This document shows, piece by piece, positions 1-64,000 of a DNA stretch of 64,000 bases. The stretch is from Hyaloraphidium curvatum SAG 235-1 (lineage: Eukaryota > Fungi > Monoblepharomycota): positions 372,001-436,000 of the forward strand of contig JAIVFI010000012.1 in NCBI GenBank assembly GCA_025558095.1, written 5' to 3'. The notes below the pieces were generated by a model, which made no database searches, was not told the origin of the DNA, and saw nothing but the letters and a program-made list of their open reading frames with translations. Position numbers and translations under genes: made by a program. How positions within the stretch are numbered: the stretch's first letter is position 1; every line of letters begins with the position of its first letter.

Positions 1-1733
1 GACAATGCGCGGGCCGTCATGCCGACCGTGAGCTTCGTCAACTGGATGTCCATCTTGAGCTCGGCAGACCCGAGCTTCCACGGCGTCGACGGGAATGACT
101 ATTCGCGGGCCACCTCCCCTGTCATTTCGGTGACGGGCCCTTGCAGCTTCTTCCCGAACGCATTCAGCGTGCTTCGGGTCGCTTATCCCGAGGCGTTCCT
201 CGCCGCCCGATACAGTTGGCCCGTCATCGGCGAGGTCCTCGAGCCCTCAAAGTACCTCAACGTGTCGACTTCCGAGATGTCGGACGAGGCGGTCGCCGAC
301 AACTGTGTTTCGGACCTCCAGCTCATGGGCCGCAAGAAGGCCGAGCTGCTGGCTGCGGGCAAGGGCGGCCGGGGAAGGCGCGGGGAGGGCGTTATGCTTC
401 ACCTGTGCTACTTCGTCGCAGGTTCGTACCTTCTCCAGTTGATCTCGCCGAGATGCTGATGATCCATTCAGTGGACGAAACTGGCCATGTTTACGGCTAT
501 AGTGATGATTACGAAGAAGCGATAATGGCGACGGACGCTCTGATCGGCCGGCTGCTCGACACGGTGGAATCATCGGGGCTAGCTTCCTCGACCCTGATCG
601 TCCTGGTGTCGGACCACGGACGGGAACCGCTCACCGGCCATGAGCACGGATCCTTCACCATGGAGGAGCTTGAAACGCCGTGGTCTCTGGCCGGCCCAGG
701 GATCCGGAAGGGCAGGCTACGGACCCCCGTGCACACCTTCGACACTGCCAGCACCGTCCTCGGCGCTCTCGGTGTGGAACCACCGCTGCAATGGCACGGC
801 CGTATGGTGCTGGAAGCGTGGAGCGCCTACGAAATCGACGACCATCCGCTCGTCGACGGTGTGGGGGGAGCCGGGGAGGCTTTGAACCGGGCGGGGTGGC
901 TCTACCAAGAGCCCATGAACCCGGACTTGGAATGCGTGGAGGACCTGGCGGTCCGGAAGGAGGCTTTCGACGCCTCCGTCATGGATGCCGAGACTTCCCT
1001 CCTTCCCAACATCTTTGGCGGCGGCTCCGAGAAGCCGAAACCGTCTTCGCGCCACCGGGAAGGAACGTGCAAAGCGAAGCATCACCAAAGAAGCTACCAC
1101 AGCGGCCATGGCTTCGGCGAAGATCCGCATTCCCTCCATCTCACGCACAAGCAGTTCTCTCACGACCACCTGTCTCACGCGCACTCTCACCAGCGGGCCA
1201 ACCTCACCCACCACGCGCACGTGCAACGCACGATGCCGTTGCTCATGAGGTGGTTCCGCGCCGTTCGGCTCGGGATCGCAAAGGTGATTCTGCGGGTCGC
1301 GACGTCGGCTGGCGACGGAAAGTTCCACTTGTTCTCCTTCGTTCTGGGGATCGCAGCCGCCTTCACCACCCTGCTGCTGCTCGGCAGCTCGGTCGGCTGC
1401 GGCGTGCTCCTGTGCCGGTTCAAGCGGAGGCGGTTGGGCAGCGGTGCGGGCGAGACGCCTCGATTGGGCCCCGTGTTGGTGGCACCGGACGCGAAGCCCC
1501 CAATGAGCCGGTTCCTGATGCGCAAGAGCTTGTCGCACGCGACGCTCGTGGACTTCAAGCTACCGCTCCCGCAAGCACAGCTTGGGGAGCCGCGGTTGCC
1601 GATCGCCAGGCCGCAATCATCGCCTCCGCGAGTTGCTGCCCCGCAAGCATTGCTCATGGAGCGGCCGTCTTCGGAAGATTCGGATTCGGACAGCGGCTCC
1701 AGCTTCACCGCACGACTCGATCACGCCAGATAG
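1..1733 (+). CDS. Alkaline phosphatase / nucleotide pyrophosphatase-phosphodiesterase superfamily protein, 5'-partial, with His-rich linker and C-terminal TM helix
   Basis: Motifs PTVSFVNW..ILS..DPSFHGV, VDETGHVYG and LIVLVSDHG, then TFDTASTV. An intron at 422-471 (GTTCGT..CAG) joins ORF 19..459 to ORF 141..1733 in frame (YFVA-VDETGH). Hydrophobic segment FSFVLGIAAAFTTLLLLG near the C-terminus. Confidence 0.8.
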
Positions 1734-1783
1734 AAACTTGTGCGCGGAATCAATTGCATCGATTGTTGGAATCCCGATTCTCG

Positions 1784-3294
1784 CTACATGTCCGAGAAGC
1801 CGAAGCTGCCGTCCAAGTCCCGCCTCTTGATATCCTCGACGAGTTTCTGGATCTCGGGATCGAGATCGAGCGAAGCGTTCGACACAAGACTTCCCGTGTC
1901 GCTTCGGCCGCGACGCATGTCCTCCTGCGATCGAGTGCGGATATCGCGCTCGCGTTCGCGCAATGCCGAGTAGCGGCCGCGACGGTCAAGCTCGTAATCT
2001 TCAGGGTCCCTGGACCTTCCTGGTTTCGAGTCCCTCTGGCTATGGCGGAACTCGCGGTCGCCAAAAAGAGACTCCTCTGGGATATTGTCGAAAAGGCCCG
2101 TAACGTCGATGCCCTTGACCGATCCGTCCACCGAATCAAGCCTGTAGTCCCTCCTAGCCGTCGAAACGCGCAGCTCGGCATCGTCCAGAACCGCTCGTCG
2201 GAGTCCGTCCACTTCTCGGCGCAAACGCCGCACTTCGTTGCGCCAACCTTCCTTCTCCTGCTCGACCCTGTCCAACCGCTCCTCAAGCTTGCGCGAACGT
2301 TGAGCTTCTTTGGCCAAAGACTCGGTAAGGTCCTTGCATTGCTGCGCCATGAAACCGTCGTCCGCAACTGGGTGTCTGCGCGAGGATGAGCTCTGAGTTC
2401 CGCGAGATGAGGTGATGTGATCGCGCGGGGCAGTGAATAAGGCGTTGGTGCCTGTGCTGCGATTTGCTTTGAGCTTTGGCAGCGATTCGACGGCTTGGAG
2501 AGACAACGGACGTCAGAAATTCGTGGCTGGATCCCGCATTGCAAGCCTACTTTGTGCCTCTCGGTCGCTCTTCACTGCTGCGCCCGTGCTGTGCCCGGCG
2601 TCGGCGACCGTTGGCCGCACTTGGGTGGCAACAGATCCTCCGGGCTTGCTTGGCAGTCCAGCGGGGATGTCCGCAGTTCCAAGTCCGGCAGATTCCAGCA
2701 GTTGGACGGCAATGTTCATCGGCCGTGAAAAGGAGAGTGGGGGCTTTGATCCTTTGCTCTCGGAGCCAGCTCCACGTCCCTCGTCTCCCCTAATCCTGTT
2801 TCCGGCAAATGAACGCGAAGGTGCATTCTCGTCCCCTGCCCGAGGCGCTTCGGAAGCCAGAGCGCGGAGGAACCGCTCGAGCAAAGGACCTGTTGTCATG
2901 AGCCCCGCGCTCATCAGCCCCGCGTCGCTTTTAACGCCGTCGTCGCCAACCAACCTTCTCCCTGGACTTCCGGGAGCCCGAGGACGGCGAGGATCCCGTG
3001 TTCGCCGAGCACGGCGGCCTCCGTGCCCATCCCCGACTCGGCCAAGAGGACTGATACCGTCAAGTCCAGCCCGCGCCGGAGCAAGTAGCCGAACACAACA
3101 GAGTTCAGAGCGCGCGTATAGTCGTCCGGTGCTTGCACGACGGGCGGGGAGCGGGCGAGGACCTCCTGAGCAACTCCCGCCCGAATCTGAGCGCGTAGCT
3201 TGTGTATAAGACCAGTCCGCTCCAACGCGTCCAACAGCAGGCGCCGATTGCGCGCCGTCGAGTCCGCAGAAGTGCCCGGCCGCGTCGACGCCAT
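1784..3294 (-). CDS. LisH/FOP-dimerisation domain plus coiled-coil protein (OFD1-like centriolar protein), multi-exon
   Basis: N-terminal LLDALERTGLIHKLRAQIR...ALNSVVFGYLLRRGLDLTVSVLLAESG resembles the OFD1/FOP LisH region. Downstream ORF 1784..2506 is coiled-coil rich. Internal exon structure not fully resolved. Confidence 0.55.
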
Positions 3295-3399
3295 GGCGGG
3301 CTGGCCTCGACGCCGCACGGTGACGGGAATTTGAAGTTGGAACTTGGAACAAGTGGAGACCATCAAGTCGATCAGCGCCGATGGCCACCCCGGTCCATT

Positions 3400-4021
3400 C
3401 TATTGCTTTGGTCGTGCAAGCAAGAACTCCTTGAGCTTCGCTAGCGACCGGCCCCGGTGTGAGATCGAGTTCTTCAGCTCCTTTGGCATCTCTGCATAGG
3501 TCTGATCGTATCCCGCGGGCTCAAAGACGGGATCCCCTGGACACGGCAAGCGTGAGCTGCGGCAACCAAGGCCGACGCCAAGACCTACATCCAAAGTCCT
3601 TGGGACCGCGGGCGGCGACGATCCTTCCGTCCGTGCGACCAACGAACTGCACAACTTCCTGACCCTCGCCTTCGCAAAAGCTGAATATACATTGTGCGTA
3701 TGCGGAGCGATCGTCGAACCCGTTCAGCATCCGGTTTAATCCTTCGTGCCCGAGGCCATCGAGAAACCATTTGATATAGGCTCCCGGAAGCCCATTGAGG
3801 GCGTTGAAGCAAAGTGAAGTGTCCTCCGTCAGCACCGGCCCCTTCACGAGCTCCGCAGCCCTAAGGCATTTGTCCCGGGCGACATTCTCCGGCGTACCTT
3901 GGATCTCGGGGAGATCCAGCGCCTGCGAAGTCAGCTGCAGGGTGGAAGAACCCATTATCGCCTTGAACTCCTCCAGCTTCTTCGCGTTCCCGGTCACGAA
4001 TGTTATCGGCTTTGATTCCAT
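3400..4021 (-). CDS. HAM1: Inosine triphosphate pyrophosphatase (Ham1/ITPA)
   Basis: [41 protein letters not shown]-[intron]-[17 protein letters not shown]; one intron near 3540-3590. Confidence 0.95.
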
Positions 4022-4198
4022 GGTGAAGTGCTTTCCAAGTCCGAAAATCCGTCGAAGGGGAAGGGGAACGGGGAAGGAGAGACTTTCAAGACGCGGGCGA
4101 CGCGGCGCCCACGCGGCGCCCCGCGAACGCATTAGGCGTCCATCGCGCGCCTCCCAACCGCGCCGTACCGTTGTTTCCGGCCATCCGGCCACGCATCG

Positions 4199-5284
4199 AT
4201 GGCGCAGCGTGTCTTTTCGGCCCGCCGCGTCGCTTCTCTCGCGGGTAAACGGGGATTCGCGGCGCCTGCTGGTGGACATGCGATTCGCGCCGCTGCCGCA
4301 CCCCAGCTTCCCGCCTTGCGGAGGTACTCTAGCGGAGCCGAGGGCCAACCCTATGCCGAATCGCCTTCGGCGTTCCCGTGGCTGGTCGCGGACTCGCCGG
4401 CGCGTCCTGTCGCGAGCGATTTGCCGAGCGATCCGAATCCCATCCGGCGCTTCTTCCAGATCCCGCTGGCGCGGTTTCTGTCGCGGAACTTTGCGGAGTC
4501 GGTGGCGGGCGAGGTGCTCGGCAAGGACTATCTGCAGACGACCATGCTCCTCGGCGCCGAGGCTGCCGTGCAGCGTTTCGTCGCCGCTCTGTCGGCAGGC
4601 CGAATGGACGAGCTGGAGGCCTACCTGCAGAAACCTCTCCTGCACCGTTTGGAATCCGAGCTGGAACGCCTGAAGGCGCGGAACGAATCCGTGTCTATCT
4701 CGATCCCGCGCGTGCACGACATCACGATTCGCGACCTCCTCGTCGTGTTCGGTCCTGCGATCAACATGGCGATCCTGAAGCTCAGCAAGTGGATCAACAC
4801 GTGGGCCATGTTCGAGGCGGGCGCGACCAACGTGCTCCTGCGCTGGTTGAGCCTGGCGTTCGTGATCCCCAAGACGGCCTGGCTCTCAAAGCAGACGCCA
4901 ACATGGCAAATGATCGTGGACGCGACGGAGCAGGGGGGAGTCATCATCGTGGACTGCGAAATCGACGCCGAGGTCGAGTTTAGCCACCGCAAGGACGATG
5001 GCGAGGTCATCTTCCAGGAAAGCCGTAGACGGCCCATCCTGCTCCAGCTGTCCACCAAGCACTTGCAGGTGGCAGCGAACCGGATTCGGGAAAACGTGGG
5101 CGAGGACGGCGAACCGATATCGCAGAACCCATCTTGGGTGAGCTCGGGCAATCCTCCTTTCCGCGCGTTGCTGACTCCCGGCCCCTAACAGCGTATTTCT
5201 GATGTGGACAATCTTTTGCAAAGCACGCTATTCCAGAGCCAGATGCGGAAATGGGAGCAACAGCAGGCGGATGAAGAAGGTTGA
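4199..5284 (+). CDS. Predicted mitochondrial protein with Tim44/MAIP1-like C-terminal fold
   Basis: Arg/Ser/Ala-rich presequence-like N-terminus ([22 protein letters not shown]). Intron near 5138-5191 gives C-terminal [10 protein letters not shown]. Family assignment is by weak resemblance only. Confidence 0.45.
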
Positions 5285-5299
5285 TGTTCGCGGTGTGCT

Positions 5300-5800
5300 C
5301 TCGAGCTGAAGAGAGATGACTTCTTGAGGTGCCTTGCGAGTACGAATACGTGCATCCCGTATGGGAACCGTTCCAGATCCGGACATGCTCGAAAGGGTCC
5401 AGGGACGACGACCGAGTCCGGGTTAGTCGACGCCCTCATCTCCCATCGCTCGCAATGGCGCCATGTCGCCCTGCGATTCTTGGTCACGGAGTTCGAAATG
5501 ATAGTCATGGACTGCACCTGTTCTCGGGTAACGGTTTGGAAGCTGTCGGGCGGGGGGGCTGTTGGGACCGCGGATGCGAGTTACGTGAGCCCGTCAACGT
5601 GTCGTGCGTGAAGAGAGGTACCGTGATGGCACGTGCTCGAGTCGTGGATTGCTGTGGACCGGCAGGGTCGAGTGATCGGTCGGCAGCCTTCTTCCACGCT
5701 TCAACGGCAACATCATCATCCGTCTTTCGCATTCGTTCTGTCCCAGCATCCACATCCGATATCACGTCCCTAAAATCCAGGTCCTCGGCTTGAATAGATG
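5300..5800 (-). CDS. Possible small hypothetical spliced gene
   Basis: ORFs 5505..5765 and 5185..5517 lie in tandem on the minus strand with intron-like sequence between them. No recognisable motif; boundaries approximate. Confidence 0.25.
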
Positions 5801-5861
5801 CGGGAAAGGCAGATGCACAGGCACAGAGCGCCTCCCATAGTCCGTCCCTGCTCCGGTCATG

Positions 5862-6225
5862 TCAGGTACGCCCTCCCGCTAGTTCCTCATTGTACCGGCT
5901 AATGTCGACCGTAATGCTCATTACGATAGCGGATACGGCAAACAGAGTAGTGTTCGAGTTGCTGATGGCAGTGCTGCGTTTGTTCGCCCCCGCCATGAGG
6001 CCGAGAAGCAAGGAAAGCCAGGAGAAGAGACGGTTCCTCATCACGATGGCAATGACCCCGGTCGCGCTGCGGTCCGGTTGTTAGATTACGCAGCATCGGT
6101 GCCACGTCCACTCACATGGCGAAAATGTTCAGCATGTCCGTCTCAAGCGTGTCCGACTCCGACAGCGTGGGCCATTCGAAGGGTACGATCGCCGCGTGGT
6201 TTCGCGGATCTTTGCGTCGTGACAT
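5862..6225 (-). CDS. PAT complex subunit Asterix/PAT10 (UPF0139)-like small membrane protein
   Basis: Spliced product MSRRKDPRNHAAIVPFEWP...DMLNIFAI-ATGVIAIVMRNRLFSWLSLLLGLMAGANKRS...LFAVSAIVMS matches the Asterix pattern (DPR, D.MN, W, AN.RS, SA.VMS). One GTGAGT..CAG intron near 6067-6114. Confidence 0.7.
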
Positions 6226-6413
6226 GGACGTCTCGGGCTTTTTCGCGTCGACACGCGCAGCGTCTCAAAGTTCTTTTACCGATATGAAGCTTCGACGATG
6301 CGATGCGCTACCGAGTCGCGCAAGTCAACGGACGGTGAAAGGGCGCGCGGGCAGGGGGCGGTGTGATCGATCGATACCTGCGATCGACGCCACTTCGCGA
6401 CAGCGTCAACAAT

Positions 6414-7064
6414 ATGGGGGCCTCCTCTTCCACGCTTTCGGACGAGGAGGTCAATGAGCTGTCTGCGAACACTGCTTTCTCGCCCGATCAAATCACACGG
6501 CTCTACCGCCGGTTTCGGGAGATCGATAAGGACAACTCGGCGACGATTACGCCGGACGAGCTCTTCCAGATCCCGGAGCTCAGCCTGAACCCGCTGGCGC
6601 CGCGGATCATAGAAGTTTTCAGCGAGGACGGACGGAATGAGCTCGATTTCCGGGAATTCGTGACGTGTCTGAGTGTGTTTGCACGGGACGTGAAGCGGGA
6701 GGTCAAGCTCCAATGTCAGTCTTCCACCCTTCCGGCCCCTCGTGTTGGCCTGAAATACCTTCTGTTCTCAGTTGCTTTCCGAGTCTATGACGTGCAATCC
6801 GATGGCTTCATAGACTTTGACGAGCTGTTCAGGTGCGTCGACTTCTCGTGGGCACGTTTCGCAATGGTCATAACCCCACCGCTTGCCAGCATAATGAAAA
6901 TGATGGTCGGGACGAGCTTAACGGACGACCAAATCCGGGAAATCGTCGACAAGACGATCCTGGAGGCAGATTGCTTGGACCGTGATGGAACTATCTCCTG
7001 GGAAGAGTTTAAACGCGCTCTGTCGTTGTCGGACGTCGAAGGGCTCCTCACGATCGACTTTTGA
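6414..7064 (+). CDS. Calcineurin B-like EF-hand protein
   Basis: Myristoylation-type start MGASSS; FSPDQITRLYRRF, EF-hands DKDNSATIT, DVQSDGFID, DRDGTISWEEF; IPELSLNPLAPRII; MKMMVG; two short introns. Confidence 0.9.
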   Translation: MGASSSTLSDEEVNELSANTAFSPDQITRLYRRFREIDKDNSATITPDELFQIPELSLNPLAPRIIEVFSEDGRNELDFREFVTCLSVFARDVKREVKLQCQSSTLPAPRVGLKYLLFSVAFRVYDVQSDGFIDFDELFRCVDFSWARFAMVITPPLASIMKMMVGTSLTDDQIREIVDKTILEADCLDRDGTISWEEFKRALSLSDVEGLLTIDF

Positions 7065-7173
7065 CGGCACGGGAAGGTTGGGCACGTTATCGGGACTGAC
7101 GCATGGATCGGAGAGTCGTGTATGATACCCGCTTCGCCTCAAATTACACATCTGGTATCGTGGCAAGGATATC

Positions 7174-8887
7174 TTACGCCTCGAGCTGGTCGCGCGGCGC
7201 CTGGAACCGGGTCCTGTCGAAACCGTTGCGGTTCTTGTGGCAGACGAACTGGTAGACCGTGGCCGATCCCTGCCTGCTGATAATGGTGGACCTGAATTAC
7301 GGAGTGAGTCTCGGGGCGGACACCTTGTCTGCGCCAACGAACCAAGCCAGGAAGATGTTCCAAATCCTCAGCCACTTCTGTCCGTACTTGGCCTGCATCT
7401 TGTCCTGGTTCTTCATCCAGTTCTTGTACCTGGATTCGAAAACACGTCAGGACGAAGGGTGGACTTCTGCGGTTCGGACACCCACCATCTCCAGATCGTA
7501 GCCGAGTAGTGGGTTCCCAGGGTTTCGGTGCTCTGCACCTCGAAGCCGGCCCACTCCAGCTGGTTAACGTACCAGTTCAGGGGCGTGGAGGCGTCGGCGC
7601 CGGGGAAGATGTACTTGGCCATGAACAGGCCCCAGATGATGTCCTCGTACTGCCACGACCGACGAAGGCCCGCAACCTGCATGAAGAAGATGCCGTCGTC
7701 CTCGAGGAGGTCGTAGACCTAAGTGAAAGACAACGGGTCAGTCCGAGGTTCTGACATGCTTACAAGGCAAACGAACCTGGCGCATGAAGGTCTGGAAGCG
7801 CAGCACACCGACGTGCTCGGCCATTTCCAGGCATGTGATCCGGTCCCACTTCTCGCTCTTCGGAATGTCGCGGTAGTCTTTGTTGATGAGCCGCGCGCGC
7901 TCGGCGACGCCCTCCTTGAGCGCCCAGTCGTTGCCCCAGCGCGTCTGGTTGACCGAAATCGTGACACCGGTGGAGTCGGATTGGAAGTGCTTGGCAGCGT
8001 GGACGACCAAGGGACCCCAACCGCAGCCGATGTCGAGGTGCCTCAGGTTCGACCGGTTGAACAGCGACTTGCGCAGGACGGCATTGTACTTGTTGACCTG
8101 CAGCTCCTCCAGCGTCTCCTCGCGGGTCTTGTCGCCGACCATGCCGGAAGTGTAGGTCATCGTGGGTCCCAAGAACTGGCGGCAGGCACGTGCTTAGCAA
8201 CCGCAGAAGAGAGGGAACAGCAAGCGGACTCACGGCCTCGTAGAAATCGTCGCCCCGGTCGTAGTGACCCTGGACCTGGTCCTCATCCTGGCGGCGCGAG
8301 TGCCACAGGAGCTCGGGGATCCACTGGAAGAACAGGAACTTGGCCTGCCCGAGGCAGAACTCGAACTTGACAAAGTCGTAGCGCTGCTCCAAGGTCTCCA
8401 GGACGTCCCCCTTGAAGTCGATCTTGCCCGCGATGTAGCCTTCGAAGAGAAGCTCCATGGGGATCTTGTTGCGGCCGTGGAACCGGGCCTTGAGCTCCGG
8501 GTCGTTGATCGTGATGTACTCCTCGATGTTCTTCCCCGGCAGAGGCGCCCTGGCGTCATTGTAGGCCTTGAAGTTGTGCAGGTAGTAGTTCCAGCAGTAG
8601 TTGAAGACGGCGAAGCTCGGCACGGCCGTGAGGACGAACAGGAACAGATAGACCGAGAAGGAGAAGTAGCCGAAGGGGAGCAGAAGCACGCGGGGCACAG
8701 CGAGGCAGAACAGGACAAGATACAGGTTGGAGAAGTTTGCCTTGCCAAAGCCCTCGACCGGGTACGGCGGGCGCTTGACCGTCAGGTTGGGCCGCCCGTC
8801 ACGAGTCGCAAAGAAGGGCTCCTGTCCCTTGGCCGAGGGCCAAACCGGGGTGCTTTTGGCAGCGGATCCGTTTTCAGCGCCCATCAT
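7174..8887 (-). CDS. Sphingolipid C9-methyltransferase (cyclopropane-fatty-acid synthase family)
   Basis: N-terminal TM pair, LWHSRRQDEDQVQGHYDRGDDFY, LGPTMTYTSG, LDIGCGWG, ITCLEMAEHVG, YEDIIWGLFMAKYIFPGADASTPL, C-terminal GSATVYQFVCHKN; several introns. Confidence 0.9.
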
Positions 8888-9223
8888 CTTGCCGTTCGGG
8901 TCTCTGACAGCGCGATGTTGTTCGGTCGAGTCCGAGAAGGAAACCAGAATCAGTTTCGCGGTCGCACTCCCGGCGGATCAATCCATGCCACCGAGCACGC
9001 GCAATAGCGGGACGCGTGCACGCTCGAAGAATGGAACCGAATCTTACCTCGTGCCTCGAAACGACCGGGGGCAGGGGGGCAGGAGCAACACTCTTCTTTC
9101 AGGGCGGTCAGGGCTGGTGCGCTGGCGCCAGGTTTCGGACGCCACATCCGAAAAGCTTCCTTACGCGCAGATCAATAGGGTATCTTGATATCGCCACAAT
9201 AGTGGTACGGGAATAGACGTGCC

Positions 9224-12200
9224 CTAGGCGTATACGACGACCTCCCCTTCGGCGCAACCCAGCGCAAACAGCCCGTTCAGGCGGGCCAAACCCATGCTCG
9301 TGATCGGACTCCTGGTCTTGAGCTTGGCAAAGTACGATTGAAACTAGAGGTCGAAAGCTTGTGAGAGCGAGTAGACGAGCAGTTGCAGGCAAGCTTACGT
9401 TGCTGGACAGCGAAACGAAATTGAGCCCGTTGCCGGCCGCCCCCAGTATGACGAGATCGTCCTCCTGAACCTCAAACGACGCGATCTCGTTCGAGTCTGA
9501 GCACAAAGAAATGAGACGATCGACAACAGAAGCAACACAAAGCCTCGAACCTCTGAAGGTTCTCACGGAAGTGAGGTTGGTCGTGTCCCAGATGTTGATT
9601 GCGCGATCCGCGCCGCACGACGTGACCACAAAGCGGGTCGTGTAAAAGGCAACCTGGCTGACTTCACCTTCGTGTGCTCGCCAGCTCGCCAAAATCATGC
9701 CCGTGCGTCGATCGAGCAGCGAGCAAACGCCGGTTGCAAAGCCGACCACAACCGTCCGTTCCGCCGGGCACATGGCGATGCAGCGGATGTTTCCGGCATG
9801 TGCATTGCCGGCCCGCCATCTGTGCGTTCGCACAGGGTCCCTGAGGTTCCAAAACCTGCGGATCATGAGTCAGTGGGACAACGGCATCCCCTTGCTTCAC
9901 AACGCTCACGAGAGAAAGTTGTCGACCGTCGCACCGATCACCGTCGTGGGGCTGGAAATCACCGAAACAACCCGGCTCTTTCCCTCGAACTGGTGCAAGA
10001 GCTGGCCCGACTCCACCGACCAAAGATGAATGGCTCCGTCACATGAGGCCACGGAGTTTTCGAGAAAGCAAACGTCCGTCACGGTTCTCTGATGGCCCGT
10101 GTACGTATGAGCCGCCTCGGAGGCTCCAATCCCGTGCTCGATATCGCGATGAATGCTGTTCAAGCTCCAGAGCTTCACCGTCCGATCTCGACTGCCGGTG
10201 CCGAGCAACCGCGAACACTCGTCCTGGGCAACGACGTTGACACGCGACGAATGTCCCACGTAGGTTCGCAGCTTCAGGTCCCTGAATGTCATTTCGGTCG
10301 TCTCCCGAGAAACCTCGTTTGTCGTGGACAGCAGCCGTGCCCAAGCATTGCGGTCCTCCACAACCTCCGGCCTTGGCTTCCACACGCCCTTGCCTTTGGC
10401 GTCGGATCCCTTCAGCGGCCTGGTCAAGATGCTATCGGTTGACAATCCAAAGTCAGAAGTGTCCGACAGCTGCGCCCCGAGGTTGGACATGGATTGAGCA
10501 GCTCCAATACGGGTGTCCGGAGTCGATTCGTTGCCGGAAAACTTGCGCGCGCTGGAGGCCGATCCCTGACCATTGTGCTCCAGCGGCATGGAAACGGATC
10601 GTGCGATGCGACCCGTCGCCCACTGGCCGCTGGTCTGCGGCCTCCGGGGCGCGGCGACCTTCTCTTTAGATGGCCCCTTCATATCGCGCTCCGATTCCGC
10701 CCTCGTCGACTCGCCCGTCCAATAGATGCTTTCAAAAACGTTGCCCGAATTGGTCCGCGTTACGACCGAGGCCAATCGGTCTTCGAAGGCACGATCTTCG
10801 TCGCTCGGTCTCTCGCGCAACATTCGCTCGATGGACGACGACGTCGGCACTCTTGTAATAAGCTCCCTGCCCATCAGCGCTTGAAAGCTCGCGAAAACTT
10901 GACCTACGACCTCTGGCGAGTAAATGCTCAGGTTTGGCCTCGAGGGGTCTGTAGTCTTGCGGCTCTGGCCGACAAAGCGCACGGCACCAGCAAAGAAACG
11001 GATCACCAAGGGCAGAATCTGCGGTCGCCAATCGGCCTGGCCGTTGACAAGGTCCGCGACTCGCACAAGGTAAGAGAATGCGCGAACGCAAATGACCTTC
11101 CGCTGATCATCGGTCAAATCCAGCTCCGATAACGTCAGGGATTCAATGAGGCGGCTGAGTGTCGTAGCCATCTCGTTCAATTCCGAAACCAGCGACGGGA
11201 GCGTCAGGTGCATGGCGAACTTCTCCATCAACGACAACGCGTTCACGACCGCCGTGGCGCGGACGCCAGATGGGCCGCCAGGTCGGGCGAGCCGCTCCAC
11301 GTTCGACTTCAAAATGGGAAGGAACTGGTGTACGATAAAAAGCTCCCCAAATCGGGAACCAAGAAGAACTACCAGGTAGTGCACGAGGGGAGAGAAGGTG
11401 GAGTCCCTGAGGACCACCGATAGCAGCTGCTGGGTGGCGTACTTGCCCGTCAGGATCGGACCCAGCATAGAACAGATCCCGAGAATTGCTTCCAGGACCA
11501 GATATGTGCCGTCCACGGTCTGCATGCTCTCCATATCGACCTCCGCAGGGACCGAGCTAAGCCATCCTTGCAACGAGTCCGGCAGGTACAATTGAAGCAC
11601 CTTCTCGCAGAACGACAAGGTTCCGAAACGCCGCAGCAGCTGCTTGAGAAAGGGCGCAGAGAATAGCAGCTTGCACAGCCCGGCATCCGCCTGGTGCGTT
11701 TCTAGAAGATAGGCAAGCGGTTTAAGAAGCTTCCGTTCCGTGGCAACCGGCCCCATTCGCCTGGAAAGTGGCTCAAACAGCGTTCGCCAGGCATCCAGCG
11801 AAGCCGCTCCGGAAGTGAAAAGCGGAAGTACGTAGAGGAGGACCAAATCGAATGATTCGTCGTCCAGACCGCACAGCCTTTGGAGATGGCGGGAGGTGAG
11901 ACCAACGAGATCGTCACCACCAGCAGCTTCGTACTCGGCGAGATACTCATAGAGCACGTTTGCAGAAAGCGGAAAGGGCAGACATGTGTTCGAATCGTAC
12001 ACCACGGGCGAGCTCGAATCGAGCAGCAAGGCGGAAACCGAGGGGCGCTTCCACCAGAATGGAGAGAGCATGGCGCGTAAAGGCGACCGGAACGAGGATG
12101 GTAACAGTCGGAGCAATCCTTCGATGGTGCTGATCGATCCAGCCTCTTCAGCACGCCGAATTGCGGCTTCTGTCCGGAACGGTTGCACCTCGGATGCGTG

Positions 12201-14551
12201 CTCCCCGCTTCCAAGGCTCTCAGATGTTGCGGCTATTCGGAAAATGGTGCAACCCAAATCAAAGACGTCCTTGCTGAATGGGAACGCGGAACGGTCCTCG
12301 CTGAGAGGGAGGAACCCGCTGGGGCTCCTGTAGACTCCAGACGCGACTTCCGGGACATCCAGCGACTGCGCCGAATCCTTGATGGATGAGGACAGACAGT
12401 TCACGGCCTCAAACGTGCTCAGTGGGTCCACGAAATCCAAGGCTTCGACGCTGCCAGGCTTCCTCGGGCTCGGCGGGCTGAATGAATCCGCAAAAGCTTC
12501 AATCAATGCGTCGCGCAAGACTGGCGATTGCGGAACCTCCGTCAGCGGTGATCCCGGAAGTTGAGGTGGTGGATCATCCGGCGTCGGCTTGCTCAGCGAC
12601 CGCTGATGCCTCATCACGAAGCCGCCGACTGTCGAAGACGAGTTGCGGTTGTGTCCTTTCCTGGTAGCTTCCGGGGGGCTATTCAGCACGCTCACTGGCG
12701 GACTGCCCCGGCGAGATAGCGGCGCCGGTGGTGCAATGGATAGAGCAGCAAAAGCGTTCAAGAATCTGTCGCGAACAGTAAGTTCCCTCGGATTGTCTGG
12801 CTCGCCCAGCAAGGCCGAGGCCGAATCCGTGGAGCGGTCGTTCAACGCACGCCGCTTCGGATGGGGCGAAGCAAACAGCTGGTGGATGCCGTGCTTTACA
12901 AGCCTGTCCGGACTCGCTGCCGCGGCGGTCAGGGGCAAGGCCAGGTTCTTGGCCACCACCGCAGCTTCCCCCGTGAGCTTGTAGCCGAACGTCAGGTCGA
13001 TCCACTCGTGCAGACGCTCCGAAACTCGATCGCTCTCCAGCGCAGCTCTATGCAAGCGCACGAACTCTTCCGGTGAAGAAGCCCACTGAGGCAGCTGCAG
13101 ATCCGGCATGTCGCCGTGGGTCGACGTGAAGATAGCTGGGTCCGTGTAGAACTCGGGTATGCACTCGTCCGGGGTCCACTCGAAAACCCGGCGCACCGAT
13201 GCGGGGTACTCGTTCGGCTCGTACTTGGACCTGACAAACTTGCGCAGCACTGCAACGGGCGTCCGACGAGCGAGGTACACGAAGTATGTAACATCGCTGA
13301 GCAAATCGGTGATGTGGTGCGGCGTCGACCCTGGTGCAGCGTCGGCGAATTGAATGTCCAGCTGCTCGTCGCCTTTGTTCAGCCGATACTTGGATTTTCC
13401 CAGGTCTCGAAAGCCATCCAGTGGGGCATCCCCGCTGAAGTCCGTGACCCAAGGCATGATCGGATGCAGCGACGGATCGCCCCAATGGCGCCCAGAGCGC
13501 TTGTTGAGCTTCAGCACGTAGTCGAAGTTCGACATCTCCCCGTTGCACCATTGCTCCGTGAAATTTGCCAGTTCCGCGTCCGCATCTGCCGCTGCGCTGC
13601 GGCTCGGCCGGGCGAAACACTGACGTTCCCAACCGACAACCCTGATCCAGAGGTTCTGATCCACGAGAACGTCGGCCGCCGAGAAACTCCCGTGACAAAG
13701 ACCGCGACCACTGTGCATCTCCGAGAACGAAGCGAGCAATTGCTTGATGATCAGAGCACGCTTCGTTGTGGAAGAGCCGATTGCGTGCGCGTGAAAGTTC
13801 AGCACGTCCTCGAGAGTGTGCTCGGCGTAGGGCGTGAAGAGAAAATGGTAGCGTTCCGTGGACACGGCGAGAACGATCGTGTCCACGTTCGGGTGCCGCT
13901 TCGAGCTGGCGCCGCGACCCCGAGGCACCAATATGAGGGCTCCGGCGGAGTCCCTGACAAAATGACGCGCGTGTCCAGCGTAAATGTCTAGAACTTTGGC
14001 AAACCAGTCCTGCGGAGCCGAAGGTGAGACAAGTACGGCTCGGAACATCCGCTACATACCTCGTCCGACAGTCCCTCGTGCGTCTCGGCCACTTCCACGC
14101 CGTTTGATTCGCTGAACTCTTCCACACAGGTGTCGAAACGGGGACTCGTCCCCCCGATTCCTTCCAGATCGCGGAGATGCTGCTTCAAGGAAAAGGCGCG
14201 CGGGCCGTCCCCTGCAGCGTCCGTGGACGCCACGAAACGCCTCACCGTCGGCCGGTCCCGACTAGAGCGTTCCAAAATCGTGACTAATGCCAGGTCTGGG
14301 AGGTCCGAGTCGCCCCGAAACGCGTCCGTTCCGCTGCCGTCCGAGATGTCTTCGCTGGCCGCTCCTTCTCCACGCGCGGCCGATGCCGATGCCGCCTTCA
14401 CAACGTCCCGCCAATCATCATCGACGATACAGCATGCTACGGCGCCGTGCACCCCCGTTCCCGACCTCAGAAAGGCAACCGAGATACCCAGCTCCCGCAG
14501 CACGACGGTGCGAACGCCCTCGGTGAGGGGCTGCCAGGAAACGTCGCCCAT
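9224..14551 (-). CDS. WDR81: WDR81-like BEACH / kinase-like / WD40 protein
   Basis: BEACH motifs SNFDYVLKLN..SGR..GDPSLHPIMPWVTDF, FRDLGKSKYRLNKGDEQLD, EWTPDECIPEFY, LHEWIDLTFGYKL; C-terminal WD40 repeats (GHSSRV..., GSRDRTVKLW); exons in ORFs 13988..14551, 9906..14048, 9108..9866. Confidence 0.88.
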
Positions 14552-14798
14552 CTGCGGATCCTCTCAGTCCAGAGGAACCAATCAGACGCGATTCCGAACT
14601 CCGGGCAGCTTCATCTCGCGTCAGACGCCGAAAAGCGCGCCGAGCCTTGGCGGTGTCTCAAAACTACTGTCTCAAAACCGCGCGCGGCCGGCCGCGCCCC
14701 CCCCGCTCGCGAAGCCCGCCCTCGCGCACGAGCATCCGGATGCGCTGATCTACGAAGCTACGGGACTACGGAACATTCCATGCGAGTGCACAGCTGGG

Positions 14799-17687
14799 AT
14801 GAAGCGGCGCAAGGAGGCCCTCGCCATGGTCTTGGCGGCGCTGGTCGGCACGTTCCTCTTTTACTTGGGACGCAGCGAGGATGGCCACATCGGGGACATC
14901 GTACATTCTCGAAGCGTCTCCGAGGACGCGAGGAGCTTCGTGGAAGCCCTGCGGGCCGAACCTCCACTGCTGTCGGCCTTTCGCCAATCCAGTCTTGCTT
15001 CGTTGCTCCGCTGGCCCAATAGCGAGGCTGTCGGTACCGACAGCCACACAATGGGCGGCGAAAACGGCGACGTGGGCTACTACAAAATGATAAGCCATGA
15101 CCGTCGCTGGGCCCCCATCTACGAGGACCGTGGAGCTGGACTTGTCGGGACCATCTGGATGGCGCAAAGCAGGGCGGAGCTGGATTGGAACGTATCCACG
15201 ATACGGATCGTGATCGAAGTCGACGGGAGGGAAGTCGTCAACACCCTCGTCGGCGACATACAGGCGGCGATGGGCTCGTCCGCGCTGTTCCGATTCCCCA
15301 TGACGGGCCACAGAGAGAATCCGTATTGGAACGGCGTGTTCATCAAGATTCCGATCGCTTACAAGAAGCTGTGTCGCATCATCGTCAACGTCGCTCACGG
15401 ACGGCCGCAGCCTGCAGATTACTACGACCCAAGTATGGCAGTCCTTTTCGCGGCACTCCGGCGGCTTACCGGCGGACGCATTTAGTGACGACGCCCCTGT
15501 ACTACGAGGTCATTGCCTCCAAGCACCGCCCGCAATCTCCTGGCGAGTTTCCCCTGACGCTTCCAACTTTCACGGCCGAAGAGGACTCCCAGGCCCTCGT
15601 TGACTTCCTGAGCCGGCGCCTCCCCCGGATTTGCCAGACGTACGTCAACAACAGCTTCGAAGCGGTGCTTTCACGCGAGAAATCGACGTTCGAGATGGAC
15701 GCCCAGACCGTGGGCGGGGGCACGACAAACGGGGGGTTCGTGCAGGCCTTCGGGTTCCAGATTTCCTGCCGCGGCTGCGATAGGATCCGCCGCAGCCACC
15801 TGCGCTCGGTGCGGCTGCAGATCACCTTTGACGGCGCGGAATCGCCGCAGGTGGATGCCCCGCTCGGGCTCCTTTTCGGACGTGGGTGCTTCCCCCGACG
15901 ATGAAGCACCATGGTCTGAAGCTCCCCCTATCTCTAGTGTCGGAGGGCGAACACCGCAACCCCTGGTCTGAGGTCACCACGGGCCCGTCGTGGGTCTTTC
16001 GCCTCTGGCAGAACGGGTCGTCCAACACGACCGCACTCGGGTGGGCCGACTTCCTCATGCCGTTCTTCCGCACCATGCGGATCCGCATGGTCCTCGCCGG
16101 GGACGCGCGGGACGGGGTCTCGGTCAAGGGCCGGTTCGAGGTCGCGCCGATCGCCTTCCTGCTCGACGTCCTGCACCTCGTCGCGAACCGCAGCTCCGCG
16201 GTCCCGATCGAGAAGGACCTGGGGCACTTCAACCTGGCCGTGCGGGGCGGGATCGCCGATGCGTACGACAGGGAGGACTTCATCGGGGCCAACGTGAGCT
16301 CGTGGGGCAACCTGGTGCACCAGGTGGCCTTCGTCGAGATGAACGGGACCGCGCATTCGCCCGAGGGCAGGAAGGATCCGTCCTGGTGCGTGCCTGCTTG
16401 CAGCCCTTTGGGGTGGGAGCTTACTTTTGCCCGGGCCTCGGCAGGGAGTCCGATGCGCGCCTCATGATCGACGGGCGCGAGACACCGTTCTTCTGGTACA
16501 CCGGAGTGGAGGGTGGGTCTGGTGCTGCACCCGGCCTCACGGATGGTCTTTGCTCACACCGGTCGCAGATTATGCCTTTACCGCGCACACGATGACCCAC
16601 TTCAGCGACCCCGGCTACCCGCTCTTTGGGGCTCCGAGCCGGTACGCGCTGTCCTGGGCCAGCTTCATGTACACCATGTACAGCACGCAGTACGTCGACT
16701 TCCTCCCCTTCCAATCCAGTTTCCAGCTCAGCTGGATGCACGGGCAAAACTGGGCCGACAACGACTCGTACCCGTGGGCTGAGCGCCACAACAACTACGA
16801 GACGGTGAAGTTCGACCAGGCCATTTTCTTTTACGGGAGACCGGAGCAGAAGGTTGGTCCGCCTCGGGGGCGAGGCATTGTTCTTGCTGACCTTTCTCTC
16901 GCGTGGATTGCAGAACACGCTCATCTTGACCGACACGCTGCAGATCGGGGACGCCAAGTCCGAGTCGAGCCACCGGCACCGCATCCGCGGCGCATTCGCC
17001 ATGCAGACCCTGCGGTCGATGTTCGAAGGCATCCACGACCGGAGGCGGATCGAGCACCCGACGCGGGTGATCCTGCCCGTGGCGTGCCCTCCGAACATGC
17101 AGCGCGACGCCGGGTCGGATTTCGTGCTGCGGCGGAGCGGATCGTACCCCGAGGAGCTGTCGCGCGGGGGTCTGCGGGAGGCGTGCGTGGTGGCCGAGAT
17201 CGAGTTCCGCGTGGCGATCGATCCTGCCAACCGGGGCGTCGTCATCCGCCGGACGCTGGACTACTACCACATCGACCAGCACGCGCAGGTCTGGATCGAC
17301 GGCGTGCGGGCGCCCGACTGGCTCACGCTGGGGTGCAACCGCAAGCTGCGGTGGCGGGAGGAGGACTACCGCGTGGAGCCGCGGTTCAGCGCCGGCAAGA
17401 GCCGGCTGGACGTGCGGCTGCGGGTGCTCAAGTACCGGCGGCCGCCCAACGCCGCGTGCGAGGGCACGTTCGACCACGAACGGGACTGGGACGAGGCGAG
17501 CCTACGGGCGCTGTTGCCGCCCGAGGACCGCGACGTCGTGACTGTAGCGCCCGACCACGTCAACGATCCGCCGCCGCCGCCCGAACCGTGGTTGACGCGG
17601 CCAGAGCACAAGGTGCTCAGCTACGCTACCGCGATGTCGTTCAGCCCGTGGACGGACGTGATGTACCGCGTTTTCTCTGTCATGTAA
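14799..17687 (+). CDS. GH172/DUF2961-like glycoside hydrolase with N-terminal signal anchor, paralog A (6 exons)
   Basis: DUF2961-type motifs after splicing: LQITFDGAESPQVDAPLGLLFG, MPFFRTMRI, W-ESDARLMIDG...YTGVE-DY, DFLPFQSSFQLSWMHG, C-terminal NRGVVIRRTLD...QHAQVWIDG; N-terminal KRRK plus hydrophobic anchor; five GT-AG introns keep the frame. Confidence 0.7.
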
Positions 17688-17767
17688 GGAGGCGGATCGG
17701 GATTTGTAAAAGCGGGGCTCGGCTTCCTCGCATGACGGGGTATTCTCCGCGGGCGGCACACGTCACG

Positions 17768-19636
17768 CTACGCCGCGACGCCGTCCATCCCCCTCTCTTT
17801 CATCCCCGCGATCCCGCGCAGCCCGCCCGCCCCCGCCCACGCCGCCTTCCGCAGCAGCAGCGGCCCCGCGGCGGCCGCCGCGTACACGTCCGCCGCGTCG
17901 GCCCCGCACGCCGGCCCCGGCACCGCGAACATGCGCGGCCCCGCCGACAGCGCTTGCAGCATGTGCCGCGCGCACGGCTCGTCCGTCCGCCCGCGCGGCA
18001 GGTACACCACGCCCGCCGCCGCCACCCACACGCCCAGGTCCTCCAGCTCCCCCGGCTGCGCCTCCCGATCGAGCGCGACGTGCACGGCCCTCGGCCCGGG
18101 GCGGTTGCGCAGCGCGAGCAAGACGTCCGAGTGCACCCGCGCCCCGGGCGCCGTGACCACCACGAGCTCCAGCTGTTGGAGCACCGGCAGCTCCTCCAGC
18201 GGCACGCCGCCGGGCCTGCCCACCACGACGGCGGCGAGCGACGAGCTCCAGTTCCCGCGGGAATACACGGTCCTGTGCTTCGGGAGCGGCGGCGGCGATG
18301 CGGGCTCCCGCGCCAGCTCCTCGGCGTGCACCCGTGCCAGCCTGTCCGCCTCGGCCGCGTCGCCGGCCTTGCGCGCCGCGGCGGACCGGAACACCAGGGA
18401 AAGCAGGATCGCCCTCCGCTCGGGCGAGTACCGCCAGAGCACCGCGCCCCTTGCCCTGCGCCCCATCTTGCGCCTCAGGCCGGCATCCCCGAGCAGCGCC
18501 TCGATCCGGGCGTACCACCCGTCCGCCCGGCCCGTGCCGGCGAGGAACCCCGTCCGCCCGTCGGCGATGGCCGCGCGGAAGGGGCCCACGGGGGACGCGA
18601 CGGTCGGCACGCGGACCAGCGCGGCGTCGAAGAACTTGAGCTCCGACTTTGCGGCCGTGAAGGGGTTGTCGGGCTGCAGGGGCGCAAGGTTGACGTCGAA
18701 GCGGCAGAGCTCCGAGGGCAGGGCGGCCAGCGGGACCGGCGGGCGCGGTTCCAGCTGGGACGTGAGGTTGGCCAGGGCGGGGAACTCCGAGGCGTTGAGG
18801 TAGGGCGCAAAGTAGGCGAAACGCACGTCCGGGCGGGCGCGGAGGATGCGGGCGACGGCGGGGAGCGCCTCGTTGAAGTCGCGCTGGTGCGTGAGGGTGC
18901 CCGGCGCGTAGCCGATGCGCAGCCCGGGGCCGCGGCCGCAGCCGCCGCCAAACAGGGCCTGGTTGCTGGCCTCCAAAAACGCCCGGTCGAACGTGTTGGG
19001 CACCACGAAGGCGGTCACGTTGCGCCGGCGCATCGCGGCGGCGAGGCCCTCGGTGGTCGTGACGGCAAAGTCGGCCAGCGCCAGGGCCTTTGCAAAGAGG
19101 CGAGCAACGCCCTTCCACCCCTCGATGTCCTGGGGCGCGTACGTGCGCAGAAAGTCCAGGTACCGCGCATCGATCATGTCCGGGTCCAGGAGCAGGTCGT
19201 CGATGTCGTAGAAGACGACGGCGCCGCCCTCGCGCGCGGCATGCACGACGGTCTCCAGCCCCTTGCAGTGGAGGTTGCGGAACACGACCAGCACGGCTGC
19301 GGTCCGCGCCACCTCTGCGACCGGGGCGGGGTCGTCGCGCACCTCGAGTGCGCCGAATATTTCCGTCGCGTAGCCTGCGATGCGAGCGGCCTCTGCGGCG
19401 CGGAACACGCGGAACTGCGAGCCCGTGAAGTCGAGGCTCTCCTCGCCGACGAACACGACGAGCGGGCGCGGCGGGGCGGGCGGCGGGTCGGCGGGCGGGG
19501 CGGGCGGCGGGGCGGCAGCGGCGCCGGCCGGCTCGTGCCCCGCCGCGGGGCCGCGGGGGAGGAGCCCGCGGGAGAGGGAGGCCACGGCCACGGCCACGGC
19601 AACAGCGAGCAGCACCGCGCGGCGCCGCGGCCACAT
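17768..19636 (-). CDS. Bacterial-type GT-B (GT4-like) glycosyltransferase with signal anchor and Pro-rich stem, intronless
   Basis: VFYDIDDLL, VVPNTFD, LRIGYAPGTLTHQRDF, FDVNLAPL..NPFTAAKSELKFFDAALVRVPTVASP, DGRTGFLA; start MWPRRRAVLLAVAVAVAV. Confidence 0.85.
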   Translation of the reverse strand: MWPRRRAVLLAVAVAVAVASLSRGLLPRGPAAGHEPAGAAAAPPPAPPADPPPAPPRPLVVFVGEESLDFTGSQFRVFRAAEAARIAGYATEIFGALEVRDDPAPVAEVARTAAVLVVFRNLHCKGLETVVHAAREGGAVVFYDIDDLLLDPDMIDARYLDFLRTYAPQDIEGWKGVARLFAKALALADFAVTTTEGLAAAMRRRNVTAFVVPNTFDRAFLEASNQALFGGGCGRGPGLRIGYAPGTLTHQRDFNEALPAVARILRARPDVRFAYFAPYLNASEFPALANLTSQLEPRPPVPLAALPSELCRFDVNLAPLQPDNPFTAAKSELKFFDAALVRVPTVASPVGPFRAAIADGRTGFLAGTGRADGWYARIEALLGDAGLRRKMGRRARGAVLWRYSPERRAILLSLVFRSAAARKAGDAAEADRLARVHAEELAREPASPPPLPKHRTVYSRGNWSSSLAAVVVGRPGGVPLEELPVLQQLELVVVTAPGARVHSDVLLALRNRPGPRAVHVALDREAQPGELEDLGVWVAAAGVVYLPRGRTDEPCARHMLQALSAGPRMFAVPGPACGADAADVYAAAAAGPLLLRKAAWAGAGGLRGIAGMKERGMDGVAA

Positions 19637-19768
19637 CCGCCCGGCGCCGCCCCACCGCCCGTCCGCCGTGGGGCCCGGCATTCCCTCGATGCCGAGGCAC
19701 CGGGCGACAGTAAAGGGACTTGGGTGGAAGTGTCAAGTCACGGTGGGGTACAAACCATCCATCCGCCG

Positions 19769-20734
19769 ATGGCCATCTCGGCGGCGGCGGGCCCGGCGGC
19801 CGCCCTGCTGGCCGTGCTACTCGTGTTTTTCGCCGCGATTGGCCCGTCCGCGGGGCCCGAAGCCCCGCCGGCCGCGTGCCGCAACTGGACCGCCGGCCCG
19901 CTGCACGCCTGCCTGCTCGTGCGCTCCTACGGCGCCCAGCTGCCCTCGATCCCGCAGTTCCTCTCCTCGCTCGCGCTCAGCTCGGTGCCGCTGACCGCGA
20001 TGTATTCGCTGACCGACGCCGGCACCGATCACGCCGCGTTCGAACGCGCCGCGCGCGGGTATGCGGGGCGCGTGCTCGGCTGCCCGCAGATGGTCCGCGT
20101 GCTGCCGCCGCTCCTCGACGTCGGCCGCGGGGTGCGCCAGAGGGACATACAACCGCTCCTGGATCGCACCCTGAACGCGTCGTACCCCGATTACGGCTAC
20201 TCGGTGACGGATGCCGCGCTGGACGCCATCCTCGGGGAGGACAATGCGGGCGGCCTGGCCGCCGAGCTCAACTGCTCGCACCTCATCCTCACCAACGGGG
20301 ACAACCTGTACGCCACGGGCTTCCTGGACCACCTGCAGCCGTGGCTGGACCGCGACATCGTCGGCTTCGACTTCAGCTCGCGGTACGACCGCGGGGAATG
20401 GCACGGATTCATCCCCGGCCCGGACGTCGTGGGCGGCGGCCCCAGCGGTCCCCTCTTTGCCGCCTTCATGGTCGGCGCCATCGACCTTGGCGCCGCCGTC
20501 TTCCGCGTGCCCTTCCTCCGCGCGCAGAGGCTGCGCCCCGACGGCACGGGCCCGCCGCTGCGCATGCTCCGCAACATGGCGCGGAGGTTCCAGATCGGTC
20601 TGGTCGCGCACACCAACTACCCGCGCTGGGTGTGGCTGGAGGAGACGGACGGGCACTTCATCGCCGAGCTGGCGGCCAGGGCGGGCGAAGGGCGCAGGGC
20701 GATCGTGCGGAGGTTGCTCATGTTCCACCAGTGA
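19769..20734 (+). CDS. Secreted/anchored GT-A (GT2-like) protein, intronless
   Basis: C-terminal 321 aa of ORF 16427..20734 from MAISAAAGPAAALLAVLLVFF; motifs DYGYSVTDAAL, LILTNGDNLY (NxD), IDLGAAVFR, DGHFI. Confidence 0.65.
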   Translation: MAISAAAGPAAALLAVLLVFFAAIGPSAGPEAPPAACRNWTAGPLHACLLVRSYGAQLPSIPQFLSSLALSSVPLTAMYSLTDAGTDHAAFERAARGYAGRVLGCPQMVRVLPPLLDVGRGVRQRDIQPLLDRTLNASYPDYGYSVTDAALDAILGEDNAGGLAAELNCSHLILTNGDNLYATGFLDHLQPWLDRDIVGFDFSSRYDRGEWHGFIPGPDVVGGGPSGPLFAAFMVGAIDLGAAVFRVPFLRAQRLRPDGTGPPLRMLRNMARRFQIGLVAHTNYPRWVWLEETDGHFIAELAARAGEGRRAIVRRLLMFHQ

Positions 20735-20865
20735 TCGTGGGCGGAGGCGGACGCCTGATCCGTTTATCCAGGAGCAGCAGCAGTTGTATGCGTCGGGCAC
20801 GGCCAACCGTTCGACGCAGCGGGCCATCCGACCGTCCACGTCGACGTCGCTGCCCTCCGCACCGT

Positions 20866-20896
20866 GCCAGATCCTCGCCAAGCCAGATCCTCGCCA
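20866..20896 (+). repeat. 15-bp direct repeat GCCAGATCCTCGCCA x2 separated by one A
   Basis: Copies at 20866-20880 and 20882-20896. Confidence 0.9.
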
Positions 20897-20929
20897 TGGC
20901 GCGTTTGAGGTTGTGGAGAGATGTGTTGC

Positions 20930-21124
20930 ATTGTGTCGCGCGTCCCTAGTCCGCTTCCAACTACAAATCGGAATGCTGAGATCCTCGAGAATCCCGACTG
21001 TAAGCGGCCAATGAGATCCCATCGTTCACCGAGCTCGGTCCTAGGGTATGCCAGCCCTCGCGAGCCGCCGTCGGTCGATGGGAGTTCTGAAGAGTTGAAG
21101 GCTACCCAGATGATGGGTGCAGTT
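20930..21124 (-). ncRNA. Candidate Fanzor omegaRNA (scaffold plus guide read from the flank)
   Basis: Directly after the Fanzor stop (21125) and running into the element end. Hairpins closed by TCCCATCG/CGATGGGA (21017-21083) and CCGCTT/AAGCGG (20951-21007), both with inner stems. Possible pseudoknot CCCTAG/CTAGGG (21041-21046 with 20944-20949). Confidence 0.6.
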
Positions 21125-24100
21125 CTACGACAAGCGCCTCAGGCCCGGGGGCCGCCCCGTCTGTTCCACGTCGATCCCCGGCGCCGTGCGCCACTGCCAG
21201 AGGCGCCACTCGTAAAGGCGGAGCATGTTCAGCGACGCGTTCACGTCGCGGTGGATGTGGTCGACGGGGCAGGCGGGGTTGAAGCACCTTTGGGGGCGTC
21301 AGATCGAGAAAAGCAGCAGAAGCCAGCACACTCACCAGCGCACATACCAGGGTTTTTTGGTCGGGATGACCATCGGTACGTGCCACTTGCGCTCCTCCGC
21401 CTGCTCCCCTTCCGCCACCACCGGAGGCCGGTACGTCGGCTCCAGCTCCTTGGGCATCTGCCGGCACCTCCGCGTGTCCAGGCTCCACTGGTCGCACGAG
21501 TGGCAGCACTTGCTCGTGCCGTACTCGTCCTCCATGACGACCACGACGTCAGACCGTGCCTCCAGCAGCGCGATGAGCTTCTTGAACGGGCCGCGCATCT
21601 GCTTCTTGATCCAGGACATGCTGCCGACTTTGGCGTTACCCCAAACGATCACGTAGCGCTCCGGCAAACGATTCCCGCCGGCGCGCTTCCTCCTTTTGCT
21701 CCTGAACCACCGGCGCCAGCCTTTCCGGTTCCGCCGCGCCGCCTTGGTCTCCACGGTTTTCGGCGAACCGGTCTTGCTCTCATGCTCCATCGCGAGCAGC
21801 TCCTGCGCCATGCGTTCCAGGGCGATCTGTTTGCCGCGGTAGTTCTGGAAACGCTCGTCCCGGAACTCGCTGTAGAAGCGGACCAGCGTATCGAGATGCG
21901 TGAGGATGTACATGTTGCGGCGGTGGATGTCGTCGACGGCGGTGATCGTGCTCGCGGGGATGGCGTTGATGATGTTCTGGATCGAGACTGGCCCGGCGGC
22001 CGTGGTCACGTGCATCGTCTTTGTCAGGGCTTCCTGCTGCCGTTTGCGCTTTCTCACGCCAGACTCGTAGTGATACTGCTTGAACGAGTAGAACAAGACC
22101 TTGCTCCGAGCCTCGCCATCCTCCGTGCGCCGAGCCAGCGTGAAGCCGCCCGGTCCGGGGTCCAGACCCTGGACGTGCAGCTTGATCTCGCCGCGCCTCG
22201 CCTGGTCCTCGAACTGCACCGCCCGCTCCATGCCCCTGCGTAGGCCCGCGTGGAAGGCAGCGGCGGCGGCCTCGCGGACGATCCTGGCCTCGTCATCCGC
22301 ACCACCGGCCTCGCGAGCCTCGCCTTCCGGCTCGAAGTCGTCGTTCGGCACCGCCTTGTTGAAGAGCACCGAAGCCTCGACACCATTGGAGGACACGGCG
22401 AAGGCGAAGGCGCGCGTCTTGTCCCCAACGTAGTTGTCCCTGAAGCCGCCTCGGACCTCGCGTTGCAGCAGGCTGTCCGTATCGTAGACCGCAGCCCACA
22501 GACGCCGCCGGTGGTACTCGTTGGTCTCGTCAAACTCTTCCCCGAAAGGAAAGTGATCGTCCATGACGGCTGCGTGCTCGACGGGAAACATGCGCTTGTG
22601 GCGTTTCACAACCTCCAGCAGCGCATCGAATGTAGCGACCTTGACGTGCTTGGTCTGGTAGTTGAAGTAGGGCAGGAGGGCCGAGGTGGGCGGCAAGGGC
22701 GGCTGCCACTGCGGATCAAAGGGCCCGGCAGGCACGGTAATGTCATAGAGAGCACCGATCAGGCAGTTCGACCTGTGCAGAAACCGTAGCCGCGTGTTCC
22801 AGTCCTTCACGCCGCCTTGCATCCCGTTCCTTTCGATATCGTTTTGCCGTGCCCATGCCTCCTGGAGGAACGTAACGAGCAGGACAATCGTGCCGTGCTG
22901 CAGCGTGTTCTGCACGACCGCCTTGCCCGACCGACGGTGCAGGAGAAGGTCGTTTCCGGTGTTCGCAGCGGCCTGCAATGTATCCCAGGGGATGGCGGCC
23001 GGACCTTCCCCCAACGCTATGTGCCGCGCGCTGAACTTGTGCGCACCGGTGCTCGTGATGCGGGCCACGAGGTCTTTGGCCAGCTGCGCCCTCGCCACCT
23101 TGTTGAGCACCACGGTCTCCATAATCGTCTCGAACTCCTCCTCGAACCACGACGCAAATTCCCCTCGCATGGAAACGTGGAGGTCGCGCCCGGCGCGGAC
23201 ATCACGCAGCAGCGCCTCCAGAAAGTGTGGCCCCAGCACAGCGCTTCGGTGATGCTGCATCGACGGCGTCTTCCAGCCATATGTCAGCGACTGGCCAGCG
23301 GCAACAGCCTGCTCCACGTCCTGCTCCGTCAGGTAATGATCCCCGGCCGCGGCGGTGCGGCTGAAGATTCTGAGCGGGCGGCGGCGGCTCTTGCTGGCGG
23401 AAAGGAGGCTTGAAAAAATCGCCGACTTGCGCTCGGCAGGGAGCTCCTTCTCCGGGTCGCCGTCCACCACCGCGTTCCACCAGGGAAGCTTGTCGAACCG
23501 GAGCTCGGCGACCTTGATGAAGTTGCGGTTCGCCGCGCTTTCCAGGTGCACCTCGATGTTGACTTGATAGTCCTTGAACGTCGCGTTGTAGATGTTGTCG
23601 AACTCGGAGCTGAAGTACTGGTCGATCATGCGGTCCGGCGACGCAATCCGCTGAGCCCCTGGAGCCCGAAATGCTGCGAAGCGCGCAGGGTAGCTCGCCC
23701 GAAGGCCCGGCGTGGTTCCGTCTCCCAGCCAGATGCGCTCTAAGGACCGCAAGAACTCTTCCTGTCCCTGTAAGGAATCGCTCGCCTGAATGCGTAGCTC
23801 CCCGGAGGCGCAAAGGGAAAAGACCCGGCGCAACAGCGACTGGTTGAGCTGGGGCAGCACGCGGTTATCGGTGACCCAGGCCGCCACGACCTCGTTGAGC
23901 AGCAGCGCGGCGGCGATTGCCACGGGCGTGTAGGCAAGCGCGAGCGTGTCGTGAACAGATGCGAAAGACGCGGGTGACGAGGTGCAGAGGCCCTTAATGG
24001 GGAGCTTGATGGTCGACGGAACCGTCTTGCCCGTCACCTGCTCGACGTCTTTCTTCGCCGTCGCCTTGATGGTTGGCTTGTGATACGGACACAGCCTGTT

Positions 24101-24283
24101 GCTGGCCCGTTCATGGTCGGCCCCCCCGCATCTTCCGCACACCTTGCCGACCTTGCTCGGCGGCGGCTCCAACCCGTCTCCGTCCGCTCCTCCAGGAGGT
24201 GCCTTGGCCTTGCCCTTGGAACGGGGAACTTGCCTTTCGAAATGGTCCGAATGAGGACCGACGCTCGGAAGGGCCATCACCAC
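21125..24283 (-). CDS. Fanzor1 (eukaryotic TnpB-like RNA-guided RuvC endonuclease), core region
   Basis: RuvC-I GLDPG (D ~22160); VIVWG followed by RuvC-II/zinc finger VMEDEYGTSKCCHSC (E ~21524). A 48-nt GTGAGT..CTGAC..AAG intron (21288-21335) restores W-CFNPACPVDHIHRDVNASLNM (RuvC-III D ~21245) and the C-terminal RPPGLRR. N-terminal zinc knuckle CGRCGGADH...CPYH. Confidence 0.88.
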
Positions 24284-24293
24284 CGCGGCCTAC

Positions 24294-26214
24294 CTGGGAG
24301 CGCTCAGGAATGCAATTTCGGCCTCGATCACCTGGCGGGTCTTGCGACGCACCGGCGGGAGGTCGTCGGCTCCCAGTGCAGGTTCCCCGCCGTTGAGCTC
24401 CGCAGCCTGCGCACCTATGCTCAGCAAAGCCTCGTTGGCGAGCCAAGCTGTCTTGGTCGCGAGTGCGAGTACGGGGCCGAGGAGGAGCCTGAACCGCCTG
24501 CGCCGCCGCCGCCGGGTCGAGCGGCTCTGGGCCGCCGCAGGAACAGACATCCAGGCTTGCGCGTCAGGGTCCCACGGGGCGCGGAACCACGCGCGGCACA
24601 GCTTCGCGGCGAGGATCTCGTCCTCTGTGGGCATTTGATCAGAAAGCGCGTGTCCGGAAGCGGAACAGACGAACCAGTGAGCCAGTGCTCCAGGCGCCTG
24701 TCGTGAGCCGCGAAGGCGGGGGAGGTAAAGGCACGTGCGAGCCGATCGTGATCGGAGCCTTGTTCCTCGGCGGACTGGACGAACCAGTTGATCTCCTTGG
24801 CTTCAACGACGGCGTCGATCAGACCGTCCTGCCATCGACCCAAGTGCATGTGCCTACCGGTCAGCAGAGTGGCAAGACGCGGCCTTGCCGCCTCGTCCAT
24901 GTCCATCCAGGCACCAGGGACCGTCGGCGGGCCGACCTTCTGCCCCTCCTCCGAAGCCCAGTTCAGAATGGGCTCGAGCAGGTGCTTTGCCAGCACAGGA
25001 ATGCTACCGACCAGCGACCGCGCGCCCAAGAGCACGCGGACCACTCCCAGAGCGACGGCCAAGAGCAGGCGGCATCGCGGCGCCCGAGGCAGCAGCCTTG
25101 GGCGAGAGAGGCCGCGCGCCGTGCGCGTCGTGCGCCGGCGGGCATGGCGGTTCGGTGCGGCGAGCGAGAGGCCGCGTAGCTTGCGCTCCCGCTCCAGTGC
25201 CTCGCTCACGTGGGCGCGCACGCTGCGAAAGGTTACGAGGCACGGATCTGACAACACATTCACCCAGTCGCCGACGGTAATCCTGACGTCCGAGATCCAG
25301 CGGCCAGTTGTGTCCGACTTGTGCCATCTCTGGCTGTCGGCGAAGGCAAAGACTGCCGCGACGAGGATGGAGACGCCGGCGTCGAACGGGAACGAATGCA
25401 ACCACGGAGAGGACAGAATGTACGCAAGCGCCGTGACGAAAACGACTCCAGTCGCGGTGGCGACGTTGACGTATCCGGGTGACGCAGCAGAGGGCTTGAG
25501 GATCTTGGCGGTCCTGCACCTGCGCAGAAGGCGAAGCTGTTTGCTCTTGCGGGGTGCCAAATCCGCCTGGATCCACTGGAGCATCGTCACGGTGAAGAAG
25601 CCGATGGGGAGGAGCATGGCCGCGTCGGTCAGGTTGGACCAAGTCACGGATCCGCCGAGTCCACGCCTCATCGCGGCCAAGATGGCGATGATGGCGGCCG
25701 AAGCGGCAAGGGTGCGTGTGACGGTTCGAGCAACCGGAAATTCGCCGTTCTTGCGTGCCCGGCAGCCCATTTTCCTCCTCGCCCACTCCCGCACCCCGGG
25801 CGCCGCCGGCACCACCCAACGGGCACCGGCACCCATCCAGCCGACCTCCTCGCTCACCCCGAGCACCTCAGCCAGCCAGTCCATCGCAGCGTCCAGAGCG
25901 AACAGGACCGCGACGGCCGCCATCATGGAGGCGGCATGGAGCAGCGTCACGTGAGGGGGCGCGATGACGTGGTGGGCAGGGTCGGACAGGGCAACCGGGG
26001 TGGGGGTGGGGAGGCTGGAGGTGCCGTGCACGGCAAGCGCGAGAGCGGAGGCGGCGTTGATGGTGCCGAGGAGGGCGAGCACGGCGGCGCACAGCAGGCT
26101 CGGCTTCTCGTCCTTCGCGGGGATGGTCCACCGCTTGCCCCTCCTGGGCTTCGGCGGCGGCGGGGCCCGCGGCGGCAGAGAAACACCCTGCCATCTTCCC
26201 TTGCCGACGCCCAT
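24294..26214 (-). CDS. Multi-pass hydrophobic ORF, probably spliced in frame onto the Fanzor N-terminus
   Basis: ATG at 26214 in GCCACGATGG context (MGVGKG...); 6-7 hydrophobic segments. Predicted introns at ~24627-24676 (GTTCGT..CTGAT..CAG, 50 nt) and ~24234-24293 (GTAGGC..AAG, 60 nt) both keep the frame (HWLT-EDEIL; SAPR-QVPR). Confidence 0.5.
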
Positions 26215-28074
26215 CGTGGCGGGCGGGCCACGGGTTGGGGGGCGGGCGTGCGGGTCGGTGATGGAATGTGCCGCGCACATGGCCCGCCTAACCCAAGGCC
26301 ACGCGTCCAAAAGCCCTTCTCGGTGTCCGATTCCATACAGTTCCCGGCCCTCTGCCGCTGGGAGCTCCGCCTGGTTGCCGGGGGTTTCACCAGCCCGAGT
26401 CGATTGACCGGGGGTCCCGGCAACTCCGGCGCGCTTGGACCAGCCGAAGCGGGATCGGACTCCCGGGACCCGCGAAGGCTCCTTGCTCCACTCCGGCCGA
26501 ACTATTAGACCCGAAGGAACTCGCGCCGCCCTTTGCACCTTTTTCGATTCGGCCACCAGCTGAGGGATTCGGGCGCCGCACCGTCCGCGCGCCGGCGGTT
26601 GGCAGCGCGGCGGCTCCATATACCCGCGGGCAAAGCACTTTATCCATTGAGCTCGAGAGGAGGAGAGCCGCGACCGCCGGATCCATCGCTTGCAGTGCTC
26701 TGGCGGGGCGACAAGGTCTAGCGCCAAACCGATGCGGTGCGGGTTCCCCAGAATCGGCTTCTGAGCGGCCGAGATCCCCCTCGAGTCGTTTTCCGACGTG
26801 GAATTCTGGGAGCTCGGCCACCTTCCTGTGGAATGCCACGTCGCGAAACGGGAGCGCAGCGGTTCGACACAACCGCGGCACTTCGGTCGTCGTAGCGACG
26901 ACGATCGGGCGCAAAACGGAGCCGCGCCGTCGGCATCGCCTTCCGAGATGCTCCTGGCGCCGCCTAGGTGCCGTTTAAGCGGGATGCGTTTGCAGGTCGG
27001 GGAGGGGAGTTCGCTCGGCAGTTCGTTTCCAGTTTTTGGGGCCGCGGTCCACGCGCGAGCCCGTACTGCCATCCCAGGGGTGGAACCAGGAATCGCGTGA
27101 GAGACTACTGACGGCCGCGCTGTTCTCCACCGTATATCGGTGCGGCATTACGAGCTGATGGTGAGGTGGTTGAGGGTGACGTGCAGTGCTGTTCTGGACC
27201 GCGGTCTGCGTTCGCACCTCTTCCTCGCGAACGCGCTTCAAATCCCGCCTTTGCCATCTCGGAACGTCTCCGGACCACAAACCCCCTCTGTGCATGACAA
27301 TGGAGCATCAAACTGCGCACGGACGTTAGGGACGGATGCAGCACGACGGCGACCGAATGTCGAAGCGAGCTCATCAATCCATGAACTCTAGAGGGAAGTG
27401 GAAAGGATTGGGCAGACTTGGCGGCAAATGGAGACGGACTTGGGAGCGTTGAAACAGGAGCAGGCGCGGCTGGAAGCAGAGGCAAGGCGGGATCTGGAGT
27501 TGAATTTGACCTGTAGCTTGGTGATGGGACCATTCTTCAAAAAGGTGTTCAAAAGGCAACACTGAATATAGAAGTCGTCTGCGATGTAGCGCCGGAGGTA
27601 GGAAAAGTTGGTTTGCTTTTTTGCAGGTGCAGTGGCGCCGGTGGAGCTGTCTTGCTGGTTTCCGCGTTGGGGACTGCCACGACGGTAACGGTTGCCGCGT
27701 AGCTACATCTGGAGAGCGGCCATGCGGGTTTCCTGGGCCCGGTGTTTCCGAACCGCCCGCACTAGGGCCTTTGAAAGTGGCGACGCCGGGGGTCTGTGGT
27801 TTTGTTGTTGTTCCGATTTCGGGTCGAGAAGGCCGCAAGGTTTTGACGGGTAAAGCTGTGCGGCGGCCCTAAGCGGCTCCCCGTTTTCGGGTCGCCATCA
27901 CAGGCGCGGGCTCGCGTCGGAGACGCCCCCGGCCTTGGGATTTCTAACTGGCAGCGGACTAAGGACTACGAGCGGGCGGCAACCTTTCTTTTTCTATCTC
28001 GTCGCAGGTGCGGGGCCGGCCGGAGAGCGCCGCTGGTCGTGTCCGTCGGGACATTGCATGCGACGACCCGCCCG

Positions 28075-31057
28075 ATGAAGCGGCGCACCGAGACCCTCGT
28101 GGTGGCGCTGGCCGCCACGGTCGCCGCGTTCCTCCTCCTCGGACGCGCCGGGGAGGGCGGCGGCGGGACGGCCGCGCGTCACGAAACGCCGGCGGGCTCC
28201 CATGTCGTGCACGGGCGGGGCGTGTCGGAGGACGCGAGGGGCTTCGTGGACTCGCTGCGGGCCGAACCGCCGCTGCTCTCGGTCTTTCGCCAGTCCATGT
28301 GGGACCCGCCGGGGCCACCGGTCGCGGTCGTCGCCATTGATCCTCGGTCTCATCGCTAGGCTGGCATCGATGCTCCGCTGGCCCAACGGCGAGGCCGTCG
28401 GGACCGACTCGCACACCATGGGCGGCGAAAACGGCGACGTGGGCTACTACAAGATGATCAGCCACGACCGCCGCTGGGCGCCCATCTACGAGGACCGCGG
28501 GGCCGGGCTCATCGGGACCATCTGGATGGCGCAGTCGCGCGCGCAGCTCTCGTGGAACGTGTCGACGATCCGGATGGTGGTCGAGGTCGACGGGAAGGAG
28601 GTCATCAACACCCTCGTCGGCGACATCCAGGTGGACCTGGGCTCGACCTCGACGCTGTTCAGGTTCCCCATGACGGGGCACAGGGAGAACCCGTACTGGA
28701 ACGGCGTGTTCATCAAGATCCCGATCGTGTACAAGAAGCTCTGCCGGATCCTCGTCAACGTCGCCCACGGGAGGCCGCAGCCGGCCGTCGGCTACGACCC
28801 CAGTAGGATCGCGGTCCTTTCGACGCTCTCTCTCGTCGGCTGACGGGCGGCACGTCCAGTGACGACGCCCTTGTACTACCAGGTCATCGTCTCCAAGCAC
28901 CGCCCGCAATCCCCCGGCGAGTTCCCCCTGACGCTCCCGAGCTTCACGGGCGAGGAGGACTCGCAATCGCTCGTCGACTTGCTGGCCAAACGGCCCCCGC
29001 GGATCTGCCGGACGTACGTCAACAACACGTTCAAGGCGGCGCTCTCCCGCGAGAACCCGACGTTCGAGATGGACGCCCAGACCGTGGGCGGGGGCACGAC
29101 GAGCGGGGGGTTCGTGCAGGCCTTCGGGTTCCAGATTTCCTGCCGCGGCTGCGATAGGATCCGCCGCAGCCACCTGCGCTCGGTGCGGCTGCAGATCACC
29201 TTTGACGGCGCGGACTCGCCGCAGGTCGATACCCCGCTCGGGCTCCTTTTCGGACGTGGGTGGCCCGTGGAAATGCTTCCCCGCCGCTCTCTGAATCCGC
29301 ATCCCGCATAAGTCTCGGAAGGCGAGCACCGCAACCCGTGGTCCGAGGTCACCACGGGCCCGTCGTGGGTTTTTCGCCTCTGGCAGGACGGGGCGTCCAA
29401 CACGACCGCACTCGGGTGGGCCGACTTTCTCATGCCCTTCTTCCGCACCATGCGCATCCGCATGGTCCTCGCAGCGGACGCGCGGGACGGGGTCTCGATC
29501 AAGGGCCGGTTCGAGGTCGCCCCGATCGCCTTCCTGCTCGACGTCCTGCGCCTCGTCGCGAACCGCAGCTCCGCCGTCCCGATCGAAAAGGACCTGGGGT
29601 ACTTCAACCTGGCCGTCCGCGGCGGGATCGCGGATGCGTACGACCGGGAGGATTTCATCGGGGCCAACGTGAGCTCGTGGGGCAACGTCGTGCATCACGT
29701 GGCGTTCGTCGAGACGAACACGACCGCGGATGACCCGCCGGTCCGGAAGGATCCGTCCTGGTGCGTCCCCGACTGCCGGGCACCGGGCGGGAGCTGACGT
29801 TTGCCCCGTCTCGGCAGGGAATCCGATGCGCGGCTCATGGCCGACGGGCGCGAGACGCCATTTTTCTGGTACACCGGAGTGGAAGGTGCGTCTGCGCTGC
29901 ATTCGGCATCGAGGATGGCCCCTGCTCACGGCGAATGCAGATTATGCCCTCACCGCGCACACCATGTCGCACTTTAGCGACCCCGGGTACCCGCTCTTTG
30001 GATCGCCAAGCCGGTACACGCTGTCCTGGGCCAGCCTGATGTTCACCATGTACAGCACGCAGTACGTCGACTTCCTCCCCTTCCAGGGCAACTTTGTGCT
30101 CGCGTGGATGCACGGGCAGAACTGGGCCGGCAACGACTCGTACACCTGGGCCGAGCGCCACAGCAACTACGAGACGGTGAAGTTCGAGCAGGCCGTTTTC
30201 TTCTACGGGAGGCCGGAGCAGAAGGTTGGCGCGCATTCGGGGCGAGGCGTCCATGGGCATTGATGGTGTTCCCGCCCGAATTGCAGAACACGCTCATCTT
30301 GACCGACACGCTGCAGATCGGGGACGCCAAGTCCGAGTCGAGCCACCGGCACCGCATCCGCGGCGCATTCGCCATGCAGACCCTGCGGTCGATGTTCGAA
30401 GGCATCCACGACCGGAGACGGATCGAGCACCCGACGCGGGTGATCCTGCCCGTGGCGTGCCCTCCGAACATGCAGCGCGACGCCGGGTCGGATTTCGTGC
30501 TGCGGCGGAGCGGATCGTACCCCGAGGAGCTGTCGCGCGGGGGTCTGCGGGAGGCGTGCGTGGTGGCCGAGATCGAGTTCCGCGTGGCGATCGATCCTGC
30601 CAACCGGGGCGTCGTCATCCGCCGGACGCTGGACTACTACCACATCGACCAGCACGCGCAGGTCTGGATCGACGGCGTGCGGGCGCCCGACTGGCTCACG
30701 CTGGGGTGCAACCGCAAGCTGCGGTGGCGGGAGGAGGACTACCGCGTGGAGCCGCGGTTCAGCGCCGGCAAGAGCCGGCTGGACGTGCGGCTGCGGGTGC
30801 TCAAGTACCGGCGGCCGCCCAACGCCGCGTGCGAGGGCACGTTCGACCACGAACGGGACTGGGACGAGGCGAGCCTACGGGCGCTGTTGCCGCCCGAGGA
30901 CCGCGACGTCGTGACTGTGGCGCCCGACCACGTCAACGATCCGCCGCCCGCTGAGCCGTGGCTGACGCGGCCGGAACACAAGACGCTGAGCTATGCGAGC
31001 CCGGCGTCGTTTAGCCCGTGGACGGACGTGATGTACCGCGTTTTCTCTGTGATGTGA
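28075..31057 (+). CDS. GH172/DUF2961-like glycoside hydrolase with signal anchor, paralog B (7 exons)
   Basis: Collinear paralog of 14799-17687 with the same motifs (FDGADSPQVDTPLGLLFG, MPFFRTMRI, WESD...YTGVEDY) and one extra intron at 28299-28359. Confidence 0.7.
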
Positions 31058-31156
31058 GGGCGGCATCGGGTGACATTGGCCGTGCGGGCTAGCCTCAGGG
31101 TGGCCGGAGGGACGTTTCTTTCGTCCTTGAATCGTGATCACCGTCAACACGACAAC

Positions 31157-33755
31157 ATGACGGCCAGCGCGCGTCCGCTCCGAGTGGTGCTCGCCGGGGG
31201 TTGCGGTAGAACCGGATTGCCTTTTGCGCTTCACGTGGCAGCGAGGCACAACGCGGCGGGGGGCCGTGGCGCTGTGGTTGTTGCGGTCGACATCGACGCC
31301 GCGGCGTGCGCCAAGCTGTCTGCCGGGCATTGGCCGTTTGCCGAGGCGGACTTTGACGCGGACGACGACGCCGTCTTGGCGGGCGGCGACGCGGCGGCGA
31401 TGCTGCGGGGCGCCGTCGCGGCGGGGCACCTCGCCGCCGAGGCGGTTCAGCCCGACGACGCCTCGCCGTACGCCGCCGCCGACGTCGTCGTGTTCTCGAC
31501 AAACACGGGCGACTCCTTCTCGGACGCGCACGGCGCCGTGTTCCGCGGCCTGTTCGAGCGCGTCGTCGCCGCGCTGCCCGCCGCCGCCCGCCCGCTGCTC
31601 GTCGTGCGCTCGACCCTGCCGCCGGGCACAATGCACCAGCTGGACGCCCTGCTGGACGCTGCCAGGCCCGGGGACGCCCGCCCGCTGCTGGTCTACGCGC
31701 CAGAGCGCACCGCACAGGGCCGCGGGCTCGCAGAGGTGCGGGAGCTGCCGCAGCTGGTCGGCGCGAGGTCGGACGAGGCCTTTGCCGCCGCATGCGAGCT
31801 GCTGGCCGGCATCGCGCCCAAGATTGTGCGCCTGCTGCCCGAAGAGGCCGAGTACGCCAAGCTGGTCGCGAACGCCTGGAGGTTCGCCGAGTTTGCCGTC
31901 GCCAACCAGTTCCTCGAGGCCGTAGAGAGGGTCATGCCCGGCTCCTTCGCGAGGATCCTCGAGGCCGTCAGGCTGGACTACCCGCGCGCAGCGGGCTTCA
32001 AGGCGCCCGGCTTCAGCGGCGGACCGTGCCTCCTCAAGGACACGCGCATCCTGCTCTCCTCGGCGGCCCCCGATGTCCTCCCAATCTCCCGCGCCGCCGT
32101 CGAGGTCAACCACGCGCGCATGCCGGCCCTCGCCGCGGACCTCCTGGACGGGCTGGCGGGCACCCAGGGCCCGCGCAAGGTCGCCCTCCTCGGCGCAACG
32201 TTCAAGCCCGACGTCGACGACACCCGCGCGTCCCCCGCATGGGACGTCGCCGCCGCCCTCGTGCAGCGCGGATGGGAGGTCGTGGTGCACGATCCGATCT
32301 ACGCGTTCCCAGGCGCCCCGAAGCCCGACGGCGTGGCTGCCACGGCCGACCTCGCTGCGGCCCTGGACGGCGTGCGCGGCATTGTGGTCTGCTGCGCGCA
32401 TGCCGGGTACAAGAGCGCGGCCGGAAGAAAGATGATCGAGGCCGCCGCCTCGGCCGGCGCGGCGCTGATCGATCCCTCGGGAACCTTCACCACCTCGGCG
32501 CCGCTAGAAGTGATCGTTCCCTCCCCGTCCGGCGACCAGAAAGCGAACGCGACCGAGCACCTGACCAACGGAGCTCCGAGGAAGCTCGCGGTCCTGGTCA
32601 CCGGCTCGGCCGGCTTCATCGGCGGCTACGTCGTCGACGAGCTCCTGGCCGCGGGGTACAAGGTCGTCGGCCTCGACAACCACAGCAAGTACGGCGACGA
32701 TCCCGCCGGGGCCGCCCCCGCGCGGTACCGCAACCCGGACTACGAGTTCGTGCGCGGCGATGCCAAGGACGTGGACCTGCTCGAGAGGCTCGTGGCGAAA
32801 TGTGACTACGTGATCGCGGGGGCGGCCATCATCGGCGGCATCGCGCTGTTCCACGCCAAGGCGTACGACCTGCTGGCCGAGAACGAAAGGATCATGGCGT
32901 GCACGTTCGATGCTTGCATCCGCGTGTGGAAAGCCCAGGCGAGCGAGAGGAAGGCGCGCGAGTCGCAAGCTGCGGCCGACGGCACGAACGGGGACGCCCC
33001 AGAAGTCGGCCCCAAGCCCCTCCTGCGCAAAATCGTGGTCATGAGCAGCTCGATGGTGTTCGAGAACGCGACGCAGATCCCCTCGCCCGAGTCGGCGCTC
33101 GCGACCTCGTACCCGCCTTCCTCGACCGTGGGTCCCCTCCCGGACGCTCCCTCGCATGCCGCTTACCCACGCCCCCGCGCAGTACGGATTCCAGAAGCTC
33201 TCATGTGAATATTTTGCAAAGGGAGCACGCACGCAGTACGGCCTGCCCTACACCATCTGCCGCCCCTTCAACTGCGTCGGCCTGGGCGAGAGGCGGGCCA
33301 AGGGCGACGAGATCATCATGAGCGGCAACATCAGCCTGGCCATGAGCCACGTCGTGCCGGACCTGATCCAGAAGTGCCTCCGCGGGCAGGACCCCCTCCG
33401 CATCCTCGGATCGGGCAGGCAGGTTCGGTGCTATACGTACGGCGGTGATCTGGCGAGGGGGATCCGCCTCGCGATGGAAGCCGGCGCCGAAGCCCTGTGC
33501 GAGGACTTCAATCTCAGCACGCGCCGGGCGACCACCGTGCTCGAGCTCGCGCAGCTGATCTGGGAACGCTGCCGCCCCGGCGAGCCGTTCCGCTACGTTT
33601 CGGACGAGCCGTTCCCGCACGACGTGCAGGTGCGCATCCCGGACGTGGGCAAGGCCAAGAAGGTGCTCGGATTCAGCGCGGACACGTCGCTCGAGGCCAT
33701 GCTCGACGAGATGGTGCCCTGGGTCAGGGAGCAGATCGAGTTGGGGACGATCTAG
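31157..33755 (+). CDS. Fusion: UDP-glucose/GDP-mannose dehydrogenase-family domain plus NAD-dependent epimerase/dehydratase (extended SDR)
   Basis: N-half GGCGRTG, VRSTLPPGT, APER..QG, EYAKLVAN, GGPCLLKD, LGATFKPDVDDTRASP. C-half TGSAGFIG, MSSSMVFE, and an intron at 33128-33182 giving ST-YGFQK (YxxxK), RPFNCVG, GRQVRCYTY. Confidence 0.9.
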
Positions 33756-33969
33756 AGGACCTTGTCCTGTCGGTCGGCCAGGGAGAAGTTCGAGCTGGGG
33801 ATGATCGAAAGAGACCTGCATGGGGCTATATTAATGCTTCTACAGTGACATAGACTGGACATCCTCGACCTTTGTTCGATGAGCTTCGGGGACGGCCGGG
33901 GTCCTCCATCGATCAGCTTGCGCCGCCAGCTCCACTGCTTGAGACTCGTCGCACTCTCGCAGCCTAGCC

Positions 33970-35391
33970 ATGGCCTCCATGATGTTCAACGACATCGATT
34001 TCCCGACGGAGTTATACAAGAGAAAGAGCGGGGCCTTCTCTCCGCTTGTCCAGGACCTGCTGGACTTTGCCCCGAAGGTCGCGCGGTATCACGCCAAGAA
34101 GCGCGAGAAGGAGCAGTCCGGCTCGGGCTCCGACCCCGCGGCCGAGCTGCCGGAGCAGATCCCGACCCAGCAGGCCCGATTTGCGCCTCCTCCGGACGCG
34201 CAGGCGGCCGCCGATGGCGCCGCGACCCAGGCCGGGTTCAACTGGCAGGTTGCGGGCGACGTCGCAAAGGCCGTCGTGGACTTTGCGAAGCCAATCGTGG
34301 CCGAGGTCGTCAAGCACCAGCTGTATTCGTCCGAGGTGGACAAGATCGCGGGGGCGATCCGCGGGGAGCCGTCCGCGGCGTCGGCCAAGGAGCGCCGGCG
34401 GATGGAACAGGAGATGGAGCGGATCAAGCGCCGCGAGGAAGAGCGCGAGGCGGAGCTCCGCGAGATCCGCGAGAGGCAAAAGGCCGTCGAGGAAGAGCTT
34501 GAGCGGGAGAAGAAGCGCCAGAGGCAGGAACGGCAGAAGCGGGAAAAGGAAGAGCGCGAGCGGCAGGAAAAGGAGCGCGCCGTTGCAAAGAAGGCCGAAG
34601 CCGGCGAATCGGATGCCGTGGACAGTACGGTCGCGCTGGCGACGACGGCTGCGACAGTCGCTGTCGCGGGTGCCGGCGCGCTGTACGCCGCATGGGCAGG
34701 CAGCCAGAAGATTGGCGAGGCGCAGTTTCTAGCCCAGTTCTCGGCTCTCGTGGAGCAGATCCGCAGCGAAACCGTTCCGTCGGTGCGCGCTTGGATCCAG
34801 GAGCGGGAGAAGCTGGGGCTGCCTGTGCCCGCGATCGTTGTTTCGGACCTTGAGCACATCGAGGCGCTCTTGGACATGGTTGACCGGCTGGACGATTCCG
34901 CGGACCGCAAGATGGTCGTGCCGGGGTACTTTGCTACGGCTATGGGCTCGGCAGCGGTCGCCGCATCGTACGTTGTCCGGCAACTGGAAGGATCGCGGGC
35001 GCTCGGATACCTGTCGGTCGCCGCCGGGGCACTTTGGGTCGTTTCGGTGTGGGGCCTGCGCAGCTCGAGCGGGATCGCGGCGTCGCAGCGAATGTATGCG
35101 CACCGCATCGACGAGGTGGTTGATCTACTGGAGGGCCAGAAGCACAAGGCAGCTGTCCTGCAAGAGATCGAAGAGCTGGCGCAAGAGGACATGACAGACA
35201 TTCTGGAGGACGAGGCTGCGCTGGAAAAGGAATTGGAGGCGCTCGACAAAGCGTCGTCCTCCAAGATTGCCGCCAATTTGCCGTCTGTCTCCAGGATTCC
35301 GGAACCTGTGGAAGTTAGGGCCAAGGAGGCCGAACAGCCGCCGAAAGCCAAGGCGCGGAAGCTGGAGCAACCGCTTCCTGCCGGACTCTGA
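33970..35391 (+). CDS. Hypothetical coiled-coil membrane protein, intronless
   Basis: 473-aa ORF with E/R/K-rich coiled coil and 2-3 hydrophobic segments; no family recognised. Confidence 0.7.
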   Translation: MASMMFNDIDFPTELYKRKSGAFSPLVQDLLDFAPKVARYHAKKREKEQSGSGSDPAAELPEQIPTQQARFAPPPDAQAAADGAATQAGFNWQVAGDVAKAVVDFAKPIVAEVVKHQLYSSEVDKIAGAIRGEPSAASAKERRRMEQEMERIKRREEEREAELREIRERQKAVEEELEREKKRQRQERQKREKEERERQEKERAVAKKAEAGESDAVDSTVALATTAATVAVAGAGALYAAWAGSQKIGEAQFLAQFSALVEQIRSETVPSVRAWIQEREKLGLPVPAIVVSDLEHIEALLDMVDRLDDSADRKMVVPGYFATAMGSAAVAASYVVRQLEGSRALGYLSVAAGALWVVSVWGLRSSSGIAASQRMYAHRIDEVVDLLEGQKHKAAVLQEIEELAQEDMTDILEDEAALEKELEALDKASSSKIAANLPSVSRIPEPVEVRAKEAEQPPKAKARKLEQPLPAGL

Positions 35392-35474
35392 AGAACATTG
35401 TTCCATGCTTTGTTGTTGCTTTGTCGTCTGAATTCTAGCTTCGTTCTTGCCGCGTTTGGGTATATCAAGTCCCG

Positions 35475-37466
35475 CTACCGCACGGCGATGCCGTTCACAG
35501 CCAAGCCGTATCCGTCCGATTCCCCCCAGCTCGTCCTTCGCGCCTTGCGTCCCACATCCCCGGCATCAAGCAGCACCTCCCCGTTCCTCGCCGACCCCGA
35601 CGTCCTCCCCGGAATCCCGCCGTTCCGCTCCGGCCCGCCAAAGTCCGTCACACCAATGTGCGGCACCTCGTCCTCGCTCGAGGGGCGCTCCTTCTCGTTC
35701 GACAGCGAGCGCGGGCCGTCTGACGACACCGGGGAGTAGAAGGGCTTCTCGACCCATTCGCGCTCGATCCGGAAAAAGGTCCACATCCACCGCCGCAGCA
35801 CCTCAAGCAGCTTCAGGGTCAGATCCAGGCCGACAAACACCTGCGCTCCCACGTGGGCGTGCTCGTCCGGATTTGCGAGCTCCTGATTCGGCGCGGCACG
35901 TCAGCAAGTGGTAAACATGGCGCCGGTCGCAGCGACCCACCGCCTTCAGAGTCTTGTAGAGCGGGTACACCTTGAAGAACCACGCGAACCTGATCGCCCC
36001 GTCGCAGAGGATCGCAAGGTAGTACACGTACGGGCTCGGGAAGTGGAGGTAGGGGCGCAGGAAGAAGTACCGCAGGCGCGGCACCCTGCTCCCTGGCGGG
36101 ACGGGGGGGTTGCGGATGTGCCCGAGGCTCCAGTCCACGTAGACATCCCAGTACAGGGAGTAAACTGCGTTGACGACAGATGCCACGATCCTGAAAAGAC
36201 ATCCAATGTGAGTGACAATGAGTAGTCCGCAACCGGGATGATGCCCACCAGAGCTCCACTGCTAGATCCACGGACCGCGCGACTGACGGCAGTTCGGATG
36301 CCGGAACGGTGTGCGAGTGCACTCTCCGCTGGATATACGTCACCACGGTCCCAAAGAAAATGACGGGAAGGGAGGTGCAGTATTTAAGGGCGTTGGCGAG
36401 ATGGCGTCGCCGGGCGGCGGGGTTGGAAGAGAGGAGGAATTCAGAGATGCACTGACGGAACCGAATGAGGAACGGCAGGCTAGTCGAAAAGCGATGCGGG
36501 GCACACAGAATCAGCACGTCGTCACCTGTACCGCAAAGGATCAACCCACCTGACAATGAGCGGTCCAATCATGTCGTTGAACCCCCAAAAAGCGGCGGTC
36601 CCCGGTCCCTCCGAAATGACCTTCGGCGCTCTCATTCCCGCCTGATTTTCGGGCAATCGGACAGCCCGGGTAGTCAACTGCGACCTGTTGGTCGGCAGGT
36701 CCCGCGGGGCGAGGTGCCCAAAGCTCCCGCTGACCAGGTTGGTCCCCGGCTCCAAGACCAGGTCACAGAAAGTGACATGGAGGTCGCCCAGAATGCGCGA
36801 AAAGGAGGTGAGGATATCAGCGAGGATGACGTCGCAAAATGGGACCTCGCGGAAGAGGAGGGGAGTGCAGATGCGGGCCATGGACCTGAGGGTGTGGTGG
36901 GTTCAAACCGATGAGCTAAGACCTCGAATGGAATTGCGTGAGGCCAGGGAAACCCACTGGAGGAACTTGAACCGCTCCGTGGGGTAAAAGAAGGTGCCCG
37001 GCCAGAGGAGAGTGCCGAGCAGAATGATGTAGATGAGGCCTGGTATCAGGTTGGAGCCCTCCTGCCCCACGGCGGGCCGCAGCATCTCGTGCGCCAAGAC
37101 GCCGGCGGCGACAAGGGCCGAGACCGAGCCCGCTATGCGGTACAGGCTCCGGTAGTCGTTGACGTGCTGAGCCAAGAAGGTCTGCGACGGCGTTGACGAC
37201 TTTGGCAGGTCCGGCCCGGCAGGCAGGGTGGCGGGGCCCGTGCCGAGCAGCATGTTGCAATCGATGCCGTAGAGCGTCAGCACGTGCACGTTGACGGCCC
37301 AGCACCACAGTCCCAGGGCAATGAAGATGAGCGAGTGGAAGTGGATGGGTAGGGCGATAAGGAAGAGGCCGAGCGGTGGCAGGGCGTTGACGACGATAAC
37401 GGCGGCGACGAAAGTCGCGCCGAATGTGGCCAGCCGCAGAATGCGGCGGTCCTGCGGGGCCGCCAT
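35475..37466 (-). CDS. EXS-domain protein (ERD1-like)
   Basis: VPFCDVILADILTSF, PFLIRFRQC, HLANALKY, VNAVYSLYWDVYVDWSL, RFAW, LEVLRRWMWTFFRIEREW; multi-exon. Confidence 0.88.
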
Positions 37467-37699
37467 GGTGGCGGTCCGACGCGGTCCAAATCCCGCGGCC
37501 CGGGCGGGCGGGCGCAGCCGGCAACGAGGCGCGCCGAAGCCCCGAACTAAATGCGCCTAGACCTCCGCGTGCGGCGGCGACCCCTGTAATCCCATTCGTG
37601 CTCAGTGTTGTTCGCGTCGCCGGACGTCAACAGCCCACACCCAGCGGCACCTTCCCCTACTCAAGGGGTTTCCACTTGGGTCGTCGCTCCAGGGGCCGG

Positions 37700-39385
37700 A
37701 TGTCCTCGTCGTCTGAAGGAGACCATTTCGGACGCGTCGAGCGGCGGCGAGACAAGAGCCGGTCCCGATCGGGCTCGCGGAGCCCGCGTCCGGACCCTCG
37801 TCGGCACTCGAGGTCGCGTTCGCGGGACCTGGACGCCGAGGCGGCGGCCCTAGCGCGCCAGCTCCAGCGAACGCAGTTCCTGGCGCCGAGCAGGCCGGCA
37901 CCGAACCCGATCCGCTCGAATGCGCCGTCCCCGATCGTGGATCCGCACGTCGGCGAAGGGGAGGAGGTGCTTTCCGTGGGCAAGATTGCCTACTACCCAA
38001 AGAGGGCCATCGGACGCAGCACGGAGGGCTCCGAGGTGTATCTGGGGACCTACCAGGGCGGGAGACCGGCTGCGGTCAAGCGGGTGAAGGACGGAGACTC
38101 TGGCTGGCGTGCGGAGCTCGGCGACCTGGTCCGGATCGACACGCACTCCAACATCGTCCGCCTGTTTGGGTGGGAGGACGATCCGGGCACGGACCGGGTG
38201 CTCATTGCCATGGAGCTGTGCCGGTGCAGCGTGCAGGACCTCGTGTCCTACGACGGGCCGGCCGCGGACGCTCTCGCGCTGCGCGAGAAGCTGCTCTGCC
38301 ATGCCCCGCGCGTGCTGAAGCAGCTCCTGAACGCGTTGGCATTCGTCCATTCCCAGGGGTTGGCGCACTTGAACCTGCGGCCGAGCAACGTGCTCGTGCC
38401 TGCCATCCCGCCGGGAATGGAGTTTCGAATCGTCATTTCGGATTTCGGCCATCTGGGCCGCAATGCGGACGCTTTTCCGTCGAGCCTCGAGTACAGCGCG
38501 CCGGAAATCATTGCCCGGGCGCGTGCACGCGACGTGAACGGCGGAATTTCGAATGGCGGTTCGAATGGCAAGGATGGTAGTTTGGATCCGCCGGTGCCGG
38601 CCACAAGCCCGCCGACTCCCAAGCTCGGCAACGGTGGCGCCGCCCTCTCATCGTCGCCGCCGCGTTCTCCTTTTGCGGGACTCCTGAAGGACGCGATCGG
38701 CCCTCCAGCCGACGTCTTTTCCGCCGGCCTCTTCATCTTCTACCTCCTCACCGGCGGCCTGCACCCCTTCATCGGGCGCTCACCTACCCCGGACGACCCG
38801 GACGCGGTCCGCGCCATTCTCGACGGCCGCACTCCCGCTCTTGACATCCTCGACTCGTCCCCGCTCTGCTCGGGCTCGGGCGAGGAAGCCAAGAAGCTAA
38901 CAAAATGGATGCTCAAGCGGTACCCCGCACAGCGGCCCGCGGCGGGGCTGGCCCTGCACCACCCCTTCTTCTGGCCGGCGGCGCGGCGGCTCGAGTTCCT
39001 ACGGGTGGCGGCCGACAGGGTCAAGGTCGAGCAGCTGGATTCCGACGTGGTGCGGACGCTGGAGCGGGAGGCGAGATGGGTTTTCCCGTCCGGGGACTGG
39101 ATCGACGTGCTGGACTCCGAGGTGTCGGAGCAGCTGACCAAGGTGTCCAAGTACGACGGGACGATGCTCAGGGACCTGCTCAAGGCGGTTCGCAACCTGA
39201 GAAACCACCTGACGGAGCTGCCGCCGGGCTTGCAGCGCCTGTTCGAGTCGTACGGCGGGCTGTATCCGTACGTATCGTCGCTGTTCCCCCGGCTCCTGAT
39301 GGCCACGTTCAAGGTGGTCTACAAGGAGACGGACCTGGGGCGGGAGCAGGGGCTGCGGATTTTCCTCGAGAAGGAAGACGACTGA
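37700..39385 (+). CDS. IRE1/RNase L-like (pseudo)kinase plus KEN ribonuclease, no luminal or TM domain, intronless
   Basis: GRPAAVKR, DTHSNIVR, IAMELC, HLNLRPSNVL, ISDFG, ADVFSAG..FYLLTGGLHPF, HPFFW...RLEFL, DLLKAVRNLRNH, FPRLL; RS-rich N-terminus. Confidence 0.85.
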   Translation: MSSSSEGDHFGRVERRRDKSRSRSGSRSPRPDPRRHSRSRSRDLDAEAAALARQLQRTQFLAPSRPAPNPIRSNAPSPIVDPHVGEGEEVLSVGKIAYYPKRAIGRSTEGSEVYLGTYQGGRPAAVKRVKDGDSGWRAELGDLVRIDTHSNIVRLFGWEDDPGTDRVLIAMELCRCSVQDLVSYDGPAADALALREKLLCHAPRVLKQLLNALAFVHSQGLAHLNLRPSNVLVPAIPPGMEFRIVISDFGHLGRNADAFPSSLEYSAPEIIARARARDVNGGISNGGSNGKDGSLDPPVPATSPPTPKLGNGGAALSSSPPRSPFAGLLKDAIGPPADVFSAGLFIFYLLTGGLHPFIGRSPTPDDPDAVRAILDGRTPALDILDSSPLCSGSGEEAKKLTKWMLKRYPAQRPAAGLALHHPFFWPAARRLEFLRVAADRVKVEQLDSDVVRTLEREARWVFPSGDWIDVLDSEVSEQLTKVSKYDGTMLRDLLKAVRNLRNHLTELPPGLQRLFESYGGLYPYVSSLFPRLLMATFKVVYKETDLGREQGLRIFLEKEDD

Positions 39386-39533
39386 GCGGTTGCGGCGCGC
39401 ACTTGCTGCAGTGGGCAGTGCGGATGGTCGGCAACGGTGCTATCATTCCCACTGTACATGCGGTTCCAACGCTCGCAAAAGATGGTGCAGAGATAAAACG
39501 TGTCGCAGCCGCCAACCCCTCCCGGGGCCGCAC

Positions 39534-41575
39534 CTAGAGGATGTTGCACGAGGTCCTCCTGATCCCCCTCCTCCTCTGCCCGCCCGGGCCCCCGTTCCCC
39601 GCCGCCGACCCGGCCTCCTCCTCGTCCTCCCCGCCCAGGATCCCGGAGCTGTAGAAGCTCTTGACCCCCATCCCCCCCTTGCGCTCCAGCATTTTGCACG
39701 CCTCCCGCGACACCCCCCTGCAGTCGTACACCTCGAGCGTCTCGAGCTCCGCCGCGGGCAGCGCGAGGTCGGGCACGCCCTGCTGCTCCGCGCGGCGCGC
39801 GCGCGCGCGCAGGCGGGCGATCTCGTCGAGGAGGGCGTCGGAGATGCGGCCGCAGTTGTCGAGGTCCAGCGCGCGGAGGCGGGGGCAGTGTCGCACGAGG
39901 GCGACCAGCGAGCCGTCGGTGACCTGCAACGGGCGGAGAAGAGCGGGATCAGCGGGTGTGCGGGGTGCGTGCGTGCCGGCCAAACGCACCTCCTCGCAGA
40001 AGCTCAGGCACAGCCTCTCGAGCGTCGCCCGGCACCTCCCCGCCGCCAGACTGCGCACCCCCGCGTCGCCCACCCCCACGCAGTCCTCCAGGTCCAGATT
40101 GCGCAGCGCGTGGCACCCCGCCGCGAGCGCCGCGACCCCGACGTCCGTGAGCAGCCTGCATCCCGCGGCCTCGAGCTGCTCCAGCTCCGGGCACAGCGCG
40201 CCGACGGCCTGCAGCGCGGCGTCGGTGAGGAGGGGGAGGCCGGAGAGGGTGAGGTGGGTGAGGCGGCTGGCTTCGCGGTCGCCCTGGGCTGCGCAGGCCA
40301 CGGCCGAGGCGTCGAGCAGCGCGCGCACGCCGTGCGAGGTGATCCCGGCGCAGCCGCGCACGTCGAGGAGCCGCAGGCGCGGGAGGCGCCGGCCGATGTG
40401 GGCGAGGAGGTGGTCGTCGACCTGGGCGATGCCGGGGATGTGCAGCTGCACGATGCTGGGCGCGTGCTGCACGAGGTACTTGACGCCGTGGCCGGTGATG
40501 TTGCGGCAGTGGCCGATGCAGACGCGGCGCAGGGTCTTGCCGCACTTGATGCCCATCGTCTCGAGGACGTGGTTGGTCGGCGACGGCAGGCCGCGCACGT
40601 CGATCGACGCCAGCTGCACGCAGTTGGACAGCAGGTGGCAGAGCGACGAGCTGCTGATGGTCAGGCAGCCGCGCAGGTCGAGGAACTGCAGGTTGGGGCA
40701 GTTGTCGGCGAGGCTGTGCACGGCCGCGGACGAGAGGTGCAGGCAGCCGCTAATCGGGGGCGGCGAGGGATAACGGAACGCGGGATCGGCAATGATGATC
40801 AGCGCGGACCTGAATGCGGAGGCAACGCAGGGGGAGACAAACCAAAAATTGCCGATGCGGAGGAAGCCACCCGCCGAGGCAATGAGGCCCGTCAGCTGGG
40901 CCGTGTTGATGCGCTTGTAGTGGTTCCTTGCGGTGCAGTCGATCTTGCTCCACAGCGTGCCGTCGAGCGCGATCTTGGCGAACGCCTTGCAGGCCTGGCG
41001 GGGGCGAACCGGGGGGACGGAGTTAGAGGTTGTGGGGTGGGTGACCCGGGTCACGAGTGCCCACCTGCGCGGCGCGCATCAGGTCCGCGAGACGCAGGTG
41101 GCTGAAAATGCGGATGCGCAGCTCCTCCGGCAGCGAGAAGAAGGTGTGCTCGGGGCGGGTGTCCTTGCCGGGGGGCGTGGGGGACAGTCTGGGTGCGGCG
41201 CCCAGCGGGCCCGGCGAGCCGGGGGCGTCAGTGCCGCCGAACAGCGTGTCCTCCGAGGGCGACCGCGCGTGGCGCGAGATCGAGGCAGGCGAGGCGGCGT
41301 ACGCGGTCGACGCCGGGGAGGCCACGGCGAGGTCGTCCTCGTCCGACGACCACGCGGCGCTGGAGCCTGGGCGGGCGGCGGACGGGGCGCCGTGCGGTGC
41401 GACATGGCCCGCGGCGTGGCTGCCTGCCGCCGCGCCGCGCGGGATGTTTATGGCTGCGGGCTGCGCGCGAGTCAGCGGGTGGCGCGGCCGGCGGGGCAAG
41501 CGGGCGCACCTTCACCGGCGTGGCCGGCCGCGCGGGGCGGTGATCGGCGTTCAGCGAGATCGCCGCGTCGGCCAT
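39534..41575 (-). CDS. F-box/leucine-rich-repeat protein (FBXL2/FBXL20-like)
   Basis: F-box FSLPEELRIRIFSHL; CKAFAKIALDGTLWSKID; multiple cysteine-containing LRRs; C-terminal CaaX (CNIL); several introns. Confidence 0.88.
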
Positions 41576-42141
41576 GGCGGAGGCGGGCGGCGGCGCGGGC
41601 CGGGCAGCGGCGGGGAGACGGATGCCGCCGGGCTTCCGGTGGCACGCGGTGCGGCCCAGCCGAGCCCGCGGGCCGGCCCGGGGCGCTGCCGAAAGGGCTG
41701 ATCACCGGCCGCCCTTTTGCGAGGCGGCCGGACGCGTCGGACGCGTGGGGCCGGGGGGCACGCGGTCACGGGATCGAGTCACCGGCGGCCGCCGACACTC
41801 GAAAACCCATCACGCAATCCCGCCACGCCGCATCGGGAGTGTCTCCCTCCAAGGATGCCAGGTCAAACAGAGCTTGCAGGTCTACATGAAGCTTCGACGC
41901 GCCTGGATGGGCTCTGTTGATTCTCGCCGTGATAGAGGTTGCCTCCCTCGCTGGCGGTGCGATCCACCAGGCAACTCAGGCAGCAACGCGTTGCTTCTCG
42001 AGACATCATCCTGTCGATGAAGCATCGAACGCAAGGCCGATCGCGCTCCTTGCCCCCTTCCAGGTCGCACGGACGTCGCGGAAACTCCGACTCTGCTCAG
42101 CCACAAATCGCAAAAAAGCTTGTCGCGAGGAAGATAGGAAG

Positions 42142-45054
42142 ATGGAGGTCGTACTGGCCTCGCCGGGCGACGTCCCTGCAGCGCAGCGGCATGCGTTCGA
42201 CGCGTACCTCGAGTCGATGGCGAGCGGCGCGTGGGCGGCGACGATGGCGCTCGCGTGCCCCGCGTTCGCCGACCCGCGCGCCGGGCTGGCCGCGGCGCTC
42301 GCGCTGCCCGACGCCGAGGTGCTCGCGGCCGCGGCAAAGCACGGCGACATCGGCCAGCGGAACCGCGCCGCGCTCGACGCGCTGGCAAAGAGCGAGCAGG
42401 CAAAGGTCGCGCGCGAGGGCCCGACCGTCGACGCGCTGATCGCGGAGGGCGCCGCGTACCGCGTCAAGTTCGGCGTCAAGTTCCTCGTGTCGGCGCAGGG
42501 CAAGACCGCAGAGGAGCTGCTGGCCATCCTGCGCTCGCGGGCGGGCAATTCGCGCGAGGAGGAGTGGCGGAACGCCCGCGTCGCGCTGTGGGAGATCGCA
42601 GCCAAGCGGCTGCAGCTGCCCGGCGGGCCCCTGGCGTACCCCGAGGGCTTCGCGGCCCCGTGGGAGCTCCCCGAGAAGCACGGCGTCGAGGCCCTGTCGG
42701 CCGCGGTCTCGCTCCCCGGCGGCGGCGCGCAGCGCATCGCGGGCGCCTGGACGTCCAAGCCGCTGAGCCCCGAGGCCGAGGCCCTGCTCGCCGGCGGGCC
42801 CGTGCTCTTTGAGATCGCGTCGCTGAGCAAGACGCTCGCCGTGGCCATGGCCCTGGATTACTTCCGCGCCAAGGGCATCCCGTCCGACACGCCCGCCAAC
42901 GAGCTCTTTGCGCAGACGGGCTCCAAGTTCCGCATCGTCAAGTCGCCCGAAGCCGCCGGCACCGACTGGAGCGCGGACGAGGTCACGCTCGCCCACCTGA
43001 CGGCGCACTGCGCCCTCAACATGCACTACGTCAACGGCGTGCCCGCGGACCGGCCCATGCCTCCGATCGAGGCCTTTCTGTACGGCAACGACGAGTACGG
43101 CTACGAGCCCGTGTCGGCCATCAACAGGCCCGGCACGACCTTCAAGTACTCGGGCGGCGGCTTCCTCGCCCTCGAGCACCTCCTCGAGGCGCACTCGGGC
43201 CAGAAGGCCGCCGACATGGGCGACGCCTTCCTGGCCTCACTGGGGCTGCGGGACACCACCTTCCGCCAGGAATCCCTGCCCGGGCGCACCTACGCCCTCG
43301 GTCGGCGCGACGACGGGACCGTGGTGCACGGCGGCAGGCTCATGTTCCCCTCGTTCGCGGCCGGCATGATGAGCACCCCCGCCGACGTCATCGCCTTCCT
43401 CGCCAAGCTCGCCGAAGCCTACAAGGAGGTCGACCCGGCCAAGGCGGGCAACCCGATCTCGCACGACGCGGCGCGGTGGATGCTCCACGGGACCGACATC
43501 GGCAGCCGCCGCTTCATGGGCTGCCTCATGGGCCTCGGCGTGTTCGTCGCCGAGGCCGGGCCCAACAAGTTTGCCGTGCACCAGGGCGCCAACGACGGCT
43601 TCCGCGCCGTGTTCCTCTACTGCTTCGAGGGGCCCGACGCCGGGTTCGGGGTGGTCGCGTGCGCCAACGCGGACCAGCGCGCCGTGGGGCTGATTTCGGA
43701 GCTGCTCCAGGGCCTGCTGGTCAAGTGCGGCGTGCGCGGGGTGGACCGCGCGGCGTTCAGGTCGAGCTTCAGCGCCGACGGGGTGCGGCAGGAGGAGATC
43801 GTCAACACGGGCTACCGCGAGCTCGTCTTCCGCGCCTTCGAGCCCGCCAAGCCCGAGCCGATCGCCCGGCCGTCCGGGGCCGCGGAGCACCCTGCCCGCG
43901 CGGCGGACGTGCTACGCGGGTGCGAGGGGATGTACTGCTCCAACGATCGCTTCGGGCGGTGGGAGAACCTCGTCTGCGGGTTCGAGCCGGCCTTCGACCC
44001 CGCTCTGTTTGGGGCGCAGGGCAAGGTGATGGACAGCTGGGAGACTGTGCGGCACAACCCGCACCCGTGCGACGCGCTCACGCTGCGCCTGCGGGAGCCG
44101 TCCAGGTTGCGGTACGTCGAGGTGTCGACGCGGTTCCACCTGGGGAACCAGGCGCCCGAGATCAGGATCCTGGGGTTCGCCGACGCCGCGTTCGCGGAGG
44201 CGCAGGGCACGCTGCCGTCGGTCGCGTGCTCCCTGGGCATGCCCGAGGGCGCGATCGAGGTTCTGCCCAGGTTCCCGCTCGAGGGGCACAGCCTCGTGCG
44301 CATCGATCTCGGCGCCGAGGCCGCCGAGCGCAATGGCCCGCTGGCGGCGCTGACGATCCAGAACATCCCCGACGGGGGCATCACGCGCGTCGCCCTGTTC
44401 GCGCCCGACTTTGATCCGTCGGCGCTGGCGGCGGACGGACATCCGTTCGAGCCCGTGGCCGGCGCGCGGTGCAGGCGCCACGCGGAAGCCATCCCCAAGA
44501 CGCAGAAGCCCCTCGCCGCACCGCCGTCGGTTTCGCCCGAGGAAGCTGCCCGCAACAGGCTTGCCGCGCGCTCCGCCGGGCCGCCGTGGAACGCCGCCGA
44601 CGCGCTGCTCGGCGCTGCAGTGATCGCAGCAACTGACGAGCACTACAGCCCGGCTGCGCTGATCATCTCCCCCGGTCCGCCGCTCGACATGTTCGACGGG
44701 CTGGAGTCGGCGCGCAGCCGCCGCGCGGGGAGCTCGGAATCGGCGACGGTGCGGCTCGCCTGGCCGTGCGAGATCGAGGCGGTCGACGTCGACTTTACAT
44801 ACTTCCGCAACAACAACCCCAAGGAGCTGGGTATCGAGTACCTTTCTGAGGTCGGGAACGGGAACGGCGAGCCGGCCTGGAAGACGCTCGTCCCGTGCAC
44901 GCCCGTGAAGCCATTTGCCGGATCCGTCAAGAGGTTCGCCTTCGGCGCAGATCGGCGCGCGGCACTGGGGCCTGCTGCCGTGCTCCGCATATCGGCGTAC
45001 CCGTGCGGCGGGTTCAACAGGGTCCGCGTGTGGACGCACACCCCGCTGCCGTAG
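42142..45054 (+). CDS. Triple fusion: OHCU decarboxylase / beta-lactamase-like serine hydrolase / allantoicase (970 aa, intronless)
   Basis: OHCU decarboxylase: HGDIG..SEQ..YRVKFGVKFLVSAQG..EIAAKRL (~42142-42620). Serine hydrolase: FEIASLSK (SxxK, 42820), FKYSGGG (43147), HQGANDGF (43579). Two allantoicase repeats: CSNDRFG, GKVMDSWETVRH, FHLGNQ, PDGGITRV; TDEHYS, MFDGLESARSR, YFRNNNP, YPCGGFNRVRV. Confidence 0.88.
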   Translation: MEVVLASPGDVPAAQRHAFDAYLESMASGAWAATMALACPAFADPRAGLAAALALPDAEVLAAAAKHGDIGQRNRAALDALAKSEQAKVAREGPTVDALIAEGAAYRVKFGVKFLVSAQGKTAEELLAILRSRAGNSREEEWRNARVALWEIAAKRLQLPGGPLAYPEGFAAPWELPEKHGVEALSAAVSLPGGGAQRIAGAWTSKPLSPEAEALLAGGPVLFEIASLSKTLAVAMALDYFRAKGIPSDTPANELFAQTGSKFRIVKSPEAAGTDWSADEVTLAHLTAHCALNMHYVNGVPADRPMPPIEAFLYGNDEYGYEPVSAINRPGTTFKYSGGGFLALEHLLEAHSGQKAADMGDAFLASLGLRDTTFRQESLPGRTYALGRRDDGTVVHGGRLMFPSFAAGMMSTPADVIAFLAKLAEAYKEVDPAKAGNPISHDAARWMLHGTDIGSRRFMGCLMGLGVFVAEAGPNKFAVHQGANDGFRAVFLYCFEGPDAGFGVVACANADQRAVGLISELLQGLLVKCGVRGVDRAAFRSSFSADGVRQEEIVNTGYRELVFRAFEPAKPEPIARPSGAAEHPARAADVLRGCEGMYCSNDRFGRWENLVCGFEPAFDPALFGAQGKVMDSWETVRHNPHPCDALTLRLREPSRLRYVEVSTRFHLGNQAPEIRILGFADAAFAEAQGTLPSVACSLGMPEGAIEVLPRFPLEGHSLVRIDLGAEAAERNGPLAALTIQNIPDGGITRVALFAPDFDPSALAADGHPFEPVAGARCRRHAEAIPKTQKPLAAPPSVSPEEAARNRLAARSAGPPWNAADALLGAAVIAATDEHYSPAALIISPGPPLDMFDGLESARSRRAGSSESATVRLAWPCEIEAVDVDFTYFRNNNPKELGIEYLSEVGNGNGEPAWKTLVPCTPVKPFAGSVKRFAFGADRRAALGPAAVLRISAYPCGGFNRVRVWTHTPLP

Positions 45055-45734
45055 GGGGATCGGAAGTAATGACTGGTGGGATGGGTTGGATGGATGGATC
45101 AACCTCCCGGAAAAACGGTGAAACCCGGGATCGGGCTGATGATGATGATGGTGGACGGGGGATCGCCGGAAGAAAAACCGGATTCGGAGCAACTAGACAG
45201 ATGCAATCGATCGAATCATGCAGGCATGCCGAACATCCGCGCACAGCGTCTATCTGGAGAACGTGCGGTGCCCTTGCCGAAGTGGCGCGCTCGCTGGCGT
45301 TGCGCTTTTCACGTGGGCGAGCACACCAGGAAGGTAGCGTGCGCCCAGAGAACCTGGCTTTCGACAATCAGTCTTGACTCTGCATCAGTAATATCCGCCC
45401 AGAGTTCTTCATCCGATTCGCATGTGACCGACGGATTGTCAAGCTCTCGATCTCAAGGTCCCCCCGGACCCCGCGCAACGGCCACCTGCCCCACGCCACA
45501 CCGGCCATGCGTCCTGGGCCCGGGAATTAAACAGCGAGAGCGTTCCATAGAGGCCATCCGCGTCTTGTGGCCACGACACCCGCCGAACAGGGCATCGGGG
45601 CGGTCGGGTTCGGGCGGTCGGACTCCGTTCGTTATCTGGCCAGTCAGCGGGCCGATATCCAACATTCCGGTTTCTCTCGCACCTCTGCTACTCCCCTACC
45701 GCGCCTCGTGGAACCCCATCCGCACGAGTCGGCA

Positions 45735-48346
45735 ATGTCCGAGACCAACGGCGTCAACGGCGCCACGAACGGCACGGCGCCGGTCGTTTCCGACGTGAGT
45801 GTGGCCGTTTCAGGCCCTGGCCCTTCAGGCACCCCGGTGCAGACGCCCCGCGGGACGGAATCTGACGGGCGGCGCCTCATTCAGGCCGCCGTGAGCGAGA
45901 AGACCGCCACCGAGTTGGCGGACGTGCCCCTGAACGGCAAGGCCGCCACCACCGATCTCTCCACGATGGAGGCCGCTGCCCCCGTGGCCGAGCCCCCGAA
46001 GGGCGGAATGGCGGGCTTCTTCCACAAGTCGAACGAGGCCGGTGGGTTTCTTGACGTGCTCCGATGCTGCGGCGCGCTCATCGCTGCGCTGCCAGTCGCC
46101 AAGAGCTTCGTTGGCAAGTTCTTCAAGGTAATCAACAACCCCCGGGAATCCCCCGCCCCGATGCTGACGCGGCCCTCTAGCTCGATGAGCGCAAGACCAC
46201 CTTCTGGACCGAGCTTCGTGCCGGGCTCACGACCTTCGTCACGATGAGGTGCGCTTTCCGTTGACGCGAGTCCCCCCGCTTATCTCACACCCCGCGCACC
46301 GACAGCTACATCATCGCCGTCAACGCCGCCATCGTGTCGGACACAGGCGGCCCCTGCGAGTGCCCTGCCGACCTGTTCCCTTGCTTCCCCGGCAAGGACG
46401 TCGCCTACGATCAATGCGTGTTCGAGCTTCGCAAGAGTTTGATCACGGCCACGACGGCCGGCTCGCTCATCGGTTGCTTCCTCATGGGAGCCTTTGCCAA
46501 CCTGCCTATCGCTCTCGCCCCCGGCATGGGTCTCAACGCCTACTGTGAGCTGGTCCCTGCGCAGATCGCCCGCCAGGATGCTGACAACTTCGAAAGTCGC
46601 CTACACCGTTGTCGGCTTCCGCGGCACCGGATCGGTTCCTTTCGAGGTTGCGCTTGCCGCCGTCTTCATCGAAGGCGTCATCTTCGCCATTCTCTCGATC
46701 CTCGGTCTCCGCCAGGCCCTCGCTAGGTTCCTGCCCCAGACCCTGAAGCTCGCCATGGGTGTCGGCATCGGCTTTTTCCTCGCCCATATCGGCGGTCAGA
46801 CGTCGGAGGGCATCGGCCTCATCACCTACAACCAGGCGACCCTCGTGACCCTCGGCGGTTGCCCGCTGGACGACCGCAACGAGCGCAACGAGTGTCTCGC
46901 GAACGTGATGCGTGGCCCGACCACCTGGGGTGGGTGGCCTGCAAGTTGTCGTTCTGTGCTTCGAATCTAACGTCGATCGCGCTCCCCGATAGTCGGCATT
47001 ATGGGGTTCTTCTTGATCGCCATCCTCATGCTGTACCGCGTCCGCGGTGGCATCTTCATGATCGTCTTGTTCGTCTCGATCATCTCGTGGCGTGAGTGTC
47101 TGTGCCGTGCCTTGGTCAGACTTTCTTTTGATCCGATCGGTCCCCTCTCCGCGCTCCCCCTCCCACCTGCGAATCGCGCACAGCCCGTGGCACTCTCATC
47201 ACCTACTTCCCTTACACCCCGCTTGGCGACGCCAAGTTCGACTGTACGTGTCCTGTTTGTCACCTGCTGTTGCGCCAGTACTCACTCGTTTCGCGTTCAG
47301 ACTTTAAGCAGGTCGTTGCGGTCCCCAACGCTTCCATGACAGCAGGCAAGCTCAACTTTGACCTGTCGGGCGGCGCCGTCTGGCTTGCGCTCATCACCTT
47401 CCTTTGTGCGTCTTCGGGAGTCTTGCAGTACACCACGAATCTAATGCCTCGCTTCGGCAGACGTCGACATTTTCGACGCCACCGGTACCCTGTACTCCAT
47501 GGCCAACTTCGGCGGCTTCACCGACAAGTACGGCGACTTCCCGGGTGCCGAGTTTGCTTTCCTCGCCGATGCCGTCGCCATCTCGATCGGTGCCGTGCTC
47601 GGCACGTCCCCCGTCACCGCCTTCATCGAGTCGGCGGCCGGCATCGCCGAAGGAGGCCGTACCGGTCTCACGGCCATCACGGTGTCGTTCTTCTTCTTCA
47701 TCGCCCTGTTCTTCGCCCCCATTTTTGCCTCGATCCCGCCGTGGGCCACGGGTCCGGCCCTCATCGTCGTCGGTTGCCTGATGGCCCAGGGTGTCTCGAA
47801 GATCAACTGGTGAGCACGGGAAACAGCGTCAGACAATCGGCAGCTGAAGCTCACTGCTTTACACTTTCCAGGCGCTACTACGGCGATGCCATCCCCGCGT
47901 TCGCTACCATTGCTCTGATGCCCCTCACCTACGTGAGTGAAGGATTTGGGCGGATGTAGCTGCTTCTAACGAGTGCTCTGGCTGGCAGTCGATCGGCTAC
48001 GGCATCATCGGCGGCATCTTCGTCTACCTCGTCCTGAACGGCGGCGTCTGGCTCCTTGCCAAGGTGTCGGGCGGCAAGATCGTGCCGCCGGACCACGACA
48101 AGAGGGAGAAGTACAACGCCTACAACGAGCTCCCGATCCTCCCCAAGTGGATTCGGTCCCTCTACTCCAAGGCGACGAAGAAGCCTATGTGGGAGGACAC
48201 GCCCAAAGGGCAGGAAGTACGTTCGGAAGCAGCAGGGACGAAGTGTCGGATCCTCACGCCACGCGATCTCGCAGGTCCTTGCCCGTTACGATGCCATCCC
48301 GCGCTCCGTCCTGGAGGCCGAGATCGAGGAGGCAAAGCACTTCTAA
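45735..48346 (+). CDS. azgA: AzgA-type purine (adenine/guanine/hypoxanthine) permease
   Basis: [95 protein letters not shown]; about 10 introns. Confidence 0.92.
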
Positions 48347-48581
48347 GGAGGGGGAGTCGGTGATTCGGATGAGGAGGTTAACTGAGTTGCGTCGCAGCAC
48401 CGCATATTGCATCTGTATTGGCCCGTGTGTAGGTCGGGACGCTAGAACTTGAGTAGAGATTTGGATCTTTCGTTGCTCGACCGACCGCCACCGTTAGCTC
48501 GGGGAGCCAATCGCGACTCCGGGCGGGTCAGGGAGGGTCCGGCCACCGAAGACCTTATCTCAACTCCAATCGCAAGCAAGA

Positions 48582-50501
48582 ATGGACATACACGCGCCTC
48601 CGGACCCGCCTACGGTCGAAGTCATCGACTCTCTTGCCGATGAGGAGGAGCCAAACACGCCCGAGGCCGATGAGACCGCGCCGATTCTTGCCCCGGCGCG
48701 CACTCGTCGCAGCACCGTTCACTCGCTCGACGACCGCTTCACCGACGGATGGCTCTCCGCGAGCACCAAGCGCGGCATTGCGGAAACTGCGGAGCTTTCT
48801 GCGCCGGTGATCCTGGGAAATCTGGCCAAGTCGTGCGTGCAGCGCGAGATGCGTGGCCGGGTCCCCCGTTTGACATTGTCTCCTCCCCGCAGCCTGACGA
48901 ACCTCTACGTCATGCTCCGATTCCCATCGCAGCGCGTTCTCGGCACGCAGTCTCTGGCGTCGGCGGTTCTCGCGAACTTCTACATCCAGGTCTTCGGGAA
49001 CGCGACCGCGATCGGTGGCGCATCTGCTCTGGAAACGCTCTGCTCGCAGGCGTTTGGGGCCGGCCATCTGTCGTTGCTCGGCGTCTATTTGCAGCGCGGC
49101 ATCCTCTTCTACATCCTGTTCCTCTTCGGTACGATGGACGATGGCGCTTGTGCTAGGGTGAAAACTGACTCTCGGCACCAGTGCCCGTCGCTGCGCTGTT
49201 CTGGTTCGCGGAGCCCGTCTTCCTGGCGCTCGGACAGCAGCCCGACTTGGCCCGTGGAGCCGCTCAGATCTGCAGGGGCGCGATTTGGGGCATGATTCCG
49301 AACGGCATGATAGAGTGCTTCCAGCACTACCTTCTTTCGCAGGGTGAGCCCCCCTTCGAAGACTTCGCTGAATCGAGTTAATCGCCGAGAATGACTGTCG
49401 CTCCGCAGGCAAGGTCTGGGCTCCGGTCGCCATCTTTTGGGTCGGCTTCATCGTCGCCCTCACGGTCGGCGGCCCTCTCATCACCGGCAAAGTGGAAGCT
49501 GACGGCGGCGTGCACGTCGATGCGTACGACCTCACTGCTGTCGGTTGGACCATCAGCGCCGTCTGGTGAGGCTGCTTCGACCGCCTCAACGTGCCCTTCC
49601 TTATCGCCGCCTCGATATCTCAGCACATCCTACGCTCTCATGGCCATCCTGTTCTCGCTCGTCTTCACGCGCAAATCCGGTGCCTTCACCGGGTTCCAAC
49701 CCAAGGAGGCGCTTGCCCCGAAGGAGCTGTGGCACTACATCAAGCTCGCCGTCTACGGCTACCTCATGCTCGTCGCGGACCTCATCGTGTTCGAGGGCCT
49801 TTCGGTCCTCAGCGGCTTGATCGGCGAGCGCGAGCTTGCATCGCAAGGAATTCTCCTCAGCATGACGTCGCTCATCTGTACGTTGCTGCCCGCTGCAGTC
49901 GCCTTTCTGCGAGCTTACCAAACCCGCGTCAGACTTTACCTTCCCGGTCTGCGTTGCATTCGTCGCCGCGGTCCGCGTGGGCCGTGCGCTGGGCGCCAAC
50001 AAGTATCGCGCCGCCAAGAAGGGCTACATCTCTGCGATCGGCCTCGGCATGGTCGGCGCGATCGCCATATCTTCGACGATGGTCGGGCTCCGCTTCGAGC
50101 TGCCGCTCTTCTTTTCCGACGATGCCAAGGTCATCGAGCAAGTCTCGGCCGTGCTGCCCCTGGTGGCCGTCATTTCCGCGATCGACAACAGCGCCATCAT
50201 CTCGACCGGCGTGCTGCGCGGCATGGGCAAGCAGTACTTCTCGGCCATCACCAACATCGGAGGCCTCGTCCTTTGCGGTCTCGGCTCGGCGTGCATCATG
50301 GTCCTGGTCCTCAACTACAAGCTCTGGGGAATCTGGATCGGCCTGCTGATCGGCACCGTCATCGTCACCGGGTCCCAGGTGGGCTACCTCAGCCTCGTCG
50401 TGGACTGGAAGGCGGAGGCGCAGGCCGTGGTGGACAGGTTCAAGGCGCGGAACGAAGAGGGCAATTCCTCGGGGGAACCGGTGGAACCGGCCGCTCACTA
50501 G
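48582..50501 (+). CDS. MATE-family efflux transporter
   Basis: LGTQSLASAVLA, GGASALETLCSQAFGA, LGVYLQRG, VRVGRALGA, GVLRGMGKQ, WGIWIGL; multi-exon. Confidence 0.92.
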
Positions 50502-50693
50502 GCTCTGTCGCCAAAGTTGGATGGGATGAGTCGGTTAGAGAATTGGAACTGGAGCATGGACAGTTGGACACCTAGACGCCTTCTATGTAACGTGTGTAAT
50601 GCTGCATGGCCTTCACGACGATGATGGCGAGGGATCGAGCGACGAAGCTGTTGCATTGAGTCCTGAGGACCCCTACGGACCCTCGGAACACGA

Positions 50694-51209
50694 ATGAAAC
50701 TGCAGGCGGAGCCTCTCAACGCGGATTCCTTCGCGCCCTTCGGCAGCGTCGTCGATGCCGCGGCGCTCAAAGGCTGGCCCGTGAACCAGGGCCGGGCGCG
50801 CCGCGCCAACATCCCCAGCCCTTTCGAGGCGCCGGACGGAGCCATCGCGCCGCGCCTAGCGATCTACGAGGTCCAGGGGACCCCGTCGCCGATCGAGATC
50901 CCCGTGCTGGAGCGGCACCCCTTATCGCCCCAGATGTTCGTGCCCCACGGGACTGGGCGATACCTCGTCGTGGTGGCCCCGACGGACGACGAGGACAAGC
51001 CGGACGTCGCACACGCACGCGCGTTTGTGGGGAAGGACGGGCTCGCGGTGGTGTACAGCAAAGGAACCTGGCACGCACCCATGTTCGCGCTGGACCAAAG
51101 ACTGGACTTTATGATGGCCATGTCGGAGGCTGGGGACCAGCGAGACACGGAGGAAGTATCGCTGGCGGTGCCGCTGGAGGTCATTGCTCCTGATGTGTCG
51201 CACCGATGA
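50694..51209 (+). CDS. Ureidoglycolate lyase (AllA/DAL3 family), intronless
   Basis: AEPLNADSFAPFG, VNQGRA, LERHPLSPQMFVP, YLVVVAP, YSKGTWHAP. Confidence 0.92.
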   Translation: MKLQAEPLNADSFAPFGSVVDAAALKGWPVNQGRARRANIPSPFEAPDGAIAPRLAIYEVQGTPSPIEIPVLERHPLSPQMFVPHGTGRYLVVVAPTDDEDKPDVAHARAFVGKDGLAVVYSKGTWHAPMFALDQRLDFMMAMSEAGDQRDTEEVSLAVPLEVIAPDVSHR

Positions 51210-51499
51210 TCGGATGCAGGGGACGGAAGCTGTACCGGAGAGTACGTTGCATTTGCAGAACTCGCCGCTTCGAATACTCTTCCGCGGAGTGTATTGCATA
51301 GTCGATGCTTCAGCGTACAGATTACAGTCTTCCATGGTGGCCAAGATGTCGAAGCCTTGCATGATGCATGCCGTGTTGCTCAGGTCCCAAGCCCAGCAGT
51401 TCCAAACGCAGTCCTCCCGAACCAGATCTATGCAGATCTATGCAATCCGAGGCCCATCCACGCGTCTCCGGGCCGAACGCGGCAGGGAAAGCGGCCGAA

Positions 51500-53350
51500 T
51501 CAGGAGCTTTGTGCGCCCGAGACCATCCGGCCGCGCACGTACACCTGGCGGATGGCGCTGATGTCGCCGAGGTAGACCCACTTCTCGATGATCGAGGCCA
51601 TGGTGTCGTGCGGGAAGATGTCCACCGGGTTCTCCGGGTTCTCCAGGTCGATCACGAGCGCATCGAACTCCTTCCCGACCTCGAAGTTGCCCACGACGTT
51701 CTCGAGCCCGAGCACCTTGGCGCCCCCGACGGTGGCAAAGTAGAGCACCTGCGCGAGGTTGAGCGCCGGCTGGCGGTGGCGGTGCTCCGTCGGCGTCGTG
51801 CTGAGCGACGGCATGCTGAGGATCTTGCCCGCCGTCATGGCGTCGCGCACCGTGTTCTGCAGCGAGGGGCTGTACCCGCCCGAGACGTCCGTGCCGAGGC
51901 CGATCTTGTCCGTGAAGCCCTCGCGCTTGCCGGGGGGCGGCGTGCACATGTAGTGCCGCACGTTGCAGATGCCGGAGCCGAGGGCAAAGTTGGAGGTCGG
52001 GCAGTGCGAGAGGCCGACGTCGCGGCGCACCATCATCTCCCGCTCGTCGTCCGAGAGGTAGATCCCGTGCGCCATGATCGACGTGGGGCCCAGCAGACCG
52101 TACTTGTCGTACACCTCGACGTAGTTGTGCTCGTGCGGGTGCAGCTTGTGCACCCAACCGACCTCGGCGGGGTTCTCGCACGTGTGCGACTGGATCGGCA
52201 CGGAAAACTCCTTGGCGATCTGGCCGAGGCCCGAGAGCAGCTCGTCCGTGCATGTGGGCACGAACCGCGGCGTCACGACGGGGCGGATGAGGCCGACCTT
52301 GTGCGGGTCGTCGGCGACGCCCTCCGAGGTCACGTGCAGGACGTGCTGCACAAAGTCGCGGGTATCGCTCAGCGACGACCCAGTGTCCTCGACGTAGTAG
52401 TCGGGCCCATTGCGGTCCATGCAGACCTTGCCCACGAGGCCGCGCTGGCCCTGCCGGAGCATCTCGTCGGCCAGGACCTTGGAGCCCTCGAGGTGGATGG
52501 TCGCGTAGTAGCTGGCGGCGGTGGTCCCGCACCGCAGGGTCTTGGCGACCGCTTTGCGGTACGCCATCCGCGCGTACTCGACGTCCTTGAACGCCGCCTC
52601 CCGCGGGAAGGTGTAGGTGTTGAGCCACTCGAGGAGCGGCAGGTCGAGGCCGGTGCCGGCAAAGACGTACTGCGAGGCGTGGATGTGCGTGTCGATGAAG
52701 CCGGGGAAGATGAAGGTCGAGGGGGTGGTCGTGGCCGTGACCTGTGCGGCGCGCAGCGATGCGACGGAGGAGGAGAGGGGAGGTCAGGGTCGCACGAGGA
52801 GTGCGCAGCAGTTCGCACGCACCTTCTGGATCTGCAGGTCGACCCCTTGCATGTGCGGCACGGCCTCTTGGATCTCCTTTGCGAGGATGTCTGCGGGCGG
52901 GAGCACGAAGCCGCCAGCGGCCTCGACGGCCATGCGCACGCAGCCCAGCTCGGGGGTCACGAAGCGGATGACTCCGGCGGGGTCGACGCCGAGCGCGGCG
53001 GCGGGGCCCAGCATCTCGATCACGGGCAGGAAGACCTGCGAGTCCTTCGGCAGCCGACAGTGCACTATGTTGCCCACGAACAGGTGGATCCCCGTTCCGT
53101 CGGAAGTTGAACTGGCCGCCCCGCGAAGCACAAAGGTGCGGACCCCGGAGGCGCGGGCGGGTGCGGCGGCGGCGGAGTACGGCGGCGGCGACTCGACATC
53201 CGCCCGCGCGACGACGACCTCGAGCAGCGGGGCGGGCTTGTCGTCGGTGGGGCGGGACGCGTCGCACCGGCGGGCCCTCAGCAGCCGCGCGAGGAACAGC
53301 AGCGCCGCGACGGCCACGGCCGCGAGCTGCGCGAGCAGAACAAAGTCCAT
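51500..53350 (-). CDS. Guanine deaminase with N-terminal hydrophobic extension
   Basis: PGFIDTHIHASQY, LLEWLNTYTFP, GTTAASYYATIH, TPRFVPTCT, IQSHTCEN, MAHG, HCPTSN, GLGTDVSGG, GNFEVGKEFDA; intron near 52744-52822. Confidence 0.93.
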
Positions 53351-53652
53351 CGTCGCGGAGGGCGGGCGCGGCGCTGGGAAGTGGCGGGGAAGCGAGTCGA
53401 GATAACGGTCCGGCCCCCGCGCTGGTCCCGGTCCCGGTCCCGACCCTGATCAGATGATTCACACCCGACCGAGATCGAGATCGGACCACTATCCATTGCT
53501 CATCGCCCATCTGGATTGCGATTTTTGTCATCAGGAGGCATCTGCCTTTCATTCGCGCCCCTTCGATCGGCCCTCCGCGCGTTTGCGTGGCACTCGCAGC
53601 CCCCCGGGACCACCGACTCGTCTCCAAATCGGGAGAAGTTCGCCTGCACGAC

Positions 53653-55155
53653 ATGGCGCCGCAGCAGCCGCGGTTCGCCATCGTGGGGGGCGGTCTCGGC
53701 GGCCTGGTGCTCGCGCTGGCCATCAAGAAGCACCTGGGCGTCACGCCGACGGTGTACGAGCAGGCGCCGAGCTTCGGTGGGCACCGCGCGATTCGCGCCC
53801 CGGACGCGCCCTGAGCCGCTCTCGCCCCGCAGATGCCGGCGTCGGAGGCGCCATCGGCATGTACGCCAACGGGCTGCGCGTCATCCGCGACATCTCGCCC
53901 GAACTGCTCGACCGCATCCGCGCAGACAGCAGGCCGTACGTGCACCGCAGGTGGATGCGCCACGACGGCTCAGAGGTCGCCGTGGGCGAGGAGCGCTACC
54001 TGGCGGAGTGGCCCACGCGCCGCGACGAGCTCGAGCTCGCGTCCATCGGCATCAGGCGGTGGCGCCTCCAGCAGGCCCTCTACGACGCCTGCCTGGCCGC
54101 GGACATCCCCGTCAAGCTCGGAGTTCGCGCCGAGCTGGACGGGCAGGATGCGGAAACGGGCGTGGTGCGCCTCAAGGTCGACGGGAAGACCGTCGAGGCC
54201 GATCTCGTGTTTGGGTGCGACGGCGTCCGGTCGGCGATCCGTGCGGCCCTGTTCCCCGCGTCGGAGCCCGACTACACGGGGGTGACGTGCCTCATGGGTG
54301 CGGCACCCTTCCGGCGTGAGAAGGACGGCATCTGCTTCCCGTCCTCGGCAACGACTCGGTGGGGGAGCACCTTATCTCCTGCGCCGCGCGTCACGCTAAT
54401 TCCTCATGCTGCTGGCTCGGCAGCAATCATGCTTGCTACTACAACACAGGGGACAACGAGCAGGTTTTCCAGATCTACTTCAGCACCCCCGAGCGGCCGG
54501 AGACGTGGCGGGCGCTCAGCAAGGAGGAGGGCAAGAAGGAGTGCGAGGCGCTCGCTGCGCAGCTCAAGTGGGCCCCCCTCTTGTCCGACGCCTGCGAAGC
54601 TAATCCTCACCGTGCCCCAGAGCCGACGGCTGGGACAAGCAGTTCGTCGACCCGCTCCTCCAGGCCGAATCCGTCCTCCGCGTCGGCCTGCGCTCCCGCA
54701 AGCCGATCCCCGTCTGGCACGACCGCCGCGTGATCCTCCTCGGCGACGCGGCCCACCCGCCCGTGCCGTACATCGGCCAGGGCGCCATGATGGCGATCGA
54801 GGACGCCGGCGTGCTGGTGTTCTGCCTGCGCGCGCTGTGCCAGCCCGCCTCGGGCGGTGCCTTCTCGTTCGCGCAGCTGGAGGACGCGGTGCGGCTGTAC
54901 GAGAAGCTGCGGTACCCGCGCACGGCCGAGACGCTCGCGAGGAGCGAGTCGCTGGGGAAAATGCAGGTGCAACGCGCCTCGGATCCCGACAGGGCCGAGG
55001 TGGAGAAGCGCGAGCGGGCACTGGCGGAGGAGGTGGCGGAGCTGGGGACGCTCAGGGTGATGAAGGCCGGGCCCGGCTACGACTACCGCGCGGAGGTCGC
55101 TAATGCGCTGGCGGAACACGTGCGCGGACGGGTGCTCGCGGAGGCACATCTCTGA
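53653..55155 (+). CDS. Group A FAD-dependent monooxygenase, candidate HpxO-like urate hydroxylase
   Basis: IVGGGLGGL (GxGxxG), [15 protein letters not shown] (DG motif), [24 protein letters not shown] (GD motif); three introns; ends in -AHL (PTS1-like). Substrate inferred from context only. Confidence 0.85.
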
Positions 55156-55188
55156 TAGAAGGCTTGGAGAGACACAGCATGACACCAG

Positions 55189-57887
55189 CTAGCATGTACA
55201 CGGAATCGAAGGCGACGCTTCCACGATCGTGACGGGATCTCCAACGTTCAACATCCCCTCTCCCTTGCCCGAACTCCTGCTCAAGTCCTCGCGCCACATC
55301 AGGTGCGCACCAAATGTGATCTTGCCCTTCGCATTCTTCCGTTTGCGGGATAGGGTGCTGTAGGGCTCCGTCGTCTTGGTGCCGGTATCCTTTCAGAGAA
55401 CGACTCAGCATCGAGTCGATGGCAGAGCAAGGGAAAGACGCACCTGGTTGATGCTGACCATCAAGCACCTCCGGCAAGCGCCCAGCACCTGGAACACTTG
55501 GTCGCCTATCCGGAAGAGGTCCACGTCGTCCTCGAAGAACGGCGGCACGCCGTCGGAGTCCGCAAGTTCCAGGTTGGCACGGAAGCAGGCCGAGGGTATC
55601 GCGGCATGCGTCGTATCGGCCGCGATCCACTCGTTGACTTTGCGCGTGGATGACGAGCTGATTAGAAGGAACGGAGACTCGTTCGACAGGAGGAGTGGCA
55701 AGGGCGGCCCGTCGAAATGGGCATGTCGGCTCGATCCCGAGGACGGTTCGGCGATGTAGCGCTGGAGCTCGCAGGGCGTGCCGAGGAAAGAAGTGAACCA
55801 CTCGTCCGCGGCGGCGCTCACGTGCGCGACGGGTACGGTGTCACCACATACGCGGGCTTCAGAGGATGCGTCGAACGACGTGGGCCGTGGAAGCGGCAGA
55901 ACTAGGTCCGGCATCCCAGGCGCGGTGACTCGCAGGATCCCGGCGACGAGGTCCACGCTCGGCCTGATAAGGACCATCCTTGGCCACCGCTTTTGCGAGA
56001 GCGATATCTCCGTGCGCGGATCTACGACCATCCATTCGCGGTCGAAAGCCAGGCCGGTGGAACCGATGGTCCAGGATGAAACAGTCTGGCCAGCGCACGA
56101 CTTGATGGGATCTGCAGGACGGTCTGCTTCAGCCCGGCTGCCAATGAGCTTTGCGGTCGACAATGACTCACAGAGGGTCAGCTTATCCAGCCAAAGAGAC
56201 TGAGTCCGCAAGGAAACAGGGGTGCTTGTCAAGGAGACAGCCGCTTCCGACTCGGTATAGAAACGGCGAACAAACTCAACGAAGGCGAGCGCATCTGCGA
56301 GCGTAGAGCTGGCACCGAACGAGATACGTGCGATTCCTAGCGGACGGGCTTGCTCGTCGAACTCGTCTAGAAAGACGTGTAACAGTCAAGAACGACCCCT
56401 TGCCAATCGACGACCACTTCAGCTCACCATCGTCCCAACACGACAGCTGCTTATCGCGCATGCGTACGAGATCTTCGTCGTCGAACCCCGCTGCCGATAT
56501 CCACGCGCCCGTGTTGCAGAGACGTCCGGTACGCAGCTGAAATCCATTAATCGTGGCCAGTCGGTCGAATTGCACATGTCCGCTGTGAGCCCCCCGTGAA
56601 TCGAGCAGCGAGAAACCAATGGTCGCCCCGGGTTGCTCCAAATAATAGCCCATATGGCGTCGGAAAACCGGCGAGCCGTTCGCGTGCCTCAGTGCGCCGA
56701 GCGCATCCGCTACAAAGGATGCGAGGCTGGTGGCGTGCGCAGACACCAGTGAATGCGATCCATAGAGAGCGCGGTGCGTGTCAAGTGCGTGTCCGAGCCC
56801 AACGATATCCAGGAAAGGCAGCGTGCCAGCCTCCAAACGCTCATGCACGGTCGGCTTGTATCCAGCTCCCCGCCTCCGCGTCACCCAGAACGGCGACCCT
56901 GTCGAAAATCCTTCCACGGTGCCGCCTCCGAAGTACGCGTCGTTGGAAAGCAGATGGCCGGACGCGCGCTTCACGACGAGGGCACCGAGCCCCGTCGGCC
57001 AACCCTAAATGGGATAGGTTAACTTCATCGCCACGGCGGCGACGCTTGCACTCATCAACTCACGAAGAGCTTGTAGAACGACATGGCGATGAAGTCGGGA
57101 GCCAGACGCGACTCCAAGGCTCCGAGGTTCAGCACATTCGTCGAAAGGTAGGCGGCGGCATCGACCAAGACAGCCGTCTTTGGTGAACGCTGCTTGATCT
57201 TCCGACAAAGTTCCAAGCCCAAACGTGCGCCCGTAGCGTTGCACTGCGCCGGATAGGCGGCCAGGCACAGCACATCGGGTTCGTCCGACCATCCGCCAAG
57301 CATCTCGGCCTCCTCGAGGGCCTGAACGTCCACTCCGTTGGCCAGAGCGAGACCCCGAATGCCCACGAGACTGGTGTGCGAGTTCTTCAGGTATCGCAAA
57401 CGCGTGCGTCCTTCCCGACGCCAGGGAAAGGCATCCCCGACGAGCTTCAGCGAGGATGTTGCGCCGGACGTGAAGACCACGTCCCATTCCTTGGCCCGCT
57501 CCGATTCGAGGCCGAAAAGCTCAACAAGCACCCGTGTTCGGACGCGGTCGATGGCCAGGCTGGTGGCGACCGCGGCCGTCGACCGGGAGTGGGGGTTCGA
57601 GTAGAGGGTCGAGGACATGTCCGAAAGGAAGGCCTGTACGGCAGCCGGCGGCGCAGGAGGCGACGCCGCATAGTCCAGATAGACCGTGTCTGTCGTTCCG
57701 ACATGCGGGGCAGGGGCAGGGCATTGCCAGGCGTCAGCTTGAGCGACAGGGACGGTGCGCGGGATGCACCTTGCAAGGCCGGGAACTCCCTCTCCCGCCG
57801 CCTCTCGAACTCGTCGGCATCGCCGTACCCATAGCCTGCATCTTGCAGCTTCCGCCGCAGCTCGGCGATTGGATCGTCCGCGGTCAT
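55189..57887 (-). CDS. hxB: Molybdenum cofactor sulfurase (HxB/MOCOS/ABA3)
   Basis: YLDYAAS, LYSNPHS, VVFTSGAT, SFYKLF (PLP Lys), GGGTV, EAGTLPFLDI, LRTGRLCNTG; C-terminal MOSC domain PIKSC, DREWMVV, FRANL, CRRCLMV. Confidence 0.92.
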
Positions 57888-58069
57888 TCGTTCATCTCCC
57901 GCCCGACTTTCGAAACTTCCGCTGTTCCTCTCCAAAAAATGCGTGAACTCCCTTGTCCTCGCGTGAATCTCCGCTGGCACGACTCAGCCACTCGCGATAA
58001 CCAGAAAGTCAAGTCGACCAAGTCCGAGCACGTCCCGCCTCCGGAGGACACGTCGGGGCTCGGTAGAAG

Positions 58070-61000
58070 ATGGAGGGGACGCAGTTTTCCAGCGTGCTCC
58101 GGTTCTACTTGAACGGCCAACGCGTGGTTCTGGACGGCGACTCTGTCGACCCGGACACGACGCTTCTCACCTATCTTCGCGGAATCGGCCTGACGGGGAC
58201 GAAGCTGGGATGCGGGGAAGGCGGCTGCGGGGCATGCACGGGTAGGATTGACCGATGACTCGTCCTAGTCGCGGCAAATGCTCACGAGACGGCGTCGGAT
58301 CAGTCGTGCTGCAAAGCCGGAACCCCGCGACGGGAAAGATAGAGTGGGTACCTACCTCGCTCGATCTTCGACGCAACTAACGCTCATTGATTCAGGCACC
58401 GCGCAATCAATGCCTGCCTGGCTCCCCTCGTGTCCGGTACGACGAAGTTCGGTCTCTTCGCTATCTCGTCCTCATCGACCCCTGTTTCCTTCAGTTGACG
58501 GCCGACATGTCATCACCATTGAAGGTAATTGCCGCTGGCCAACGATCCAAGCGAACTCGCGTGCTGAACGGTCCGCCAGCCCTGGGCAACTCCGAGAACC
58601 CTCACCCGCTCCAGGAGCGCATGTGGAAGCTCTCGGGCTCACAGTGCGGCTTCTGCACCCCCGGTATCGTGATGAACGTTTACGCCCTTCTCCGTGAGGC
58701 CGCCTACCGCGGGGCGCTCACCGTCGAGGACATAGAGCTGGAGGGCGCGCTGGACGGCAACCTGTGCCGCTGGTGGGTCGAGCGACGTATCCGGCACCGC
58801 GTCGAATTAATTCCCTCTTTTCAGCACCGGCTACGCTCCCATCTTCGCAGCCGTGAAGAGCTTCGTGGGATCTTACTTGTCCAAGGTCTCGCCGACGGCA
58901 AACGGCGACAGTGGGCGGGACGCCGAAGTCGAACTGCCGTTCAACTACGAAGCTGCGGGTCTGCTGTCCGAAAAGCCGGCAGCCGCTCAGTGTTGCACCC
59001 ACGACCAGCCAGTCAACGGAGCCCATGAATCTGCCCCGGCTGCCGGGAAAGGCTGTGGCCGATCGGACTGCTGTCAGCTCAATGGCGGGTTAAACGGCAC
59101 GGCGGAAAGCGCGGCACCCAAGCGCGCGTTTCCTCTCTTCGAGTTCAAGCCTTATCGACCTGGCACCGAGTTGATCTTCCCGCCTGCTTTGATGACGCAC
59201 AAGCTGGAGCCGCTCAAATTCGGTTCCAAATCTCGCCTATGGTACCGGCCGACGACTTTGGACCAGCTATTGGCCCTCAAGAAGGCTTTTCCGGACGCCA
59301 AGCTGGTTGGCGGCAGCTCGGAGATTGCCATCGAGGTCGGCATCTTGGGCCGAAAGTACCCGACGTGCATCTTCGTCGGCGATGTTCCGGAACTCCAGAG
59401 CGTGTCACCTGTGGTGTCCGGCTCGGACTCTCCGAACCTCACGTTCGGGGCGAATCTTCCCCTTTCCGACCTCGAGGAGCTTTGCAAGACGCTGTCGAAG
59501 GAGCTGCCTTCTAACCAGTCTGGGCCGGTGAAAGCCATTCGCGATCAGCTTCGGTAGGAGGCTGTGTGCTAGCCGATTGCTCTTCCTGACCACGGTCATG
59601 CAGGTACTTTGCGGGGCGCCAAGTGCGCAACGCCGCTTCCGTGGGCGGCAACATCGCTACGGCGTCGCCGATCTCGGACTTGAACCCGGTCTGGATCGCC
59701 ACCGGAGCCAAAGTGGTCGCAGCCAGTGCGGCGCAGGGCGAGTTTGAGCTCCCGGTCGATACCTTCTTCGTTGGCTACCGCAAGACCCAGCTGCCTTCGG
59801 ATGCGGTCATCGTCCGCGTTGTCGTACCGCTCAATGGCTCCCCGGAGCGTGAATACGTGCGAGCTTTCAAGCAGGCCAAGCGCAAAGATGACGATATCTC
59901 CATTGTGTGTTCCTGCATGTTCTTGAGGCTCGGTTCCGACAACGCGATTACGGCGGTTCGACTGGCTTTCGGCGGCATGGCGGCGATCACGGTGCAGGCC
60001 CCAAAGACGGAGGCGTTCCTGCTCGGTGAGATCGATGCGATGTCGTCCAAAGCTCGTGCTGACCGCCAGAAAAGGCAAACCGCTGACGTCCGAAACGGTC
60101 GAGGGCGCCATTGACGTTCTCAGCGGCGAGTTTGATCTGCCCCACGACGTTCCTGGAGGTGAGCAAACCGTTTCGATTGTCACGGCGGGTCTTGATTCCT
60201 CGGGCACAGGCATGGCATCGTATCGCCGCACTTTGGCGATGTCTTTCCTCTTCAGATTCTTTGCCTCTGCTGCAGAACAGTTCGGCATTCAGTTCGGATC
60301 CATGGGTGCCAATGTCGACGGCGATCTCACGGATTCGATCCACCGCAACATCAGCTCTTCGAGCCGCGATAACTCGGACCCGTATGCTCTTGCGACGTTG
60401 GGCCAGCAAATTCCTCACAGCTCGGGCTTAAAGCACGTCACCGGAGAGGGTAGGTTGCGTCGGCGTAGCAGGTTCACACTCCCCACCTAATGCTTCCGCA
60501 CAGCTGTCTACGTCGACGACATGCCGACGGTCGGCAACGAGGCATACTTGGCACTTGTTTTGTCGGACCGCGCTCACGCGAAGATTGTTTCGGTCGACCC
60601 CTCAGCTGCACTCGCGGAGGACGGCGTCATTTCTTACGTTGATCACCGGGACCTTGCTAGCCCAAAGGCAAACATCTGGGGGCCATCCGCCACGGCCATG
60701 GACGAGACCTTCTTCGCAGTCGACGAGGTCATCGCCCACGGGCAGATCATTGGCGCAATCGTCGCCAAGACGAAGATCATTGCCGTCAAAGCTGCGAGGC
60801 TGGTGAAGGTCCAGTACGAGGACTTGCCGTATATCTTGACGATCGAGGAGGTTCGGCAGTGTTGTCGGCGCGTGGCGTTCGCCAGTCTAAACGCAGATTA
60901 CTTCCGCCAGGCGATCGAGGCTCGGTCTTTCTTCCCCCAGTATGATCGCCGCATCGCGCGAGGCGACGAGATCGAGGAAGCCCTCGCGCGGTGCGACCAC

Positions 61001-63071
61001 GTCGTGGAGGGCTCGACACGTACAGGTGGCCAAGAGCACTTCTATCTGGAGACGAACGCGTGCCTCGTGGTACCTAAGCTGGAAGGCGGAGAGATGGAGG
61101 TCTTTTCCTCGACCCAGGCCCTGAATGACACACAAAAGTGGGTCGCACAGGTCACTGGCGTTCCGCGAAATCGCATCGTTGCGCGCGGGAAGCGTTTGGG
61201 AGGCGGCTTTGGCGGCAAAGAAAGCAGGACTGCAATGCTGGCGGCTGTCTGCGCTGTTGCGGCCAAGAAGCTGCGGCGACCGATCAGGTCAATGATGGAC
61301 CGCGACGTCGACATCCGGACCACGGGGCAGCGGCATCCTGTTCTTGCGGAGTGGAAGGTCGGGTTCACGAAAGAAGGGAAGCTGCAGGCGCTGCAGTGCA
61401 CGTGAGTCTCTGCACTTTAGCCAGTACTTCTCTGTGATGTGACGCAAAACCCTGCCAGAACCTACGTGAATGGTGGTTACTCAATTGACCTCTCCATCGG
61501 TGTCTGCGATCGGGCCCTCGCCCATCTGGACAACACGTACTACATCCCGCACTTTGACGCGCGAGGCAAGATATGCCGAACAAACACCGTCAGCAACACT
61601 GCATTCCGCGGGTTCGGCGGACCGCAGGGGATGTTCATCGCCGAGTCTTACATCGAGAAGATTGCGCACACGCTCAAGATGGACGTCGACCGCGTGCGCG
61701 AGATAAACCTGTATACCGAAGGACAGCGCACGCCGTTCCACCAGCAGGTGCTCGACTGGCATATCCCGCGCATGATCAAGGAATGCGCTGCCGAAAGCGA
61801 CTACGTGCGCCGCAAAGCCGAGGTGGCCGCGTTCAACAAGACGCACCGTTGGCGAAAGCGGGGGATCTGTCTTGTGCCGACCAAGTTCGGCCTTGCATTC
61901 GGCATCAAGTTTCTGAACCAGGCCGGTGCTCTCGTGCACATCTATACGGACGGATCGGTGCTCGTCGCTCACGGAGGAACAGAGAGTGAGGCTCCGGGAT
62001 CTTGGCTTCGCCGATCGGCGGCTGATCCTTCCTTCTGCCGCTGTTGTCAGTGGGTCAAGGACTGTACACCAAGTGCACCCAGATTGCCGCGCAAGAGCTC
62101 GGAGTGCCGCACGACTCGGTGTTTACCTCCGAATCTTCTACCAACACCGTTCCGAACACCGTTCCGACGGCTGCTTCGGCAGGCAGCGATTTGAATGGCT
62201 ATGCGGTGAGCATTGGTCCGTCGTGGTGTCGCGCTCGTCCTAATGTGGTTTTAGGTTTACAATGCGTGCAAAGAGTTGAATGAGCGCCTCAAGCCTTATC
62301 GTGAGAAGCTCGGACCGGACGCATCAATGGCTGCCCTCGCCTCTGCGGCTTTCATGGACCGCGTCAACCTGTCGGCGACCGGATTCTGGGGCCCGCCCGA
62401 GCTCGGATACGTCTGGCGCAGCTACGACGAAGGCGGGGGACGCGACGACGAGGGCAAGGTTGGTCCCCTGTTCATGTACTTCACTCAGGGCGTGGCGGCC
62501 AGTGAAGTCGAGGTGGACATCCTTACTGGAGACCACACGGTGCTCCGAACGGACATCAAGATGGATGTTGGAAAGAGCCTGAACCCAGCCATCGATTACG
62601 GGCAAATCGAAGGGGCGTTCGTGCAAGGGATGGGGTGGTCGACGATCGAAGAGTCTCTGTGGCTCAAGAACGGAGCCATCTTCACTGCCGGACCTGGAAC
62701 CTACAAGATCCCCGGTTTCGCGGACACGCCGCAACAGTTCCACGTGCGTTTGCTCAAGGGAGTCGAATGGCCGAACCTCAAGTCCATTCGCTCATCGAAA
62801 GGCATCGGAGTGGGTGCGGCCGCCGTACGAGCTGCGTTTCCCCGACTGACGTTGGCGATAGGAACCTCCGCTGTTCCTGGGGTGCTCCGTCGCGATCGCC
62901 ATCCGCGACGCCCTTCGATCGGCGCGCGCCGATGCCGGGATCGACGACGTCCAGGACTTCCGCCTTCCGCTCACTTCTGAGCGGATTCGGCTCGCGGCGG
63001 GCGACTTTTTGGCGCAGAAGGGCAAGGTGGAGGCGAAGGAGGGCCAGAAGGGTTGGTTCGTTCCGTTTTGA
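58070..63071 (+). CDS. hxA: Xanthine dehydrogenase
   Basis: [93 protein letters not shown] after splicing; more than 10 introns. Confidence 0.97.
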
Positions 63072-63257
63072 GCGGCTCGCACGCGGTCTGGAGGAGAGCT
63101 GTAGTAGCTGATTGAATGATCTGTCGCATTGCTGGACGGAATTGAAGATAGAAGGAAGAGGAACAGGGCCTCGGGAGTCATTTGCGCTTCAGCGTGCGTG
63201 GATGACGGGGTGTCCTGTCATCTTGTCACGCACCACTGCGGCAATCTTCCCTGAATC

Positions 63258-63656
63258 ATGGCGTCTCGCGCCAAGCTGAGCACTCATGTTCTTGACACGA
63301 CCCATGGCATTCCGGCTGCGAACATGCGGGTAGATTTGTACTCCGTGTCGACCTCGCAGGACGGATCGCGTTCCCTGAACCACGTCAAGACTGTGCGGAC
63401 AAACTCGGACGGTCGCAACGACGGAGGCCCGCTCCTGTCCGCGGAGGAGCTGCGCGTTGGCGAATTCGAGCTGCATTTCCACGTGGCGGAGTACTTTAGC
63501 GCTTATCGCGCGGCGCACGGGGAACCGGCACCCTCCGCTGGGGTCTCGTTCCTGAACATCGTACCTATCGCTTTCGGAATCCCGGACGCTTCGCAAGGGT
63601 ATCACGTGCCATTGCTGTGTTCGGAATGGTCCTACTCGACCTACCGCGGAAGCTAG
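63258..63656 (+). CDS. uraH: 5-hydroxyisourate hydrolase (transthyretin-like), intronless
   Basis: [26 protein letters not shown], terminal YSTYRGS signature. Confidence 0.96.
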
Positions 63657-63849
63657 ACCTAGGCTGGGCTGCCCCTCCGGATTCGGGGGGAAAACGGACT
63701 GATGCGCGGATGGGTCACGAGCTTTGCAGCGTACGATCTAGATGTAGTCTAATGGCAATGACATCCGCTGGACTTGCCCGGTCAGGTCGACGGGGGACGC
63801 GCGGGCAATCGTCATCGCCAGAACCGCGGCGGAGCGCACATCACCCGAC

Positions 63850-64000
63850 ATGGCAGGCAGGCTCGTCTTTATCGGTACGCGGATGACGCTATCCTCTATC
63901 CGCGCGGATCCTGACGCGTTCCGCGGGCAGGCGGCGGCAACATGGGGGGCGCCATCATCGGCGGCCTCCTCGCCCGCAAGGTGTACGGAGCGGACGACAT
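63850..64000 (+). CDS. Pyrroline-5-carboxylate reductase, 5' end (truncated by window)
   Basis: Spliced MAGRLVFIG-GGNMGGAIIGGLL (intron GTACGC..CTGAC..CAG near 63875-63930), the typical P5CR N-terminal motif. Confidence 0.75.
   Translation, partial: MAGRLVFIGTRMTLSSIRADPDAFRGQAAATWGAPSSAASSPARCTERTT

What the first reader, a model, noticed from the sequence alone, without database searches (positions are those of the whole stretch)
42142..63656. Contiguous, operon-like complete purine-catabolism gene cluster in a eukaryote
Seen: nine adjacent genes over 21.5 kb with no clearly unrelated gene between them. They map onto uptake (AzgA), guanine to xanthine (guanine deaminase), xanthine to urate (XDH plus its activating Moco sulfurase), urate to HIU (FAD monooxygenase candidate), HIU to OHCU (UraH), OHCU to ureidoglycolate (fusion) and ureidoglycolate to glyoxylate + urea (lyase), plus a MATE. 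Established: in Aspergillus nidulans these genes are scattered, and the S. cerevisiae DAL cluster covers only the allantoin part. Inference: a whole-pathway cluster of this kind is unusual and may be undescribed.
Basis: partly seen in the sequence, partly recalled or inferred. Interest (0 to 1): 0.88.

Follow-up and report, generated by a model that had tools for sequence, protein, structure and literature searches.

The report
Fungal purine cluster, candidate new allantoinase
An early-diverging aquatic fungus keeps almost its whole purine-breakdown pathway in one block of nine genes gathered from bacterial, basidiomycete and native sources, and one enzyme part looks like a previously unrecognised third kind of allantoinase.

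Summary
Nine adjacent genes on contig C12 of Hyaloraphidium curvatum (Monoblepharidomycetes) lie between an LRR gene and P5CR; seven are securely purine-catabolic, including the genome's only allantoicase and HIUase. Four genes are shown spliced in a probable RNA run. It is a cluster, not an operon: strands are mixed, no shared promoter motif was found, and co-regulation is untested. 'Complete' rests on two inferred steps. (1) The beta-lactamase-fold domain of the UraD-allantoicase fusion is probably a new allantoinase class (about 70%). Of 56 allantoicase-bearing genomes among 251 Bdellovibrionota-phylum genomes, 31 have only this domain, 24 only AllB, one both, none neither, none PuuE; the two operon types otherwise match. 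The fungus does have a PuuE-like gene elsewhere. (2) The FAD monooxygenase is not HpxO, but no uricase, HpxO or PuuD was found in the genome, so it may be a recruited urate hydroxylase (about 55%). The cluster is a mosaic: a fusion of bacterial ancestry, a basidiomycete-derived Moco sulfurase paired with XDH (AU p=0.001), and a chytrid-native monooxygenase unclustered in three other chytrids. No paper describing it was found. Earlier scan notes concern this same DNA only.

The parts
42142..45054 (+). Intronless 970-aa fusion: OHCU decarboxylase (aa 17-158), beta-lactamase-fold serine hydrolase (aa ~178-562), two allantoicase repeats (aa 596-965). Only allantoicase in the genome.
   Evidence: Pfam; single copy; homologues are bacterial 1550-aa malate-synthase-like/UraD/serine hydrolase/allantoicase fusions at 40-45%
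42673..43827 (+). Serine hydrolase domain, candidate third class of allantoinase; S227-x-x-K230, Y336 and H480-Q-G invariant in 120 of 120 homologues
   Evidence: conservation; model pLDDT 94.6, serine beta-lactamase/D-amidase fold; mutual exclusion with AllB
45735..48346 (+). AzgA-family purine permease, intron-rich
   Evidence: Pfam Xan_ur_permease; AZG1 E 3e-37
48582..50501 (+). MATE transporter; role in the pathway unknown
   Evidence: Pfam MatE; 3' part on its own contig of the probable RNA run
50694..51209 (+). Ureidoglycolate lyase, intronless; the only full-length copy found
   Evidence: PF04115 E 1e-38; RNA
51500..53350 (-). Guanine deaminase; one intron (about 52742-52822); exon 1 has a hydrophobic N-terminal extension
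   Evidence: TIGR02967 above cut-off; intron in RNA
53653..55155 (+). Flavin monooxygenase (442 aa, 3 introns, C-terminal AHL, PTS1-like); candidate non-HpxO urate hydroxylase
55189..57887 (-). Molybdenum cofactor sulfurase (HxB/ABA3 type), basidiomycete-derived; head-to-head with XDH
   Evidence: Pfam; RNA introns; homologue span; trees and AU test
58070..63071 (+). Xanthine dehydrogenase, intron-rich; motifs carrying the substrate glutamate, substrate arginine and catalytic glutamate are present
   Evidence: motifs and sequence; the two other family members in the genome are divergent
63258..63656 (+). 5-hydroxyisourate hydrolase (UraH), intronless, single copy
   Evidence: TIGR02962 above cut-off

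Best explanation
A eukaryotic primary-metabolism gene cluster for using purines as a nitrogen source, assembled within this lineage from genes of at least three origins. Route: AzgA imports purine bases; guanine deaminase gives xanthine; XDH, activated by the neighbouring Moco sulfurase, gives urate (family-level assignments, shown). The peroxisome-targeted FAD monooxygenase hydroxylates urate to HIU in place of the missing uricase (inferred, about 55%). HIUase and the UraD domain give (S)-allantoin (family-level, shown). The beta-lactamase-fold domain opens the allantoin ring through a Ser227 acyl-enzyme with Lys230/Tyr336 as general base, giving allantoate (inferred, about 70%). The allantoicase repeats give ureidoglycolate + urea, and the lyase gives glyoxylate + urea (family-level, shown). 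The genes are separate transcription units, not an operon.
For: Gene identities. Sole copies of allantoicase, HIUase and full-length lyase. No uricase, PuuD, HpxO or AllB found in the genome. Allantoinase inference: of 251 Bdellovibrionota-phylum genomes, 56 have allantoicase; 31 have only the serine hydrolase domain, 24 only AllB, 1 both, 0 neither, and none has PuuE (Fisher p 6e-15). The two states interleave on a RecA tree (at least 7 changes; 7 of 7 independent pairs concordant, sign test p about 0.016). The two operon types share PuuD, HIUase, UraD, allantoicase and a malate-synthase-fold gene or domain, and differ by AllB versus the serine hydrolase, each directly before allantoicase. 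The lyase is missing from most genomes of both types, so the domain is not a lyase substitute. The ten sub-threshold AllB hits checked are dihydroorotases or dihydropyrimidinases. Catalytic motifs are invariant and the fold is that of amide/lactam hydrolases. Origins: the sulfurase nests in Basidiomycota (100/99) and grouping with the chytrid Blyttiomyces is rejected, AU p 0.001; the XDH-sulfurase head-to-head pair recurs in seven metagenome loci; the monooxygenase's nearest relatives are chytrid and are unclustered in three genomes.
Against: No enzyme assay or induction data. H. curvatum has an unlinked PuuE-type gene with the Glu/His/Trp triad (E 3e-89 to P. fluorescens PuuE, though 344 bits is under the 425 cut-off), so it does not need a new allantoinase. 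The bacterial operons probably travel as blocks, so the exclusion compares two operon designs rather than many independent events. The monooxygenase is closer to tropone, 3-hydroxybenzoate and 6-hydroxynicotinate hydroxylases than to HpxO, has His where HpxO-like proteins have Arg, and has homologues in diatoms. The MATE has no assigned role. No shared promoter motif. Absence calls rest on an exon-by-exon six-frame search of one assembly and on incomplete MAGs.
Confidence: 0.72

Rival explanations
1. The cluster is a real purine cluster, but the serine hydrolase domain is not an allantoinase. The unlinked PuuE does that step in the fungus; in bacteria the divergent allantoicase repeats or an unrecognised protein do it, and the domain is an amidase for a side product or another ureide.
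For: PuuE-type gene on C19. The fused allantoicase repeats score far lower than free allantoicases (about 60-110 vs 140-190 bits), so their specificity may have shifted. One genome (G240) has both systems, with the domain beside an aminotransferase-like gene.
Against: No PuuE or AllB in any of 31 genomes with only this domain (34 checked for AllB); no other gene family is shared by the 30 loci except PuuD, HIUase and sporadic XDH/GDA; the domain sits exactly between the preceding and following enzymes; its fold is that of amide and lactam hydrolases.
Confidence: 0.22
2. The FAD monooxygenase is unrelated to urate: an aromatic or pyridine hydroxylase (for example acting after XDH on 6-hydroxynicotinate, like A. 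nidulans HxnX) or a bystander, so the urate step lies outside the cluster.
For: Fails the HpxO model (103 of 500 bits); nearest structures TrlE, VibMO1, 3HB6H, NicC, with HpxO at rank 26; His-x3-Tyr in the substrate strand; orthologues unclustered in other chytrids; other flavin monooxygenases in the genome score higher on the HpxO model (157 bits).
Against: No uricase, PuuD or true HpxO found although both flanking steps are present; it sits mid-cluster, head-to-head with guanine deaminase; 9 of the 20 closest family members end in a PTS1-like tripeptide, and fungal uricases are typically peroxisomal (own knowledge); no other hxn-type genes in the cluster; Hondaea independently places a near-canonical HpxO beside its fusion.
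Confidence: 0.4
3. The whole block came in one transfer of a bacterial purine operon and is still operon-like.
For: Oligoflexus has a cluster of similar content: PuuD, HIUase, fusion, XdhCBA, permease, guanine deaminase.
Against: XDH, sulfurase, AzgA and MATE are intron-rich eukaryotic genes; XDH exons match basidiomycete-like loci at about 55-85% and Oligoflexus at 34-49%; the sulfurase nests in Basidiomycota; the monooxygenase is chytrid-native; mixed strands.
Confidence: 0.03
4. Misassembly or contamination joined unrelated fragments.
For: The fusion is intronless and bacterial-like; GC varies from 0.59 to 0.72 across the block.
Against: 786-kb contig of a 55-contig assembly; one spliced contig from a public run spans four genes at 99%+ identity with no differences; that run holds 0.68 of the words of 44000-50000, about the exonic share; fusion GC3 0.94 resembles native neighbours; these are the genome's only copies.
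Confidence: 0.02

Closest known systems
S. cerevisiae DAL cluster (DAL1-4, DAL7, DCG1; Wong and Wolfe 2005, via PMC13751858)
   Same: Eukaryotic nitrogen-catabolism cluster with allantoicase, ureidoglycolate lyase and a permease; apparently assembled by relocation.
   Different: DAL covers allantoin onward only and uses a metal-dependent allantoinase; this block starts at guanine/hypoxanthine, has XDH, its sulfurase and HIUase, lacks DAL1, and includes horizontally acquired genes.
A. nidulans hxn nicotinate clusters (PMC5746545, PMC8478523)
   Same: Fungal catabolic cluster built around an XDH-family enzyme with a flavin monooxygenase and transporters.
   Different: Different pathway; hxB (sulfurase) is unlinked there; no HxnR-like regulator or other hxn genes here; the XDH lacks the FATAL signature of HxnS.
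Bdellovibrionota/Oligoflexus purine operon with the malate-synthase-like/UraD/serine hydrolase/allantoicase fusion (annotated only as 'serine hydrolase', 'allantoicase' or 'malate synthase')
   Same: Same three domains in the same order, 40-45% identity, also beside HIUase and often XDH and guanine deaminase.
   Different: The fungal protein lacks the N-terminal malate-synthase-like domain; the urate oxidase is PuuD in the bacteria and absent here; the fungal block adds a lyase; other members are eukaryotic in origin.
Known allantoinases: AllB/DAL1 (amidohydrolase) and PuuE (polysaccharide deacetylase fold; Ramazzina 2008, cited in PMC8092297)
   Same: Proposed same reaction; identified by the same logic of genomic replacement as PuuE.
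   Different: Unrelated fold: SxxK serine beta-lactamase/D-amidase family, implying a covalent acyl-enzyme.
HpxO FAD-dependent urate hydroxylase (K. pneumoniae, PDB 3rp6-8)
   Same: Group A flavin monooxygenase fold; proposed same step.
   Different: 20% identity, 103 vs 500-bit cut-off, His in place of the Arg of HpxO-like proteins; eukaryote-only family with PTS1.

Membership tests
Eukaryotic metabolic gene cluster (DAL/hxn type) | Three or more non-homologous genes of one pathway physically adjacent | tested here: met
   Seven securely assigned pathway genes among nine consecutive genes
Eukaryotic metabolic gene cluster (DAL/hxn type) | Co-regulation by substrate or nitrogen status | not testable with these tools
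   Only contigs of one probable RNA run; motif search negative
Operon | Co-directional genes on one polycistronic transcript | tested here: not met
   Two genes on the minus strand split the block into divergent and convergent pairs; introns spliced on both strands; MATE lies on a separate contig
Complete purine-to-glyoxylate pathway | A known-family urate oxidase (uricase, HpxO, PuuD) in the cluster | tested here: not met
   None found in cluster or genome; HpyO not tested
Complete purine-to-glyoxylate pathway | A known-family allantoinase (AllB/DAL1, PuuE) in the cluster | tested here: not met
   AllB not found in genome; PuuE-type gene on contig C19 only
Serine beta-lactamase / D-amidase superfamily (PF00144) | SxxK, Tyr motif and KTG-equivalent motif on the alpha/beta penicillin-recognising fold | tested here: met
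   S227-x-x-K230, Y336, H480-Q-G invariant; Pfam above cut-off; model matches IS11 esterase, D-amino-acid amidase, LACTB at TM 0.6-0.7
Allantoinase (EC 3.5.2.5) as a function | Hydrolyses allantoin to allantoate | not testable with these tools
   Needs an assay
Allantoinase (EC 3.5.2.5) as a function | Genomic replacement: present where known allantoinases are absent, next to allantoicase | tested here: met
   31/24/1/0 split among 56 genomes; 7 of 7 independent pairs
HpxO urate hydroxylase | NCBIfam NF033623 score at least 500 and the active-site Arg | tested here: not met
   103 bits; His at the aligned position
Guanine deaminase (TIGR02967) | Score above curated cut-off | tested here: met
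   392.8 vs 375.4
HIU hydrolase (TIGR02962) | Score above cut-off; C-terminal YRGS | tested here: met
   108 vs 87; YRGS
Xanthine dehydrogenase (HxA type, not HxnS) | Domain order, GGGFGGKE / AFRGFG / GEPP motifs, no FATAL insertion | tested here: met
   HxnS signature from PMC5746545. Gly replaces the usual Thr after the conserved Phe, untested for effect.

The most novel reading that the evidence does not exclude
The beta-lactamase-fold domain is a third, serine-dependent class of allantoinase, widespread but unrecognised in Bdellovibrionota and acquired at least twice by eukaryotes; with a recruited peroxisomal flavin monooxygenase as a new urate hydroxylase, it makes this block the first self-sufficient guanine-to-glyoxylate cluster in a eukaryote, built from bacterial, basidiomycete and native genes.
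Probability: 0.45. Interest if true: 0.88.

Novelty: new variant of a known kind. Interest (0 to 1): 0.78.

Why it matters
Fungal purine catabolism is the textbook example of an unclustered pathway (PMC5611559), and DAL covers only its tail. A near-whole-pathway block in an early-diverging fungus, pieced together by inter-kingdom and fungus-to-fungus transfer, is a clean case for testing how clusters are born. It also yields two directly testable enzyme predictions. The stronger one is a serine-hydrolase allantoinase: it would be a third unrelated solution to that reaction, fill the allantoinase gap in about 55% of allantoicase-bearing Bdellovibrionota genomes sampled, give a natural substrate to a branch of the beta-lactamase superfamily, and define a three-step allantoin-processing polypeptide.

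Tried and rejected
Shared promoter motif: CCGACTC occurs in 5 of 7 intergenic regions, but size-matched random segments share a 7-mer as often in 45% of trials and the window has 16 copies versus 18 expected; no UaY-type TCGG-N6-CCGA site. PuuE beside the Bdellovibrio fusion: it is a signal-peptide-bearing polysaccharide deacetylase, not PuuE. Serine hydrolase as ureidoglycolate lyase substitute: rejected, lyase is absent from most AllB-type genomes too. Hidden AllB in fusion genomes: ten top sub-threshold hits are dihydroorotases/dihydropyrimidinases. Replication in a second phylum failed for lack of cases: only the seed genome among 176 of G002's phylum has the domain. Conserved cluster elsewhere: not found around monooxygenase orthologues in three chytrids and one metagenome locus, around an HIUase relative, or around the best sulfurase hit; only the XDH-sulfurase pair recurs. 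ESM Atlas gave only generic names. Ten literature searches found no description of this cluster or of a beta-lactamase-fold allantoinase; subscription journals are not covered. Gonapodya, the closest sequenced relative, could not be searched; origins of AzgA, MATE, guanine deaminase and lyase were not determined.
Full report
Source and observation. The window is G000:C12:372001-436000 of a 31.9-Mb, 55-contig assembly; a protein it encodes is NCBI's DFJ74DRAFT_755984 of Hyaloraphidium curvatum, a monoblepharid fungus (classification from own knowledge). Between an LRR gene and pyrroline-5-carboxylate reductase lie nine genes: a 970-aa intronless fusion (OHCU decarboxylase, beta-lactamase-like, two allantoicase repeats), AzgA permease, MATE, ureidoglycolate lyase, guanine deaminase, FAD monooxygenase, Moco sulfurase, xanthine dehydrogenase and HIU hydrolase. 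Allantoicase and HIUase are single-copy in the genome and the lyase is the only full-length copy. Six single-copy pathway genes in one nine-gene run would arise by chance at about 1e-16. A probable RNA run gives one 6.7-kb contig over lyase, deaminase, monooxygenase and sulfurase, with six canonical introns on the expected strands and no sequence differences; it holds 0.68 of the words of 44000-50000, about the exonic share. A contig across genes does not show one transcript; overlapping ends explain it.

Not an operon; not demonstrably complete. Guanine deaminase and the sulfurase are on the minus strand, giving two head-to-head and two tail-to-tail pairs. No promoter motif beat the controls. 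No uricase, PuuD, HpxO or AllB/DAL1 was found in the genome. A PuuE-type gene with the Glu/His/Trp triad lies on contig C19 (E 3e-89 to P. fluorescens PuuE; 344 bits, under the 425 cut-off). So two steps inside the block have no known-family enzyme: urate to HIU, and allantoin to allantoate. Each has one unassigned candidate.

The serine hydrolase domain. Relatives of the fusion are 1550-aa bacterial proteins with an extra N-terminal malate-synthase-like domain, named in Oligoflexus, Bdellovibrio and Bacteriovoracaceae, plus the thraustochytrid Hondaea. S227-x-x-K230, Y336 and H480-Q-G are invariant in 120 of 120. The model (pLDDT 94.6) matches family VIII esterase, D-amino-acid amidase, LACTB and DD-peptidase folds at 16-20% identity. 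I tested what the domain replaces. In 251 genomes of the phylum of a Pseudobdellovibrio carrier, 56 have allantoicase, 32 the domain, 25 AllB and none PuuE; the overlap is one genome with two separate loci, and 32+25-1 = 56, so every allantoicase genome has one or the other (Fisher p 6e-15). The states interleave on a 50-genome RecA tree (at least 7 changes forced by well-supported branches; 7 of 7 independent pairs concordant, p about 0.016). The operons are PuuD-AllB-allantoicase-UraD-HIUase-DUF6986 versus PuuD-HIUase-[malate-synthase-like/UraD/serine hydrolase/allantoicase]; AllB is in none of 30 fusion loci. Lyase is absent from most genomes of both types, and the ten sub-threshold AllB hits checked are dihydroorotases or dihydropyrimidinases. 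The simplest reading is that the domain opens the allantoin ring through a serine acyl-enzyme, a third allantoinase class (inference, about 70%). Caveats: operons move as blocks, so this is in effect a comparison of two designs; many genomes are MAGs; the fused allantoicase repeats are divergent; the fungus has a PuuE-like alternative; a second phylum offered no replicate.

The monooxygenase. It belongs to a family found in chytrids, diatoms and unnamed metagenome sequences, scores 103 of 500 on the HpxO model, is nearer to tropone, 3-hydroxybenzoate and 6-hydroxynicotinate hydroxylases, and has His where a true HpxO-like protein has Arg. It is not HpxO. In favour of a urate role: its position, the absence of any urate oxidase, PTS1-like ends in 9 of the 20 closest members, and the parallel in Hondaea, where a near-canonical HpxO (469 bits) sits head-to-head with a separately acquired fusion. 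I put this at about 55%.

Origins. The sulfurase's nearest relatives are Microbotryum, Pseudohyphozyma, Rhodotorula and agarics at 54-62%; on a 209-residue exon it nests in Basidiomycota (100/99), and holding it with the chytrid Blyttiomyces is rejected (AU p 0.001; only one chytrid comparator was named). The head-to-head XDH-sulfurase pair recurs in seven metagenome loci whose XDH exons match at about 55-85%, so the pair probably arrived together (inference). The fusion forms a separate branch with a lake-metagenome protein and a EukProt transcript, outside the sampled bacteria, so its ancestry is bacterial but the immediate donor is unknown. The monooxygenase looks native, and its orthologues in Zopfochytrium, Gorgonomyces and Cladochytrium have unrelated neighbours. 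HIUase's best hits are an unnamed metagenomic group, then alphaproteobacterial proteins. GC3 is 0.73-0.78 in sulfurase, XDH and HIUase and 0.83-0.96 in the others, but native genes in the window span the same range, so composition alone proves nothing.

Comparison with what is known. In A. nidulans none of the 17 purine genes is clustered (PMC5611559). The DAL cluster covers allantoin onward; whole-pathway clusters are described for B. subtilis and K. pneumoniae (PMC13751858), a 2026 review that mentions neither 'lactamase' nor 'serine hydrolase'. The hxn clusters serve nicotinate, leave the sulfurase unlinked and were not found in early-diverging fungi (PMC5746545, PMC8478523). Ten searches found no account of this cluster or this enzyme; the library lacks most subscription journals. 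The scan's earlier notes lie on this same DNA and state the same two enzyme guesses; I had framed and tested both before reading them, and they are not independent support.

Verdict. A real, apparently undescribed, near-whole-pathway purine cluster: a new variant of a known kind. Its main value is the genomically supported prediction of a serine-dependent allantoinase, testable with one recombinant protein. Interest 0.78.

Noticed in passing
L111-L128 (AllB-type operons) versus L129-L148: AllB-type operons end in a DUF6986 gene where fusion-type operons carry a malate-synthase-like domain; both types mostly lack ureidoglycolate lyase, and the fungal fusion lost that domain while its cluster has a lyase. 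DUF6986 and the malate-synthase-like domain may handle ureidoglycolate or glyoxylate. No pairwise similarity by BLASTP.
   Followed up: partly
L011:7377-14776 (Hondaea fermentalgiana): A near-canonical HpxO (469 of 500 bits) head-to-head with an independently acquired four-domain fusion: a second eukaryotic purine mini-cluster.
   Followed up: partly
G000:C19:137640-138560 (L017:1486-2493): PuuE-type allantoinase gene with Glu/His/Trp triad and C-terminal ANL, unlinked to the cluster.
   Followed up: partly
L026, L027, L030, L031, L033-L035: XDH and Moco sulfurase are head-to-head in several basidiomycete-like metagenome contigs; no paper on this pairing was found.
   Followed up: partly
window 52823-53350 (-): Guanine deaminase exon 1 encodes a hydrophobic N-terminal extension, spliced in frame to the catalytic exon in the RNA contig.
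   Followed up: partly
window 14130-17687 and 27959-31057: Near-duplicated gene, about 14 kb apart; the 3' exon tested has no Pfam match. My notebook guess of DUF2961 was not confirmed.
   Followed up: partly
window 21332-24283 (-): 983-aa ORF with a C-terminal DEY..SK.C..C stretch reminiscent of TnpB/Fanzor nucleases (from memory); no Pfam match.
   Followed up: partly
window 17768-20734 and 31070-33755: Glycosyltransferase genes and a UDP-sugar dehydrogenase/epimerase gene, GC-rich and intron-poor; possible small polysaccharide cluster.
   Followed up: no
G000:C26:262404 and C6:454831; C3:267847 and C29:128440: Two divergent XDH/aldehyde-oxidase-family genes lacking the XDH substrate motifs, and two weaker sulfurase-like genes, elsewhere in the genome.
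   Followed up: no

What the first reader, a model, noticed from the sequence alone, without database searches (positions are those of the whole stretch)
42142..45054. Three-domain OHCU decarboxylase - serine hydrolase - allantoicase fusion, intronless
Seen: a single 970-aa, very GC-rich, intronless ORF among intron-rich neighbours, with the OHCU decarboxylase His (HGDIG) and Glu (SEQ) motifs and two allantoicase repeats retained. Inference: a trifunctional enzyme taking OHCU to ureidoglycolate, possibly with channelling, and possibly acquired horizontally.
Basis: partly seen in the sequence, partly recalled or inferred. Interest (0 to 1): 0.8.

Follow-up and report, generated by a model that had tools for sequence, protein, structure and literature searches.

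The report
Fused purine-breakdown enzyme, candidate new allantoinase
One gene encodes a three-part enzyme for breaking down uric-acid products, and comparison of 66 bacterial genomes suggests that its middle part, which resembles a beta-lactamase, is a previously unrecognised kind of allantoinase.

Summary
The 970-aa ORF at 42142-45054(+) is real. Pfam finds OHCU decarboxylase, a beta-lactamase/PBP-fold serine hydrolase and two allantoicase repeats, with the catalytic residues of the first two domains invariant across 37 relatives. One RNA contig spans the whole ORF and both UTRs. It shows no canonical intron, only an in-frame 180-nt non-canonical skip that is probably an artefact.

The architecture is common but uncharacterised. 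It occurs in at least 172 bacterial species, mostly Bdellovibrionota, usually with an extra N-terminal malate-synthase-like domain, and in some eukaryotes.

The gene is the genome's only OHCU decarboxylase and only allantoicase. It lies in a purine-catabolism cluster that lacks only an allantoinase.

In one bacterial phylum, 20 of 21 genomes with a stand-alone allantoicase have an AllB allantoinase beside it. None of 45 fusion carriers has AllB or PuuE. So the serine hydrolase most likely is the allantoinase, by inference and without an assay.

The main caveat is that this genome also has a PuuE-like gene elsewhere. Horizontal acquisition is not supported, and channelling is untested. Another first-reader note of this scan (s1-712138) proposed the same allantoinase idea for this same stretch.

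The parts
41996..42141 (+). 5' UTR, minimum extent
   Evidence: The RNA contig (record 3, 3164 nt) starts at 41996. A low-depth contig over 41800-42002 may extend it.
42142..45054 (+). Coding sequence of the 970-aa three-domain protein, stop codon included
42190..42615 (+). OHCU decarboxylase domain, residues 17-158, with His67, Glu85 and Arg156
   Evidence: PF09349 scores 70.1 bits. It aligns to Klebsiella HpxQ, 3O7H/5UOU. The three residues are invariant in 37 relatives.
42649..43851 (+). Beta-lactamase/PBP-fold serine hydrolase domain, residues about 170-570, with Ser227-x-x-Lys230, Tyr336-Ser-Gly and His480-Gln-Gly; the candidate allantoinase
   Evidence: PF00144 scores 66.7 bits. Motifs are invariant. 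The domain model has pLDDT 90.7 and pTM 0.91.
42618..42797 (+). 180-nt stretch absent from the RNA contig (residues 160-219). No canonical splice sites; GCCCG occurs at both junctions.
   Evidence: It encodes a helix and two strands of the hydrolase fold. It is conserved in P0002. The junction repeats pair in the predicted RNA fold.
43927..44400 (+). Allantoicase repeat 1, residues 596-753
   Evidence: PF03561 and the own-genome hit at C12:415924-416400.
44596..45036 (+). Allantoicase repeat 2, residues 819-965
   Evidence: TIGR02961 best stretch at 819-965, own-genome hit at C12:416611-417039, and yeast allantoicase 1SG3 at 2.7e-19.
45055..45333 (+). 3' UTR
   Evidence: The RNA contig ends at 45333.
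45387..47243 (+). Cluster context: multi-intron gene covered by a high-depth RNA contig, with a Xan_ur_permease-type exon. The 3' end was not mapped.
   Evidence: At least 7 GT..AG introns. Exon 46596-46928 matches PF00860 at 27.2 bits.
50694..51209 (+). Cluster context: AllA-type ureidoglycolate lyase
   Evidence: PF04115 scores 132.5 bits.
53454..55103 (+). Cluster context: FAD-dependent monooxygenase, a possible urate hydroxylase. Its identity and exact gene model are not settled.
   Evidence: PF01494 scores 24.9 bits and HpxO only 27.7 bits. No uricase (PF01014) was found in the genome.
60521..61405 (+). Cluster context: one exon-sized piece of a xanthine dehydrogenase gene
   Evidence: PF02738 scores 181 bits and PF01315 scores 91.5 bits.
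63258..63656 (+). Cluster context: HIU hydrolase of the transthyretin family
   Evidence: PF00576 scores 108 bits, and TIGR02962 scores 108 bits against a cut-off of 87.45.

Best explanation
The gene encodes one polypeptide that carries out three consecutive steps of urate catabolism. The N-terminal domain decarboxylates OHCU to (S)-allantoin. The central serine hydrolase, of the beta-lactamase/PBP fold, opens the hydantoin ring of allantoin to give allantoate, presumably through an acyl-enzyme on Ser227. That would make it an allantoinase unrelated to the two known kinds. The C-terminal double allantoicase repeat then cleaves allantoate to ureidoglycolate and urea. Separate cluster genes supply the flanking steps: xanthine dehydrogenase, a probable FAD urate hydroxylase, HIU hydrolase and ureidoglycolate lyase. 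What is shown: the architecture, the conservation, the single transcript and the genomic distribution. What is inferred: all three enzyme activities, and above all the allantoinase activity.
For: Architecture and catalytic residues. One RNA contig covers the ORF and both UTRs. The gene is the only OHCU decarboxylase and the only allantoicase in the genome. The window also holds ureidoglycolate lyase, HIU hydrolase, xanthine dehydrogenase and a purine-type permease, but no allantoinase. In bacteria the four-domain form sits with a PuuD-type urate oxidase, HIU hydrolase and XdhABC. Of 45 carriers, none has PuuE or an AllB above cut-off, and three of the strongest AllB-like hits that I scanned proved to be dihydroorotases. 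In the same phylum, 20 of 21 genomes with a stand-alone allantoicase have AllB directly beside it, and the 21st has it split across contig ends. Fisher's exact p is 5e-16. HIU hydrolase is present separately in 24 of 24 carriers. AllA-type lyase is rare in both groups, so only the allantoinase gap tracks the hydrolase domain. The domain sits between the two flanking activities, in pathway order. Its nearest solved folds include amidases and esterases.
Against: There is no biochemical evidence. The window's own genome has a PuuE-like gene on another contig (343 bits, next family 42 bits), so this organism has no strict pathway gap. The Fisher test ignores relatedness; the two bacterial groups may be only a few lineages. 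The bacterial carriers also lack a recognised ureidoglycolate lyase, so the hydrolase could in principle serve that step. Stand-alone homologues in protists gave no pathway context. The only RNA contig lacks 180 nt that encode part of the hydrolase fold.
Confidence: 0.65

Rival explanations
1. The serine hydrolase domain acts on ureidoglycolate, as a lyase or amidohydrolase, rather than on allantoin. An unidentified enzyme would then supply the allantoinase.
For: None of the 24 carriers tested has an AllA-type ureidoglycolate lyase. The bacterial proteins also carry a glyoxylate-related malate-synthase-like domain.
Against: AllA is also missing from 20 of 21 relatives that have AllB plus a stand-alone allantoicase, so its absence does not track the hydrolase domain. 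The window's cluster encodes its own AllA-type lyase. The malate-synthase-like domain is a better candidate for that step, because the zebrafish MS-like protein is a ureidoglycolate lyase (PMC10120013). Ureidoglycolate lyase chemistry is not acyl transfer.
Confidence: 0.08
2. The hydrolase domain has another role, such as an unrelated esterase or amidase, a scaffold, or a regulatory module. In this organism PuuE would be the working allantoinase.
For: A PuuE-like gene is present in this genome. The domain is only distantly related to any characterised enzyme, at 15-20% identity. Stand-alone homologues lack purine-pathway context.
Against: The active-site motifs are invariant, and the domain is the best-conserved part of the protein at about 50% identity. 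The 45 bacterial carriers have no other known allantoinase, yet the same protein makes allantoin and consumes allantoate.
Confidence: 0.17
3. The 180-nt skip is real RNA processing or a real allele. The expressed protein would then lack residues 160-219, have a crippled hydrolase domain, and act only as a decarboxylase plus allantoicase.
For: The only transcript contig carries the skip, and no contig covers the skipped stretch. The skip is in frame.
Against: None of the six possible cut positions gives GT-AG or GC-AG ends, and the junction shows GCCCG microhomology. The stretch encodes a confidently modelled helix and two strands. It is conserved in P0002. The repeats pair at the base of a predicted stem, which is typical of reverse-transcriptase jumping. 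The tool warns that contigs drop variants and that holes prove nothing.
Confidence: 0.1
4. The gene reached this eukaryote by recent horizontal transfer from a Bdellovibrionota-like bacterium, with loss of the malate-synthase-like domain.
For: Most known carriers are bacteria. In the free tree the window's clade sits inside the bacterial radiation, with support of 82-92. The gene is intronless.
Against: GC3 is 0.935, against 0.941 for the F-box/LRR neighbour. Other neighbours are intronless too. Fused forms nest within stand-alone protist forms. A tree holding all eukaryotic fused forms together is 3.1 log-likelihood units better, with p-AU 0.55. The outgroup branch is long, so the root is unsure.
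Confidence: 0.2

Closest known systems
AllB / DAL1 allantoinase (metal-dependent amidohydrolase superfamily, TIGR03178)
   Same: It catalyses the reaction proposed here. In related bacteria it occupies the equivalent position, directly beside the allantoicase gene.
   Different: It has an unrelated fold and mechanism: a TIM-barrel metalloenzyme rather than a serine acyl-enzyme hydrolase. Neither the window's genome nor the 45 carriers has a hit above cut-off.
PuuE allantoinase (polysaccharide-deacetylase-like, metal-independent, TIGR03212)
   Same: It is the precedent for a non-homologous allantoinase. From my own knowledge, it was found by the same pathway-gap reasoning (Ramazzina et al. 2008).
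   Different: It has a different fold. It is absent from the carriers, but a PuuE-like gene exists elsewhere in this genome.
Allantoin synthase (HIU hydrolase fused to OHCU decarboxylase) of plants, diatoms and bacteria
   Same: It is a natural fusion of consecutive urate-catabolism steps that includes OHCU decarboxylase (PMC13751858).
   Different: Its partner domains differ. Here HIU hydrolase is a separate gene, and the fusion extends downstream to allantoicase.
PBP/class C beta-lactamase fold hydrolases: R61 DD-peptidase, D-amino-acid amidase, IS11 esterase, LACTB, ClbP
   Same: They share the fold and the SxxK / Tyr / HxG active-site motifs.
   Different: Identity is only 15-20% and TM-scores are 0.55-0.65. 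A single-sequence PDB search finds nothing. The class C beta-lactamase model scores 14 bits against a cut-off of 415. Scores fall sharply outside the subfamily, from 156 bits or more to 67 bits or less.
Zebrafish malate-synthase-like ureidoglycolate lyase (PMC10120013)
   Same: It may explain the fourth, N-terminal domain of the 1550-aa relatives. Arg276 is replaced there too.
   Different: The window's protein lacks this domain. In the relatives Trp365 and Asp447 are retained, so whether the domain is a lyase or a synthase is unresolved.

Membership tests
OHCU decarboxylase (PF09349) | Profile match above Pfam's curated cut-off | tested here: met
   70.1 bits against a cut-off of 24.
OHCU decarboxylase (PF09349) | Catalytic His, Glu and Arg (His67/Glu87/Arg161 in zebrafish numbering, from my own knowledge) | tested here: met
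   His67, Glu85 and Arg156 align to Klebsiella HpxQ and are invariant in 37 relatives.
OHCU decarboxylase (NCBIfam TIGR03180/TIGR03164 equivalogs) | Score above the equivalog cut-off | tested here: not met
   69.4 bits against 139.4, and 25.1 bits against 96.25. It is a divergent branch of the family.
Allantoicase (PF03561) | Two allantoicase repeats above the cut-off | tested here: met
   133.3 bits in two stretches. Yeast allantoicase 1SG3 matches at 2.7e-19.
Allantoicase (NCBIfam TIGR02961 equivalog) | Score above the equivalog cut-off | tested here: not met
   129 bits against 277.9. Stand-alone allantoicases of related bacteria score 140-190 bits per repeat on Pfam, against 60-100 for the fused forms.
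Serine beta-lactamase / PBP fold (PF00144) | Profile match, the SxxK, Tyr and HxG motifs, and the fold | tested here: met
   66.7 bits. SLSK, YSG and HQG are invariant. The model matches PBP-fold structures at Foldseek probability 1.00.
Class C beta-lactamase proper (NF033085) | Score above the equivalog cut-off | tested here: not met
   14.2 bits against 415.
Allantoinase, as a functional class (EC 3.5.2.5) | Hydrolysis of (S)-allantoin to allantoate | not testable with these tools
   Inferred from the complementary distribution with AllB and PuuE and from the domain's position.
Known allantoinase families (AllB TIGR03178, PuuE TIGR03212) | Homology to either family | tested here: not met
   The NCBIfam scan of the protein lists neither family. 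The domain has an unrelated fold.

The most novel reading that the evidence does not exclude
The beta-lactamase-fold domain is a third, independently evolved class of allantoinase that uses a serine nucleophile. It is widespread in predatory Bdellovibrionota and in several protist and fungal lineages, both fused and stand-alone. In its four-domain form it is joined to a malate-synthase-like ureidoglycolate lyase, making one polypeptide that takes OHCU all the way to glyoxylate and two molecules of urea.
Probability: 0.55. Interest if true: 0.8.

Novelty: new variant of a known kind. Interest (0 to 1): 0.72.

Why it matters
Only two unrelated kinds of allantoinase are known. A third kind, built on the penicillin-binding fold, would fill a pathway gap in at least 45 bacterial genomes, and probably in 172 or more species. 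It would correct database names such as 'serine hydrolase' or 'malate synthase, glyoxysomal'. It would extend the known chemistry of the beta-lactamase fold to hydantoin-ring opening, and give a compact multi-step enzyme for studying how unstable ureide intermediates are handled. The prediction is directly testable with one recombinant protein and one point mutant.

Tried and rejected
- A single-sequence PDB search with the hydrolase domain found nothing. The family profile gave only weak hits.
- Genomic context of three stand-alone protist homologues showed ordinary eukaryotic neighbours and no pathway signal.
- The ESM Atlas feature search returned only generic beta-lactamase clusters.
- The apparent three-domain bacterial form P0015 starts at base 12 of its contig and is probably truncated. 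P0002 is complete.
- I looked for a malate-synthase part in the window as a missed exon. tblastn found none, and the RNA contig starts 146 nt upstream of the ATG.
- I tried to decide whether the fourth domain of relatives is a synthase or a lyase from residues aligned to 3CUZ. The result was mixed.
- The context of Persicimonas MS-like protein was uninformative.
- Five literature searches for a beta-lactamase-fold allantoinase or for this fusion found no description.
- Model coordinates are not exposed, so I could not measure the active-site pocket or the distances between sites.
- I did not build, translate or fold the joined 180-nt-deleted isoform.
Full report
**Observation.** The + strand holds an open frame from 41917 to 45054. 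Its first ATG is at 42142, which gives 970 aa. Pfam finds OHCU_decarbox (residues 17-158, 70 bits), Beta-lactamase (222-513, 67 bits) and Allantoicase in two stretches (133 bits), all above the curated cut-offs. NCBIfam agrees on the families, but every score is below its equivalog cut-off, so all three parts are divergent members. The decarboxylase aligns to Klebsiella HpxQ with His67 (HGDIG), Glu85 (SEQ) and Arg156 in place. The hydrolase carries Ser227-Leu-Ser-Lys230, Tyr336-Ser-Gly and His480-Gln-Gly at the spacing expected for the penicillin-binding/class C fold. All seven residues are invariant in 37 full-length relatives.

**Transcript.** The one public run that holds the gene is RNA-derived, because its contig over the downstream gene skips at least seven GT..AG introns. 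A single 3164-nt contig covers 41996-45333, which is the whole ORF plus 146 nt upstream and 279 nt downstream, so the three domains are transcribed together. The contig has no canonical intron. It does skip 42618-42797, which is 180 nt and in frame. The ends read GC..GG, and GCCCG is shared by both sides, so none of the six possible cut positions is GT-AG or GC-AG.

The skipped residues (160-219) include a helix and two strands that are modelled with confidence in both structure predictions. They are conserved in the closest relative, P0002. In the predicted RNA fold the two junction repeats pair at the base of a stem that encloses the skipped part, although the fold is no more stable than shuffled sequence. 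I read the skip as a reverse-transcription or assembly artefact, or a minor defective isoform. I did not build or fold the joined form.

**Family.** The architecture is common. More than 120 full-length relatives were listed. Most are about 1550 aa, in the order malate-synthase-like, OHCU decarboxylase, serine hydrolase, allantoicase. In reference genomes, 172 bacterial species carry the hydrolase subfamily. They are mostly Bacteriovoracaceae, Oligoflexia and Bdellovibrio, plus some MAGs labelled Planctomycetota. The thraustochytrid Hondaea has the four-domain form, annotated 'malate synthase, glyoxysomal'.

The window's protein lacks the fourth domain. No such sequence lies in the window, and the transcript begins just upstream of the ATG. 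A second complete three-domain form, P0002 (961 aa, 51% identical), exists in a freshwater metagenome. Stand-alone versions of the hydrolase, 400-450 aa long, occur in marine protists including Aureococcus. The hydrolase is the best-conserved part of the protein, at about 50% identity. Scores fall sharply outside the subfamily, from 156 bits or more to 67 bits or less.

**Context in this genome.** The gene is the genome's only allantoicase and only OHCU decarboxylase, and the hydrolase subfamily is single-copy. The same window holds:
- an AllA-type ureidoglycolate lyase (50694-51209),
- an HIU hydrolase (63258-63656),
- pieces of xanthine dehydrogenase (about 60.5 kb),
- an FAD monooxygenase (53454-55103), with only a weak match to urate hydroxylase HpxO,
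- a MatE-type transporter,
- a multi-intron gene with a Xan_ur_permease-type exon, covered by a high-depth RNA contig.

No cofactor-free uricase and no AllB-type allantoinase were found in the genome. So this is a eukaryotic purine-catabolism cluster in which the one step without a recognised gene is allantoinase. The caveat is an intronless ORF on another contig (C19) that matches PuuE at 343 bits. That is below the bacterial cut-off of 424.6, but the next-best family scores only 42 bits.

**What the hydrolase does.** In 58 bacterial loci the fusion gene is accompanied by HIU hydrolase (50 of 58), a PuuD-type membrane urate oxidase (47 of 58) and XdhA/B/C. Across 45 carrier genomes:
- HIU hydrolase is separate in 24 of the 24 tested.
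- PuuE is absent from all 45.
- No AllB hit reaches the curated cut-off.
- Three of the strongest AllB-like hits that I scanned are dihydroorotases.

These genomes therefore make allantoin and consume allantoate on one polypeptide, yet have no known allantoinase.

The contrast group comes from the same phylum (201 genomes). Twenty-one genomes have a stand-alone allantoicase. Twenty of them have AllB at 521-573 bits directly beside it, and the 21st has it split across contig ends. Fisher's exact test gives p = 5e-16, uncorrected for relatedness. The AllA-type lyase is rare in both groups (0 of 24 and 1 of 21), and the stand-alone group has no close MS-like homologue. So the lyase gap is general in this phylum, and only the allantoinase gap tracks the hydrolase domain. 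AllB lies beside the allantoicase gene, whereas the hydrolase domain lies immediately N-terminal to the allantoicase domain and in pathway order.

The chemistry also fits. Allantoinase converts a ring carbonyl into a carboxylate, which is what an acyl-enzyme serine hydrolase does. I conclude, by inference, that the domain is an allantoinase of a new kind.

**The fourth domain of relatives.** PMC10120013 shows that zebrafish malate-synthase-like protein is a ureidoglycolate lyase without synthase activity, and reports that group only in eukaryotes. In the bacterial four-domain proteins Arg276 (E. coli MSA numbering) is replaced by Trp, while the Mg ligands, Trp365 and Asp447 are kept. A stand-alone member in Desulfogranum lies next to an M20 peptidase and a 256-aa cupin, which look like allantoate amidohydrolase and ureidoglycine aminohydrolase. 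A role at the ureidoglycolate or glyoxylate step is therefore likely, but whether the domain is a lyase or a synthase is open. It fits that the window's protein, which lacks this domain, has an AllA-type lyase in its cluster.

**Structure.** The hydrolase domain model (pLDDT 90.7, pTM 0.91) is closest to IS11 esterase, LACTB, D-amino-acid amidase, SurE, ClbP and R61 DD-peptidase, at TM 0.55-0.65 and 15-20% identity. The full-length model has pLDDT 90.4 and pTM 0.90. That points to a fixed, compact arrangement of the three domains.

**Origin.** In a tree of the hydrolase domain rooted with distant homologues, all fused forms make one clade (100*) nested among stand-alone protist forms. Hondaea and P0084 branch first. 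The window's protein groups with P0002 and a EukProt transcript (99*) inside the bacterial radiation, at moderate support. Constraining all eukaryotic fused forms to one clade gives a slightly better likelihood, with p-AU 0.55. GC3 of the gene (0.935) equals that of the F-box/LRR neighbour (0.941). Transfer between eukaryotes and Bdellovibrionota has clearly happened at some point, but neither its direction nor a recent transfer into this genome is supported.

**Literature and earlier notes.** An October 2026 review of urate catabolic enzymes mentions two allantoinase kinds and several fusions but no beta-lactamase-fold enzyme. Five searches found no description of this fusion or of such an allantoinase. 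The library lacks most subscription journals.

**Verdict.** The gene is a real, expressed member of a widespread but uncharacterised family. The most likely mechanism is a three-step OHCU-to-ureidoglycolate enzyme whose middle domain is a new class of allantoinase (confidence 0.65). Channelling and horizontal transfer remain open.

Noticed in passing
window 42142-63656: A eukaryotic purine-catabolism gene cluster. It holds the fusion gene, a permease-like gene, a MatE transporter, ureidoglycolate lyase, an FAD monooxygenase, xanthine dehydrogenase and HIU hydrolase. The genome has no cofactor-free uricase (PF01014).
   Followed up: partly
G000:C19:137640-138560 (L014:1375-2493): An intronless ORF of 372 aa whose best match is PuuE allantoinase (343 bits, below the cut-off of 424.6; next family 42 bits). 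It is a second candidate allantoinase, and it lies outside the cluster.
   Followed up: partly
P0014:1-700 and relatives; L112:10001-12070: A bacterial malate-synthase-like family of about 690 aa. It is either fused to the purine enzymes or stand-alone beside M20-peptidase and cupin genes in Desulfogranum. Arg276 is replaced by Trp. It may be a bacterial counterpart of the eukaryotic MS-like ureidoglycolate lyase, a group that PMC10120013 reports only in eukaryotes.
   Followed up: partly
Genomes G025-G220 (phylum of G002): Bdellovibrionota with an allantoicase fall into two groups: an adjacent AllB-allantoicase gene pair (21 genomes) or the four-domain fusion (26 genomes). Most of both groups lack an AllA-type ureidoglycolate lyase.
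   Followed up: yes
window 41460-41778: An RNA contig with a CT..AC joint (41461-41509), which is a minus-strand intron. It appears to belong to the divergently transcribed F-box/LRR gene (ORF 39534-41054, minus strand). That would leave roughly 41779-41995 as a shared promoter region.
   Followed up: no
window 51368-53110 and 53454-55103: These long ORFs have odd GC by codon position (GC1 0.91 in one; GC2 0.67 with GC3 0.64 in the other). The listed frames may therefore not be the true gene models.
   Followed up: no
L106, L108, L110: Stand-alone homologues of the hydrolase lie on contigs that look picoeukaryotic, among kinases, ion channels, an eEF1A-like gene and an SMC gene. The subfamily is therefore widespread in marine protists.
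   Followed up: partly
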